Shown: positions 1 to 64,000, counted from the first letter of the stretch. The stretch: DNA of 64,000 bases from an uncultured Gemmatimonadales bacterium (GCA_963833905.1 CAWHZQ010000003.1:147509-211508); one strand, 5' to 3'. Numbers and translations are program-made. Notes: generated by a model not told the origin, from the letters alone.

Positions 1-185
1 GCTGCTCGCCGAAGGACTGGTGGACCGGTACTACTGGGTGCAGACGCCGCTCTGGCTCGGCGCCGAGCGCGGTGCCCGCCGTCGCCGGCCTCCCGACGAC
101 GCCGCTCGACAAGGCCGCGCGCTGGCGCGTCACCGACCGCCGCGCGCTGGGCGACGACACGCTGCTCGTGCTGGACCGGCCCTGA
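1..185 (+). CDS. ribD: RibD C-terminal fragment (riboflavin deaminase/reductase), truncated by the window edge, with one frame break near 62
   Basis: Frame 2 reads LLAEGLVDRYYWVQTPLWLG. Frame 0 then reads VPAVAGLPTTPLDKAARWRVTDRRALGDDTLLVLDRP, ending at TGA 183-185, which overlaps the ribE ATG. It sits upstream of ribE-ribBA-ribH. Confidence 0.6.
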   Translation, partial: CSPKDWWTGTTGCRRRSGSAPSAVPAVAGLPTTPLDKAARWRVTDRRALGDDTLLVLDRP

Positions 186-790
186 TGTTCACCGGCATCG
201 TCACCGCCATCGGCCAGGTGCGCCGCCGCGTCGCGGGCGAGAGCGGGCTCGAGCTCACGATCACCTGTCCCTATGAAGGGCTCGTGCCGGGCGAGAGCAT
301 CGCGGTGGACGGGGCCTGCCTGACGGCCCAGTCGGTGGCTTCGGGCGAGTTCACATCTCACATCATACGTACGTCGCTAGACCGAACCAATTTCAGCACT
401 TACGAGGTCGGCCGGAAGCTGAATCTCGAGCGGGCGCTGCAGGTCGGCGACCGGCTCGGCGGGCACCTGGTGCAGGGCCACGTGGACGGCGTCGGCACGG
501 TCGAGCGGGTGGCGACGCGGGAGGACGCGCGGCTGCTCGACCTCCGGGTGCCCGAGGAGGTGGCCCGGGTCTCGGTCCCGCTCGGCTCGATCACGGTCGA
601 TGGCGTGAGCCTCACCGTGAACGCGATTCCGGCCCCGGGCGTGATCCAGATCTCCCTGATTCCGTTTACCTTACAGCATACTACGCTGGGGGAGCGGCAG
701 GCCGGGGATCGGGTCCACCTCGAGGCGGACACGATCGGCAAGTACGTGGCCCAGCTCCTTCGCGCCCGCGGCGATCTGGGAGCGTCATGA
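185..790 (+). CDS. ribE: Riboflavin synthase alpha chain
   Basis: ATG 185 lies inside ORF 20..790 and opens [13 protein letters not shown] second lumazine-binding repeat reads [16 protein letters not shown] overlaps occur at both ends. Confidence 0.9.
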
Positions 791-1997
791 GCACCTTCGG
801 CACCATCGAGCAGGCGATCGACGACCTGCGCAACGGCAAGATCATCATCGTGGCCGACGACGAGGACCGCGAGAACGAGGGCGACCTCGTCTGCGCGGCC
901 GAGCTCGCGACGCCCGAGATGATCAACTTCATGACCCTGCACGGGCGCGGCCTCATCTGCCTCGCGCTCACCGGGCGAGCGCTGCGACCAGCTGGGCCTG
1001 CCGCAGATGACCGATCGGAACACCGAGGAGCTCTCGACCGCCTTCACGGTGAGCATCGACGCGGAGCGCCGCTTCGGCGTCACGACCGGTATCTCCGCCA
1101 CCGACCGCGCCACCACGATCCACGTCGCCATCAATCCCGCCACCGTGCCGTCCGATCTCCGGCGGCCGGGCCACATCTTCCCGCTGCGCGCTCGCCCGGG
1201 CGGCGTGCTGCAGCGGGTAGGGCAGACCGAGGCCAGCGTGGACCTGGCGCGGCTCGCCGGGCTCGTGCCCGCCGGCGTCATCTGCGAGATCCTCAACCCC
1301 GACGGCTCGATGGCGCGGCGTCCGGAGCTGCAGACGATCGCGGAGCAGCACCACCTCACGTTCGTCACGGTCGCCCAGCTCGTGGCCTACCGGCTCCAGA
1401 CCGAGCAGCTGGTCCACCGCGTCGCCGAGGCGCGGATCCCGACCGACTTCGGCGAGTTCACCATCATCGGCTACCAGAACGACGTGGACAAGGCGGAGCA
1501 CATCGCGCTGGTGTTCGGCGAGGTGGCCGGCCAACCCGGCATCCTCGTTCGCATGCACTCGAAGTGCCTCACGGGCGACGTGTTCGGCTCGCAGCGCTGC
1601 GATTGCGGCCCGCAGCTCCACCGCGCCATGGAGATGGTGGCGCGGCGAGGGCCGCGGGGTCATCGTCTATCTCGACCAGGAAGGGCGGGGCATCGGCCTG
1701 CTCAACAAGCTCCGGGCCTATGCGCTGCAGGACGCCGGCGCCGACACGGTGCAGGCCAACGAGCGGCTGGGCTTCGCGCCCGACCTCCGCAACTACGGCA
1801 TCGGCGCGCAGATCCTGCGCGACCTCGGGCTGAGCTCGATCCGGGTGATGACCAACAATCCGCGCAAGCTCGTCGGCCTCGAGGGCTACGGGCTCCAGAT
1901 CGTGGAGCGGGTGCCGCTCGTCACCGACCCCAACCAGGAGAACCGCGGATACCTGCAGGTCAAGCGCGACAAGCTCGGCCACCTCCTCGCCCACTGA
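787..1997 (+). CDS. ribBA: Bifunctional DHBP synthase / GTP cyclohydrolase II, with two frame breaks (near 975 and 1650)
   Basis: Three successive frames carry it. From 787: [17 protein letters not shown]. In the frame of ORF 1007: [14 protein letters not shown] through [22 protein letters not shown]. In ORF 1749..1997: [25 protein letters not shown]. Confidence 0.85.
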
Positions 1998-1999
1998 CC

Positions 2000-2476
2000 G
2001 TGCCCGATTTCTCCTTTCGCCTCCGCGCCGTGGGGCGCGTGGCGATCCTCGCCAGCCGCTACAACGAGCTGATCACCAATCGGCTCCTCGAAGGCGCGCT
2101 CGCGTGCTGCGCGGAGGCGGGACTCGCGCGGGACGCGGTCGACGTCGTGTGGGTGCCGGGCGCGTTCGAGCTTCCCGTGGCGGCGGCCGCGGCCGCGGGC
2201 ACCCGGCGCTATGCCTGCCTCGTGGCGCTCGGCGCGGTCATCCGGGGCGACACGCCGCACTTCGACTTCGTGGCCGGCGAGGCGGCACGCGGCCTCAACG
2301 CGGTGGCGGTGGCGCACGCGCTGCCGGTGGGGTTCGGCGTGCTCACGGTGGACACCATGCAGCAGGCGGTGGACCGGGCCGGCGGGAGCGCGGGCAACAA
2401 GGGGCACGAGGCCGCGGCCGCGGCACTCCAGGCCGCCGACGTCATCGCGCAGCTGCGGGCCGTGGTCGATGCTTAG
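2000..2476 (+). CDS. ribH: 6,7-dimethyl-8-ribityllumazine synthase
   Basis: GTG 2000 is in the frame of ORF 1007..2476. Motifs: VAILASRYNELITNRLLEGA, WVPGAFELP, IRGDTPHFDFV. Confidence 0.9.
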   Translation: MPDFSFRLRAVGRVAILASRYNELITNRLLEGALACCAEAGLARDAVDVVWVPGAFELPVAAAAAAGTRRYACLVALGAVIRGDTPHFDFVAGEAARGLNAVAVAHALPVGFGVLTVDTMQQAVDRAGGSAGNKGHEAAAAALQAADVIAQLRAVVDA

Positions 2477-2882
2477 AGCCGAGACCAAGAGCCGTGCCCG
2501 CGCACTCCAGCTGCTCTACGCCTGGGAGATGCAGGGCGCCCCGCCGGTGCCCGGCGTCGCGAGCGGCCTGTCCCGGCTGACCGGCCCGGAGCCCCGCATC
2601 CTCGATCGGGCCGAGGAGCTGGCGCAGGGGGTGATCGCCGACGTGGGCGCGATCGACGCCGAAGCCGCGCGGGCGAGCGAAAACTGGCGGATGAGCCGCA
2701 TCGCCGTCGTCGAGCGCAACATCCTCCGGCTGGGAATCCTCGAGCTCCGGCTGGGGCAGGTGCCGCCCAAGGTGGCGATCGACGAGGCCGTGCGGCTGGC
2801 GCACTGGTTCGGCGGCGCGCGGGCGCCGGGCTTCGTGAACGGGGTCCTCGACGGAATCGCGCGGACGCTCGGCCGGCTGTGA
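2469..2882 (+). CDS. nusB: Transcription antitermination factor NusB
   Basis: ATG 2469 lies within ORF 2211..2882. Motifs: RSRARALQLLYAWEM, RIAVVERNILRLGILEL, AIDEAVRLAHWFG. Confidence 0.85.
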   Translation: MLRAETKSRARALQLLYAWEMQGAPPVPGVASGLSRLTGPEPRILDRAEELAQGVIADVGAIDAEAARASENWRMSRIAVVERNILRLGILELRLGQVPPKVAIDEAVRLAHWFGGARAPGFVNGVLDGIARTLGRL

Positions 2883-4001
2883 ATGCGCTCGTGGTCAACT
2901 GGCAGGACCGCGAGAACCCGCTGTCGGGTGGAGCCGAGATCCACTTGTTCGAGATCTTCGGCCGGCTGGCGGCGCGGGGGCATCGGGTGCGGCTCGTCTG
3001 CTCGGGCTGGCCCGGCGCGGCCCCGCGGACGACGCTCGATGGGATCGCGGTCGAGCGCACCGGCACCCGCAACAGCTTCGCGCTGCTCGGCCGCGGCGCC
3101 GTGCGCCGGGCGCTCCGGGCGGAGCCGGCCGACGTGGTCGTCGAGGACATCAACAAGCTGCCGCTCTTTCTCGCGGGAATGACCGATCGCCCGTTCTGCG
3201 CCATCGTGCCGCATCTCTTCGGCACGACCGCGTTCGAGGAGGCGCCCTGGCCGATGGCCGCCGCGGTCTGGGCGGCCGAGCGGCCGCTGGCGCGGGCCTA
3301 CGCCCGCGCGGGGTTCCACGCCATCAGCGAGAGCACGCGCGACGACCTCGTCGCGCGGGGCGTGCCCGCCGCGCGGATCCGGGTGATCCATCCGGGCGTC
3401 GACAGCGCCCGCTACACGCCGGACCCCGATGGCCGCCGCGCGGCCGCGCCGAGCTTCTTGTACGTTGGACGGTTGAAGCGTTATAAAGGAATCGGGTCCG
3501 CGCTCCGTGCCCTGGCGCTCGCCCGCGCGCGGCGGCCGGATCTCTCGCTGGACATCGCCGGCAGCGGCGACTACCGCGGCGAGCTCGAGCGGCTGACGGC
3601 GGAGCTGGGTCTCGCGAGCGCCGTGCGCTTTCACGGCTTCGTGACCGAGGCCGAGAAGATCGGCCTGCTCAGGCGGGCCTGGGCGAACGTGTTCCCGTCG
3701 CCCAAGGAAGGCTGGGGCATCACGGTGGTCGAGGCGGCCGCGTGCGGTACGCCCTCGATTGCCTCGGACAGTCCCGGCCTGCGCGACTCGGTGCGCCACG
3801 GCGAGACCGGATACCTGGTGCCACACGGGGACGTTGAGGGCCTGGCGGGCCGGATGCTGGAGCTTGCCGGCCGCGCCGGACCGCGTCGCCTCGCTCGGTG
3901 CCGCCGCGCGCCGCTTCGCCGAGGGCCTCACCTGGGATCGAACAGCGACCGACACGGAGCGACATCTCCGCGACATCATCGCCGGCTCGGGCGGCGCCTG
4001 A
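2879..4001 (+). CDS. GT4-family (GT-B) glycosyltransferase, with one frame break near 3865
   Basis: GTG 2879 overlaps the nusB stop. Motifs: FLYVGRLKRYKGI, FPSPKEGWGITVVEAAACGTPSIASD, GETGYLV. The C-terminus AARRFAEGLTWDRTA continues in the frame of ORF 3759..4001. Confidence 0.75.
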
Positions 4002-4018
4002 GCCAGGAGGAACGTGCC

Positions 4019-4333
4019 ATGCAGACGACGATCACCGCCCGCCATTCCGAGATCTCCGAGGCGCTGCGCGAGCACGCCCTCGCGGTGATGGAGCGCCTGG
4101 GGGAGCTGGCCCACCGGCCGGTCGAGTCGGCCATCGTGTTCGACCGTGACGGCCTGCAGGCCACGGCCGAGCTCCGGCTGCACGCCTCGCGCGGCGAGCT
4201 GCTCGTGGCCCGGGGCGAGGGCGACGATCATCGCACGGCGCTCGACCGCGCCGAGGAGCGGCTCCGCCGCCAGCTCGACAAGGTCGCTCCCCGCTCGCGC
4301 CGCTCGCGCGACGCCGAGCCCAAGATCGGCTGA
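4019..4333 (+). CDS. hpf: Ribosome hibernation promoting factor / RaiA family (short form)
   Basis: AGGAGG at 4005-4010 precedes ATG 4019. The protein opens MQTTITARHSEISEALREHA and is 104 aa. It is embedded in the tail of ORF 2879..4333. Confidence 0.8.
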   Translation: MQTTITARHSEISEALREHALAVMERLGELAHRPVESAIVFDRDGLQATAELRLHASRGELLVARGEGDDHRTALDRAEERLRRQLDKVAPRSRRSRDAEPKIG

Positions 4334-5295
4334 TGCTCCGACTCCGCGACTTCGTCTCCCGCCGCGGCGAGCCGCTCCAGCTCGAGGCGCTGACCGGCGA
4401 TCTCGGGCTGGACCGCCAGATGCCCGAGGCCGAGGTCGCGAGCCCGGGGCTGGCCCTCGCCGGCTACACCGGCCGCTTCGCTCCCAACCGGATCCACGTC
4501 TTCGGCGAGACCGAGATCACCTATCTCAACTCGCTCTCCGCCGAAGAGCGCCAGGCGACGCTGAACAAGTTCTTCGGCTTCGACCTCCCGTGCATCTTCG
4601 TGACCAAGGGGCAGGAGGTGCCGCCGGAGATGCTCGAGCTGGCCCGCGCGCGGAGCGTCCCCGTGTTCCGCTCGAAGCTCAAGACGGCCGAGTTCTACCG
4701 CCGCATCAAGCCGGTGGTCGAGGAGGCGTTCGCCCCCCGCACGACGCTGCACGGCTCGCTGGCCGACGTGTACGGCGTGGGGCTGCTCTTCATCGGCCGC
4801 TCGGGGATCGGGAAGAGCGAGTGCGTGCTCGACCTGGTCGAGCGCGGTCACCGCCTGGTGGCGGACGACGTGGTCCAGGTCACCCGCCGCGGCAACGACG
4901 TGCTGATCGGACGGGGTCACGAGCTGGCGGCGCACCACATGGAGATCCGCGGCATCGGGCTCATCGACATTCCCGCGCTGTTCGGCGTGCGCTCCGTGCG
5001 GCAGCAGAAGCGGATCGAGGTCGTGGTGCAGCTCGAGGACTGGGAGACGGCCAAGGACACCGACCGGACCGGGCTCGCGCGCGAGGAGACGATGATTCTC
5101 GACGTCGCCGTGCCACGCGTGGTGGTTCCGCTCAACCCGGGCAAGAACATCACGGTCATCTCGGAGGTGGTGGCGATGATGCATCTGCTCCGCTATTCCG
5201 GCGTGGACGTCGCGGCGGCGTTCAACGCCCGGCTCATCAAGCGGATGAAGGAGCAGCGCGGGGTCCGGGAGTATCTCCAGGAAGACTATGAGTGA
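4333..5295 (+). CDS. hprK: HPr kinase/phosphorylase
   Basis: The 320-aa ORF is intact. It has the P-loop FIGRSGIGKSECVLDLVERGHRLVADD and MEIRGIGLIDI. Confidence 0.9.
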   Translation: MLRLRDFVSRRGEPLQLEALTGDLGLDRQMPEAEVASPGLALAGYTGRFAPNRIHVFGETEITYLNSLSAEERQATLNKFFGFDLPCIFVTKGQEVPPEMLELARARSVPVFRSKLKTAEFYRRIKPVVEEAFAPRTTLHGSLADVYGVGLLFIGRSGIGKSECVLDLVERGHRLVADDVVQVTRRGNDVLIGRGHELAAHHMEIRGIGLIDIPALFGVRSVRQQKRIEVVVQLEDWETAKDTDRTGLAREETMILDVAVPRVVVPLNPGKNITVISEVVAMMHLLRYSGVDVAAAFNARLIKRMKEQRGVREYLQEDYE

Positions 5296-5662
5296 CGAGC
5301 TGCGGGGCGTGGTGGTGTGTCACGGGCGCCTCGCGGGCGCCCTGGTGGAGGCGGCCGAGCAGATCAGCGGAGTGACCGGCGCCCTGGTGGCGGTGTCGAA
5401 CACGGGATGCGACCGGGGCGCGCTCGAGGAGCGGGTGGCCGAGGCGGTCGGCCCAGGGCCGGCCGTCGTCTTCGTCGACCTGGCGAGCGGCTCCTGCCTC
5501 TTCGCGGTGCTCAACCGGCTCCGCGCCAGCAACACCGCCAAGGCCGTGACCGGGGTGAACCTGGCCATGCTGGTGGACTTCGTGTTCCACCGCTCGCTCG
5601 CGCTCGACGAGGCGGCGGCGCGGGCGGCGATCGCGGGCGAGAAGGCGATCCGGGTTCCCTGA
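5288..5662 (+). CDS. PTS EIIA component, mannose/fructose/sorbose family
   Basis: ORF 5288..5662 encodes 124 aa. GVVVCHGRLAGALVEAAEQI contains the EIIA-Man type His. Confidence 0.75.
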   Translation: MSDELRGVVVCHGRLAGALVEAAEQISGVTGALVAVSNTGCDRGALEERVAEAVGPGPAVVFVDLASGSCLFAVLNRLRASNTAKAVTGVNLAMLVDFVFHRSLALDEAAARAAIAGEKAIRVP

Positions 5663-6138
5663 TGCCGATCGTGCTCTGCCGGGTGGACGACCGACTCGTG
5701 CACGGCCAGGTCGTGATCGGCTGGGGACGGCCGCTCGGCGTCGAGTTCATCGTGCTGGTGGACGAGGGCGTGTCGGCGAGCCCGTGGGAGCAGGACCTCT
5801 ACCGCATGGCGGTGCCGCCCGAGATCGAGATCCGGTTCGCCACCGTGGCGGAGGCTTCGGCGGAGCTGGCCGCGTGGCAGGCGGGCACGCGCCGCGGCCT
5901 GCTCCTCACCGGCGATCTCGACACCATGGCGGCGCTCCACCGGGCGAACCCCGCGGTGGTGCACCGGATCAACCTCGGCGGCGTGCACCATCGGCCGGGC
6001 CGGCGCGAGCGGCTGCCGTACCTCTACCTCACCGACGAGGAGCTGCGCGGGCTGGTCGCGCTGTCGGCGGACGGCGCGGAGGTGACCGCGCAGGACCTGC
6101 CCACGTCGGCACCGGTCGCGCTCCGGGCGCTGACATGA
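5662..6138 (+). CDS. PTS EIIB component, mannose/sorbose family
   Basis: ATG 5662 is in the frame of ORF 5317..6138. MPIVLCRVDDRLVHGQVVIGW is the phospho-His motif. Confidence 0.8.
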   Translation: MPIVLCRVDDRLVHGQVVIGWGRPLGVEFIVLVDEGVSASPWEQDLYRMAVPPEIEIRFATVAEASAELAAWQAGTRRGLLLTGDLDTMAALHRANPAVVHRINLGGVHHRPGRRERLPYLYLTDEELRGLVALSADGAEVTAQDLPTSAPVALRALT

Positions 6139-6817
6139 TCGAGCTCGCGCCGCACACGATCGTCCTGCTCGTCCTTTGGGGCACCGTGGTCGCGCTCGAT
6201 CTGGTGAGCGTGCCGCAGGCGATGCTCTCGCGTCCGCTCGTCGCCGGCACGGTCGCGGGCTGGCTCGTCGGCGACGTGGAGGCCGGGCTCCGGGTCGGCG
6301 TCGTGCTGGAGCTCTTCGCGCTGGACGTGCTCCCCATCGGCGCGGTGCGGTATCCGGACTACGGGCCGGCCACCGTCGCGGCCGTGGCGCTCGCGGCGGG
6401 CGCGCCGTGGGAGCTGGGGCTCGGGCTCAGCGTCGGCCTGGCGCTGGTGCTCGCGGCGCTGGGCGGGTGGAGCCTGCAGACGGTGCGGCGCTGGAATGCG
6501 CTCTCGATCCAACACCGCGCGGCGGCGCTCGCCGCCGGCGAGAGCCGGCGCGATCCGTCGTCTGCAGTACGCCGGGCTCGCTCCGCGACGCGGGGCGGGG
6601 CGCGCTGCTCACCGTCCTCGGCCTGGTCGGCGCATGGGCGCTCGGGCGCTGGGCCGTGCTCGACCGCGAGACCGCCGTCGGCCTCACGCTGGTGGCCATC
6701 GGCGCCGGCCTCTCGGCGGTGGCCGGCGGGGCGGTGCGGAGCGCGGGCCGAGGGGCCCGGCTCAGGTGGCTCGTGGCCGGCGCTGTTGCCGGCACCGTGC
6801 TGGCGGTGCTCCGATGA
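6135..6817 (+). CDS. PTS EIIC component, mannose family, with two frame breaks (near 6550 and 6590)
   Basis: ATG 6135 forms an ATGA overlap. The product is polytopic: MIELAPHTIVLLVLWGTVVALD. The reading runs frame 0 to 1 to 2 and ends ...AGAVAGTVLAVLR at 6817. Confidence 0.65.
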
Positions 6818-7549
6818 CCGGCGGCTGGCGCGCGCTGCTCCGGCTGCTCGCGGTGCAGGGGACCTGGAATTACGAGCGGATGCTCGGCGTCGGGATGGGC
6901 TACGCCGCGGAGCCGCTCCTGGAGGATCTCAAGACGGTCGACCCGGTGCGTCACGGGGAGGCGGTCGTGCGGTCGGCGGAGTTCTTCAACTGCAATCCCA
7001 ACCTGGCCGGACTGGCGCTCGGGGCCACGGCGCGAGCGGAGTACGAGGCGGTGCCCGGCGCGCAGATCGCGCGGCTCCGCACCGCGCTCTGCAGCCCGCT
7101 CGGCGCCATGGGCGACGAGCTGTTCTGGGCGGGGCTCGTTCCGGCGCTCGCCGGCCTGGCGCTGGCGGCCGTCGTGCTGGGCGCCGGCTGGTGGGCGGTG
7201 CTCGGTCTGCTGGTTGCCTACAACCTGGTGCGGGCCGGAACCGCCGTGTGGGCGCTGCAGCACGGGGTTCGACGCGGGCATGCGCGTCGGGACGGCGATC
7301 GGCGCCTCGTGGCTGCCGCGCGCCGTGACGCGCATCGGTCCGGTGGCGGGGGCGAGCATCGGGCTCGCGATTCCGCTGGTGGCCGGGTGGTATCTACGCG
7401 GCTTTGGCTGGGCCGGCGCCATCGGGTCGCTGGCCGTGGCCGCGGTCGGGGCGTCGGTGTCCCGGTGGTTCGGCCCCTCCCTGACGAGCGTGCGCTTCGC
7501 GCTGCTCGCCATGGCGCTCCTTCTCTTCTTCCGCTGGGTGGGACTGTGA
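6814..7549 (+). CDS. PTS EIID component, mannose family, with one frame break near 7265
   Basis: From ATG 6814 the sequence reads AVQGTWNYERMLGVGMGYAAEPLL. The transmembrane C-terminus lies in the frame of ORF 7214..7549. Confidence 0.65.
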
Positions 7550-7813
7550 TCGAGCGGGAGGCCACCATCGTGAACCAGGAAGGGCTCCACGCCCGCCCCG
7601 CCGCGCGCATCGTGCGCCTGGCGAACAGCTTCGCGGCCGATATCGAGCTGGCGAAGGACGGCCTGGCGGTGAACGGCAAGAGCATCATGGGCGTCATGAT
7701 GCTCGCGGCCGAGCACGGAAGCTCGATCCTCATCCGCGCCAACGGCCCCGACGCCGAGCAGGCCGTGCAGGCGCTCGCCGAGCTCGTGGCGAGCGGGTTC
7801 GGGGAGACGATGA
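7546..7813 (+). CDS. ptsH: Phosphocarrier protein HPr
   Basis: GTG 7546 overlaps the IID stop. NQEGLHARPAARIV carries His15 and NGKSIMGVMML carries Ser46. There is no in-frame stop before ptsI. Dropping one G from GGGG 7801-7804 gives ...GFGRR followed by TGA 7811-7813, which overlaps the ptsI ATG. Confidence 0.85.
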
Positions 7814-9626
7814 CGATGACCCGCTCGCTCCGTGGCATCGGCGTCTCTCCCGGCGTGGCCTGCGCGCCGGCGTTCGTCGTGCGCTGGGACTTCCCCAATG
7901 TCCCCGACCGCGCGGTCAAGCCGGAGCACGTCGAGCTCGAGGTGCGCCGGCTGCGCGAAGCGGTGGACTACGTCGTGAGCCACCTGAACGATCTCGGCCA
8001 GCGCGTGCTGCAGCGCGCGGGCCCGGAGGAGTCCCGCATCTTCGACGCGCAGATCATGATGGCGCAGGACGAGGATTTCCTGGGCTCGGTCGAGACGCTC
8101 ATCCGGAAGAACACGCTGAGCGCCGAGACGGCCTACGAGTTCAAGGCGCTCGAGCTCCGGAACCTGTGGTCCGGCGCCGCTCGGCTCCGCGAGCGGCTGG
8201 CCGACCTCCATGCGATCCAGCTCCGGATGATCAACCGGCTGATGGGCAGCGCGGGCCCGGAGCTCTGGTCGGTGCCCGCGGACGAGCAGGTCATCGTCGT
8301 CGCGCACGAGCTCTCGCCCGGGCTGACCGTGCAGCTCGATCGCGAGCACGTCGTCGGGCTCATCAGCGAGGAGGGCACCAGGACGGCGCACGCCGCCATC
8401 CTGGCCCACTCGCTGGGCATTCCGGCCGTCATGGGCGCGGTGGGCGCCATGGCCGCGATCCCGCCGGGGATGATGGTGCTGCTCGACGGGCAGAGCGGCA
8501 GCATCGTCCTCGATCCCACCCGCGACGAGCTCGAGGAGGCCAAGACCCAGGTCAGCCGGCGGCACAAGCTGGAGCTGCAGCTCGAGGCCGTGGTCGAGTC
8601 GCCCGCCGTCACGCCCGGCGGCCAGCCGATCCTGCTCATGGGCAACGTCGATCTGCCCGAGGAGATCGAGAGCGCGGTCCGCATGGGCGCCCAGGGTGTC
8701 GGGCTGCTCCGCACCGAGTTCCTGCTCACCGGCCGCGCGGCGCTCCCCACCGAGACCGAGCAGGCCGACTATTTCCGCCGTGTCGCCACCGCGTTCCACG
8801 GGCACACGGTCATCATCCGCTCCTACGATCTCGGTGGCGACAAGTTCCCGGTGGCGTTCAAGGCACCGGCGGAGGCCAACCCATTTCTCGGCTGGCGCTC
8901 CATCCGCGTCTGCCTCGACGAGCCCGACGTGTTCCGGCCCCAGGTGCGGGCGGTGCTCCGGGCGGCGCTCGGCCGCGACGTCCAGCTCATGCTGCCGCTG
9001 GTCACGCTGGTGGAGGAAGTGGAGATGGCGCGGGAGATCGTGCTGGAGGAGGGCGCAGGCGCTCCTGCGCGAGGGCATCCAGGCGGCGGAGTCGGTGCCG
9101 GTGGGTGTCATGATCGAGACCCCGGCCGCGGTGCTGATCGCCGACCGGCTGGCGGAGGTGAGCGCGTTCTTCAGCATCGGCACCAACGATCTGACCCAGT
9201 ACACCCTGGCGGTCGATCGCGGCAACGCGCGGCTCGCGGACCGGTTCACGCCCCATCATCCGTCGATCGTCCGGCAGCTCCACTCGGTGCTGCAGGTCGG
9301 GCGCTCGGCCGGAATTCCGGTCAGCGTGTGCGGCGAGATGGCCTCCGAGCCGCTCAGCGCGGTCCTGCTCCTCGGGCTCGGGATACGAGCGGCTGAGCGT
9401 CTCGCCGCCGGCGCTTCCGCTGGTCAAGTGGGTGGTGCGAACGGTGCCGGAGCCGGCGGCTGCGCGCGCGGCCGAATCCGCGCTCGCGGCCGCCAGCGCG
9501 GCGGATGTGACCGAGACGCTCCGGAGCGTGGTCGGCGAATACATCGACGTCCGGCTCCTGGACCCGGGCTCGGCGTTGCCCGGGCGCGGACGGGTCGCTA
9601 CCTTGCCACCCGTCAAGCGTCTGTAA
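7810..9626 (+). CDS. ptsI: PTS enzyme I, with two frame breaks (near 9045 and 9385)
   Basis: Motifs: [32 protein letters not shown] (active His), [24 protein letters not shown]. It spans the frames of ORFs 6496.., 8696.. and 9432..9626. Confidence 0.85.
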
Positions 9627-9672
9627 CTCGCGCTCTAGAACACACTTCACTTCAGCAACGGACCAGGAACTG

Positions 9673-12266
<2,594 letters not shown>

Positions 12267-12306
12267 GGGCCGTCTCCGGGCGGAGTTGAGCCTCCGGCAG
12301 GCGTTT

Positions 12307-12381
12307 TTCACCACAGAGGCACAGAGGACACAGAGAACGACAGATAATTGGTCTCTGTGTCCTCTGTGTCTCTGTGGTGAA
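12307..12381. repeat. REP-like palindromic element, family B (copy B1, CACAGAGG units)
   Basis: Left arm TTCACCACAGAGGCACAGAGGACACAGAGA, loop ACGACAGATAATTGG, right arm TCTCTGTGTCCTCTGTGTCTCTGTGGTGAA. The 30-bp stem has 1 mismatch and lies 41 nt after the ahcY stop. GTGGTG(A/C)A recurs at 12375, 12393 and 12411. Confidence 0.85.
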
Positions 12382-12468
12382 GGGGCCGCGGGGTGGTGAA
12401 GGTGTCGCGTGTGGTGCAAAGAATGGCGGTTGCGGCGTGGCATCCCCGCCCGGAGTTATGATTCAAGC

Positions 12469-12960
12469 ATGATCGAAGTCACCGTGGCCCATCTGGGCCT
12501 CGACCGCACCACCAACACCCCCGTCGTCATCCTCCGGGAGAAGGACGGGTCGCGTGTGCTGCCCATCTGGATCGGGCCCGCGGAGGCGAGCGCCATCGCG
12601 ATGGAGCTCCAGGGCATGAAGGCCCAGCGGCCACTCACCCACGACCTCCTCAAGCAGATCCTCGTGGGCCTGGGCGGCGATCTCCGGCGGGTGGTGATCA
12701 GCGCGGTCAAGGAGAACACCTACTTCGCCGAGCTGCTCATCCGGCGCGACGACCACGTCTTCCAGGTCGACGCGCGGCCGTCCGACAGCATCGCCCTCGC
12801 CCTGAGAATGCGCGCGCCCATCTTCACCAGCGATCAACTGCTCGATCAGAGCGGCGTCGAGGCCGACGAGCCGTCGCCGAACCCGTCGCTCGAGGCGGAC
12901 AAGCTCAAGGAGTATCTCGAGCGCATGGATCCGCAGGACTTCGGGAAGTTCAATCCCTGA
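12469..12960 (+). CDS. Bifunctional nuclease family protein (DUF151-like)
   Basis: ATG 12469 lies in ORF 12409..12960. Motifs: VVILREKDGSRVLPIWIGPAEASAIA, THDLL, FQVDARPSDSIALALR. Confidence 0.7.
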   Translation: MIEVTVAHLGLDRTTNTPVVILREKDGSRVLPIWIGPAEASAIAMELQGMKAQRPLTHDLLKQILVGLGGDLRRVVISAVKENTYFAELLIRRDDHVFQVDARPSDSIALALRMRAPIFTSDQLLDQSGVEADEPSPNPSLEADKLKEYLERMDPQDFGKFNP

Positions 12961-12979
12961 GCGGGGGATGTCCTCCTCC

Positions 12980-13045
12980 GTCACCCTGAGCGCAGCGAAG
13001 GGGGCATGCCTTGGGTGATGCCCCCTTCGCTGCGCTCAGGGTGAC
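12980..13045. repeat. REP-like palindromic element, family A (copy A1)
   Basis: Left arm GTCACCCTGAGCGCAGCGAAGGGGGCAT, loop GCCTTGGGTG, right arm ATGCCCCCTTCGCTGCGCTCAGGGTGAC. The 28-bp stem is perfect and lies 20 nt after the upstream stop. Confidence 0.9.
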
Positions 13046-14194
13046 GATCGGTGTGGCGCTGGCCCTTGCCAGCGCGCCCGGTCTCCACGCCGTGCAGAGC
13101 CACGCCCCGCGCAAGGCAACCCCGCCCCCACCACCATCGTCGCCGGCCGCGTCGTCCTGCCCCGCGACGCGGACACCGTCCCGGTGCCCGGCGCCCGCGT
13201 GGTGCTCCACCGGGTCGGCCGCGACAGGCAGGGCCCGCTCGACTCCGCGATGGCCGACGCGTCGGGCCGCTTCCGTTTCCGCTTCCGGGCCGACACCGCG
13301 GCGATCTACCTGCTGAGCGCGCGCTGGGGCGACGTCGAGTACTTCTCTCCGCCGGTCCACACCAATCCCGCGCGGCCCGACACCGCGATGCGGCGTCGTC
13401 GTCTACGATACGTCCTCGACCGCGCCGATCGGGGTGGAGGCGCGCCACATCGTCGTGCCGCGCGCGGGGGCGGACGGGACCCGGTCGGTGCTCGACCTGA
13501 TCGTGCTCCGGAACGACGGCCGCGTGGCGCGCGTGGCGCCCGATTCCTCGCGGCCCTCCTGGCGCCTCGTGCTGCCACCCGGCGCCGGCGACATGCAGGT
13601 GGGCGAGAGCGACCTCTCGCCCGACGCCATCGTGCGCGAGGGCGACACGGTCAATGTGCTGGCGCCGCTCGCACCGGGGCAGAAGCAGCTCTCGCTCGAG
13701 TACAGCGTCACGCCGGTCCGGGGGAGGCTCGAGTTCCCCGTCGGATCGGGCGGCCCGGTCAACCTCCTCGTGGAGGAGCGGAACGCGCGCGTGAGCGGCG
13801 GCACGCTCGCACTGGCCGACAGTCAGGTCATCGAGGGGCGGAGCTTCCGGCGCTACACGGGAAACGTCCCGGCGGGCGGGAGCGTCGTGCTCGCCGTCGG
13901 CGCCGCCGGCGCGGCCGCTGTCACCCGCCTCGCCCTGCCGGTGCTGGTGGGCGCCGTGGCGGTGATGCTGGCCGCGGCCGCGTGGTGGCTGCTCGGCCGC
14001 CCGTCCCGGCGGGCATCCGCGCTCCAGCCCGAGCAGCTGCTCGATGCCATCGCCGCGCTCGACGCGCACTATGCGGGACGCGAGGCCGAGACCGCCGCCG
14101 ACGAGTGGGCGCGCTACGCGAGCGGAGCGGGCGCGGCTCAAGACGGAGCTTGAAGCGCGCTCTTGCGGCACGCGGCCGGTCCCCATACTCTTGA
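13041..14194 (+). CDS. Secreted/membrane-anchored protein with a CarboxypepD_reg-like domain and a C-terminal TM helix; at least 4 frame breaks; ends uncertain
   Basis: The N-terminus VTIGVALALASAPGLHA looks like a signal peptide. IVAGRVVLP..PGARVVLHRVG..ADASGRFRF resembles CarboxypepD_reg. The TM helix is LALPVLVGAVAVMLAAAAWWLL. Breaks lie near 13105, 13395 and 14130-14160. Confidence 0.45.
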
Positions 14195-14216
14195 GCCGCA
14201 AGGCACAATCGAAATA

Positions 14217-14374
14217 CGCGAATGGGGACGCTCGGAAACCGGTGCAATACCGGTGCGGCCCCGCCACTGTTACGGGCACGGCCTCTCAGGAGGACCGAAC
14301 TCTTCGCTCATGACGCCACTGGGTAACCGGGAAGGCGAGCGAAGGCCCGAAGCCAGGAGACCTCTCCGTTCGCG
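14217..14374 (+). promoter_or_regulatory. Cobalamin (B12) riboswitch aptamer
   Basis: P1 pairs CGCGAATGG 14217-25 with CCGTTCGCG 14366-74. The core reads GGAAACCGGTGCAATACCGGTGCGGCCCCGCCACTGTTACGG. GCCACTGGG..GGGAAGGC is also present. The B12 box GAAGCCAGGAGACC is at 14349-62. Confidence 0.85.
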
Positions 14375-14407
14375 CCACCAGTAATACCCTCGGGGGAGGG
14401 TTGGTGG
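14375..14407 (+). promoter_or_regulatory. Riboswitch expression platform (SD-sequestering hairpin)
   Basis: CCACCA 14375-80 pairs with TGGTGG 14402-07, and CCCTC 14387-91 pairs with GAGGG 14396-400. This buries the only strong SD (GGAGG) and the candidate starts TTG 14401 and GTG 14404. Confidence 0.5.
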
Positions 14408-14425
14408 CGTTGTCGACCGCGTCAG

Positions 14426-15379
14426 TTGCCGTCGCGCACCGCCTGTCTTCGACCCCGGGGATGGGCGGTTTCCATTTCCGGCATCCTGGCTCGATTCGGC
14501 GCGCTCGCGGCACTGCTGCTCTGGCAGGCCGCCTGCCGGCCGGCCGCGTCTCCGGCGGCCGGCACCCGCATCGTGGACGACGCGGGCGACACGGTCGTGG
14601 TCTCCGCGGCCGCGCGTCGCGTCGTCTCGCTCATTCCCGCCACGACCGAGCTGCTCTTCGCCATCGGCGCCGGTCCCGCCGTCGTCGGCCGCACCGCCTG
14701 GTGCGACTATCCGGCCGCCGCCGCCAGGGTGCCCGAACCTGGGCGACGGCATCGCGCCCAACGTCGAAGCCGTCCTCGCGAGCCGCCCCGACCTCGTCAT
14801 CCTGTACAACTCCGCGCAGAATGCCGATATCGCCGCTCGCCTGCGCCGGCTCGGCATCGCGGCGCTCCGCCTCAACACCGATTCCCTTGGTGATGTCGAC
14901 CGCGTCGGCCGGCTCCTCGGCCGCCTGACCGGCCACGCTGCGCGCCGCGGACTCGGTGGCGGCGGTGTTCGACACCGCGCTCGCGGCGGCGACGAGCGCC
15001 GGCGCCACCGCGCCGGCCCAAGGTGTTGCTGCTCGTCTGGGAGCAGCCCCCGATGACGATCGGTCGCGGGAGCTTCCTGAGCGAGCTGGTCGAGCGCGCG
15101 GGCGGGCGCAATCTCTTTGCGGACGTCACGTCGAGCGCGGGGACCGTGAGCATCGAGGCGGTCGCGTCGCGAGATCCGGACCTGATCCTCACGACCACCG
15201 CGGGCCCGGTGGGCTTCGCCGAGCGGCCCGAGTGGCGGACGGTCCGCGCCGTCCGCGAGCGGCGCTTCCTGCCGGTCAGCGGCTCGGAGTTCAACCGGCC
15301 CAGCCCTCGAGCGCCGGCCGCCATTCGTGAGCTCGCGCGCCTGCTGCGGGAGCGCGCCCTGATGCGGAAGCCCGCCTGA
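14426..15379 (+). CDS. Periplasmic cobalamin/siderophore-type substrate-binding protein (BtuF-like), with at least 3 frame breaks; start ambiguous
   Basis: The N-terminus LARFGALAALLLWQAAC looks like a lipoprotein signal. Motifs: VVSLIPATTELLFAIGAG, VVGRTAWCDYP, VLLLVWEQPPMTIGRGSFLSELV. Breaks lie near 14735, 14945 and 15020. Candidate starts are GTG 14404, TTG 14426 and ATG 14461. Confidence 0.7.
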
Positions 15380-16350
15380 TGCGCGTGGGTCTCTTCCTCC
15401 TCCCGGTGGCCGTCGGCCTCTGCCTGCTGGTGGGCCTGGCCGCGGGCACGGTCCCGCTCTCGCCGGCCGAGGTGTGGCACGGCCTCTGGCGGGCGAACGC
15501 GAGCGCGTCGGTCATCGTGCGCGACCTCCGCGCGCCGCGCGTGCTCCTCGCGTTCTTCGTCGGCGGGAGCCTCGCGGTGTGCGGCGCGGCGCTTCAGGCG
15601 ATGATCCGGAATCCGCTGGCGGAGCCATACCTGCTCGGACTCTCCGGCGGTGCGGGGCTCGGCGCCGTGATCGCCATCGCTACCCGGGCGACGGGGCCGT
15701 GGGCCGTGCCGGTGGCCGCCTTCCTCGGTGCCTCCGCCGCCGTGGCGCTGGTCTACCGGCTGAGCCTCGTGGCCGGCCGGCGACTGGATCCGCGCGTGCT
15801 GCTGCTCTCGGGCGTCGTGGTGGGCTCGTTCGCCGGCGCACTCATGAGCGCCATCATGGTGCTGTCGCCCGCGGCCGGCATCCGGAACGCCTTCCTCTGG
15901 CTGCTCGGCGGGTTCGGCTCGGCGTCCTGGCAGTCGCTCGGCGTGTTCCTCGCCTACGCCGTCCTTCCGCTCGGCGTCATCGGCCTGAGTGCCAGGAGCC
16001 TCGACCTGCTGGCCCTCGGTGAGGAGCCGGCCCATCACCTGGGCGCGGATGTTCACCGCACGCGCCGCATGGTCTACCTCTGCACCGCGCTGCTCACGGC
16101 GGCGAGCGTTGCCACCTGCGGCATCATCGGGTTCGTCGGGTTGGTCGTCCCGCACGCCGTCCGCACCGTCGCCCGCCCGCTGCACCGCTCACTGCTGCCG
16201 CTGGTCTTCGTGGTCGGCGGGTCGTTCCTGGTGCTGTCCGACGTCGTCGCCCGCACGGTGGTGCGGCCGCTGGAGCTGCCGGTCGGCGTCATCACCGCGC
16301 TCGTGGGCGTGCCGCTCTTCGCCCTGCTGCTTCGGAGGACGCTCGCGTGA
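15379..16350 (+). CDS. FecCD-family ABC permease (BtuC-like)
   Basis: The 323-aa ORF is intact and polytopic, with a FecCD-type sequence (LLGLSGGAGLGAV...). An ATGA overlap links it to the upstream gene. Confidence 0.85.
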   Translation: MRVGLFLLPVAVGLCLLVGLAAGTVPLSPAEVWHGLWRANASASVIVRDLRAPRVLLAFFVGGSLAVCGAALQAMIRNPLAEPYLLGLSGGAGLGAVIAIATRATGPWAVPVAAFLGASAAVALVYRLSLVAGRRLDPRVLLLSGVVVGSFAGALMSAIMVLSPAAGIRNAFLWLLGGFGSASWQSLGVFLAYAVLPLGVIGLSARSLDLLALGEEPAHHLGADVHRTRRMVYLCTALLTAASVATCGIIGFVGLVVPHAVRTVARPLHRSLLPLVFVVGGSFLVLSDVVARTVVRPLELPVGVITALVGVPLFALLLRRTLA

Positions 16351-17168
16351 TCCTCGAGGCGGAGAGCCTCACCGTGCGCTACCCGGCCACCGCGCGCCCC
16401 GCGCTCGACGGCGTGAGCTGCCGGGTGGGCGCGAACGAGCTCGTGGCCGTGGCCGGGCCCAACGGCAGCGGCAAGACCACGCTGGTCCGGGCGCTGTCGG
16501 GGCTGGTGCAGCCGGAGCACGGCGTGGTGCGCGTGCAGGCGCGGCCGCTGGCGGAGTGGGGACGGTCCGAGCTGGCCCGGGTCCTCGCGGTGGTGCCTCA
16601 GCGCGAGGAGATCGTGTTCCCGCTCCGGGTGGATGAAGCCGTCATGCTCGGTCGCTACGCGCGGCTCGGCTCGTTCGCGGCGCCGGGCGCGGCCGATCGG
16701 GCGGCGGTGCGGTCCGCCCTCGAGCGCTGCGACGCGGACACGCTCGCCGCGCGCTCGATCGACGCGCTCTCCGGCGGCGAGTGGCAGCGGGTCCGTCTGG
16801 CCCGCGCGCTGGCCCAGGAGCCGGCCGTCCTGGTGCTCGACGAGCCGACGGCATCGCTCGACGTGCGGCACGAGATGGAGCTGCTCGAGCTGATTCGGCG
16901 CCTGGTCGACCAGGGCCTCGCCGGTCTCGTGATCACCCACGAGCTCAACCTCGCCGCGCGCTACGCTGACCGAATCCTCCTGCTGAGCGAAGGCCGGGTC
17001 GTCGCCGAGGGCACGCCGCGGGAGGTGCTCGTGGAGGCGACGCTCAGCCGCGTCTTCGAGTGGCCGGTGGCGGTGACCACCTGGTCCGACGGGTCGCCGC
17101 AGGTGGTGCCGCTCCGACCGGGGGAGCGACAGGGGGTGCCCCTCCGGCCGGGAGAGCGACTCCCGTGA
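16347..17168 (+). CDS. ABC transporter ATP-binding protein (BtuD/FhuC-like)
   Basis: The 273-aa ORF is intact. It has Walker A GPNGSGKTTL, signature LSGGEWQRV and Walker B VLVLDEPT. Confidence 0.85.
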   Translation: MILEAESLTVRYPATARPALDGVSCRVGANELVAVAGPNGSGKTTLVRALSGLVQPEHGVVRVQARPLAEWGRSELARVLAVVPQREEIVFPLRVDEAVMLGRYARLGSFAAPGAADRAAVRSALERCDADTLAARSIDALSGGEWQRVRLARALAQEPAVLVLDEPTASLDVRHEMELLELIRRLVDQGLAGLVITHELNLAARYADRILLLSEGRVVAEGTPREVLVEATLSRVFEWPVAVTTWSDGSPQVVPLRPGERQGVPLRPGERLP

Positions 17169-17192
17169 GCCGATCCGTTTTGGCGGTTGGTT

Positions 17193-17295
17193 TTCACCAC
17201 AGAGGCACAGAGGGCACAGAGACGTGCCGAGGCCGGGGTGAGCAGCAACAACACCTTCTTGCTGTTCTCTGTGCCCTCTGTGCCTCTGTGGTGAA
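17193..17295. repeat. REP-like palindromic element, family B (copy B2, CACAGAGG units)
   Basis: TTCACCACAGAGGCACAGAGGGCACAGAGA and its exact reverse complement flank a 42-nt loop containing AGCAACAACAC. It lies 25 nt after the btuD-like stop and ends 5 nt before receptor ATG 17300. Confidence 0.9.
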
Positions 17296-17299
17296 TCTG

Positions 17300-19394
17300 A
17301 TGCCCGTAAGCCACCGGCGTCTCGCCAGGCGAGTCGGGACGCCGCCAGCCGCATCTCACGCCCTGCTGGCGTTGCTGATTGGGTTCCTCGCCGCGCTTGT
17401 TCCCGCGCACGCGGCCGCACAGGGCCCCGCTCGCCTGCTCGGCCGCGTGGTTGACCTGATCACCCGGCAGCCGGTGGCGGGCGCCGAGATCCGCGCCGGC
17501 GAGCAGCAGGCGATCACCGGAAACGATGGGAGCTTCGTTCTCGGCAACGTCCCGCCGGGCCGGGTCGAGCTGCGGGTGCGGCGGATCGGCTACGCGCCCG
17601 CGCGGGAGGTGCTCGAGCTGTTGCCGGGCCTCGAGCGCCACGTGGGCGTGGCGCTCGAGCCGCTCCCGGTCCGGCTCGACAGTCTCACCGCCACGGCGGC
17701 CCCGGGAGGGATCGCGATCGCCGGGGCCGAGCTCGAGCGCCGGGGCGGTGATCTCGCGCGCGCGCTCGACGGATGGGAAGGCGTGGCCGTCCGGCGCGCC
17801 GGCAATGGGCCGGCCGCTCCTCAGGTGCGTGGCAGCGGGCCGGACGAGGTGCTCGTGCTGGTCGACGGGTTTCCGGTCAACGATCCGCTCACCGGGCGCG
17901 CCGACCTCAGCCGCATCTCGAGCCGGGAGGTCGAAGCCGTCACCCTTCTTCCCGGCGCCCAGACCGTCCGCGCCGGCAACCGCGCGGTCGGCGGCGTCCT
18001 CATGGTCGAGACCCGGCGCGATGTCCGTCCCGAGGGCTCCACCTGGACCGGCAGCCATGGCGCGCTCGGGCTCCGGCTCGGCGGTTCGACCGGGGCGCTC
18101 ACGGCCAGCGCGTCGGCGGAGCGACAGGGGGCCGATTTCGCCTACACCGTGCCCGAGGTGCGCGGTGGCGGCGAGAGCGTGCGCCGGAACGCCGGCGGCG
18201 AGCAGTGGGCCGCGGGTATTACCCTCGCCGGACCGGTCGAGGTGGTGTTGCGGGGCAGTCTCTCGGACCGCGGCCTTCCGGGGACCACTACCAATCCGAC
18301 CCTTCATGCACGCGCCCAGGATCGCTCGGTGCTGTTGGGTGCACGGACCTCGGGACGGCTCTATTCGAGCGCATCCCTGCAGTGGCTCGAGACGCGCGCG
18401 ACCGATCCGGCGCCGCCCATTGGCGCGGCCTACGACGCCTACACCCACGGCGTCGGCGGCACGGCTGAGCTCGGCTACCGGGTGCCGCTGTCGGTCGCCG
18501 GATGGCGGGGCAGCGCGGCCGTCGCCGGGGAGGGCAGGGGCAACCGCTTCGCGGGCGACGGCATCCGCGCCGATGCCTCGTTCTCGCAGGCCGCCATCAA
18601 GCTCGATGCTCGCTTCGCGCCCGCCGCGCGCGTCGCCCTGGTCGGTGGCGCCGGCAGCCCGGCTCGACGTCTGGACCGGCTCGACCACACCGCGCGTGAG
18701 CGCCCGGATCGACGCGGGCTGGCAGCGCGGCGGCACCGCGTTGACGCTCGCCGTCGGCAGCGCGGTGACGCCGCCGGTGCTGGCCGATCTGTTCTTCCGG
18801 GAAGGCGTCGGCGTCCGGCTCAATCCCGATCTCCGGCCCGAGCGGGTCCGTTGGGAGGTGGAGGCGGGCCTTCGCCGCGAGCTCGGCGGCGGCTCGACGG
18901 TCGGCATCCGCGGCTTCGTCGGCCAGGTGGCGGACATGATCATCTGGGCGCCGGATTTCCGCTTCATCTGGAGCCCGCGGAACTTCGACGTGGTGCGGCG
19001 CGGCGGCGAGCTTTCGGTCGGCTGGCGCGCGCGCGCCAACCTTCGCGCCAGCGGCAGCGCGACGTACAGCGCCGTCACCTACGACATCCCCGGTGGCGCC
19101 CAGGTGCTCTATCGGCCTCGCGTCACCTACGACGCCTCCGTGGTCTGGTCGCCGGGGCCGTGGACCGCCGACCTGCGCTGGCACCGGATCGGCCGGCGCT
19201 TTCCCAACAGCGCGGGCACCAACCCGCGCCCGGCCTTCTCGCTCCTGGACGTCGGACTCGAGCGCCGGCTCGGCGCGGGCCTCGGGCTCCGCGGCGAGGT
19301 TCGCGATCTCACCGACCGGCGGGCCGAGTTTCTCGCCGCCTATCCGACGCCCGGACGAAGCGTCCTCCTCACTCTCACCCTGGTGGTTCCATGA
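17300..19394 (+). CDS. TonB-dependent outer-membrane receptor with an N-terminal CarboxypepD_reg domain (BtuB-like by context), with one frame break near 18660
   Basis: Signal peptide LIGFLAALVPAHAAAQ, then RLLGRVVDLITRQPVAGAEI..GNDGSF. The plug reads VRGSGPDEVLVLVDGFPVNDP. The barrel continues in the frame of ORF 17526..19394. It lies downstream of the B12 riboswitch. Confidence 0.8.
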
Positions 19395-20461
19395 TGCGCA
19401 GGCACTCGTTCGCCGCCCTGGCCGTCACCGCGCTGGCCGTCACCGGCCTGGCACTGGGCTGCTCCGACACGAACGCACCGCTTCCCGATCCGGAGGAGGT
19501 CCTGCTGGCGGTGAACAGCACCGCCAACACGCTCAGCATCGTTCCAGTCGAGGCGCCGAGCTCGGCCGTGACGGTGCCGCTCGGCGGCACGACGCCCACG
19601 CCCACGGGCGTGTCCGCGCGCGAGGGCGTGGCCATCGTGCCGCTCGGCCTCGACAACGCGGTGGCCGTGGTGGACCTTCGCACCGCCACCGTGATGCGCA
19701 CGATTCCCCTGCCCGAGAACTCGGGCGCGACCGGGTCGGCGATCGTGGACGACTCGATCGCCTACGTGGGGAATCCGAACATCAACACCGTCTCCCGGAT
19801 CAACTACCTCACCGGTGCCACGTCCGAGGTGCCCGCCGGCGTTTACCCGTCGGGACTGATCTTCACCCGAGGCAAGGTGTTCGTGATCAACGCCAACCTC
19901 GACGACGACGTTCAGTCCGGCCGGGCCGAGCTGGCTCACGGTCATCGACCCGGCCATCAACGCGGGTGGCGCCGGGCGTCGACTCGATCGCGCTCACCGG
20001 CGAAGGCAACGCCGCGTTCGCGGCGGTGGGCTCCGACGGCCTGCTCTACGTCATGAGCACCGGCGACTATTTCTCCGGCGAAGGACGGCTCTCGGTGGTC
20101 GATCCCCTGGCTCGCACCGAGGTGGCCAGCTTTGCCGGCTTCGGTACCGGCCCCGGCAACGTGGCGGCGGACGCGGACGCCCGGATCTTCGTGAGCTCGT
20201 ACAGCCAGGGCGTGATGGAGTTCAATCTCGACAGCAACAAGGTCGTCCGCGGGGCGGGGCACGGGCGTCGCCATCCCGAGTCGAACGCCACGGTCGCCGT
20301 GGACAGCAAGGGCCGCGTGTACGGAATCGAGACCGGCCCCTGCTCGGGCGGCCAGGTGGGAACGGCTCACGTGCTGGACGCGAAGCTCGAGGAGACCGGT
20401 ACCATCGCGCTGGGCGAATGCCCGGTCGGGCTCGGCCGTCGTGCAGATTCCGCCGGAGTGA
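19391..20461 (+). CDS. Lipoprotein, YncE/YVTN-type beta-propeller, with about 3 frame breaks
   Basis: ATG 19391 forms an ATGA overlap with the receptor stop. MMRRHSFAALAVTALAVTGLALGC contains a lipobox. Repeated blade-like motifs include AVVDLRTATVMRTIPL, YVGNPNINTVSRI and LLYVMSTG. Breaks lie near 19925, 19965 and 20430. The likely stop is TGA 20459-61. Confidence 0.6.
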
Positions 20462-20503
20462 AGCGACGCGGCGGGCGTGCCGGCGGGGTGTAGATTTCAG
20501 CGC

Positions 20504-21266
20504 ATGGCCCTGGTCATCACCCCGGCGATCGTCCTGTCGGCACTTCGCTACAGTGAGACGTCGAAGATCGTCCGACTCGCCACCCGGGAGCACGGCGTCC
20601 AGAGCGCCATCGCGAAGGGCGCGCTCCGGCCGAAGAGCCGCTTCGGCGCCGCCCTCCAGCTCCTGAGCGAGGGTCAGGCCCAGTACCTCGCCAAGGAGCA
20701 CCGCGAGCTGCACGTGCTCACGGCGTTCGACCTCCAGCACCTCCCCGTGGGCCTGACCGCCGACGTGGGGCGCTACGCCACCGCCTCCGCGCTCGCCGAG
20801 GTCATGATCCACTTCGCGCCGGCCGACCAGCACCCCGAGAGCTACGACGTGTTTCGGAACGCACTCCATGCCCTCGAGGAGGCGCCGCTGGTTGAGGTGG
20901 AGGCGCTCGGCTTCCGGACCCTCTGGCACCTCGTGAGCGTGCTCGGCTTCGCGCCGTCGCTCGATGCGTGCGTGCGGGACGGGACGCTGCTGCCCGAGGA
21001 CGGCGCCCTCCCGTTCAGTACCCGCGAAGGCGGCGCGCTCTGCCCGGCCTGCGCCGCCCAGCACGGGGCCACGCAGCTCCCGGCCGAGGCGCGCGCCGAT
21101 CTCGTGGCGCTGCTCGATCCGGACGCGGCGCTGCCGGCGCTCGACGAGCGTCATGGCGCCGCGCACCGGAGGCTCCTCGCCCGCTACGTGCGCTATCACC
21201 TGGCCGAGGGGGCGGAGCTTCCCGGCCTCGAGTTCTGGCTTCGCCGGCCCGTGGGTGGCGGCATGA
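20504..21266 (+). CDS. recO: DNA repair protein RecO, with an inferred frame break near 21250
   Basis: It opens MALVITPAIVLSALRYSETSKIVRLATREHG and contains GGALCPACA. It runs in frame into selB. Dropping one C of CCC 21248-50 gives ...RRPWVAA followed by TGA 21264-66, which overlaps the selB ATG. Confidence 0.8.
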
Positions 21267-23107
21267 TCGTCGGAACGGCGGGACACATCGACCACGGGAA
21301 GTCCGCGCTCGTCGCGGCGTTGAGCGGCCGACCGATGGACCGGCTCGCCGAGGAGCGGCGGCGCGGGATCACGATCGATCTCAACTTCGCGCCGCTCGCG
21401 CTGCCGGGTGGTGCGATCGCGGGAATGGTCGACGTGCCCGGCCACGAGGACTTCGTGCGTACGATGGTGGCGGGCGCCTCGGGGATCGACCTGGCGCTGC
21501 TGGTCGTCGCCGCGGACGAGGGGATCATGCCCCAGACGCTCGAGCACCTCGCGGTGCTCGAGCACCTGGGCATCGCGGCCGGCATCCCCGTCGTCACCAA
21601 GGCCGACCTGGTGGAGCCCGAGTGGCTCGACCTCGTGCTGCTGGAGGTGGCGGAGCGGCTGGCCGGGTCGAGCGTGTCGTTCGAGGCCCCGGTCGCCACG
21701 TCGGTCCGAACCGGGCGAGGGCTCGACGAGCTCAGGGCGCGCCTGGCCGCGCGCGCGGCAACGCTCGAGCCCCGGAGCGGGGCCGACCTCTTTCGCCTGC
21801 CGGTGGACCGGTCGTTCTCGCTGGCCGGCGTGGGCACGGTGGTCACGGGCACGGCGTGGTCCGGACGGCTCCGGATCGGCGACGCCGTGACGGCTGCTGC
21901 CGTCGGGCCGGCCGGGCCGCGTGCGCTCCATCGAGAGCTACGGCCGGACGCTGGAGCAGAGCGAGCCGGGCGCCCGCACCGCCCTCGGGCTCGCGGGGCT
22001 CACGCGCGACGACGCCCATCGGGGCAGCTGGCTCGTTGCCGCGGACGCGGCCTGGCCGCCGTCGGAGGCGCTCGACGTGGAGCTGGCGCTCCAGCCGGAC
22101 GCGCCGCGGCCGCTCGTGAGCCGGAGCCGGGTCCGCGTCCACCTCGGCACGGCGGAAGTGATGGCGCGGGTGCAGCCGCGTGGCCCGATCGAGCCGGGCA
22201 GTCGCGGCCTCGCGCGACTGGTGCTCGAGCGCCCGATGGTGGCGCGCGGAGGCGACCGGTTCGTCGTGCGGAGCTACAGTCCCGGTCACCACGATCGGCG
22301 GCGGGCGGGTTCTGGATCCCGAGCCGCCACGCCGGCGCGCCGCGTGGCCGTCGGCCCTTGGCGGACCGGTCGCCGGCGGAGCGCCTGCCGGCGCTGCTCG
22401 AGCGCCGGCCCGCTGGAATCGCGACCGCGGCGCTGCCCGTGCTGCTGGGTCTGCCGCCGGCCGAGGCGGTGGCCGTCGCCCGCGCCCGGACCGACATCCG
22501 CCTGGTGGGCGATCGCTGGGTGCGCGAGGCCACCCTCAGCGAGCTCGGCGCCCGGGCCCTGGCGAGCCTCAAGGCGTACCACCGCGCCCATCCGAGCGAT
22601 CGCGGCATGCCGCTCGAGACGCTGCGCCATGGGCTTCGCGCGCCGGAGGCGCTCGTCGAGCGGGCCCTGGCCGACGCAGCGGCGGCCGGCCGGCTCCGGC
22701 TCGCCGACGGCGTGGCGGTGCAGTCGGGATTCACGCCCCGGGTCGAGGGCGGCGACGCGGAGATCGATCGCGTGGTCCGCATCCTGGAGGAGGCCGAGCT
22801 GAGCCCGCCAAGCCTGGCCGAGCTCGAGCGCCAGACCGGGCGGCGGGACATCGCGGCCATACTCCGGCTGGCGGCCCAGACCGGCCGGGTCGAGGCGGTC
22901 GAGCGGGAGCGCTACTACGCCCGGCCGGCGCTGGAGCGGTTCACCGCCACGCTGGCCGACATCGGCCGCGGTAGCCTCATCGCGCCGGCCGAGATCCGCG
23001 ACCGCCTGGGGATCAGCCGCAAGTTCATGATCCCCTTGCTCGAATGGGCCGACGCCAAGGGCATCACCGAGCGGGTCGGGGACCAGCGGCGGCTCCGAAA
23101 CGCTTGA
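21263..23107 (+). CDS. selB: Selenocysteine-specific elongation factor SelB, with three frame breaks (near 21890, 22285 and 22345)
   Basis: N-terminal motifs: MIVGTAGHIDHGKSALV, DVPGHEDF, TKADL. The C-terminal winged-helix region reads ISRKFMIPLLEWADAKGITERVGDQR. Frames run 2 to 0 to 1 to 2. Confidence 0.85.
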   Translation: MIVGTAGHIDHGKSALVAALSGRPMDRLAEERRRGITIDLNFAPLALPGGAIAGMVDVPGHEDFVRTMVAGASGIDLALLVVAADEGIMPQTLEHLAVLEHLGIAAGIPVVTKADLVEPEWLDLVLLEVAERLAGSSVSFEAPVATSVRTGRGLDELRARLAARAATLEPRSGADLFRLPVDRSFSLAGVGTVVTGTAWSGRLRIGDAVTAAAVGPAGPRALHRELRPDAGAERAGRPHRPRARGAHARRRPSGQLARCRGRGLAAVGGARRGAGAPAGRAAAAREPEPGPRPPRHGGSDGAGAAAWPDRAGQSRPRATGARAPDGGARRRPVRRAELQSRSPRSAAGGFWIPSRHAGAPRGRRPLADRSPAERLPALLERRPAGIATAALPVLLGLPPAEAVAVARARTDIRLVGDRWVREATLSELGARALASLKAYHRAHPSDRGMPLETLRHGLRAPEALVERALADAAAAGRLRLADGVAVQSGFTPRVEGGDAEIDRVVRILEEAELSPPSLAELERQTGRRDIAAILRLAAQTGRVEAVERERYYARPALERFTATLADIGRGSLIAPAEIRDRLGISRKFMIPLLEWADAKGITERVGDQRRLRNA

Positions 23108-23209
23108 CACCTCGCCTTTTGAGCGGCCATCTTCCGCATGCTTACCAGCATCCGTTCGTTTTCTGTGGAGGTGCCCACCGTTCGACACTTTGTCAGATGA
23201 GGTACGCCC

Positions 23210-23665
23210 ATGGTCCGCTTGGCGTGGCCGGGGTGGTGGCTCGGATTGCTGGTGGGTGTCGGAACCCCGGTGGCGGCGCAGGCGAACGTCGTGCCACCTC
23301 GCATCGAGCTGAAGGAGAACTACCCCAATCCGTTCTTTCCGACGACGACGATTCCGTTCGTGATTGCCCAGGAGGTCTGCGCGCGAGGGCATCAACCGGT
23401 CGTCAGCTTGAAGATCTACAACGTCCTGGTGCAGGTGGTGGCGATACCCGTGCTCAACAGTGGGGGCGGCCCCCGGGTGGGCGGGCCGGAGCGGCTGGAC
23501 AGTCTGCGGCTGCGCTGCGGTGAGTACCACGCGTTCTGGGACGGGAAGTATCTCGACGGGCGAAGGGAGGCGACACCGGGCGTCTATTACTACCAGCTCA
23601 CGGTCGATGGCGAGCGGTTCACCCGGAAGATGATCGCCCAGAAGAAGGTGACCAGTCAGCAGTGA
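23210..23665 (+). CDS. Small secreted protein made only of a signal peptide and a T9SS-CTD / FlgD-Ig-like domain
   Basis: The 151-aa ORF is intact. Signal peptide WWLGLLVGVGTPVAAQA. Domain motifs: LKENYPNPFFPTTTIPF, VSLKIYNVLVQVV, WDGKYLDGRREATPGVYYYQL, RFTRKMI. Confidence 0.6.
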   Translation: MVRLAWPGWWLGLLVGVGTPVAAQANVVPPRIELKENYPNPFFPTTTIPFVIAQEVCARGHQPVVSLKIYNVLVQVVAIPVLNSGGGPRVGGPERLDSLRLRCGEYHAFWDGKYLDGRREATPGVYYYQLTVDGERFTRKMIAQKKVTSQQ

Positions 23666-23666
23666 G

Positions 23667-23702
23667 AGGGGCGGCCCGGGTGGGCCGTCCCTTTCGTGCT
23701 TT
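23667..23702 (+). terminator. Intrinsic terminator candidate
   Basis: GGGGCGGCCC, loop GGGT, GGGCCGTCCC (1 mismatch), followed by TTTCGTGCTTTC. It lies directly after the stop at 23665. Confidence 0.55.
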
Positions 23703-23803
23703 CTGGTGGGAGGCGGACTGGGACTGCCAATGTGGCAGAAATCGAGGGTACGCGGGTTGCTTTCGCGGTGGGCGAGATGTGCTATCGTGACTCAGTAGCC
23801 CCG

Positions 23804-23885
23804 TCATCCCGAGCGGAGCGAGGGACCTTGCCAGCGAATGGCTCGCGCAGCGGAGCGAGGAGATCCCTCGCTCCGCTCGGGATGA
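23804..23885. repeat. REP-like palindromic element, family A (copy A2)
   Basis: TCATCCCGAGCGGAGCGAGGGA and its exact reverse complement flank a 38-nt loop. The loop holds a partial third half-site, GCAGCGGAGCGAGGAGA. The element lies in the clpB leader and ends 25 nt before ATG 23910. Confidence 0.9.
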
Positions 23886-23909
23886 GCCCGACCGTACCAG
23901 AGGAAACCA

Positions 23910-26551
<2,642 letters not shown>

Positions 26552-26559
<8 letters not shown>

Positions 26560-27028
26560 GGGCACGCCGTCCCCGAGCGACCTGCAGGGCATGCAGGCGG
26601 CCCTGCGGCTGGCCCGGACGGCCGCCGTGCGGGAGGAGGTGCCGGTCGGGGCCGTCATCGTGGCCGAAGGCGAGGTCCTGGCCGAGGCGCACAACGAGAC
26701 GGTCCACCGGCACGACCCGACGGCCCACGCCGAACTGCTGGCGATCCAGCGCGCGCTCGAGAAAGCCGGCGAGGATCGGCTTCCCTTCGCGACGCTGTAC
26801 GTGACGCTCGAGCCGTGCGCCCAGTGTGCCGGCGCGATCGTGCTCGCCAAGGTGGGGCGGGTGGTGTACGGCACCCAGGACCTCCGATGCGGGATGGCCG
26901 GATCGGTGTACGATCTGCTGCGCCATCCCCGCCTCAACCACCGGCCGGAAGTGGTCGGCGGCCTCATGGCCGAGGACTGCGCCGAGCTGCTGAAGCGGTT
27001 CTTCGAGAGCCGGCGGATGGCGCTGTAG
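26552..27028 (+). CDS. tadA: tRNA-specific adenosine deaminase
   Basis: The 158-aa ORF is intact. HAELLAI and PCAQCAGA form the zinc site. The start overlaps the clpB stop. Confidence 0.85.
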
Positions 27029-27114
27029 ACGGTTCGTCGGCGCGGGAGACTTGCAAAGCGCGTCGCGGCAGGGCACGTTTCGGCCTTCTCCAACCCACAA
27101 TCCACGAGGTCGTC

Positions 27115-28139
27115 ATGCGCCGGGCTGCTCGCGCGGGTGTGCTCCTGTGTGGTCTCGTGACCCTGTTGGCCGCCTGCGGCGGCGACACGCCGACGTCGAC
27201 GCCGACCGATCAGTTGCGCCGACTCCCGGGTGCATCCCCGCGGCGTCGTGGACAGGGTCGACGCTCCCGTGCCGTGGGGCGTCGCGGTGCGGGACGATGG
27301 GCTCGCCCTCTTTACCCAGCTGGCGAACGGTGGCGTGGGAATCACGAACACCAAGACCAGGACCGTCGATGGCTTTATTCCGACGGGCGTGACTCCCACG
27401 GGGATCGCCCTCTCGCCCGATGGCGAGACGGCCTACGTCGCCAATCAGTTCGGCAACGTGAGCCGGATCGACGTCGCGACGCGCCAGGTGACGGGCTCCG
27501 TCGACATCGGCTCCCCGCAGGCGCTGCGGGTCTCGCCCGACGGCTCGCAGCTTTTCGTGGCGACGACCGGCACGGTCGTGGTGACCGTGGATATCGCGAC
27601 CCTGTAGCATCGTCAGGACCGTCGAGGTCGGCTCCGCGCCGAACGGCTTCGCGGTGCATCCGGGTGGCCGCCTGCTCTACGTGAGCAGCTTCGACGCGGG
27701 CACGGTGAGCGAGATCGACATGGTTACCGGGGAGGTGCTGCGGACGTTCACGCCGTTCGGGAAGCCCCTCGGGAAGCCCCAGGAGATGGCGCTCAACCGC
27801 AAGGGGACCCGCCTCTACGTGGCCACCGAGGAAGCGGCCAACGAGGACGCGGCCAACGAAGAGGACGGCTGGCTCGACGAGTTCGACCTGGCCTCGGGCA
27901 ACCTGACGAACCGGATCACGCTGCAGGCGGGCGCATTCGGCGTGGGGGTGACGCCGGATGATAGCCAGGCGTACCTGACGCTTCCGAGCGCGGGACTGAT
28001 CCAGATCTTCGGGCTGCAATCGCGGAAACTCGCCAAGACCATCAACGTCGGCGGTAGTCCGCGGCGGATCGCGTTCAGCCAGAAGGGGAACATCGCCGCG
28101 GTCACCAACGCGGCGGGGTTCATCACCTTCATACGCTAG
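27115..28139 (+). CDS. Lipoprotein, YVTN-family beta-propeller repeat protein, with two frame breaks (near 27225 and 27605)
   Basis: It opens MRRAARAGVLLCGLVTLLAACGG. Repeats include GIALSPDGETAYVANQF, ALRVSPDGSQLFVA, FAVHPGGRLLYVSS and GVGVTPDDSQAYL. Confidence 0.6.
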
Positions 28140-28363
28140 GGCGCGACGTGGCCGCCGCGCTCGCGGCGGGCCGCGCACCGGCGCCGCTCGGCGAGCTCCC
28201 GGAGCTGGCGTCAGGGACGGAATCGCCGCTCCTTCGAGGACGGCTGACGCGACTCGGCCGCCAGCTCAAGGCCCTGCACGACGCTGCGGCGCGCTGGGCG
28301 GAGGGGTAGAGAACCGGGTCGGGCGGATGTACACTTCCGACCCGAATTCGTCGTCGGGACCCT

Positions 28364-28450
28364 GGACAGGTGTCCGAGTGGCTGAAGGAGCCGGTCTCGA
28401 AAACCGGTAAACCGGCAACGGTTTCGAGGGTTCGAATCCCTCCCTGTCCG
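28364..28450 (+). tRNA. tRNA-Ser (anticodon CGA)
   Basis: Acceptor stem GGACAGG/CCTGTCC plus discriminator G. Anticodon loop CTCGAAA. It has a long variable arm and the T-arm GAGGGTTCGAATCCCTC. Confidence 0.9.
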
Positions 28451-28589
28451 TCAAAGCAAGTGCACGCCGTTCGCTCCTGCAGCGCGTGTCGCCCAAGCTG
28501 CCTGTCGCCGGCGACTCGCCGAATCCTGGAACGACCTTCCCACCTGCTGCCTCCGTCGAGCCGACCGCCACCTTAACGATTGGGAGACG

Positions 28590-30537
28590 ATGTCACCTCC
28601 GGTTCAGGATCGGCGTCAGCAAGCCGTCGGCTACCTCGTGGCCGTCCTGGTGACGGCCGCCGCCGCCGGCGTGACCCAGGTCCTTCGGCCGCTGGTGCGC
28701 GCCGAGCGTGACGCCGCCGTTCATTCTGGCGGTGGCCATGGCGGCGCTGTTCGGGGGCATCGGGCCCGGCGCCCTGGCCTGCCCTCCTGAGCGCCCTCGC
28801 GCTGGGCTACTGGTTCTTTCCGCCCATCAACTCTCGACAACCCGGCCGATCTCGCCCGGCTGATCCTCTTCCTGGTCGTGGCTATCGTCATCACCTGGAT
28901 CGCGGGGACCGCCCACCGGCATCGGGTGCGCGCCGACGAGAAGGCCAGGGAGAGCGAGCGCCTGCGCCGTCTCGCCGACCAGTTGGCCGCCAAGGCGGAG
29001 GAGGCCACCCGCGAGGTTCGCCAGAGCATCACCGAGGAGAAGGAGGCGCAGGAGGCGATGGCCCGCCTGGCGGCCATCGTGTCGTCGTCCAGCGATGCCA
29101 TCATTGGCAAGACGCTGGATGGCGTGGTCACGAGCTGGAACGCCGCGGCTGAACGGACCTTCGGTTACAGGGTCCGAGATGGTGGGACAGTCGGTGTTCA
29201 AGCTGATTCCGGATGAGCTGCACGATACCGAGCGAGAGGTGCTGGCGCGGCTGCGCCGGGGCGAAGTCGGTCGAGCTCTCCGAGACCGAGCGGATTCGGA
29301 AGGACGGCAAGCGGATCTGGATCTCCTTGAGCGTGTCGCCCATCCGGGACGCCACAGGCATGATCATCGGCGCGGCGTCCATCAAGCGCGACGTCACGGA
29401 GTCGAGGCTGATGCGGCAGCACCTGCACGACACCCAGCGCTTCCAGGCGGTGGGGCAGCTCGCCGGGGGAATCGCGCACGAGGCCAACAACCAGATGACG
29501 GTCGTCCTGGGGGCCTCGCAGTTTCTGCTCCGCCGGGCCGACCTGGCTCCATCCGCCCGGGAGGACGTCGAATTGATCCGCCGGGCGGCCGAGCGAACCG
29601 CGTCGATCACCCAGCAACTGCTGGCCTTCAGTCGCCGCCAGGTGCTGGAGCTTCGGGATGTGGACCTGAACCGCGTCGTGCAGACCATCGAACCGGTACT
29701 CCGCCGCTCCCTGGCGGAGAGCCACGAGCTGATCGTACGGCTCCGGCTGCGGGACGCGGTGGTTCGAGCCGACCCGCGACAACTGGAACAGGTGCTGCTG
29801 AACCTGACGCTGAATGCCCGGGATGCCATGCCGGCGGGTGGGCGACTCACCATCGAGACGGACAGCGTGGAGCTCGCGGGCGGAGGACATCGTCTGGGAG
29901 AGTGAAGGCCCTTCGCCGGGCGCGTATGCCGTCGTGGTGGTAAAGGACACCGGACATGGTATGGACCGCGCGACCCTGCAGCGAGCGTTCGAGCCGTTCT
30001 TCACGACGAAGGGGGTCGGCCAGGGCACCGGGCTGGGTCTCTCCGTGGTCCACGGGATCGTCAATCAGAGCGGCGGCTCCATCCGGGTCGAGAGCGAGCC
30101 GGGGAAGGGCACGACCTTCACATTGTACCTACCGGTCTCGTCGGCGGGCCGTGCGTCCGAACCTCCGGTCGATACCGGGGCCACGGCCAGGGAACATGGC
30201 CGGGTGCGCTGGTGGTCGAGGACGACCCGGTCGTCCGGGCCATGGCGGCGCGTGGGCTGCGCGAGGCCGGCTACGACGTGCTCGAGGCGGTGAACGGGCG
30301 CGAAGCTCTGGACCTGATCCGGGCCCATACCGGACGGCTCGACGTGGTGGTCACCGATGTCGGCATGCCGGAGATGGACGGCCATGATCTCGCCCGCTGG
30401 CTGAGCGAGGAACGGCCCGACTCCCCGTCGTGTTCATGTCCGGCTACGGCGATCCCGAGCCCACGGTTCCATTCCTTCAGAAGCCTTTCGCGCCGGACGC
30501 GCTGGTTCGCAGGGTCGGCGAGGTGCTCGATCAATGA
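28590..30537 (+). CDS. Hybrid sensor histidine kinase / response regulator (DUF4118-like TM, coiled coil, PAS, HisKA, HATPase, REC), with at least 7 frame breaks
   Basis: PAS: [33 protein letters not shown]-box: [14 protein letters not shown]. ATPase: [30 protein letters not shown]: [22 protein letters not shown]. The stop is TGA 30535-37. Confidence 0.75.
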
Positions 30538-31172
30538 CATCGCTCGATGACCAGCTCCTGGACGGTGAGCGCATCGTCCACCGGACGCGGCCGCATTGGA
30601 TCTTGTTCGGCGGCCCGCTCCTCGTGGCACTCGCCGGACTCATCGTCGGCGTCATGCTCCAGCTCACCGTCAACGACTTGCGGTACCAATACGCCGGCTG
30701 GTACGCCGGTGCTGCCCTGCTGGGTGTGGCACTGCTCATCGCCATACCGCCCGCCATCCGCTACCTCAGCTCCGATTTCGCCGTCACCGACAAGCGGGTG
30801 TTGGCGCGAATGGGCATCCTCCATCGCCAGTCGCTCGAGACGCTGTTGACCAAGATCGAGGGCATCGGCGTGGAGCAGGACCTCTGGGGGCGACTGCTGG
30901 GATACGGCACGATCACGATCACGGGGACAGGCGGCACCCGGGAGTCCATCACGGGGATTCCGAGGCCGCTCGAGTTCCGCCGGCACGTTCAGAGCCAGAT
31001 CGTGGACCTCGACGAGCGGCGCGGACGGGAGCCCGCCGCCGCGCTCACCAGCGGTGAGGGTGAGGCCCGCGTGGAGCGGGACTGCCCCTGGTGCGCCGAG
31101 CGGATTCTCGCCCGGGCGCGCGTCTGCAAGCACTGCGGCCGGGAGGTGGCGTCAACTCCGCCGACCGCCTGA
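30534..31172 (+). CDS. Membrane bPH (YdbS/YdbT-like, DUF304) domain protein with a C-terminal zinc ribbon
   Basis: The 212-aa ORF is intact and its ATG forms an ATGA overlap with the kinase stop. It has two TM helices. bPH region: [50 protein letters not shown]. Zinc ribbon: [19 protein letters not shown]. Confidence 0.65.
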
Positions 31173-32147
31173 CCGGCTGCCTCCTCGGTCAGGCCCTGGG
31201 CGACGCCCTCGGCTTCGTCGTCGAGACCCGGCCGCCCGACGTGGCCGAAGCCTACGTGCGCGACTGGCTCCTCGCCGGCCGGGCCGGGGAGCGAGCCCAC
31301 CCGGACTATCCTTTCGGCCAATACTCCGACGACACCCAACTCGCCCGCGAGCTGCTGATCAGCGTTCGCGAGGCCGGCGGCTGGAATCCCGCGGCGTTCG
31401 CGGCCCGAATCGCCGAGCTGTTCCGGACCGGAGCCGACGTCGGGGCCGGTGAAGGCACGCGCGGCGCGGCGCGACGTCTTCTGGCCGGCACCAGTTGGCG
31501 GGAGTCGGGAACTCCACCTCCCTACGCCGGCAACGGCAGCGCCATGCGGGCGGCCCCGCTGGGCCTTCTCTTCGCCGGTGATCCGGCCGCGCTCCGCGCC
31601 GCTGCCAGGGAGCAGAGCCGCATCACCCACCTCGACCCGCGCTGCGCCGCCGGGGCGGTGGCCGTGGCCGGCGCCGCGCTGCTGGCCGCGGCGCCTGGCC
31701 CGCTCGACCCGCGCCGAGGTCCTGCGTCAGCTCTCGGTCTGGGTGGAGGCAGAGGACGCGTCGGTAGCTCGGGCGGTCGCCGGCGTCGAGGCGTGGCTCC
31801 CGCTCGCGCCGGGCGCGCGGCCGCGGCCCGCCTCCGCGCCGAAGGCGCGGACCCCGCCCACCCCTCTCCCTGGCGCGGCATCTCCGCCTTCGTGACGCCG
31901 AGCGTCGCCTGGAGTCTCTACGCCTTCCTGCGCACCCCGGACGACTACTGGGCCACGGTCTGCACCGCGATCGCCGTCGGCGGCGACACCGACACGATGG
32001 GCGCCATCGCGGGCGCGCTCGCGGGCGCCCGGCTCGGTCCCGACGCCTTGCCGCCGGACCTGCTGGCCCGGCTCACCGATCGCGGAAGCTGGGGCGGCAT
32101 CCGACCTTGCCCAGCTCGCCGCCGACTGCGCGCGGTACGCGCGCTGA
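31091..32147 (+). CDS. ADP-ribosylglycohydrolase family protein, with about 3-4 frame breaks; start uncertain
   Basis: Motifs: [58 protein letters not shown]. The only in-frame start is GTG 31091, which overlaps the upstream gene by 82 nt. The end is TGA 32145-47, reached after a break near 32095. Confidence 0.7.
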
Positions 32148-32230
32148 CCTCTTCACACGATCCGGCTCGCGGTGGTAAGTTGCCGGGTCGCCAAGGACCG
32201 ACGCGAGACCGCTCGCCAGCCGAGGTATCC

Positions 32231-33227
32231 ATGCCGCACGGAAAGATCTACCAGGACGTGACCGAGACCGTCGGGAACACCCCGCTGATCCGGCTCAACC
32301 GGCTCGGCCAGGGCCTGCCCGGGCGCATCGCCGTCAAGCACGAAGGCTACAACCCGTACAATTCGGTGAAGGACCGGATCGGCGCCGCGATGATCAATGA
32401 CGCGGTCGAGAAGGGACGCCTTCGTCCCGGCATGTTCATCGTGGAGCCGACCTCGGGGAACACCGGCATCGGCCTGGCGTACGTCGCGGCGGTGCGGGGC
32501 TACCGCTGCATCTTCACCATGCCGGACACGATGACGATCGAGCGCCGGCACCTGCTTCGGGCGCTGGGCTGCAAGGTGGTGCTCACCGAGGGGCCCAAGG
32601 GAATGAAGGGTGCCATGGCGCGGGCCGAGGAGATCCTGGCCCGGCTGGGCGACCGCGCCTGGATGCCGCGCCAGTTCGACAATCCCGCCAATCCCGCGAT
32701 CCACTACCGCACCACGGGTCCGGAGATCTGGGAGGACACCGAGGGCAAGGTGGACGTCTTCGTCGCCGGCGTCGGGACCGGCGGCACCATCACGGGCGCG
32801 GGACGGTTCCTCCGCGAGCGGAAGCCGGGAATCCACATCGTGGCGGTCGAGCCGGCCGAGAGCCCCGTGCTCTCCGGCGGCCAGCCCTCACCGCACCGGC
32901 AGCAGGGCATCGGGGCCGGCTTCATTCCCGCCCTGCTCGACACCAAGATCTACGACGAGGTCGTCCGGGTGAGCAACGACGATGCGATCGCCACGGCGCG
33001 GCGCCTGGCTCGCGAGGAGGCCATCTTCGCCGGCATCTCGAGCGGCTCGATCACCTGGGCGGCGCTCCAGGTGGCGGCCCGGCCGGAGAACGCGGGCAAG
33101 CTGATCGTCTCGATCGTCTGCGATTTCGGTGAGCGCTATCTCAGCAATCCGGTCTACACCGAGTTGCCCGACCCCGATTTCTCGGACGTCGAGGACGCGC
33201 TGGCGCGCTCCGGCGGTGGTCGCGTGA
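32231..33227 (+). CDS. cysK: Cysteine synthase A (O-acetylserine sulfhydrylase), with an inferred break near 33215
   Basis: Motifs: [20 protein letters not shown] (PLP Lys), [22 protein letters not shown]. There is no in-frame stop. The +1 frame gives TGA 33225-27. Confidence 0.9.
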
Positions 33228-33253
33228 GGACGAATCGTCGGCGAGCACGAATC

Positions 33254-33334
33254 GTCATCCCGAGCGAAGCGAGGGATCTACTCGGCGGGTCTCGAGCCCG
33301 GGTTGAGAAGGTCCCTCACTTCGCTCGGGATGAC
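33254..33334. repeat. REP-like palindromic element, family A (copy A3)
   Basis: GTCATCCCGAGCGAAGCGAGGGA, a 35-nt loop, then TCCCTCACTTCGCTCGGGATGAC (1 mismatch). It lies 27 nt after the cysK stop. Confidence 0.9.
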
Positions 33335-33403
33335 GGCGCGCGGCGGAGAGCGGTTCTCCGCCGCAACCTTTTCCACCCACACACCACTGAGGCGCAGCCA
33401 CAC

Positions 33404-35560
33404 GTGACCACTCCTGCACGCATCCCTGACGGCGGACCGACTCCGTTCGGGCGGATCGACGAGATCTTCGGACTCGATACCTTCTCCCGCACCGTCATGC
33501 GGCAGCGGCTTCCCAAGGAGGTCTATCGGAGCCTGCTCCGGACCATCGACCAGGGGGATCCGCTCGACCCGGCCGTGGCCGACGTCGTGGCCGCCAGCAT
33601 GAAGGACTGGGCGATCGAGAACGGCGCCAGCCACTACACCCACTGGTTCCAGCCGCTGACCGGCCAGACCGCCGAGAAGCACGATTCGCTCGCGGCCCCG
33701 GACGGGAACGGCGGCGTGGTCTTCAACTTCTCCGGCAGCGAGCTGGTGCAGGGCGAGCCGGACGCCTCGAGCTTCCCGTCGGGCGGCCTCCGCGCCACCT
33801 TCGAGGCCCGCGGCTACACCGCGTGGGACGCCACCAGCCCGGCGTTTCTCATGCGGGGCAACAACAACGTCACCCTCTGTATTCCCACGGCCTTCGTCTC
33901 CTGGACGGGCGAAGCGCTCGACACCAAGATCCCGCTGCTCCGCTCGGTCGAGGCACTGTCGCACCAGGCGATGCGGGTGCTCAAGATCTTCGGCACCGAC
34001 GAGGGCGTGCGGCGGGTCTACACCACCGTGGGCCCGGAGCAGGAGTACTTCCTGATCGACCGCGAGCTCTACTTCAAGCGGCCCGACCTGGTCACCAGCG
34101 AGCGCACCCTGTTCGGCGCCAAGCCGCCCAAGGGCCAGCAGCTCGAGGACCACTACTTCGGCACCATTCCGCCGCGCGTGCTGGCCTTCATGTCGGAGGC
34201 GGAGGCGGAGCTCTACCGCCTGGGCGTGCCGGTCAAGACCCGCCACAACGAGGTGGCCCCGGGCCAGTACGAGATCGCGCCGCTGTTCGAGCCGAGCCAC
34301 ATCGCGAGCGATCACCAGATGCTGATCATGGAGACGCTCAAGCGGGTGGCGCCGCGTTACGGGCTCCAGGCGCTGCTGCACGAGAAGCCGTTCGCCGGTG
34401 TCAACGGCTCGGGCAAGCACAACAACTGGTCGATGAGCACCGACACGGGCGTCAACCTGCTCGACCCGCGGGACGACACCCACACCAACATGCAGTTCCT
34501 GGTGTTCCTGGTCGCCACGATCCGCGCGGTCGACACCCACGCCGACCTGCTCCGTGCCTCGATCGCCTCGGCGGCCAACGACCACCGGCTCGGGGCCAAC
34601 GAGGCCCCGCCCGCCATCATCTCCATCTTCCTCGGGAAGATGCTGACCGACATCCTGGAGCAGGTGGAGAAGGGGCTGCCCAAGCGCACCATCCGCGGCG
34701 GCACGCTCGACCTTGGCGCCAGGACCCTGCCGATGCTGCCGCGCCACTCGGGCGACCGCAACCGGACCTCGCCGTTCGCGTTCACCGGCAACAAGTTCGA
34801 ATTCCGCGCGGTGGGCTCGACGGCCAGCATCGCGTGGCCCAACACGGTGCTCAACACCATCGTCGCCGAGTCGCTCGACTACGTGGCAGGCCAGTTGGAG
34901 AAGGCGGTGGGCGCCAAGCCGACGCCGGCCCGGCTCCAGCAGGGCGTGCTGACGGTGCTCAAGCGGCTCATCAAGGAGCACAAGCGGGTCATCTTCGACG
35001 GCGACAACTACTCGGAGGAATGGCACACCGAGGCGGACCGGCGCGGGCTGCCGAACCTGAAGGACTCGGTCGAGGCCTTCCAGGTGCTCAAGGCCCGGAA
35101 GAACTCCGATCTGTTCAAGAAGTACGGCGTGCTGAACAAGTCCGAATACGATTCGCGGATCCACATCGCGATCGAGAAGTACGTCAAGCAGCTCGGCATC
35201 GAAGGGGAGACGATGGTATCGATCGCCAAGTCCCAGATCCTGCCGGCGGCGCTGGAGCACCAGCGGCGGACGGCGGAAGCGGTCGCGGCGACCAAGGCCG
35301 CGGGGGTCGATGCGGCCGACAGCACCCAGGCGCTCCGGGAGTTCGTCGAGCTGGTGACCCAGTTCCGGGCCCGGACGGCGGAGGTCGAAGTCCTTTCCGC
35401 CCATCACGAGTCGGACCCGGCAAAGCATGCCGCCCAGATCGCCCGGGAGCTCAAGCCGGCGATGGCCCGCCTGCGGGAGACCGGTGATGCGATGGAGGCG
35501 GTGGTGGCCGCGGATCTCTGGCCGCTGCCGAGCTATCGGACGTTGCTGTTTTTCAAGTGA
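33404..35560 (+). CDS. glnN: Glutamine synthetase type III
   Basis: GTG 33404 is in the frame of ORF 31091..35560 and gives 718 aa with no breaks. Motifs: [55 protein letters not shown]. Confidence 0.9.
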
Positions 35561-35576
35561 TGTGACCGGAGAGGTT

Positions 35577-35648
35577 CGTCACCCGAGCGAAGCGAAGGGC
35601 GGCAATGCCTCGAGGCATTTGCCCCCTTCGCTTCGTCTCAGGATGACG
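35577..35648. repeat. REP-like palindromic element, family A (copy A4, degenerate)
   Basis: CGTCACCCGAGCGAAGCGAAGGGCGGCAATGCC, loop TCGA, then GGCATTTGCCCCCTTCGCTTCGTCTCAGGATGACG. The pairing is imperfect. It sits between convergent genes, 17 nt after the glnN stop. Confidence 0.8.
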
Positions 35649-35680
35649 GTCTATCGCTCAGAGCTCTATGCTCAGCAGAC

Positions 35681-36138
35681 TTACAGCGGCCACCCCGCCG
35701 GCCGCTCCTTGGTCAGCAGGAACAGCTCACTCGGGCATTTCGCGGGCGTCAGCACCCCGGCCATCGCCTGGAAGGCCATCACTTCCTCGGGCGAGCTGTC
35801 GGGATTGAAGTAGACGGCCATCGCTTCGACCAGGGGAGGACGATCCGGCCGGGCCAGCGCCTCGACCCAGGGATGCTGAGGGTTGGTTCGGCGACTCTCC
35901 AGCCGGACCCGGACGGCGCCATCGAGCCAGCAGGTCATCCCGGCCAGCCCGTCCAGCATCGGCTCGCTCAGGAGGAGGCTTTCACCCTGCGGGGTGATTG
36001 CCCCGAACCGCAACCGGCCACGCTCGTTGCGGCAGTGGATGACGGTGCCCCAGCGGAAGCGGGGCAGGCCGTGCTGGTACCAGTCCAGGACCTGGAGGAG
36101 CTGATCTTTCAGTACGTCGACGACGAGCGACGATTGCA
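35681..36138 (-). CDS. Hypothetical protein (about 152 aa from the internal ATG)
   Basis: The likely start in ORF 35681..36316(-) is MQSSLVVDVLKDQLLQVLDWYQHGLPRFRWGTVIHCRNERG. Composition is coding-like. I recognise no family. Confidence 0.45.
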
Positions 36139-36200
36139 TGGCGGCCACCAGCGGGGAAAAGGTTGCCGTATCCGCCCAGAGGGGGAGCGTTGACCGCCAT

Positions 36201-36212
36201 ATTCTGCAGAAT
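36201..36212. promoter_or_regulatory. AT-rich perfect 12-bp palindrome (candidate operator) in a divergent intergenic region
   Basis: ATTCTGCAGAAT lies just downstream of TTGACC 36190-95, between the (-) hypothetical gene and the (+) aminotransferase operon. Confidence 0.3.
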
Positions 36213-36332
36213 GCGGGCCAGACGGCCGCCGTTCCCGCCCCTGGCGCCCGCCCGGGGACCCGGCCACATTCCGCCCGCGGCCGAAACGGCCCGGTTCCGA
36301 GGCCGGCCGCCACCACCCATCACCACCCGCCC

Positions 36333-37688
36333 ATGACCACCCACGACCCCCTGCCGTCCCACGTCTTCTACCGGAAGCTGACGCGGCAATACCCGCGCAT
36401 TGTCCGGGGCGAGGGCTGCTGGCTCTACGGCGACGACGGGCGGGCCTACCTCGATGCCTCGGGCGGCGCCTTCGTCGTCAACGTGGGCCACGGGGTTCGG
36501 GAGATCGCCGCGGCGGTGGGCCGGCAGGCGGAGCGGCTGGCGTACGTGAGCGGCGCCGCGTTCACCAGCGATCCGGTCGAGGAGTTCGCCGCCGAGATCG
36601 CGCGCCGTTCCCCCGGCGACCTCGAGCTGGTCTATCCGCTCACGAGCGGGTCGGAGGCGATCGAGGCCGCGCTCAAGCTCGCCCGGCAGTACTGGGTCGA
36701 GGCCGGCCAGCCGGCGCGGCGGAAAATCCTGGCGCTCTCGCCGAGCTATCACGGCAACACCCTCCTGGCGCTCTCCGCCTCCGCCCGCGAGCACTACAAG
36801 ACCTACTTTCAGGACTGGCTCGTCGAGTTCGTCCGCGTGCCGGCGCCCTACGCCTACCGGTGTGCCTGCCGCGGCGTCCCGCCGCTCTGTCCGAGCTGCA
36901 GCGGCGAGGCGGTGGAGGCGGCGATCCTTCGCGAGGGACCCGGCACGGTCGCGGCGGTGCTGGCCGAGCCGGTCGGCGGGTCGTCGACCGGCGCGTCGGT
37001 GCCGGCGCCGGAGTACTGGCGACGCGTCCGCGCAGCCTGCGACCGCCATGGCGTCCTGCTCGTAGCCGACGAGGTCCTGACCGGGGCCGGCCGGACCGGC
37101 ACCTGGTCCGCGCTCGAGCCGTATGGGGTGGTGCCGGACATTATGACCTTGGGGAAGGGCATCGCGGGAGGATATGTCCCACTCTCGGCCGTCGTGGCCC
37201 CGCGGCGCTTGGTCGACGTGCTGGCGCGGGGCTCGGGGGCATTGCTCCATGCCCAGACGTTCTCGCATCATGCGACGCTCTGCGCGGCCGGTGTGGCCAC
37301 GCTGCGGTATCTCCGGGAGCACGCGCTCATCGAGCGGTGCGCCGCCGTCGCGCCCGCGTTTCACGCGCGCCTCGCCGCCCTTCGCGAGCTCCCTGGCGTG
37401 GGCGACGTGCGGGGGCGCGGACTGCTGGCCGGGGTCGAGTTCGTGGCCGACGCCGCGACCCGGGCGCCGTTTCCCCGCGCCGCCCACTTCGCCGAGACCT
37501 TCGCGGCGGCGGCGCTCGAGGCCGGGCTCGTGGTGTGGCCCAATGTCGGCCAGGCCGATGGCGTCAACGGCGACCTCGCCATGCTCGCCCCGCCGTTCAT
37601 CGTGACCGAGGACGAGATCGACCTCATCGTGCAGCGGTTCGGCGTGGCGCTCCGCGCCACGGTCGAACGGATCGGAGCCGTCGCGTGA
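36333..37688 (+). CDS. Class-III PLP-dependent aminotransferase (omega-aminotransferase type)
   Basis: ATG 36333 lies in ORF 36138..37688 and the gene is intact. Motifs: YHGNTLLALS, LVADEVLTGAGRTG, TLGKGIAGGYVPL (PLP Lys). Confidence 0.85.
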   Translation: MTTHDPLPSHVFYRKLTRQYPRIVRGEGCWLYGDDGRAYLDASGGAFVVNVGHGVREIAAAVGRQAERLAYVSGAAFTSDPVEEFAAEIARRSPGDLELVYPLTSGSEAIEAALKLARQYWVEAGQPARRKILALSPSYHGNTLLALSASAREHYKTYFQDWLVEFVRVPAPYAYRCACRGVPPLCPSCSGEAVEAAILREGPGTVAAVLAEPVGGSSTGASVPAPEYWRRVRAACDRHGVLLVADEVLTGAGRTGTWSALEPYGVVPDIMTLGKGIAGGYVPLSAVVAPRRLVDVLARGSGALLHAQTFSHHATLCAAGVATLRYLREHALIERCAAVAPAFHARLAALRELPGVGDVRGRGLLAGVEFVADAATRAPFPRAAHFAETFAAAALEAGLVVWPNVGQADGVNGDLAMLAPPFIVTEDEIDLIVQRFGVALRATVERIGAVA

Positions 37689-39250
37689 GCGCACCCGCCA
37701 AGATCACCTATACCTCCGCCTCCGGCGACCTCAACGAATTCCATCACCGGTTCGACGTCGCGCTCGAGGCCGTGCGCGCCGCGGCCGGCGCGCGGCACCC
37801 GTTCTACGTTGGCGGCCGCGCGGTGGACTACGGTGACGAGCCGCTGGTCGATCGCTCGCCGATCGACACCGGCCTCGTGCTGGGACGGTTCGCGGTCGCC
37901 GGGCCGGCGGACGTGGATCGCGCCGTCACCGCGGCGCACGAGGCACAGCGCGGCTGGGCCCGGCTCCCCTGGCGCGAGCGGCTCGCGATTCTCCGGCGGG
38001 CGGCCGCGCTGATCCGGGAGCGCAAGTACGAGCTGGCCGCCCTCATGAGCCTGGAGGTAGGCAAGAGTCGGCTCGAGGCCATGGGCGACGCGGAGGAATC
38101 CGCCGACCTGATCGATTACTACTGCGCGCAGGTCGAGGAGGCCGACGGCTTCGTCCGCCCGATGGGGCGGATCACGCCGGTCGAGCGGAACACCGACCTC
38201 CTTCGGCCGTATGGCGTCTTCGCCTGCATCGCGCCGTTCAACTTCCCGCTCGCGCTGTCGGCGGGAATGTCGTCGGCCGCGCTCGCGGCGGGCAACGCCG
38301 TGGTCTACAAGCCGGCGGAAGACACGCCCTGGACCGGCCTCCGGCTGTACGAGGTCTATCGGGACGCGGGGCTTCCGGCGGGCGTGTTCAACCTGATCGT
38401 GGGCCACCGGGAGGCCATCGGCGACGCGCTCTGGCAGCATCCCGGCGTCGACGGGGTCGTGTTCACCGGCTCGAAGACGGTCGGGATGCGGATCCACGCG
38501 GGCCTGGGCGCCGGGTGGATCAAGCCCTGCCTGCTCGAGCTGGGCGGCAAGAACGCGGCGATCGTCATGCCGAGCGCCGATCTCGACGCGGCGGCGGAAG
38601 GGGTGATGCGCTCGGCGTTCAGCCTGCAGAACCAGAAGTGCAGCGCCACCAGCCGGGTGTACGTCCATCACGAGGTGGCGGCCCCGTTCGTCGAGCGCCT
38701 GCTCGAGCGTACCCGCGCCATGCGCATGGGCGACCCGTCCGAGCGCGACGTCTTCTTCGGCCCGGTCATCAACGAGCGCGCGGTGGCTCGCTACGAGCGG
38801 GCCGTGGCACAGGCGCGGGCCGAGGGCGTGGTGCTGCACGGCGGTGCCCGGCTCACGGGCGGCGTGTTCGACCGCGGCCACTTCGTGGCGCCCACGGTGG
38901 CGCTGCTGCCGCTCGAGAGCTCGCTCTATCGGGAGGAGCTGTTCGTGCCGCTGCTGGCCGTAGGCGAGGTCCGGAGCCTGGATGAGGCGCTCGCCCACGC
39001 GAACGGGGTCGAGTACGGGCTCACGGCCGGCATCTTCTCCGGCGATCCCGCGGAGGTCGAGCGGTTCTTCGACGAGATCGAGGCCGGCGTGTGCTACGCG
39101 AACAAGCGCACGGGCGCCACCACGGGTGCGTGGCCGGGGGCGCAGCCGTTCTGCGGCTGGAAGGGCTCGGGGTCGACGGGGAAGGGGGGCTGCGGGCCGT
39201 ACTACGTCGCGCAGTTCACGCGGGAGCAGAGCCGGACGGTGATCGAGTAG
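37685..39250 (+). CDS. Aldehyde dehydrogenase, 1-pyrroline-5-carboxylate dehydrogenase-like
   Basis: GTG 37685 forms a GTGA overlap and the gene is intact. Motifs: APFNFPLA, LELGGKNA (Glu), FSLQNQKCSATSR (Cys), EELFVPLL. Confidence 0.85.
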   Translation: MSAPAKITYTSASGDLNEFHHRFDVALEAVRAAAGARHPFYVGGRAVDYGDEPLVDRSPIDTGLVLGRFAVAGPADVDRAVTAAHEAQRGWARLPWRERLAILRRAAALIRERKYELAALMSLEVGKSRLEAMGDAEESADLIDYYCAQVEEADGFVRPMGRITPVERNTDLLRPYGVFACIAPFNFPLALSAGMSSAALAAGNAVVYKPAEDTPWTGLRLYEVYRDAGLPAGVFNLIVGHREAIGDALWQHPGVDGVVFTGSKTVGMRIHAGLGAGWIKPCLLELGGKNAAIVMPSADLDAAAEGVMRSAFSLQNQKCSATSRVYVHHEVAAPFVERLLERTRAMRMGDPSERDVFFGPVINERAVARYERAVAQARAEGVVLHGGARLTGGVFDRGHFVAPTVALLPLESSLYREELFVPLLAVGEVRSLDEALAHANGVEYGLTAGIFSGDPAEVERFFDEIEAGVCYANKRTGATTGAWPGAQPFCGWKGSGSTGKGGCGPYYVAQFTREQSRTVIE

Positions 39251-39271
39251 CGGAGCGGAGGGGAGTCACGA

Positions 39272-39358
39272 GTCATCCTGAGGGTAGCGAAGTGAGTCAC
39301 CCTGAGCGCCGAGCGAGGCATTCCTGGTTACGCCTCCTTCGCTGCGCTCGAGGATGAC
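39272..39358. repeat. REP-like palindromic element, family A (copy A5, composite: two left half-sites and one right)
   Basis: GTCATCCTGAGGGTAGCGAAG and GTCACCCTGAGCGCCGAGCGAGGCA, followed by GCCTCCTTCGCTGCGCTCGAGGATGAC. It lies 22 nt after the upstream stop. Confidence 0.85.
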
Positions 39359-39402
39359 GACGAGACCATGAAGTACCCACATCACACGCCTACGGAGCCC
39401 CA

Positions 39403-40727
39403 GTGGCAGACTACCCCAAGATCGTCGTCCCTCCCCCCGGCCCCAAGGCCCGCGCGATCGTCGAGCGCGACGAGGCGTGGACCTCCACCTGCTACATCAA
39501 GGAGTATCCCCTCGTCGTCTCGCGAGGACAGGGCGTCATGGTGGAGGACGTCGACGGCAACCGCTATCTCGACTTCATGGCCGGGATCGCGGTGTCTCCA
39601 CCGGGTACGGGCATCCCAAGGTCGTGGCCGCCGTCAAGGACGCGGCCGACCGGTTCCTCCACATCTGCGGCTCCGATTTCTATTACGAGGGGATGGCCGT
39701 CCTGTGCGAGCGCCTGGCCCGGCTCGCGCCCGGCACGAGCAAGAAGCGCGTCTTCCTCACCAACTCCGGCACCGAGGCGGTTGAAGGCGCCATCAAGCTC
39801 GCCCGCTACGCCACCCGGCGGACTGCGATCATCGCCTTCCGGGGCGCGTTCCACGGGCGCACCACCGGCGCCGTGAGCCTCACGAGCAGCAAGGCCCGCC
39901 AGCACGCCGGCTTCGGCCCGCTGCTGCCGGACGTGCACCACATCCAGTTCGCCTACCGCTACCGCTGCCAGTGGTGCGCCGACAAGCCGGCATGCACGCG
40001 CGGCTGCCTCGACGTGCTGGAGCAGGACCTCTTCGCGCGGCACCTCGACCCGCACGACGTGGCGGCCATCTTCGTCGAGCCGATCCAGGGCGAAGGCGGG
40101 TACGTCGTCCCACCTGCCGGCTGGCTCCGCGACCTGCGCGCCATCTGCGACAAGTACGGGATCCTGCTGGTGGCCGACGAGGTGCAGTCGGGCGTCGGCC
40201 GCACGGGAAAGATGTGGGCCTGCGACCACGAGGGGGTCGAGCCCGACATCCTCCTCACCGCCAAGGGGCTCGGCTCCGGCATGCCGATCGGCGCGCTGAT
40301 CGCCAAGGAATCCGTCACCACGTGGGAGAGCGGCTCGCACGGCTCGACTTTCGGCGGGAATCCGGTCTGCTGCGCGGCCGCGCTCGCGACACTCGACCTG
40401 GTCGAGAACGGCCTCATGGCCAACGCGGTCGTCATGGGCGAGCGGCTCATGGCCGGCGTCCGGAAGCTGGCCGAGAAGCACCGCTGCATCGGCGACGTCC
40501 GCGGGGTCGGGCTGATGGTGGGCGTGGAGTTCGTGAAGGACCGCGCCACGCGCGAGCCCGCCCCGGAGATCGTCGAGCAGCTCGTCCAGGGAGCCTTCAA
40601 GCGCGGTCTCCTGCTGCTGGGCGCGGGGAAGAGCACGCTCCGTCTGGCGCCGCCGCTGGTGGTAGGCGCCGAGGACATCGACACCGCGCTGGCCATGATC
40701 GACGCCCGGTTGAGCGAGATCGCTTGA
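39403..40727 (+). CDS. 4-aminobutyrate-type class-III aminotransferase, with one frame break near 39597 (looks like a 1-nt deletion)
   Basis: Motifs: [10 protein letters not shown] then [53 protein letters not shown]. Confidence 0.85.
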
Positions 40728-41636
40728 GCCCCGGCTCGAAGGTCACCACCATGCGGGAGGCCGTCGCCGCCCACGTGCACGACGGCGACACGGTGGTGAT
40801 CGAGGGCTTCACCCACCTGATCTGCTTCGCCGCGGGCCACGAGATCATCCGGCAGCGCCGGCGCGACCTCGTCCTCTGCCGGCTCACGCCCGATCTCATC
40901 TACGATCAGATGATCGCGGCCGGCTGCGCCCGGAAGCTGGTCTTCTCGTGGGCCGGGAATCCCGGCGCGGGCTCGCTCCACGCCTTCCGCCGCGCGGTCG
41001 AAGGCAAGGGCGGCACCCGCGCTCGAGCTGGAGGAGTATTCCCACTTCGGCATGGTGGGCCGGCTCTGCGCCGGCGCGGCGCGGCTCCCGTTCTGGCCGA
41101 TGCGGAACTACATGGGCACCGACCTGCCCGCGGTCAATCCGCGCATCGCCACCGTCGAGTGCCCGTATACCGGCGAGCGGCTCGCCACCGTGCCCGCCCT
41201 CAATCCCGACGTCACCATCGTGCACGCCCAGCGCGCCGACGCGCAGGGCAACACCCAGATCTGGGGACTGCTCGGCGTGCAGAAGGAGGCGGCGTTCGCG
41301 TCGGGGCGGGTGATCGTCGTGGTCGAGGAGCTGGTGGACGAGCAGGTCATCCGCGCCGATCCCAACCGGACGCTGATTCCGGGGCTCGTGGTCGACGCGG
41401 TGGTGGTCGAGCCGTGGGGCGCGCACCCATCGTACGCGCAGGGGTATTACGACCGGGACAACGAGTTCTACGTCCAATGGGAGGCGATCTCGCGGGATCC
41501 GGCGGCGCTCGGGCGGTATCTGGACGAGTTCGTGTATGGCGTGAAGGATCGGGCTGAGTACGTCGAGCGGTGCGGCGGGCTGGAGCGGCTGCGGGCGGAC
41601 GCGCGGGTGTGCGCGGGGGTGAACTATGGGTTCTGA
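40724..41636 (+). CDS. CoA-transferase subunit A (glutaconate/3-oxoacid CoA-transferase family), with one frame break near 41010
   Basis: The start is TTG 40724 or ATG 40751. Motifs: AVAAHVHDGDTVVIEGFTHL, DVTIVHAQRADAQGNTQIWG. The C-terminus lies in ORF 41052..41636. Confidence 0.75.
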
Positions 41637-42415
41637 TGCCCACGCTGCGACCGCATGACACCCCCGCGGAGCTCATGGCCGTCGTCGCCGCGCGCGAGCT
41701 TCGCGACGGCGAAGTCGTGTTCGTCGGCATCGGGCTCCCGAACCTGGCCTGCAACCTCGCCCGCGCCACGCACGCGCCGAACCTCGTGCTGATCTACGAA
41801 TCCGGCGCCGTGGGCGCGGTGCCCGAGCGGCTGCCGGTCTCGATCGGCGATCCCTCGCTCGTGACCGGCTCGCTCATGGTGTGCGGGATGGCCGACGTGT
41901 TCCAGTCGTTCCTCCAGAACGGCCGGATCGAGGTCGGGTTCCTCGGCGGCGCCCAGATCGACCGGTACGGCAACATCAACACGACCGTCGTGGGCAGCTA
42001 CGATCATCCCGACGTCCGCCTGCCGGGGAGCGGTGGCGCCGCCGAGATCGCCATCCACGCCCGGCGCACCGTCGTCATCAGCCGGCTCAGCCGCCGGGCA
42101 TTTCCGGAGGCGGTGGATTTCGTCACCAGCCCCGGCCACCGCGCCCGGGGCGGCACCCGCCGCGAGCTGGGCATGCCCGGCGCCGGCCCCGTCAAGGTCG
42201 TGACCGACAAGGCCATCCTCGAGCCCGACGCCGACACCGGCGAGCTGGTGCTCGCGGCGCTCTATCCCGGCGTCGAGGTGGACGAAGTCCGCGCCGGCAT
42301 CGGCTGGCCGCTTCAGTGCCGCCCCGCACTCGCGTCGGTCGACCCTCCCTCCCCGGCCGAGCTGCGATTGCTCCGGGACGTGCTCGATCCCCATCGCCTC
42401 TACCTGAAGGGCTGA
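41636..42415 (+). CDS. CoA-transferase subunit B
   Basis: ATG 41636 forms an ATGA overlap and the gene is intact. Motifs: VFVGIGLPNLA, LIYESGAVG (catalytic Glu region), GGAQIDRYGNIN. Confidence 0.8.
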   Translation: MPTLRPHDTPAELMAVVAARELRDGEVVFVGIGLPNLACNLARATHAPNLVLIYESGAVGAVPERLPVSIGDPSLVTGSLMVCGMADVFQSFLQNGRIEVGFLGGAQIDRYGNINTTVVGSYDHPDVRLPGSGGAAEIAIHARRTVVISRLSRRAFPEAVDFVTSPGHRARGGTRRELGMPGAGPVKVVTDKAILEPDADTGELVLAALYPGVEVDEVRAGIGWPLQCRPALASVDPPSPAELRLLRDVLDPHRLYLKG

Positions 42416-42421
42416 CCGCCC

Positions 42422-43850
42422 ATGAGCGCCGCACCCGCTCCTCCCGCCCCCGCCGAGCCCGCGCACCCCACGCTCCCGCGTGTCCTCGGCCTCCGCGACA
42501 TGGTGCTGTTCAACATCGTCGCGGTGGTCAGCCTCCGATGGTTCGCCACGGCCGCCGCCGCGGGCCCGAGCTCGATCACGCTGTGGGTGCTCGCGGCGCT
42601 GCTGTTCTTCGTGCCGCAGGGCCTGGCGGTGAGCGACCTGGCGGCCCGCTATCCCGAGGAGGGCGGCATCTACGCGTGGACCAAGCGCGCGTTCGGCGAG
42701 GGCCACGGGTTTCTCTGCGGCTGGTGCTACTGGGTCAACAACATCCTCTACTATCCCAACCTGCTGATGTCGACGGCCGTCGTCGGCACGTACGCCATCG
42801 GTCGGGGGCAGACCGGCCTCGCCGACAACTGGGCCTACGTGCTCCCCGCCACGCTGGTGGCGCTCTGGCTGGCCGTGGCGATCAACATCGTCGGCGTGCG
42901 CACGGGACGGTGGCTGCAGAACCTCGGCGCGATCGGCACCTATCTCCCCGGCGTCCTGCTCGTCGCGCTGGGCGTGTACGCGGCGTTCACCCGGCCGGCG
43001 GCCACGCCACTCACGGCGCAATCGCTCGTGCCGGACCTCAGCGATCTCTCGGAGCTCAACCTCTGGGCCTCGATCGCCTTCGCGTTCGCCGGGCTCGAGC
43101 TGTGTGCCGTGATGGGCGGCGAGGTGAAGGATCCGCGGCGGACGCTGCCGCGCTCGATCTTCATCTCGGCGCCGCTCATTGCGTTCATCTACATCGCCGG
43201 CACGGCGGCGGTGCTCTGGCTGGTGCCGACGAAGGACGTCAACATCGTCTCGGGGTTTCTCCAGGCCGTGGCGGAAGGGGCCAAGGACATCGGGTGGGGC
43301 GCGGCCTGGCTCCCCGCGGTGGCAGCGGCGTTCTTCGTCGTCGGCAACATTGGCGGCGTCGGTGCGTGGCTCACCGGGCCGGCCCGGGTGGCATTCGTGA
43401 TCGGGCTCGACCGTTACTTCCCCCCGGCGTTCGGCAAGGTGCACCCCAAGTGGCAGACACCGTACGTCGCCATCCTCACGCAGGCCGTGCTGGCGACCGT
43501 CTTTCTTCTGCTGTCGGTGCTCGGGCGCGGCACCACCGTCGAGAAGGCGTACCTCGTCATCCTCGACACGATGCTGCTGGTCTACTTCATCCCCTACATC
43601 TACCTCTTCACCTGCTTTCTCGTGGTCCGGGTCAAGGAGCCCTCGCCGGCCAAGGGGCTGCTCGGCGAGCCGGCCAGCGGGGGTCGTGATCGGCGTCGCG
43701 GGCCTCGCGTTGACGCTGTTCGCCATGAAGATCGCGACGGTGCCGCCGAGCGGAACGGCCGATCCGCTGCTGTTCCAGCTCAAGGTCATCGGGGGCGCCG
43801 GGTTCTTCGTGGTGCTCGGGGGGCTGATCTACTGGCGGGGACGCCGGTGA
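42422..43850 (+). CDS. APC-superfamily amino-acid/polyamine permease, with one frame break near 43680
   Basis: It has 12 TM-like segments. Motifs: LGLRDMVLFNIVAVVSLRW, EEGGIYAWTKRAFG. The tail VVIGVAGLALTLFAMK...YWRGRR ends at TGA 43848-50. Confidence 0.8.
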
Positions 43851-46442
43851 GGCGTTGGCGTCTGAGCGCGCGCGCGCCCGGTCGACCGATCGGCGCGTTC
43901 GGCTTCGCTATCGGGGCGCTCGGTCTCCTCGTCGGCGCGCTTGGCCTCGTCGTCTGCGCGCTTCCAGCCGCCGCCCAGCGCGCGCCCGTCCTGCAGCAGA
44001 TCAAAGTCCGCCACCCCTACTACTACCGCGAGATGTTTGTTCCCCAGGTGACGAGCGGGCCGAGCGCGGCCGCGTGGTCACCCGACGGCACCGAGCTGGT
44101 GTACTCGATGCAGGGCTCGCTCTGGCGTCAGCGCGTAGGATCGAATGAGGCGCTCCAGCTCACCGACGGCCCCGGATATGACTATCAGCCCGACTGGTCG
44201 CCCGGACGGGCGCCGCATCGTCTACGCCTCATACCGCGACGACGCGATCGAACTTCGGCTGCTCGACCTCGCCACCCGGGAGTCGACGCAGCTCCTCGCC
44301 GGCGGCGCGGTGCACTTGGAGCCCCGCTGGTCGCCGGATGGCCGTCGGCTGGCCTTCACGTCCACGCTGTATGAAGGCCGATGGCACGTCTTCACCGCCG
44401 ATGTCACGCCGGACGGCCGGCTCGAACGGGTCGAGCGCATCAGCGAGGATCACGAGAGCGGCCTCCCGCGGTACTACTACAACACGGTGGATCACGCGCT
44501 CTCGCCGACCTGGTCGCCGGACGGGCGTGAGGTGATCGTGGTCTCGAACCGGGGCCACGTCTGGGGCTCGGGCGGCTTCTGGCGGATGGAGGCTCGCCCG
44601 GGCGGCGCGGCGCGGGAGATCCGGGACGAGGAGACGACCTGGAAGGGGCGGCCCGACTGGAGCCGCGACGGCCGCCGCGTGGTCTACAGCTCCTATCTCG
44701 GCGGCCAATGGAACCAGCTCTGGCTGATGACGCCCGACGGGTCGAATCCGCTGCAGCTGACCTACGGGGCGTTCGACGCCACCGCGCCCCGCTGGTCGTT
44801 CGACGGGCGGCACGTGGCCTACGTGTCGAACGAGGGCGGGAACACGTCGCTCTGGGTGCTCGATGTGCCGGGCGGCAAGAGGACCGCGATTCGTGCGGAG
44901 CGGCGACGACTATCGCTCGCCGGTGGGACGGCTTCGGCTCCGGGTGACGGACGCGCGCGGGGCCACGGTGCCGGCCCGGGTCTCGGTCACGGGCCCCGAC
45001 GGCCGAAGCTGGGCGCCCGATGACGGCCTGGCGCCACGCGGACGACGGCTTCGACCGGCGCGAGCGGCGCTTCGAATACGGGTATTTCCACACGACCGGG
45101 CTGGACTCGCTCACCCTGCCGGCCGGCGAGTACGCCGTCGAGGTGACGCGCGGCCCCGAGACCCGGGTCGAGCGGCGGACGATTGCCATCCGCGCCGGCC
45201 ACGACGGCGCGCTCCGGCGTCTCCCTGGCGCCGCTCGGCGACCTCGCCCGGCGCGGCTGGTACAGCGCCGACCTGCACGTGCACATGAACTACGGCGGCG
45301 CCTACCGCACCACGCCGCGCCGGCTGGCGTTCCAGGCGCGGGCGGAGGACCTCGACCTGGTCGGAGAACCTGATCGTCAACAAGGAAGGGCGCATCCCCG
45401 ACATCGAACGGCCGGTCGGCCGCGACCCGGTCTCCACCGCCACGACCGTCGTGGTGCACGATCAGGAGTATCACACCAGCGTCTGGGGCCATATCGGCCT
45501 GCTCGGGCTCCGCGATCACGTGCTGCTGCCGGGCTACGCCGGCTACGCGGCGACTGCGGCCGCCAGCCTCGCGCCGACCAATGCCGAGGTCGCGGATCTC
45601 GCGCGAGCGCAGGGCGCGCTGGTCGGCTACGTGCATCCGTTCGACAGCGACCCCGATCCCGCCGACACCACGCATCCCCTCACGGCCGAGTTCCCGGTCG
45701 ACCTGGCGCTCGGCAAAGTGGACTACTACGAGGCGCTCGGCTTCGTCGACGACCCGATGGCGACGGCGCACGTCTGGTACCGCGCGCTCAACTGCGGCTT
45801 CCGCCTGCCGGCGGGCGCGGGCACCGACGCGATGGCCAACTTCGCCTCGCTGCGCGGGCCGGTGGGGATGAACCGCGTCTACGTTCGCACCGGCGGGCGG
45901 CTCGACCAGCGGCGGCTGCTCGATTCGCTCAAGGCCGGCCGGACGTTCGCGACCAACGGCCCGCTGCTGGAGCTGACGATCGACGGACGCGGCGTGGGCG
46001 ATGAGCTCCGGCTCGGCGGATGGCACACACGAGGTCGTCGCGCGGGTGTCGCTCCGGTCGAACGTGCCGGTCGATCATCTCGAGATCGTGGGGAACGGTG
46101 AAGTCGTGAAGGAAGTGCCCCTGGCGGGCGATCGCACCCGTGCCGACGTGGAGGTCCGGCTGCCGGTGACGGCGAGTGGCTGGTTCCTGCTGCGGGCACG
46201 GAGCGATCGGGCGATCTATCCGGTGCTGGATCTGTATCCCTACGCGACGACCAGCCCGGTGTACGTGACCGTTGGCGGCAAGCCGGCTCGTTCGCCGGTG
46301 GACGCGGCGTACTTCGTGGCCTGGATCGACCGGCTGGCGGCGGCGGCGCGGGCGAATGCGGACTGGAATACGGTGGCGGAGCGGGACCATGCGCTCGGAC
46401 TTGATCGAGCAGGCGCGGGAGGAGTTCGAGCGGCGGCGCTGA
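43847..46442 (+). CDS. Secreted TolB-like beta-propeller fused to a CehA/McbA-type (PHP-like) metallohydrolase, with at least 7 frame breaks
   Basis: GTG 43847 forms a GTGA overlap and is followed by a signal peptide. WSPDG repeats occur at least 4 times. Hydrolase motifs: WYSADLHVHMNYGG, VHDQEYHTSVWGHIG, GYVHPFD, AGTDAMAN. Pieces lie in ORFs 42422.., 44145.., 44863.., 45020.., 45183.., 45451.. and 46001... Confidence 0.65.
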
Positions 46443-46503
46443 GAGTGTAGCGTGCCAGGCGCGCCGCAGCGCCGCCGTCATCCGTGCCGAACCGTCGACC
46501 CGC

Positions 46504-46680
46504 TCACACCCACTCCACCACCATCGCAATCCCCTGTCCAACCCCCATGCACATCGTCGCCAGGCCTAGCGCCGCCGCCGCGTGTGCAAGACCGCGGGTT
46601 CGGGCATCTCCCGCCTGCGTCCCGCTGCCCGGGGACCGCTGCCCAGTCGTGCCATCACCTGCAGCTGGAGAATCCGATGC
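46504..46680 (-). pseudogene. 3'-terminal remnant of a thiolase (acetyl-CoA acetyltransferase) gene
   Basis: The tail of ORF 46504..46827(-) reads ALGLATMCMGVGQGIAMVVEWV then stop. GLATMCMGVGQGIA fits the thiolase C-terminal Cys signature. An adjacent frame reads AVLHTRRRR. No thiolase-like sequence lies further upstream, where the vWA gene is encoded on the opposite (+) strand. Confidence 0.5.
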
Positions 46681-48625
46681 GAACCGATCGCTGGCTCCGT
46701 TCCCGGCGCGTGCCGGGTCTCGTCGCCGTGCTGTGTCTCTCGCTCGCCACCGCGGCCGCCGCGCCGGTTCGTCACGGGCCCTCGACCGGCCGCGTGACCG
46801 GGCACGTCCGGGACGGCCAGGGCACACCGGTGCCCTACGCGCAGGTCATCGTGGTGGGCAGCGCGCTGTCGGCGCTCACCGATACCGCCGGGGCGTACCT
46901 GCTGCCGGCGGTGCCCGCGGGTCCCGTCACGATCCGTGCGACCCGCGTCGGGATCGGCTCGGCCGAGCTGGCCGGGACCGTCCGGGCCGGGAGCACGCTC
47001 ACGCTCAACTTCACGCTCGGCGATCAACGGGCCGCGGCGCGCCAGCTCGCGGAGGAGAAGGACGCCGCCAAGGCGGCCGCCAACTCGCCGTTGGCCTCCG
47101 CCATGCTCCGCCGGGAAGATTCCCGAATCAGAGGCGTCGCCACCGGCGTCGCGGCGACCCCGGCACCGGAGCCCTGGCGCTGGGCCCAGGAGCCGGGCAA
47201 CACCGAGGCGTACAACACGGTCGACGAGCACCGCTTTCTCGCGGCCGCAGCCAACCCGGTCTCGACCTTCTCCATCGACGTGGACGCCGCCTCGTACAGC
47301 AACGTCCGCCGCTTCCTGAGCCAGGGGACGCTGCCGCCCAAGGACGCGGTCCGGCTCGAGGAGCTGGTCAACTACTTCCCGTACCGCTATGCCGACCACA
47401 GCGGCCGCCATCCCTTCGCCGTCTCGACCGAGGTCGGTCCGTGCCCCTGGTCGCCGGAGCATCGGCTCGTCCGCATCGGCCTCCAGGCCCGCCGCGTGCC
47501 GACGCGAGAACCTGCCGCCGAGCAACCTGGTCTTCCTGATCGACGTCTCGGGCTCGATGATGTCGCCCGACAAGCTGCCGCTGGTCCAGCAGGCGTTCCG
47601 GGCGCTGGTGCACGAGCTCCGGGAGCAGGACCGGGTGGCCATCGTGGTCTACGCCGGAGCGGCGGGCCTGGTGCTGCCGTCGACCAGTGGCGCCGAGAAG
47701 GCCACGATCCTCGAGGCGATCGACCGCCTTCAGGCCGGCGGGTCGACGGCCGGCGGCGCCGGCATCCGCCTCGCCTACGACGTCGCGCGCCAGCACTTCG
47801 ATCGGGAAGGCAACAACCGCGTCATCCTGGCCACCGACGGCGACTTCAACGTGGGCGTGAGCTCCGACGCCGAGATGGTGCGCCTGGTGGAGCAGCGCCG
47901 CGAGGAAGGCACCTTTCTCACCGTGCTGGGCTTCGGAACCGGCAACCTGAAGGATTCGAAGATGGAGCAGATGGCCGACAAGGGAAACGGCCACTACGCC
48001 TACATCGACAGCTTCCGCGAGGCCCAGAAGGTCTTCGTGCAGGAGTTCGGCGGCACGCTGTTCACCGTCGCGAAGGACGTGAAGATCCAGGTCGAGTTCA
48101 ACCCGGCCCGGGTGCAGTCCTACCGGCTGCTTAGGCTACGAGAACCGCACGCTGGCGCGCGAGGACTTCGCGGACGACCGGAAGGACGCCGGCGAGCTCG
48201 GCTCGGGCCACTCGGTGACGGCGCTGTACGAGATCGTGCCGGTGGGGGCCACGCCGGTGGCGCTGGGTGACGACAGCTTGACCTACCAGCAGGTCTCGAT
48301 CCGGCCCGAGGCCAGCAGGAGCCGAGAGCTGATGACCGTGCGGCTCCGCTACAAGGATCCGCAGGGGTCGACCAGCCGGCTGCTCGAGGAGCCGGTGCGG
48401 GACCGGTCTGTCGGCGCGGCGTCGGAGGATATGCGCTTCGCCTCCGCGGTCGCCGCGTTCGCGCTGCTGCTCCGCGACTCTGAGCATCGCGGCCAGGCCA
48501 GCTATGAGCAGGTGCTGTCGCTCGCCCGCGGCGCGCGCGGGGAAGATCCCCAGGGTTACCGCGGGGAGTTCATCGGCATGGTGGAAACTGCGCGGACCCT
48601 CAGCGCCTCGTCGCGCACTGATTGA
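46677..48625 (+). CDS. YfbK-like von Willebrand factor A protein with an N-terminal CarboxypepD_reg domain, with two frame breaks (near 47505 and 48130)
   Basis: A signal peptide is followed by [19 protein letters not shown]. Further motifs: [30 protein letters not shown] (MIDAS), [18 protein letters not shown]. Confidence 0.8.
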
Positions 48626-48661
48626 CTTCGTCCAAACCTTCCGTTAGTCATCTCTCGCGCT

Positions 48662-48685
48662 CCGCCGGCCGATCGTGGCCGGCGG
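48662..48685 (+). terminator. GC hairpin after the vWA gene (no U-tract)
   Basis: CCGCCGGCC, loop GATCGT, GGCCGGCGG. The 9-bp stem is perfect and lies 37 nt after the stop. Confidence 0.35.
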
Positions 48686-48761
48686 GCCCGGGACGACCAG
48701 CCCGAGAACACGTCGACCGCCCATTGCGCTCTCCCTGGAGCGTACTGTGGACAACCCCGCC

Positions 48762-50338
48762 ATGACCAGCGCCGAATTCTTCGATCGCCTTCGAGTCACC
48801 ACGGAGTTCCTCGAGGCCATCGTCGGGGATCGCGGGCTGCTGGCCCAGGCCTCGCCTGACGACCAGCGACGGCTGCTGCAGGCCGCCGGCCAGGTGTATG
48901 CCCCGGATGCCAATGCCCGGCGACAGCTCGTGCGCGCGAGTGTGCGTCGCCGGAAGGCCGAACGGGTGCGGCGCGAGGACCAGGTGCTCGACCAGACCGG
49001 GATCCGGACGCTCCGCCGGCGGCCGGTCATCACCACGCCCAACGTGTTTCCGCCGCCCGGCTTCGAAGCCCGCGACAGCGACGGCGATCCGGACATCAGG
49101 GAAGCCATCGAGCCGCAACACTGCTACGTGTGCAAAGCGAAGTACACGGAGCTGCACCACTTCTACGATCAACTCTGCCCCGCCGTGCGCCGCCTTCAAC
49201 TTCGCCAAGCGCACCGAGCTCGCCGACCTTCGGGGCCGGGTGGCGCTCCTCACCGGCGGCCGCGTGAAGATCGGCTACCAGGCGGGTCTCAAGCTGCTGC
49301 GGTCCGGCGCGCACCTCATCGTCACCACCCGCTTTCCCCGCGACTCGGCCGATCGGTATGCCGCCGAGCCGGACTTCGGCGACTGGGGGCACCGCCTCGA
49401 GATCTTCGGGCTCGACCTGCGCCATACGCCGAGCGTGGAGGCGTTCTGCCGGGAGCTGATCGACACCCGGGATCGGCTCGACTTCATCATCAACAACGCC
49501 TGCCAGACGGTGCGCCGGCCGCCGGCGTTCTACGAGCACATGATGGTCCGCGAGCGGGAAGCCTTCCGCGGCATGCCGGCGCAAACTCGCCGGCTCCTGG
49601 GCCACTACGAGGGCTGGCGCGAGACGCACCCGGCGCCGGCGGGCGCGTCGGCCATCACTCCGGCTGCGTTCGAACGACGGCTTCCCAGCATTGCCGGGCA
49701 TGGCGGACGCGGCCGAGCTCTCCCAGGTCAGGCTTCTGCCGGAGGAGTATCAGGTCCAGGCCCATCTCTTTCCGGAAGGCCGCCTGGATCAGGATCTGCA
49801 GCAGGTCGACCTCCGGGAGCACAACTCCTGGCGGATGCTGATGGCGGACGTGCCTTCGGTCGAGCTGCTGGAGGTGCAGCTCATCAACGCGGTCGCGCCG
49901 TTCGTGTTGAACGCGCGACTCAAGCAGCTCATGCTGCGGACGCCGGATCGGGATAAGCACATCGTCAACGTGTCGGCCATGGAAGGCCAGTTCTACCGGA
50001 ACTTCAAGACGGTTCGCCATCCCCACACCAACATGGCCAAGGCGTCGCTGAACATGATGACGCGCACATCGGCGGCCGAATACCAGAGTGATGGGATTCA
50101 CATGAACAGCGTGGATACGGGCTGGGTGACGGACGAAGACCCGGTGGACGTGGCCGCCCGGAAGGTCGCGGAGCACCGCTTCCACCCGCCGCTCGACACC
50201 GTGGACGGTGCCGCGCGCATCGTGGATCCGATCATCGCCGGGATCAACACCGGGGAGCACGTCTGGGGGAAGTTTCTCAAGGATTATCCGCCCACGGATC
50301 TGGTGACTCGTGGTGCGAACGGGCGCCGGTCTCAATAG
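48762..50338 (+). CDS. Extended short-chain dehydrogenase/reductase with an N-terminal Cys4 region, with 2-3 frame breaks (near 49185, 49690, possibly 50300)
   Basis: It opens MTSAEFFDRL. The Cys4 region reads CYVCKAKYTELHHFYDQLCPAC. SDR motifs: VALLTGGRVKIGYQ, FIINNACQT, NVSAMEG, HPHTNMAKASLNMMT. Confidence 0.7.
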
Positions 50339-50360
50339 ATTGCGCGCTGTCGGTGGTGAG

Positions 50361-50450
50361 GGAGCGGTGGCCGAGTGGTTGAAGGCGCTCGCCTGGAAAG
50401 CGAGTTACCGGTCAAAAGCCGGTACGAGGGTTCGAATCCCTCCCGCTCCG
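50361..50450 (+). tRNA. tRNA-Ser (anticodon GGA)
   Basis: Acceptor stem GGAGCGG/CCGCTCC plus discriminator G. Anticodon loop CTGGAAA. It has a long variable arm and the T-arm GAGGGTTCGAATCCCTC. Confidence 0.9.
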
Positions 50451-50534
50451 TACGCGGTAAGCTGTCAACTCCCTGGACGCTACCGCGCTCCGCGAGTTGC
50501 GCGGTCGGTGGCCCCGGACTAGCTTCCCGCCCCG

Positions 50535-51067
50535 ATGCCCTCCAGGATCCCCCTTCTCGACGAGCGCGCACTCGGCCGGACCCTCGTGCGCATGGCCACG
50601 GAAATCGTCGAGCGCGCCGGGGGCACCGACAGCCTGGTACTCGTCGGCATCCAGCGCCGCGGCGTCGAGCTGGCCGACCGCCTGAAGCGCCTCATCGATC
50701 AATCCGAAGGCTCCGCCGTTCCCGTCGGCAAGCTCGACATCACCCTCTATCGCGACGACCTCCAGACCGTCGGGCCACGGCCCGTCGTCGGCGAGACCCG
50801 GCTGCCCAACCTCGACGGGCGCACGGTGGTCATCGTCGACGACGTGCTCTACACCGGCCGCACCGTCCGGGCCGCGCTCGACGAGTGCGCCGACTTCGGC
50901 CGGCCGCGCCGGATCCTGCTCTGCGTGCTCATCGACCGCGGCGGGCGCGAGCTCCCGATCCAGGCGGACATCGTAGGCACCACCGCGAGCACGGAGCCGC
51001 GGACCGGGTGGATGTGTTCGTCGCCGAGCTCGACGGCCGGGACGCGGTCGAGCTGGTGCGGGCCTGA
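50535..51067 (+). CDS. pyrR: Bifunctional pyr operon regulator / uracil phosphoribosyltransferase PyrR, with one frame break near 50995 (looks like a 1-nt deletion)
   Basis: Motifs: [35 protein letters not shown]. The C-terminus [21 protein letters not shown] lies in the frame of ORF 50375..51067. Confidence 0.8.
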
Positions 51068-51068
51068 G

Positions 51069-52028
51069 ATGACCACCCCGAGCCTCGGCAAGGACCTGGT
51101 CGGCCTGGAGCCGCTGAGCGCGGACCAGATCCGGCTCATCCTCGACACGGCGGAGCCGTTCAAGGAAGTGAGCGAGCGGCCGATCAAGAAGGTGCCGGCG
51201 CTTCGCGGGAAGACCATCGTCAACCTGTTCTTCGAGGCCTCCACCCGGACCCGGATCTCGTTCGAGTTCGCCGAGAAGCGGCTGAGCGCGGACACGGTGA
51301 ACGTGGCCGTGGCGGGCTCGTCGGTCTCCAAGGGCGAGACGCTGGTGGACACGGCGCGGAACCTCGAGGCCATGCGGATCGACATGGTCGTCATCCGCCA
51401 CGGCGCGTCGGGCGCGGCGCAGTTCCTCGGCCAGCGCATTCGCTCCAACGTCATCAACGCGGGCGACGGCAAGCACGAGCACCCGACCCAGGGCCTGCTC
51501 GACATCCTCACCCTGCGCGACCGGTTCAAGCGGATCGAGGGCCTCAAGGTCGCCATCTGCGGCGACATCCTCCACAGCCGCGTGGCGCGCAGCAACATCT
51601 GGGGCCTGCTCAAGCTGGGCGCCCAGGTCGGCGTCTGCGGCCCGGCCACGCTGCTGCCGCGCAACGTCCACGAGCTCGGCGTCACCATCCTCCCGCGGAT
51701 CGAGGATGCCATCCAGTGGGCGGATGCGCTCAACATCCTCCGCCTCCAGCTCGAGCGCATGCAGTCCGGCTTCCTGCCCTCGCTGCGCGAGTACAATCGC
51801 GTCTTCGGCGTCACCAGCGAACGGCTGGCGAAGGCCCCCAAGGACCTCCTCATCCTGCACCCCGGCCCGATGAACCGCGGAGTCGAGATCGACAGCGACG
51901 TGGCCGACGGCCCCCACAGCGTGATCCTGCCCCAGGTGACCAACGGCGTCGCCGTGCGCATGGCGGTGCTCTACCTGCTGGCCGGCGGCTCGCCCGACTG
52001 GGCCCACCCGGGCGGCGGGGGAGACTGA
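51069..52028 (+). CDS. pyrB: Aspartate carbamoyltransferase catalytic subunit
   Basis: ATG 51069 is in the frame of ORF 50535..52028 and the gene is intact. Motifs: [31 protein letters not shown]. Confidence 0.95.
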
Positions 52029-52030
52029 GC

Positions 52031-53317
52031 ATGCGGCCGATTCTCATCCGGGGCGGACGGATCCTCGATCCCTCGCGCAACACCGACCAGGTGGCCGACC
52101 TCCTGCTGCAGGACGGCAAGGTCGAGGCGCTGGGCCAGAACCTCGGCCGGCCCGACGGCGCCGACGTGCTCGACGCGGCGGGGAAGGTGGTGGCCCCCGG
52201 CCTCATCGACCTCCACGTGCACCTGCGGGAGCCGGGCCAGGAGGACGTGGAGACCGTCGCCACCGGCGCCATGGCCGCCGCCGCCGGCGGATTCAGCGCG
52301 GTGTGCGCGATGCCGAACACCGATCCGGTGACCGACAACCAGGCGGCCGTCGGCTTCATCGTGAGCCAGGCGCAGCGGGCAGGGAAGGCGCGAGTGTATC
52401 CCATCGGCGCCATCTCGCTCGCGCAGCAGGGGCAGCAGCTGGCGGAGTTCGGCGAGCTCGTGGGGGCGGGCGCCGTGGCGGTGAGCGACGACGGGAAGCC
52501 CGTCGTCTCGAGCCACCTCATGCGCACCGCGCTCGAGTACGCGCGCACGTTCGGCATCCCGGTGGCGGATCACTGCGAGGACCCCACGCTCGCCGCGGGC
52601 GGCGCGATGCACGAAGGGCTGGTCTCGACCCGGCTCGGCCTCAAGGGCGTCCCGTCGGCGGCGGAAGAGATCATGGTGGCGCGCGACATCCTGCTCGCCG
52701 AGCTGACCGGCGGCCACGTGCACCTGTGCCACATGTCGACGCGAGGATCGGTCGAGCTCATCCGGCGAGCCAAGGAGAAGGGGCTCAGGGTGACGGCGGA
52801 GGCCTGCCCGCACCACTTCACGCTGACCCACGAGGCGTGCGAGGGCTACAACACCAACGCGAAGATGAACCCGCCACTCCGGGAGCCCGAGGACCGCGAG
52901 GCGATCCGGCAGGGGCTGCGCGACGGCACGATCGACGTGATCTGCACCGATCACGCGCCGCATCACTACGATGCCAAGGAGCGCGAGTTCGACGACGCGC
53001 CCAACGGGATCATCGGGCTGGAGACGGCGCTCGGCCTCGCGATCACGGAGCTGGTGGACGGCGGGCTCCTCGATCTCGCCACGCTCGTGACCCGGATGAG
53101 CACCATGCCGGCCCGGATCTTCGGCCTGCCCGGCGGCACGCTGGCGCGCGGATCGGCGGCGGACGTGGTGGTGATCGACCCCGCGGCCCAGTGGACGGTC
53201 GAGCCCGAGACCTTCTACTCCAAGAGCCGGAACACCCCGTTCGCCGGCCGCCGCCTCCGGGGCCGGGCGGACGTGACGATCGTGCGCGGGCAGGTGGTCT
53301 TCCGGCGCGGGGGGTGA
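52031..53317 (+). CDS. pyrC: Dihydroorotase
   Basis: ATG 52031 lies in ORF 51716..53317 and the gene is intact. Motifs: PGLIDLHVHLREPG, AMPNTDP, HLCHMST, TDHAPH. Confidence 0.9.
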   Translation: MRPILIRGGRILDPSRNTDQVADLLLQDGKVEALGQNLGRPDGADVLDAAGKVVAPGLIDLHVHLREPGQEDVETVATGAMAAAAGGFSAVCAMPNTDPVTDNQAAVGFIVSQAQRAGKARVYPIGAISLAQQGQQLAEFGELVGAGAVAVSDDGKPVVSSHLMRTALEYARTFGIPVADHCEDPTLAAGGAMHEGLVSTRLGLKGVPSAAEEIMVARDILLAELTGGHVHLCHMSTRGSVELIRRAKEKGLRVTAEACPHHFTLTHEACEGYNTNAKMNPPLREPEDREAIRQGLRDGTIDVICTDHAPHHYDAKEREFDDAPNGIIGLETALGLAITELVDGGLLDLATLVTRMSTMPARIFGLPGGTLARGSAADVVVIDPAAQWTVEPETFYSKSRNTPFAGRRLRGRADVTIVRGQVVFRRGG

Positions 53318-53361
53318 GATCTCGGTGCAGTCCAAGGATTCAATTTGAGCGTGTGCGGCTC

Positions 53362-53461
53362 TTCACCACGAAGACACGAAGGACACGAAGGAACACGAAG
53401 ACAAGCAACAACACGGTGGTTTTCTTCGTGGCCTTCGTGGCCTTCGTGCCTTCGTGGTGAA
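53362..53461. repeat. REP-like palindromic element, family B (copy B3, CACGAAGG units)
   Basis: TTCACCACGAAGACACGAAGGACACGAAGGAACACGAAGA, a loop containing AGCAACAACAC, then TTCTTCGTGGCCTTCGTGGCCTTCGTGCCTTCGTGGTGAA. It lies 45 nt after the pyrC stop. Confidence 0.9.
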
Positions 53462-53664
53462 GACGCCAGCGATGCCCGCGCGGTCTCCGAGGCGACCCCC
53501 GCCTGCCACACCCGGGCCCGGGCGGTAGGAGCCCATATGCACCCGTGGCTCCCGGATGGCCTTGACCGAATTAGATTTGCATCTCCGGGTCTATCGCCGA
53601 CGGCGCGACCAAGCTCACCCCCGAACAGATGCACGACCTCGAGCGGCTGAGAGGAATTTCCATC

Positions 53665-54555
53665 ATGGCCAAACCGACCTCGGATACCGACGCGACCATC
53701 GAATCGCTCCTGCAGCAGCGGGCCCAGTACGAGCAGTGGCTCGCCCGCCTCGACTCCGCGGGCGACAAGGCGCCGCCCGCCGTCCGTGCGCGCGTGCGCA
53801 GCGACTACGAGGCGCGGCTGCGGGGCGTGATCGACCAGCTGCGCGGGTTCGCGGCGACGATCGCCGAAGAGCTCGATCGTCACAAGGGCACGCAGACCGG
53901 GCTCGACGGCGAGCGTCGGCAGGCCGAAGAGGCGCTCTCGGAGGCCGAGGTGCGCCACGCGGTCGGCGAGTACTCCGAGGACGAATGGCAGCGGATCAAC
54001 GACCAGAGCGGCGAGCTGCTGGGCCGCCTCCGCGGCGAGCTGCGCGCGGTCGGAGACGAGATCGCACGGCTGGCGGAAGTGCAGGGGTTGATCGGCGGGG
54101 CGCCAAAGCGCGTCGAGCCTCCTGCCCCGGCGCCTCCCCCGCCTCCGCCGCCGGTCGCGGCGGCGCCCGAGCCCGAACCCGAGCCGGAGCGATTCGCGCC
54201 GCCGCCGGCCGCTCCTGTCGCCGCGACCCGGCCCGCGCCCAAGCCGGCGCCGAGGGAGGCCGAGATCACCCATGGCCCGCCACCGGTGGACGAGATGGCG
54301 TTCCTCAAGTCGGTGGCGCCCGAGGAGGAACGGAAGCCGGCGCCGGCGCAGACCTCGGGCCGCCGGGGAAGCAACCCTGGCCCGTCGGGTGCGAGGTCGG
54401 CGGAGGGATCGGGAACCGCGAGCCAGACGGCCGCACCCGGGAAGCCGGGCGCGGCGGGCGGAGCGAAGACGCTCAAGTGCGGGGAGTGCGGCACGCTCAA
54501 TCGGCCGACCGAGTGGTACTGCGAGCGCTGCGGCGCGGAGCTCGCCGGCATCTGA
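53665..54555 (+). CDS. Hypothetical coiled-coil / proline-rich protein with a C-terminal zinc ribbon
   Basis: ATG 53665 is preceded by GAGAGGA. The N-terminal half is a heptad-rich helix (QYEQWLARLDS..., EAEVRHAVGEYSEDEWQRI). A PAPAPPPPPPP linker follows. The zinc ribbon is CGECGTLNRPTEWYCERCG. Confidence 0.55.
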   Translation: MAKPTSDTDATIESLLQQRAQYEQWLARLDSAGDKAPPAVRARVRSDYEARLRGVIDQLRGFAATIAEELDRHKGTQTGLDGERRQAEEALSEAEVRHAVGEYSEDEWQRINDQSGELLGRLRGELRAVGDEIARLAEVQGLIGGAPKRVEPPAPAPPPPPPPVAAAPEPEPEPERFAPPPAAPVAATRPAPKPAPREAEITHGPPPVDEMAFLKSVAPEEERKPAPAQTSGRRGSNPGPSGARSAEGSGTASQTAAPGKPGAAGGAKTLKCGECGTLNRPTEWYCERCGAELAGI

Positions 54556-54646
54556 GTTGAGCTGCTCTACGCCGCTACGATAAAAGGAGTTACGGCGCAG
54601 CTGATAAAGTGATTTCTAGGTAGGCGGATGCAGCGTGCACGCGACG

Positions 54647-54673
54647 AAAAAGGGCCCCGCGATGGCGGGGCCC
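54647..54673 (-). terminator. Rho-independent terminator of rpsT
   Basis: On the (-) strand: GGGCCCCGC, loop CATC, GCGGGGCCC, followed by TTTTT. It lies 30 nt after the rpsT stop. Confidence 0.7.
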
Positions 54674-54702
54674 TCGTCGTTGGAACGCCGAGCGTCGTCG
54701 CG

Positions 54703-54960
54703 CTACTTCGTGCCGCCCGCCTTGGCCAGCTTCGAGAGCCGGCTCTTCTGCCGGGCCGCCGCGTTCGGATGGATCAGCCGCTTGCGTCCCGCGCGATCGA
54801 TCAGCTTCACGGCCTCATCGTACGCGGCCTGCGCGGCGCCCGCCGCGGCCGTGCGCACCTTCTTGATGGCCGAGCGGAGCTGGCTCCGGTGGGTGCGGTT
54901 GAGCGTCGTGTGAGTCTTGGCCTGACGCATACGCTTCTTGGCGGACTTGATTCGCGGCAC
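54703..54960 (-). CDS. rpsT: 30S ribosomal protein S20
   Basis: GTG start: VPRIKSAKKRMRQAKTHTTLNRTHRSQLRSAIKKV... (85 aa). It forms the tail of ORF 54703..55572(-). Confidence 0.9.
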   Translation of the reverse strand: MPRIKSAKKRMRQAKTHTTLNRTHRSQLRSAIKKVRTAAAGAAQAAYDEAVKLIDRAGRKRLIHPNAAARQKSRLSKLAKAGGTK

Positions 54961-55096
54961 GACGACCTCGAAAAAAACGGAGACAGACCAAAAGAGCGAC
55001 CAGACGCTCCGCCGCCCATAACACCCGGGAAGCCACCTGGTCAACGAGCCGGGAAACATAGATCGCCACCCGTGCAAGGTCAAGCGGCGTCCGGCT

Positions 55097-55125
55097 TTGA
55101 CTTGGCTCCAGCGGGTGCTTAACCT
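55097..55125 (+). promoter_or_regulatory. Candidate sigma70-type promoter
   Basis: TTGACT (55097-102), a 17-nt spacer, then TAACCT (55120-125), about 70 nt upstream of the M50 protease start. Confidence 0.35.
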
Positions 55126-55194
55126 TCCGCGACCCCGACCGACAGGACCGCACCCCTGGAAAACCAGATCAGCGATTTCATCCTCGCGCTCCCG

Positions 55195-55855
55195 ATGCTG
55201 GTCTTCGCCATGGTCGCGCACGAGTATGCCCACGCCGCCGTCGCGCTCCACCAGGGCGACGACACCGCCTACACCCTTGGACGGGTCACCCTCAACCCGA
55301 TACCGCACATCGACCCGGTCATGAGCCTGCTGCTGCCGGCGGTGCTCTGGTTCGCGTCGAACGGCCAGTACACGTTCGGGGGTGCCAAGCCGGTGCCGGT
55401 CAACTCGAGGAAGTTCCGCAACTTCAAGCGTGGCGACATCCTCGTCTCGGCGGCGGGGGTCACGACCAATTTCTTTCTGGCCTTCGTGTGGGCGTTCGTG
55501 TTCATCCTGCTCGGCCTTGCTGGCGCAGGCGCTTCCCGCCGCGGGACCGACGCTGGAAACGGCGCAGCGCATGATGATGTTCGGGATCTACATCAATCTG
55601 CTGCTCTGTTTCTTCAACCTCATTCCGATTCCACCGCTGGACGGATCGCACCTCTTGTATCACGCCCTTCCGCCGAGGGCGGGGAATTGGTATCGGGGTC
55701 TGCAGCGCTTCGGCTACCTCCCGCTGTTCCTCATGCTGTTCGTGTTCCGCGGCGCCATGGGAGTGATCCTGATGCCGGTGTACGTCATGTTGCGGCTGCT
55801 CCAGAGCTGGACCGCGCCGTACCAGATCGCATCGCTCCTTGGGGGGATGTCCTAG
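55195..55855 (+). CDS. Site-2 protease family (peptidase M50) membrane metalloprotease, with one frame break near 55525
   Basis: Motifs: AMVAHEYAHAAVA (HExxH), NPIPHIDP, FFNLIPIPPLDGSH. The C-terminal half lies in ORF 55382..55855. ATG 55195 leaves only 8 aa before HExxH, so the start is uncertain. Confidence 0.75.
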
Positions 55856-55857
55856 CC

Positions 55858-56579
<722 letters not shown>

Positions 56580-56605
<26 letters not shown>

Positions 56606-57166
56606 AGCCGCGCTGTTCAGCGCCTGCCGCCCGCTCACCGTCGAGGAGCTCTCCACGCTCGACCAGGAGGCGACGCTCGCCGACGTCCGCGTCGCGCTCG
56701 AGCAGATCCGCGAGCACTTCGATTTCGAGCAGCACGGGGTCGAGCTGCTGGAGATGGCGGGCGGCTATCAGATCCTCACGCCGGCCCGTGCACGCGGCCG
56801 CGATCGAGCGCGCGCAGCTTCTCGGTCCGGACGCCCAAGCTCACGGCCGCGGCGCTCGAGACGCTGGCCGTGATCGCCTACCGGCAGCCGGTGGGCCGCG
56901 CCGAGATCGAGGAGATCCGCGGCGTCTCGGCGGGAGGCGTGCTGCGCTCGCTGCAGGAGCGCGGGCTGATCGAGGTCGTGGGCCGGAGCGAGGCGCTGGG
57001 CCGGCCGCTGCTCTACGGCACCGCGGCGATGTTCCTCGAGCTGCTCGGGCTCCGCGACCTGGCCGACCTGCCGCGGGCGGAGGAGCTGACGATCGCGCTC
57101 CACTCGCACCGGGCGATGGCCGAGGGCGACGACGACGCGGCCGCCTACGTCGAGGCCGAGTCGTGA
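56580..57166 (+). CDS. scpB: Segregation and condensation protein B, with at least 2 frame breaks (near 56790 and 56830)
   Basis: It opens LLEAALFSACRPLTVEEL. The region LETLAVIAYRQPVGRAEIEEIRGVSAGGVLRSLQERGLIEVVGR lies in ORF 56870..57166. Confidence 0.75.
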
Positions 57167-57902
57167 CCGAGATGCGGCTCCAGCGCGCGCTGGCGCGCGC
57201 GGGGGTCGCCTCTCGCCGCGCGGCGGAGGAGCTGATCACCGACGGCAAGGTGCGGGTCGACGGGAAGGTCGGCGACGCTGGGGATGAAGGTGGACCCGGC
57301 GAAGCAGCGGATCACGGTGGGCGGCCGGGCGGTGAAGCTGCAGGAGCGGCGCTGGCTCGCCTTCCACAAGCCGCTCGGGGTGGTCACGACCGCGAGCGAC
57401 GAGGAGGGCCGCCGCACCGTGCTCGACTTCATCCCCGAGCACCGCGGGCCTCACCTACGTCGGGCCGGCTGGACGTGATGACGACGGGCCTGCTGCTGCT
57501 CACCACTGACGGCGAGGCGGTGCACCGCCTCACCCATCCGCGCTACCACATCCCGCGACGCTACACCGCGCTGGTGCATGGCCGGTCCACGGCGGAGATC
57601 ACGGGCGCGGTCAAGCGAGAAGTCGTGATCGACGGCCGGCCGGTGGATCCCGTCGCGAGGTGCGGGTGCGCGCCGGGCACCGAGGGCCGGAGCATCCTCG
57701 ACGTGACGCTCGACGGAGGGCCGCAACCGGATCGTCCGCCGCTGGGCCGAGGCCATGGGGCTCAAGGTGGAGCGGCTGGCGCGCCTGTCGTACGGCCCGG
57801 TGCGGCTGGGGGACCTGCGCGTCCGGGCGCTACCGGCCGCTCACGCCGAAGGAGGAGAAGGCGCTGTACAAGGCGATCCGGATGGATCCGGAGGAGGGGT
57901 GA
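57163..57902 (+). CDS. rluB: Pseudouridine synthase RluB/RsuA family, with at least 5 frame breaks
   Basis: The S4 domain reads MRLQRALARAGVASRRAAEELITDGKVRVDG (ATG 57172 or GTG 57163). The catalytic motif is GRLDVMTTGLLLLTTDGE. The tail YRPLTPKEEKALYKAI lies in ORF 57660..57902. Confidence 0.75.
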
Positions 57903-58077
57903 CACCCGGACGTGCGTGAGCCGTCAGGTGCGGAGGCTTCCGCGCATCCGCGGGCAGGTCAGTCCGGCGCTGCGATTCAGAGTCCCTGCTCCGCTCGAGG
58001 AGACGGTCGCGTGACCGCGCCACCACGCACCCCGTCCCGACTATCTTTCCTCCATCCACTCCCAGGAGCCAGCCAGC

Positions 58078-59059
<982 letters not shown>

Positions 59060-59068
59060 CCGCCCACC

Positions 59069-59957
59069 ATGCCGGCCGTATCCCCTGAAATCCTGAAGCA
59101 GGTCAAGGGCATCGAGCTCCGCACGCGGGGGCTCGTCGGCTCGCTCTTCGCCGGCGAGTACCGCTCGGTCTTCCGCGGGCAGGGGATGGAGTTCGCCGAG
59201 GTGCGCGCCTACGAGGCGGGCGACGACTTCCGCTCGATCGACTGGAACGTCTCGGCCCGGCTGGGGAGCCCCTACGTCAAGACGTTCACCGAGGAGCGCG
59301 AGCTGACGCTCATGCTGCTCGTGGACCAGTCGGGCTCGACCCGGTTCGGCGAGCCGCTCACCAAGGGGTCGCTCGCGATCGAGGTGGCCGCGGTGCTCGC
59401 GCTCGCGGCCGCGCGCCAGAACGACCGGGTCGGCGCGCTCCTGTTCGCCGACGAGGTCGAGCGCGTGATTCCGCCGCGGAAGGGCCGGCGCCACGCGCTC
59501 CGCGTCATTCGCGACCTCGTCGCGTTCGAGCCGGTGGGACGGCGCACCAACCTGGCCGCGAGCCTCTCCTACGCGAGCCGGCTGCTGCGCCACCGGAGCA
59601 TCGTCGTGGTGCTGTCCGACTTCATCGCCGAGGGACTGGGAACAGCCGCTCCGCCGGCTGGCGGCGCGGCACGAGGTGGTGGCGATCACGGTGGACGATC
59701 CTCGCGAGCACGACCTGCCCGAGTCCGGCTGGATCGAGATGCAGGACGCCGAGTCCGGCCGGCGCGTGCTGGTCGACACCGGGAGCCGGGACGTCCGCAC
59801 GCGCGTGAGCGAGCTCAGCCGCGCGCGCCGCGAGGAGCGGAGCCGGGCGCTCGCCGCCGCGGGCACCGACCAGGTGCACCTGGAGACCGGCGTGCCGTAC
59901 GCCTTCCCGCTCCGGCGGGCGTTCGCGGCGCGCGCCCGGCGGATCAACCGCGGATGA
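59069..59957 (+). CDS. DUF58 family protein (MoxR-associated), with one frame break near 59635
   Basis: Motifs: EFAEVRAYEAGDDFRSIDWNVSARLG, LLVDQSGS. The C-terminus lies in ORF 59676..59957. Confidence 0.85.
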
Positions 59958-60759
59958 GTCGCCGGCCTCGCGCAGACGCCGGCGCGCCCACGGTGGGCGA
60001 CACGGTCTGGGTCGCCCGGACGGTCGCGGTGCCGGCGGGCGCCACGCTCCGGCCGGCCGACTGGGACGCGCCCGAGCCGATCGAGCGGCTGGGCGCGCCG
60101 GTGGTGACGGCGCGCGGCGACTCGGCCGAGGTGGCGTATCCGATCGTCGTCTGGCGTGCGGGGCCGCTCACCGTGGACATCCCGGGTCCGCTGGTCCTCC
60201 GGGCCGGCGGGCCGATCGACTCGCTGCCGCCGCGTCTCGGTGAGCCTCAGGATCGCCAGCGTCCTGCCGGCCGTGCCCCAGGATTCCGTGCTCGCTCCGC
60301 AGCCGCGCGCCGACTTCGTGCCCCGGACGAGCGCCACGCCGATTCCGCTGCTGGTGTTGCTCGCCGTTGGCCGCGCTGCTGCTCGCGCCGCTCCACTGGT
60401 GGTGGCGGCGGCGGGGCCACTCCGCGGCCGCGCCCCGCGCTCCCGGCGCCGGGACGCGGACGAGGCGCCGCTCGACCGCTGGGCGGACGCGGGAGAAACG
60501 CGCGCCGTCGCGTCGGTGGCCACGGCGCGGCTCCGCGGCGCTGATCGCCGCCCGGATGCCCGCGGCGCACGCCGGGCTCGACACCGAGTCCCTGCTGCAG
60601 GCCGTCGCCGCGCGCGCCGACTGGCCGCTCGCCGAGCTGGGTGACGTGCTGCGCTCGCTCGACGAGGCCCGGTTCGGCCACACCGCGTTTCCGGATGCGA
60701 TCGGCCTCGCGCGCTGGGTCGAGGAGCTCGGGCCGCGGCTCGTGCCGGAGGCCGCGTGA
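59954..60759 (+). CDS. Hypothetical membrane protein of the Bat-like operon (single TM followed by WWWRRR, DUF4381-like), with about 3 frame breaks
   Basis: ATG 59954 forms an ATGA overlap. The TM segment reads PIPLLVLLAV..ALLLAPLHWWWRRRG. The C-terminus LDEARFGHTAFPDAIGLARWVEELGPRL lies in ORF 60367..60759. Confidence 0.45.
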
Positions 60760-61731
60760 CGTTCGCCCGGCCGTGGCTGCTGCTGCTCCTGCTCGGCCTG
60801 CTCGTCTGGTGGTGGCGCCGGCGCCGCGGCGAGGTGCCGGCGGCACGGTACAGCGACGTGTCGATTCCCGCCGCCGTCAGCGCGCGGCGCTGGTGGGTCG
60901 CGCTGCCGCCGGTGTTCCGTGCCCTGAGCATCGCGGCGCTGATCCTGGCGGCGGCGGGGCCGCGCGTCGGCGGCGACACGGTCGAGGTGAAGCAGGAGGG
61001 CATCGCGATCGTCATCACGATCGACATCTCGAGCAGCATGCTCGCGGAGGACTTCGCGCCGTCCAACCGGCTCGCGGTCGCACAGCGCCAGGCGGTGGCG
61101 TTCATCCGCGGGCGCACGGCCGACCGCATCGGCCTGGTGGCGTTCGCGGGCGAGGCGCTGACGCAGGTGCCGGTCACGCTCGACTATCCCGTGATCGAGC
61201 AGGCCGTGATGGACCTCAAGATCGGCAGCCTCGAGGACGGCACCGCGATCGGCAGCGGACTCGCCACCGCGGTCAACCGCCTCCGCCGCGCGCCCGACAA
61301 GTCGAAGGTCGTCCTGCTCCTCACCGACGGCGAGAACAACCGGGGCCTGATCGACCCGCGCACCGCCGCCGCGACGGCGGCCGCCTACGGCATCAAGGTG
61401 TACACCATCGGCGTCGGCACCATCGGCGAGGCGCCCATCCCGACCGGGCGGGGGCTCGGCGGCTTCCGCTACGAGCTGCTGCCGGTCCGCATCGACGAGC
61501 CGCTCGCTGCGCGAGATCGCCTCGAAGACCGGTGGCCGCTACTTCCGCGCCCGGGACAGCGAGGCGCTGAGCCGCATCTTCCGCCAGATCGACGAGCTCG
61601 AAAAGTCGCCCATCCAGGTGACCCGCTACACGAAATACGAGGAAGCCACGCGGCCCCTGATCCTCCTCGGGCTCGCGGCCCTGGCGCTCGAGCTGGTGCT
61701 CGGCAGCACGCTGGTGGTGCGCGTCCCATGA
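60756..61731 (+). CDS. vWA-domain membrane protein (BatA-like), with one frame break near 61505
   Basis: GTG 60756 forms a GTGA overlap. An N-terminal TM is followed by VITIDISSSM (MIDAS) and LLLTDGENN. The tail after the break reads REIASKTGGRYFRA...VVRVP then TGA. Confidence 0.8.
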
Positions 61732-63356
61732 TGTTCGACGCGCCGCTCCTGCTGCTGCTCGCCCCGGCGCTCGGGCTGGCGCTGGGCTTCGCGGCCTGGC
61801 TCGGCCGCGGGCGCCGCATCCGGCTCGCGCGGCGGTGGTCGCCCGCGCTCGGGCGGCTCGCGCGTGCGCGCGGCACCTGGGCGCCGCTCGTCCTCGGCCT
61901 CACCGGGCTCGCGGCATCCGTGGCCCTGGCCGGCCCGCGCTGGGGCCGCACGCAGATCCGCACCGAGTCGCGGGCGCTGAGCCTCGTCTTCGCGATGGAC
62001 ATCAGCCGCTCGATGCTCGCCGAGGACGCGTCGCCCAACCGGCTGCAGCGCTCCATCCGCGAGGCGCGGCGGCTGATCCAGGACCTGGAGGGCGACCGGC
62101 TCGGCCTCATCGCCTTCGCCGGGCGGAGCTACATCCTGGCGCCGCTCACGGTGGACGGCAGCGCGATCCGCCTGTACCTCGACGCGCTCGATCCGGACCT
62201 CGCGAGCGAAGGCGGCTCGGATCTCTCGAGCGTGCTCGCCCAGGGCGGCCAGCTCCTCGGCGCCACCACCGATGCGGCCGACCGGGTGCTCGTGGTCTTC
62301 ACCGACGGCGAGGCCCACGACACGCTGACCGACATCGTCCGCCAGGCCGAGGCGCTGAAGGCGGCGGGCGTCCACCTGATCATGGTGGCCGAGGGGACGC
62401 CGGCCCCCTCGCGCATCCCCATCCGCGACTCGACGGGCACGCTCCTCGAATACAAGCGGGACGAGGACGGCACCGTCATTCAGACCCAGCGCCGGGACGA
62501 CATTCTCCGGGCCGTCGTGGACGCGGCCGAGGGCACGCTGGTGCCGAACGAGGCGGCCGACCAGGGCGGGGCGGTGCGCGACCTCGTGTCCGCGATGAAG
62601 CGGAGTCCGACCTCGGCGACGCGCACCGCCGACCTCGTGCCCCGCGCCTGGATCCCTGGGCTGGTCGCGGCGCTGCTGCTGCTCGCCTACACGATCGCGC
62701 GCCCGGGGCCCGCGCTCATCGGACTCGCCGGCCTGCTCGTGCTCGGCCGCACCGCCGAGGCCCAGCGGCCGACGGCCGGCGGGCGCGCGCTCGCCGCCGG
62801 CGACCCGACCCGCGCCGCGGCGGAGTTCCTGAAGGAGGCGGGCACCGGCCGCGCCAAGGACACCGCGTTCTACAACGCGGGCACCGCCGCGCTTCAGGCC
62901 GGACGGCTCGAGGTGGCGCGCGGCGCGCTGGTCGAGGCGGCCAAGTCGCTCGATCCGGGACTGCGATACCGGGCGCTGTACAACCTCGGCCTGGTGGGCC
63001 TGCTCGCGGCCCGTTCGGATACGTCGCGGCAGGAGGAGCTGCTCGACGACGCCACCGACCGGCTGCGCCAGGCGCTCCTGCTGGAGCCCTCGTCGGCCCG
63101 CGCCAAGTGGAACCTGGAGCTCGCCGAGCGCCGCCGTCCTCCGCCGCCGCCGCAGAGCGGAGGAGGCGCCGCGCCGCCGCCGCCGAGCGGCGGACCCAAG
63201 GCGCCGGAGCCGAAGCCGCCGCAGCCCGAGCCCCGGGACCTGTCGCAGAGCCAGGCCGAGCAGATCCTCAACTCGATGGAGCGGCGGGAGCGGTTGACCC
63301 GCGAGGAGCAGCAGCGCCGCATGGCCGGCTCCTCCGGCGGAGTGAAGGACTGGTGA
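61728..63356 (+). CDS. vWA-TPR fusion protein (BatB plus BatC-like) with a Pro-rich C-terminal segment
   Basis: It is intact at 542 aa. Motifs: VFAMDISRSM (MIDAS), VVFTDGEAHD. A mid-protein TM is followed by TPR-like helices (AFYNAGTAALQAGRLEVA) and then RRRPPPPPQSGGGAAPPPPSGGPKAPEPKPPQPEP. Confidence 0.8.
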   Translation: MMFDAPLLLLLAPALGLALGFAAWLGRGRRIRLARRWSPALGRLARARGTWAPLVLGLTGLAASVALAGPRWGRTQIRTESRALSLVFAMDISRSMLAEDASPNRLQRSIREARRLIQDLEGDRLGLIAFAGRSYILAPLTVDGSAIRLYLDALDPDLASEGGSDLSSVLAQGGQLLGATTDAADRVLVVFTDGEAHDTLTDIVRQAEALKAAGVHLIMVAEGTPAPSRIPIRDSTGTLLEYKRDEDGTVIQTQRRDDILRAVVDAAEGTLVPNEAADQGGAVRDLVSAMKRSPTSATRTADLVPRAWIPGLVAALLLLAYTIARPGPALIGLAGLLVLGRTAEAQRPTAGGRALAAGDPTRAAAEFLKEAGTGRAKDTAFYNAGTAALQAGRLEVARGALVEAAKSLDPGLRYRALYNLGLVGLLAARSDTSRQEELLDDATDRLRQALLLEPSSARAKWNLELAERRRPPPPPQSGGGAAPPPPSGGPKAPEPKPPQPEPRDLSQSQAEQILNSMERRERLTREEQQRRMAGSSGGVKDW

Positions 63357-64000
63357 GCGCGTCGCAGGGCGGACACGTGGCCTCGCGCGCTGGGGATCGC
63401 GGTCGCGCTTGCCGCCGGGCGAGTCGGGCCGGTGGCGGCGCAGGACAGCGGGCCCCAGCTCGAGGCGTCGGTCGACGAGGACCGCGTCTCCGTCGGGGAG
63501 GAGCTCACGTACACGCTCCGCGCGGTGAGCCACTCGCCGGTGCCGATGCAGGTCACCCTGGCGCCGTTCACCGGGCTCGAGATCGTGGCGCGGAGCGAGC
63601 GCACGGAGGTGGGCTTCGGCGCCGGACCGACCCGGACGACGGTGCTCGAGGTCCGCCTCCGCGCGGTGCGCCCCGGCCATTGGCAGATCGGGCCGGCGCG
63701 GGCGGCGCAGGGACGCGATACGGTCGAGGCCGCGCCGGTCGTGGTGGACGTCGCGGCCAATCGGGCCGCCACCGCCTCGACGCTGAGCCCGAGACTCCGC
63801 CGCCTGCTCGACCTCGCGGCGCCGCCACCGGCGGGCCAGCCCGCGGTCGACCTGCTCGTGTCCACGGACAGCGTCCGGGTGGGCGAGCAGGTGGACGTGG
63901 TCACCGCCGCGTGGTTCCCGCGCGATCTCAGGCTGCAGCTCCGCCGGCCCCCGACGCTCCAGCCGCCCGTGATCGACGGCGTGTGGAGCTTTCCGCAGGC
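63353..64000 (+). CDS. BatD-like protein, 3'-truncated by the window edge, with an early frame break near 63365
   Basis: The signal peptide ALGIAVALAAGRVGPVAAQD is followed by VSVGEELTYTLRAV, VRPGHWQIGPARA and VRVGEQVDVVTAAWFPRD. It continues past 64000. Confidence 0.6.
   Translation, partial: MSASQGGHVASRAGDRGRACRRASRAGGGAGQRAPARGVGRRGPRLRRGGAHVHAPRGEPLAGADAGHPGAVHRARDRGAERAHGGGLRRRTDPDDGARGPPPRGAPRPLADRAGAGGAGTRYGRGRAGRGGRRGQSGRHRLDAEPETPPPARPRGAATGGPARGRPARVHGQRPGGRAGGRGHRRVVPARSQAAAPPAPDAPAARDRRRVELSAG

Follow-up and report, generated by a model that had tools for sequence, protein, structure and literature searches.

Three hairpin elements, B1, B2 and B3, are found in a 64-kb stretch of DNA from an uncultured Gemmatimonadales bacterium, referred to here as the window. 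Each is a near-perfect hairpin with the build TTCAC-(CACRRAG + 1–2 purines)x3–4, a loop, the complementary units and GTGAA (Table 1). The outer ends common to all three start with TTCACCAC and finish with GTGGTGAA. B1 and B2 have the unit core CACAGAG, whereas B3 has CACGAAG. A preliminary description had placed a dispersed family of hairpins with tandem 8–9-nt units at these positions, and this is confirmed by sequence, by folding and by Tandem Repeats Finder, which gives a period of 8–9 in both arms. TTCACCAC is present 8 times in the window vs. 0.77 expected, and the unit pattern 6 times vs. 0.00 expected. Predicted RNA folding energies are −68 (B1), −76 (B2) and −75 kcal/mol (B3), with z from −9.7 to −12.7 and none of 200 shuffles equally stable; as DNA, the values are −35, −46 and −45 kcal/mol (z approximately −10 to −11).

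Table 1. Positions of the B1, B2 and B3 hairpins and their parts, counted from the first nucleotide of the window
Feature	Position	Description
B1 whole element	12307-12381	arms 12307-12336 and 12352-12381, 97% complementary
B1 left arm	12307-12336	TTCAC and 3 CACAGAG units; spacers G, GA, A
B1 loop	12337-12351	15 nt; without similarity to the loop of orthologous copies L201-L203
B1 right arm	12352-12381	3 complementary units and GTGAA; one G.T pair vs. left arm
Extra right termini 3′ of B1	12393-12418	two copies: GTGGTGAA at 12393-12400, GTGGTGCA at 12411-12418
B2 whole element	17193-17295	arms 30/30 complementary
B2 left arm	17193-17222	TTCAC and 3 CACAGAG units
B2 loop	17223-17265	43 nt; AGCAACAACAC at 17244-17254
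B2 right arm	17266-17295	complement of left arm, 30/30
B3 whole element	53362-53461	94% complementarity across 32 nt
B3 left arm	53362-53401	TTCAC and 4 CACGAAG units
B3 loop	53402-53422	AGCAACAACAC at 53404-53414
B3 right arm	53423-53461	4 CTTCGTG units and GTGAA; cores pair with left arm, several spacer bases unpaired

Some details of the preliminary description are modified. Unit variants are indeed mirrored on both arms, but the pairing is not fully compensated as was thought, because of the G.T pair in B1 and the unpaired spacer bases in B3. The three GTGGTG(A/C)A copies at the 3′ side of B1 are present, but start at 12374, 12393 and 12411, a spacing of 19 and 18 nt and not a uniform 18 nt. 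Reiterated right termini of this type also follow elements in three other loci (L153, L052 and L074). The 11-mer AGCAACAACAC, reported as common to the B2 and B3 loops, is found in both and is absent from 205 other loci compared. Thus B2 and B3 have a loop segment in common, yet every unit differs.

B1, B2 and B3 are each situated downstream of a plus-strand gene, at 40, 24 and 44 nt from the stop codon (stops at 12266, 17168 and 53317, respectively). B2 is intra-operonic, between an ABC ATPase gene and a TonB-receptor gene. Related Gemmatimonadales (L201–L203) have B1 in the orthologous spacer, with a left arm identical at 30/30 positions and with a loop and flanks that are unalignable. At the spot orthologous to B1, two further loci (L204 and L205) have a tandem-unit hairpin that differs from B1. 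A search of the window with Rfam shows a cobalamin riboswitch and two tRNAs only, with B1–B3 unmatched at the gathering score, and twelve related loci yield only sub-threshold look-alikes of miRNA precursors.

This setting brings up the possibility of hairpins selected by the host at the RNA level, where a stem 3′ of the stop codon serves as a terminator, as protection of the mRNA 3′ end or as an RNase III site, and base pairing is under selection. The extreme stability of the stems, the position of all three within 24–44 nt downstream of plus-strand genes and the retention of B1 in the orthologous spacer are in its favor, as is the different hairpin in L204 and L205, as though one were required there. 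Termination, one of the functions proposed earlier, finds no support in a scan of positions 12100–17500, where B1 and B2 are not called as terminators and have no T-tail (the tails read GGGGCC and TCTGAT); B3, with the tail GACGCC, lies outside the scanned region. The location of B2 within an operon also argues against such a role.

The family to which these elements belong is defined operationally by TTCAC...GTGAA ends and three, sometimes four, C[A/G]CNNAG cores per arm, 8–9 nt apart, with purine spacers and mirrored on the opposite arm. B1–B3 display these termini and the same core number, spacing and mirroring, but carry neither a gene nor a gene remnant between the arms; no remnant is recognizable in their loops by blastx. 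A pattern search across genomes shows at least 120 loci with B1–B3-like anatomy in genome contigs and at least 120 loci in viral contigs. The matches listed represent more than 15 bacterial phyla, including Acidobacteriota, Planctomycetota, Chloroflexota, Proteobacteria, Cyanobacteria, Verrucomicrobiota and Thermotogae, as well as one archaeal bin (Methanotrichaceae). In 758 arms with three or more units, the number is exactly 3 in 672 and 4 in 83, and the pentamer preceding the first core is most commonly TTCAC (399/758). Across the family, cores are spaced at 8 or 9 nt. The primary sequence of the units is conserved across phyla; this would not be expected under selection on structure alone and is a further point against a host RNA function.

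Loop lengths are bimodal, 0–150 nt or 350–450 nt. Loops of copies within one genome are mostly unrelated, with near-identical copies found in L288 and L064. Inserts of other kinds are also found in loops, i.e. nested CGC-type hairpins, family-A palindromes and one DUF6527 open reading frame. Tandem clusters in L064 and L074 have the look of BIME arrays.

In locus L098, an open reading frame exactly bracketed by the arms matches TIGR04256 (E-value = 7e-45) and PF13366 (E-value = 2e-43). The partner of the arms is a bona fide member of this family, the "GxxExxY protein", whose only catalogued description is "unknown function, multiple transfers" (PMC3424549). It is the only recurrent protein family found inside the arms; clustering of open reading frames adjoining approximately 160 arms gives no recurrent family. 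The gene is absent from the window by tblastn.

The link between gene and arms was assessed with 80 GxxExxY loci gathered by protein similarity alone, with the strict rule of a left and a right arm within 140 nt. By this rule, left and right arms bracket the 123-aa gene in 52 of the 80 loci. A further 23 have one or more arrays adjoining the gene but arranged differently: 11 with an array on one side only, 4 left/left, 3 right/right, 2 right/left, 2 with a right-type array upstream only, and 1 with an upstream stretch too short to score. Five have no array. Over-called homologues start with HHEEHEGTRRM, SPRRARRTRRM, MHHRDTENTEM or TAETQRTQRK, and some finish with ...LCALCASAVNA. The upstream neighbor of gene-carrying copies is co-oriented in 35/39 loci, its stop codon mostly approximately 10 nt or less from the left terminus. 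GxxExxY proteins are 80–95% identical in Gammaproteobacteria, Desantisbacteria, Bipolaricaulota, an archaeon and Desulfobacteraceae, an identity between distant taxa that suggests horizontal transfer of the gene. The same arm arrangement around a GxxExxY gene is present in the finished isolate genome of Lacimicrobium alkaliphilum (CP013650). Because of this, and of conservation in independent assemblies, the family is not an assembly artefact. B1–B3-type arms with a GxxExxY gene are a very widespread element, apparently not described previously: full-text searches with the sequences and with GxxExxY / PF13366 show no description of these arms or of gene-less derivatives in the accessible literature, which together with the Rfam result upholds the earlier statement that the family has no formal description.

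GxxExxY proteins have the invariant residues D67, E77, K79 and E27. An AlphaFold2 model (pLDDT 85.8) gives as best PDB matches the Cas4 protein SSO0001 (E-value = 5e-4) and lambda exonuclease, and PADLOC shows a weak Cas4 match. The protein is thus predicted to be a PD-(D/E)XK nuclease, with a fold of the Cas4 / lambda-exonuclease type.

In anatomy, the B1–B3 arms are an exact match for the arms on either side of GxxExxY genes, and the unit type follows the clade of the associated protein, although protein residues show a weak association with unit type. The two arms agree in unit type in 47/52, 64/79 and 52/71 elements. The earlier proposal that this mirroring reflects selection on base pairing is not sustained, as mirroring holds per element and not per base pair. 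When elements with mixed units are tested for compensatory change, position-matched identity is 41/80, 38/79 and 38/83, compared with means of 38.4, 34.0 and 35.4 on within-element permutation. G.T and A.C mismatches are about equal in number, 56 vs. 61 in gene-sense orientation and 99 vs. 110 in gene-less copies. There are also hybrid elements that combine an AGAG arm with a GAAG arm, and such poorly pairing arms persist. The contrast of AGA in B1/B2 with GAA in B3 is a subfamily signature that runs through the whole element, and not compensatory evolution. With no position-wise compensation and no excess of G.U, we consider the host-selected RNA hairpin unlikely.

A second proposal, the copying of one arm from the other, takes the form of fold-back synthesis, with a short template copied repeatedly and then a snap-back. 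The B2 arms are perfect, arms in many elements elsewhere are perfect including the spacers (e.g. L035 and L065), and most elements are uniform in unit type, all as such synthesis would have it. However, complementarity between the arms is 75% in the spacers vs. 95% in the cores, mixed units are not mirrored by position, and the number of units is fixed at three, sometimes four, and not variable. Snap-back synthesis would also not put a 370-nt gene between the arms. Templating of this kind appears very improbable.

Internally deleted intermediates are found in L036 and L153, and L216 contains a partial copy in decay. A polymorphic 172-nt copy from a Desantisbacteria population retains the left arm, 33 nt from the start of the gene, approximately 50 nt from its end and a short right arm. 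Gene-carrying copies thus do turn into gene-less ones. This bears on another reading, in which the gene-less hairpins are older or independent, the GxxExxY gene enters their loops as a homing endonuclease gene, and B1–B3 are empty homing sites. Gene-less copies do far outnumber gene-carrying ones, loops do take other inserts (the CGC-type hairpins, family-A palindromes and DUF6527 frame mentioned above), and the arm length is close to the minimum for homologous recombination. The tracking of protein clade by unit type does not discriminate here, since homology-dependent homing would yield it too. But the deletion intermediates show traffic in the opposite direction, and the arrival of hairpins at new loci is left unexplained. 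Hairpins that preceded the gene are judged rather improbable.

A target-site duplication of 3 nt or more is seen in 1.3% of 79 elements compared with 2.9% in shuffled pairings; none is therefore detected. This counts against REP/REPIN elements mobilized by a RAYT (an IS200/IS605-like tyrosine transposase), the lead given previously, and against classical MITEs of a DDE transposon. Either would fit palindromes that are scattered between genes, several in 64 kb, and that have conserved termini, as well as the BIME-like clusters. However, the protein gene that sits between such arms is a different partner, the predicted PD-(D/E)XK nuclease GxxExxY, which is the only recurrent protein family at the arms; no link to a RAYT is apparent among the open reading frames beside them. 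A stem of three 8–9-nt units is foreign to REP anatomy, and identical unit sequences are found across phyla while known REP/RAYT pairs are lineage-specific. A transposase of either type is extremely unlikely to account for the family.

B1–B3 are best read as gene-less, non-autonomous, MITE-like members of a widespread selfish GxxExxY cassette (probability approximately 0.68), because of the arms that bracket the gene, the tracking of protein clade by unit type, and the deletion intermediates. The full-length form is TTCAC-(C[A/G]CNNAG + 1–2 purines)x3–4, the 123-aa GxxExxY gene, the complementary units and GTGAA. From this arrangement we infer how the element may move. The three-unit arrays would be recognition sites of the cognate nuclease, which would cut at or in them; repair of the break from another copy, with the approximately 30–40-bp arms as homology, would spread the gene or restore the arms, a homing-like process without a transposase. 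Cassettes that lose the gene through an internal deletion would be left as short hairpins such as B1–B3, acted on in trans only. Within 3′ untranslated or intercistronic RNA, stems of this length and stability may also have an incidental effect on mRNA stability or processing. As the B1–B3 loops hold no gene remnant, their own origin by deletion from gene-carrying cassettes is suggested by analogy with the intermediates elsewhere.

Several points count against the cassette. The 64-kb window holds no GxxExxY gene, so that a nuclease acting in trans in this organism is putative, and the link of protein residues to unit type is weak. The cassette also does not account for a joint switch of all units on both arms, as between B2 and B3 with their common loop 11-mer. 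The mostly unrelated loops within a genome are unlike a recent MITE burst, L288 and L064 excepted, and only 2–3 of the pattern-found loci, in approximately 2 Mb in all, contain the gene. A PD-(D/E)XK hydrolase alone is incapable of strand transfer.

A broader proposal is tentative and somewhat doubtful: that GxxExxY cassettes are an unrecognized class of mobile element, in which a minimal Cas4 / lambda-exonuclease-like PD-(D/E)XK nuclease reads three tandem 8–9-nt sites per inverted arm and moves the element by nuclease-triggered recombination and not by a transposase, the B1–B3 family being its non-autonomous form. If so, the cassette would drive its own spread and sustain thousands of gene-less hairpins, and the class would be present in most bacterial phyla, in some archaea and in viral contigs. 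Target-site duplications would be absent because of spread by recombination, and a cassette lodged right 3′ of the stop codons of expressed genes would be expressed by read-through.

Elements of known systems show likenesses to this one. In 23S rRNA intervening sequences, a small open reading frame (PF05635) lies in the loop of a long stem. A small frame enclosed by an inverted-repeat stem within a host transcript is common to both, but the family here is GxxExxY and the transcripts are mRNA 3′ regions and not rRNA; we know of no description of tandem-unit arms in intervening sequences. REP, BIME and REPIN sequences are short dispersed intergenic palindromes, often just 3′ of genes, that are conserved within a lineage, can affect mRNA stability and far outnumber the one protein gene that presumably acts on them. 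Dispersal, placement close downstream of genes and a much rarer protein gene are thus shared. In contrast, the RAYT is a Y1 HUH transposase and its gene is flanked by REPs at a distance, whereas the PD-(D/E)XK GxxExxY gene lies inside the hairpin, whose B1–B3-type stems consist of three 8–9-nt units with the same sequences recurring in many phyla.

MITEs such as Correia, ERIC and Nezha are gene-less, have terminal inverted repeats, are internal-deletion products of gene-carrying copies and are co-transcribed with their neighbors. The hairpins resemble them as non-autonomous, gene-less derivatives with terminal inverted repeats, but have no target-site duplication and no DDE transposase, and each of their inverted repeats is itself made of tandem units. 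Free-standing homing endonuclease genes are selfish small nuclease genes that include PD-(D/E)XK types. They share with GxxExxY the horizontal spread of a small selfish nuclease gene to distant taxa and apparent cycles of gain, decay and loss, and propagation by break repair would likewise leave no target-site duplication. The difference is that cleavage is putative here and the presumed target and source of homology is not a conserved host gene but a multicopy dispersed hairpin.

The three family B elements of the window, B1, B2 and B3, which are long hairpins of tandem 8–9-nt units, were found on re-inspection exactly where the preliminary description had placed them. They share the outer ends 5′ TTCACCAC and 3′ GTGGTGAA. 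Each forms a single long stem with an RNA minimum free energy of −68 (B1), −76 (B2) and −75 (B3) kcal/mol (z = −9.7 to −12.7); as DNA the stems fold at −35 to −46 kcal/mol (z about −10 to −11). The arms are 97% (B1), 100% (B2) and 94% (B3) complementary and consist of TTCAC followed by three units in B1 and B2 or four units in B3, each unit being a 7-nt core plus 1–3 spacer bases. The core is CACAGAG in B1 and B2 vs CACGAAG in B3, and the unit pattern occurs six times in the window where 0.00 are expected. The cores of B3 are paired, but several B3 spacers are unpaired, and B1 displays one G.T pair. The GTGGTG(A/C)A copies 3′ of B1 are present, but are spaced by 19 and 18 nt rather than by an even 18 nt. 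B2 and B3 do have the same 11-mer, AGCAACAACAC, in their loops, yet every arm unit differs between them (AGAG vs GAAG). The 11-mer is absent from 205/205 other loci compared.

The window has a G+C content of about 71% and almost all of its protein genes are on the + strand. Its adenosylhomocysteinase is 92–94% identical to proteins named Gemmatimonadales. Upstream of each of B1–B3 is a small hairpin, and the element begins in or directly after its T-run; the clearest example is GCCGATCCGTTTTGGC then GGTTGGTTTT, immediately 5′ of B2. These hairpins may be leftovers of the original terminators. A termination role had been suggested for the elements themselves; in a terminator scan covering B1 and B2, neither shows a T-tail, and therefore these two are not canonical terminators. 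B3 lies outside the scanned region and is directly followed by GACGCC. A second palindrome family is also found in the window, with complementarity of up to 29/29, and related GTCATCC..GAGCG..GGATC palindromes are found within or beside family B loops of other phyla (L060, L054, L097).

Family B elements and other features of the window
Feature	Position (nt)	Setting or remark
B1	12307–12381	between ahcY and BFN-domain gene
B2	17193–17295	between ABC ATPase gene and TonB-dependent receptor gene, inside transport operon headed by cobalamin riboswitch
B3	53362–53461	3′ of amidohydrolase gene
Shared loop 11-mer	17244–17254; 53404–53414	in B2; in B3
Small hairpins with T-run	12290–12311; 17169–17192; 53340–53363	5′ of B1; B2; B3
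Tandem duplication, 30 nt	17100–17160	2 copies, 87% identical; 3′ end of ABC ATPase gene, immediately before B2
Cobalamin riboswitch	14234–14361	63.6 bits; upstream of FecCD permease, ABC ATPase, B2 and TonB-receptor genes
tRNA-Ser	28363–28452	anticodon CGA
tRNA-Ser	50361–50450	anticodon GGA
Second palindrome family, CGTCAYCCYGAGCGNAGCGARGG ... mirrored	12979–13046; 23804–23885; 33253–33335; 35588–35635	

The family is not confined to this DNA. A cross-genome pattern search of a species-representative genome collection gave at least 120 loci, and the pattern is present at no fewer than 120 loci in IMG/VR viral contigs. The matches listed include Acidobacteriota, Planctomycetota, Chloroflexota, four proteobacterial classes, Cyanobacteria, Verrucomicrobiota, Thermotogae, Armatimonadetes and Bacteroidota, with one archaeal source, a Methanotrichaceae bin. 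Arm anatomy is constant across the family. Among 758 arms with three or more units, the number is exactly three in 672 and four in 83; core-to-core spacing is 8 or 9 nt, the spacers are purine, and most arms have TTCAC before the first core. Core variants are CACAGAG, CACGAAG, CACGGAG and CACAAAG, with a sister series CGCAGAG, CGCAAAG, CGCGGAG and CGCCGAG. The median length is about 120 nt for paired elements that carry no gene, and small palindromes or nested CGC-type hairpins are frequent in loops. Near-identical whole copies are found within one contig in L288 (695–762, 1723–1816, 5208–5310), where a CAC-type hairpin is nested within CGC-type arms three times, and in L064 (4416–4655), where the copies are in tandem. 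Such copies point to recent intragenomic copying. A test for target-site duplications was negative. No feature was found to support REP/RAYT elements or DDE-type MITEs, and an origin of this kind is very unlikely.

Clustering of open reading frames around about 160 arms showed no generally associated protein, which at first suggested the absence of a partner gene. The partner was recognised from locus L098, where the arms exactly flank a 123 aa open reading frame encoding a GxxExxY protein (TIGR04256, E-value = 7e-45; PF13366, E-value = 2e-43), and from a reverse test begun from the protein. For this, 80 GxxExxY loci were taken from metagenomes by protein similarity only (54–85% identity). By a strict rule, 52/80 loci have arrays on both sides of the gene within 140 nt, the left one upstream and the right one downstream; another 23 have at least one array beside the gene in a different arrangement (11 of them on one side only), and five have no array. 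Arrays usually lie 0–30 nt from the start codon and 4–20 nt from the stop codon. Loop lengths are bimodal: most are 0–150 nt, and a second, sharp peak at 350–450 nt represents the gene. Lacimicrobium alkaliphilum, whose genome is finished, has the same arrangement of arms and gene; an assembly artefact, which had been considered as a possible refutation, is therefore ruled out. In 35 of 39 loci the GxxExxY gene and its upstream neighbor have the same orientation, and the stop codon of the neighbor usually lies no more than about 10 nt from the left terminus. This suggests that the gene is expressed through read-through or translational coupling.

The hairpins corrupt gene calls, as had been noted, giving peptide ends such as HEGHEG, TEDTE and SVVK, and over-called database GxxExxY proteins carry arm-encoded peptides at both termini. 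In a Desantisbacteria population (L206–L215, 1458–1500), the upstream dCTP-deaminase gene runs through the left arm to a TAA created by the unit variant CACTAAG; thus the element provides the C-terminus and stop codon of this gene. An occasional alternative cargo is seen in an IMG/VR contig (L306, 2757–3162), where family B arms surround a 113 aa open reading frame that matches DUF6527 (E-value = 7e-11) in place of GxxExxY.

The AlphaFold2 model of GxxExxY (pLDDT 85.8) displays an alpha-alpha-beta-beta-beta-alpha-beta core, and its closest PDB neighbors are Cas4 SSO0001 and lambda exonuclease. Residues D67, E77, K79 and E27 do not vary among diverse members. In PADLOC the protein has a weak match to Cas4, and a PDB sequence search and PHROGs give no match. 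Each of two protein searches for GxxExxY/PF13366 gave at least 8000 matches. Near-identical proteins are found in distant phyla, in agreement with the "multiple transfers" reported in the one survey that includes the family, with its function given as unknown (PMC3424549).

Internally deleted copies are seen directly in four places, L036, L153, Lacimicrobium and Desantisbacteria. In Lacimicrobium a partial copy is located after the GxxExxY gene. The Desantisbacteria copy, polymorphic within one population and in tandem with an intact copy, is 172 nt long: between the left arm and a short right arm it keeps 33 nt from the start of the gene and ~50 nt from its end. Loop-vs-gene blastx showed no recognisable gene remnant in B1–B3, and loop-vs-loop blastn almost no loops in common; we thus infer from the intermediates found elsewhere that B1–B3 may have arisen by internal deletion. 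The evidence best supports a reading of family B as the non-autonomous version of a selfish cassette centered on a GxxExxY nuclease. The arm arrays would be sites of the nuclease, and spread would proceed by nuclease-triggered recombination with the arms serving as homology. The reverse order, in which the hairpin came first and the GxxExxY gene homed in later, is rather unlikely but carries some weight.

The B1 site was compared in Gemmatimonadales relatives with the orthologous ahcY-BFN spacer. Three retain B1, and all 30 nt of its left arm are identical, while loop and flanks are unalignable; the arms are therefore constrained or repeatedly renewed. Two further relatives, L204 (3840–4060) and L205 (3850–3950), show a different tandem-unit hairpin at the B1 spot (window 12267–12408), with GGTGAGC/GGTAAGC heptamers opposite CCGCTCA/CCGCTTA. 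This suggests that hairpin families replace one another at one intergenic site. An empty site was not found in this spacer, the relatives having either B1 or another hairpin.

The mirrored AGA/GAA variants had been read as selection on pairing or as one arm templating the other. Unit type is indeed the same on both arms in 47/52 gene-carrying, 64/79 gene-less and 52/71 viral-contig elements, and it follows the clade of the enclosed GxxExxY protein. A unit-level permutation was carried out within elements having more than one unit type; since unit number and loop length vary, it is more informative here than a covariance model based on an alignment. Pairing partners match in 41/80, 38/79 and 38/83 cases vs permutation means of 38.4, 34.0 and 35.4, and the chance that a unit matches its pairing partner is no greater than for the remaining units of the other arm. 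Most mismatches between the arms are transitions, A.C being as frequent as G.T, and complementarity is 95% in cores vs only 75% in spacers. Hybrids with a CACAGAG left arm vs a GAAG-type (CTTCGTG) right arm, and hence a stem mismatched twice per unit, are found in L237 (177–277), L286 (1217–1300), L037 (1072–1266) and L056 (2803–3073). It follows that the mirroring is a signature of the whole element, from lineage or recognition specificity, and not compensation between individual base pairs. Protein residues show a weak association with unit type that is confounded by phylogeny. Host-selected RNA hairpins, for which compensation within mixed-unit elements is lacking and primary sequence is conserved across phyla, are thus a distinctly unlikely explanation. 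Templating finds no support. The constant number of units and the mismatched spacers contradict fold-back synthesis, which is very improbable. In dispersed palindromes, variants mirrored on both arms can mark lineage and need not be evidence of RNA-structure selection.

The nuclease cassette reading proposes for GxxExxY/PF13366, a very large orphan family catalogued as "function unknown", a concrete, testable role as a nuclease linked to one particular kind of repeated DNA site. The same reading would also account for a class of hairpins scattered through intergenic regions of many phyla, and, if mobility is nuclease-driven, would add a new transposase-free route for the spread of small elements. 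In line with the preliminary description, no formal account of the family was found: Rfam gives no family for the window at gathering score, nor for 12 related loci at E ≤ 0.1, and neither the arms nor the GxxExxY link were found in Rfam or the searchable literature. The chance that the full system represents a new class of mobile element is substantial. Family B is alike in kind to known non-autonomous palindromic elements but differs from them by a new type of partner protein.
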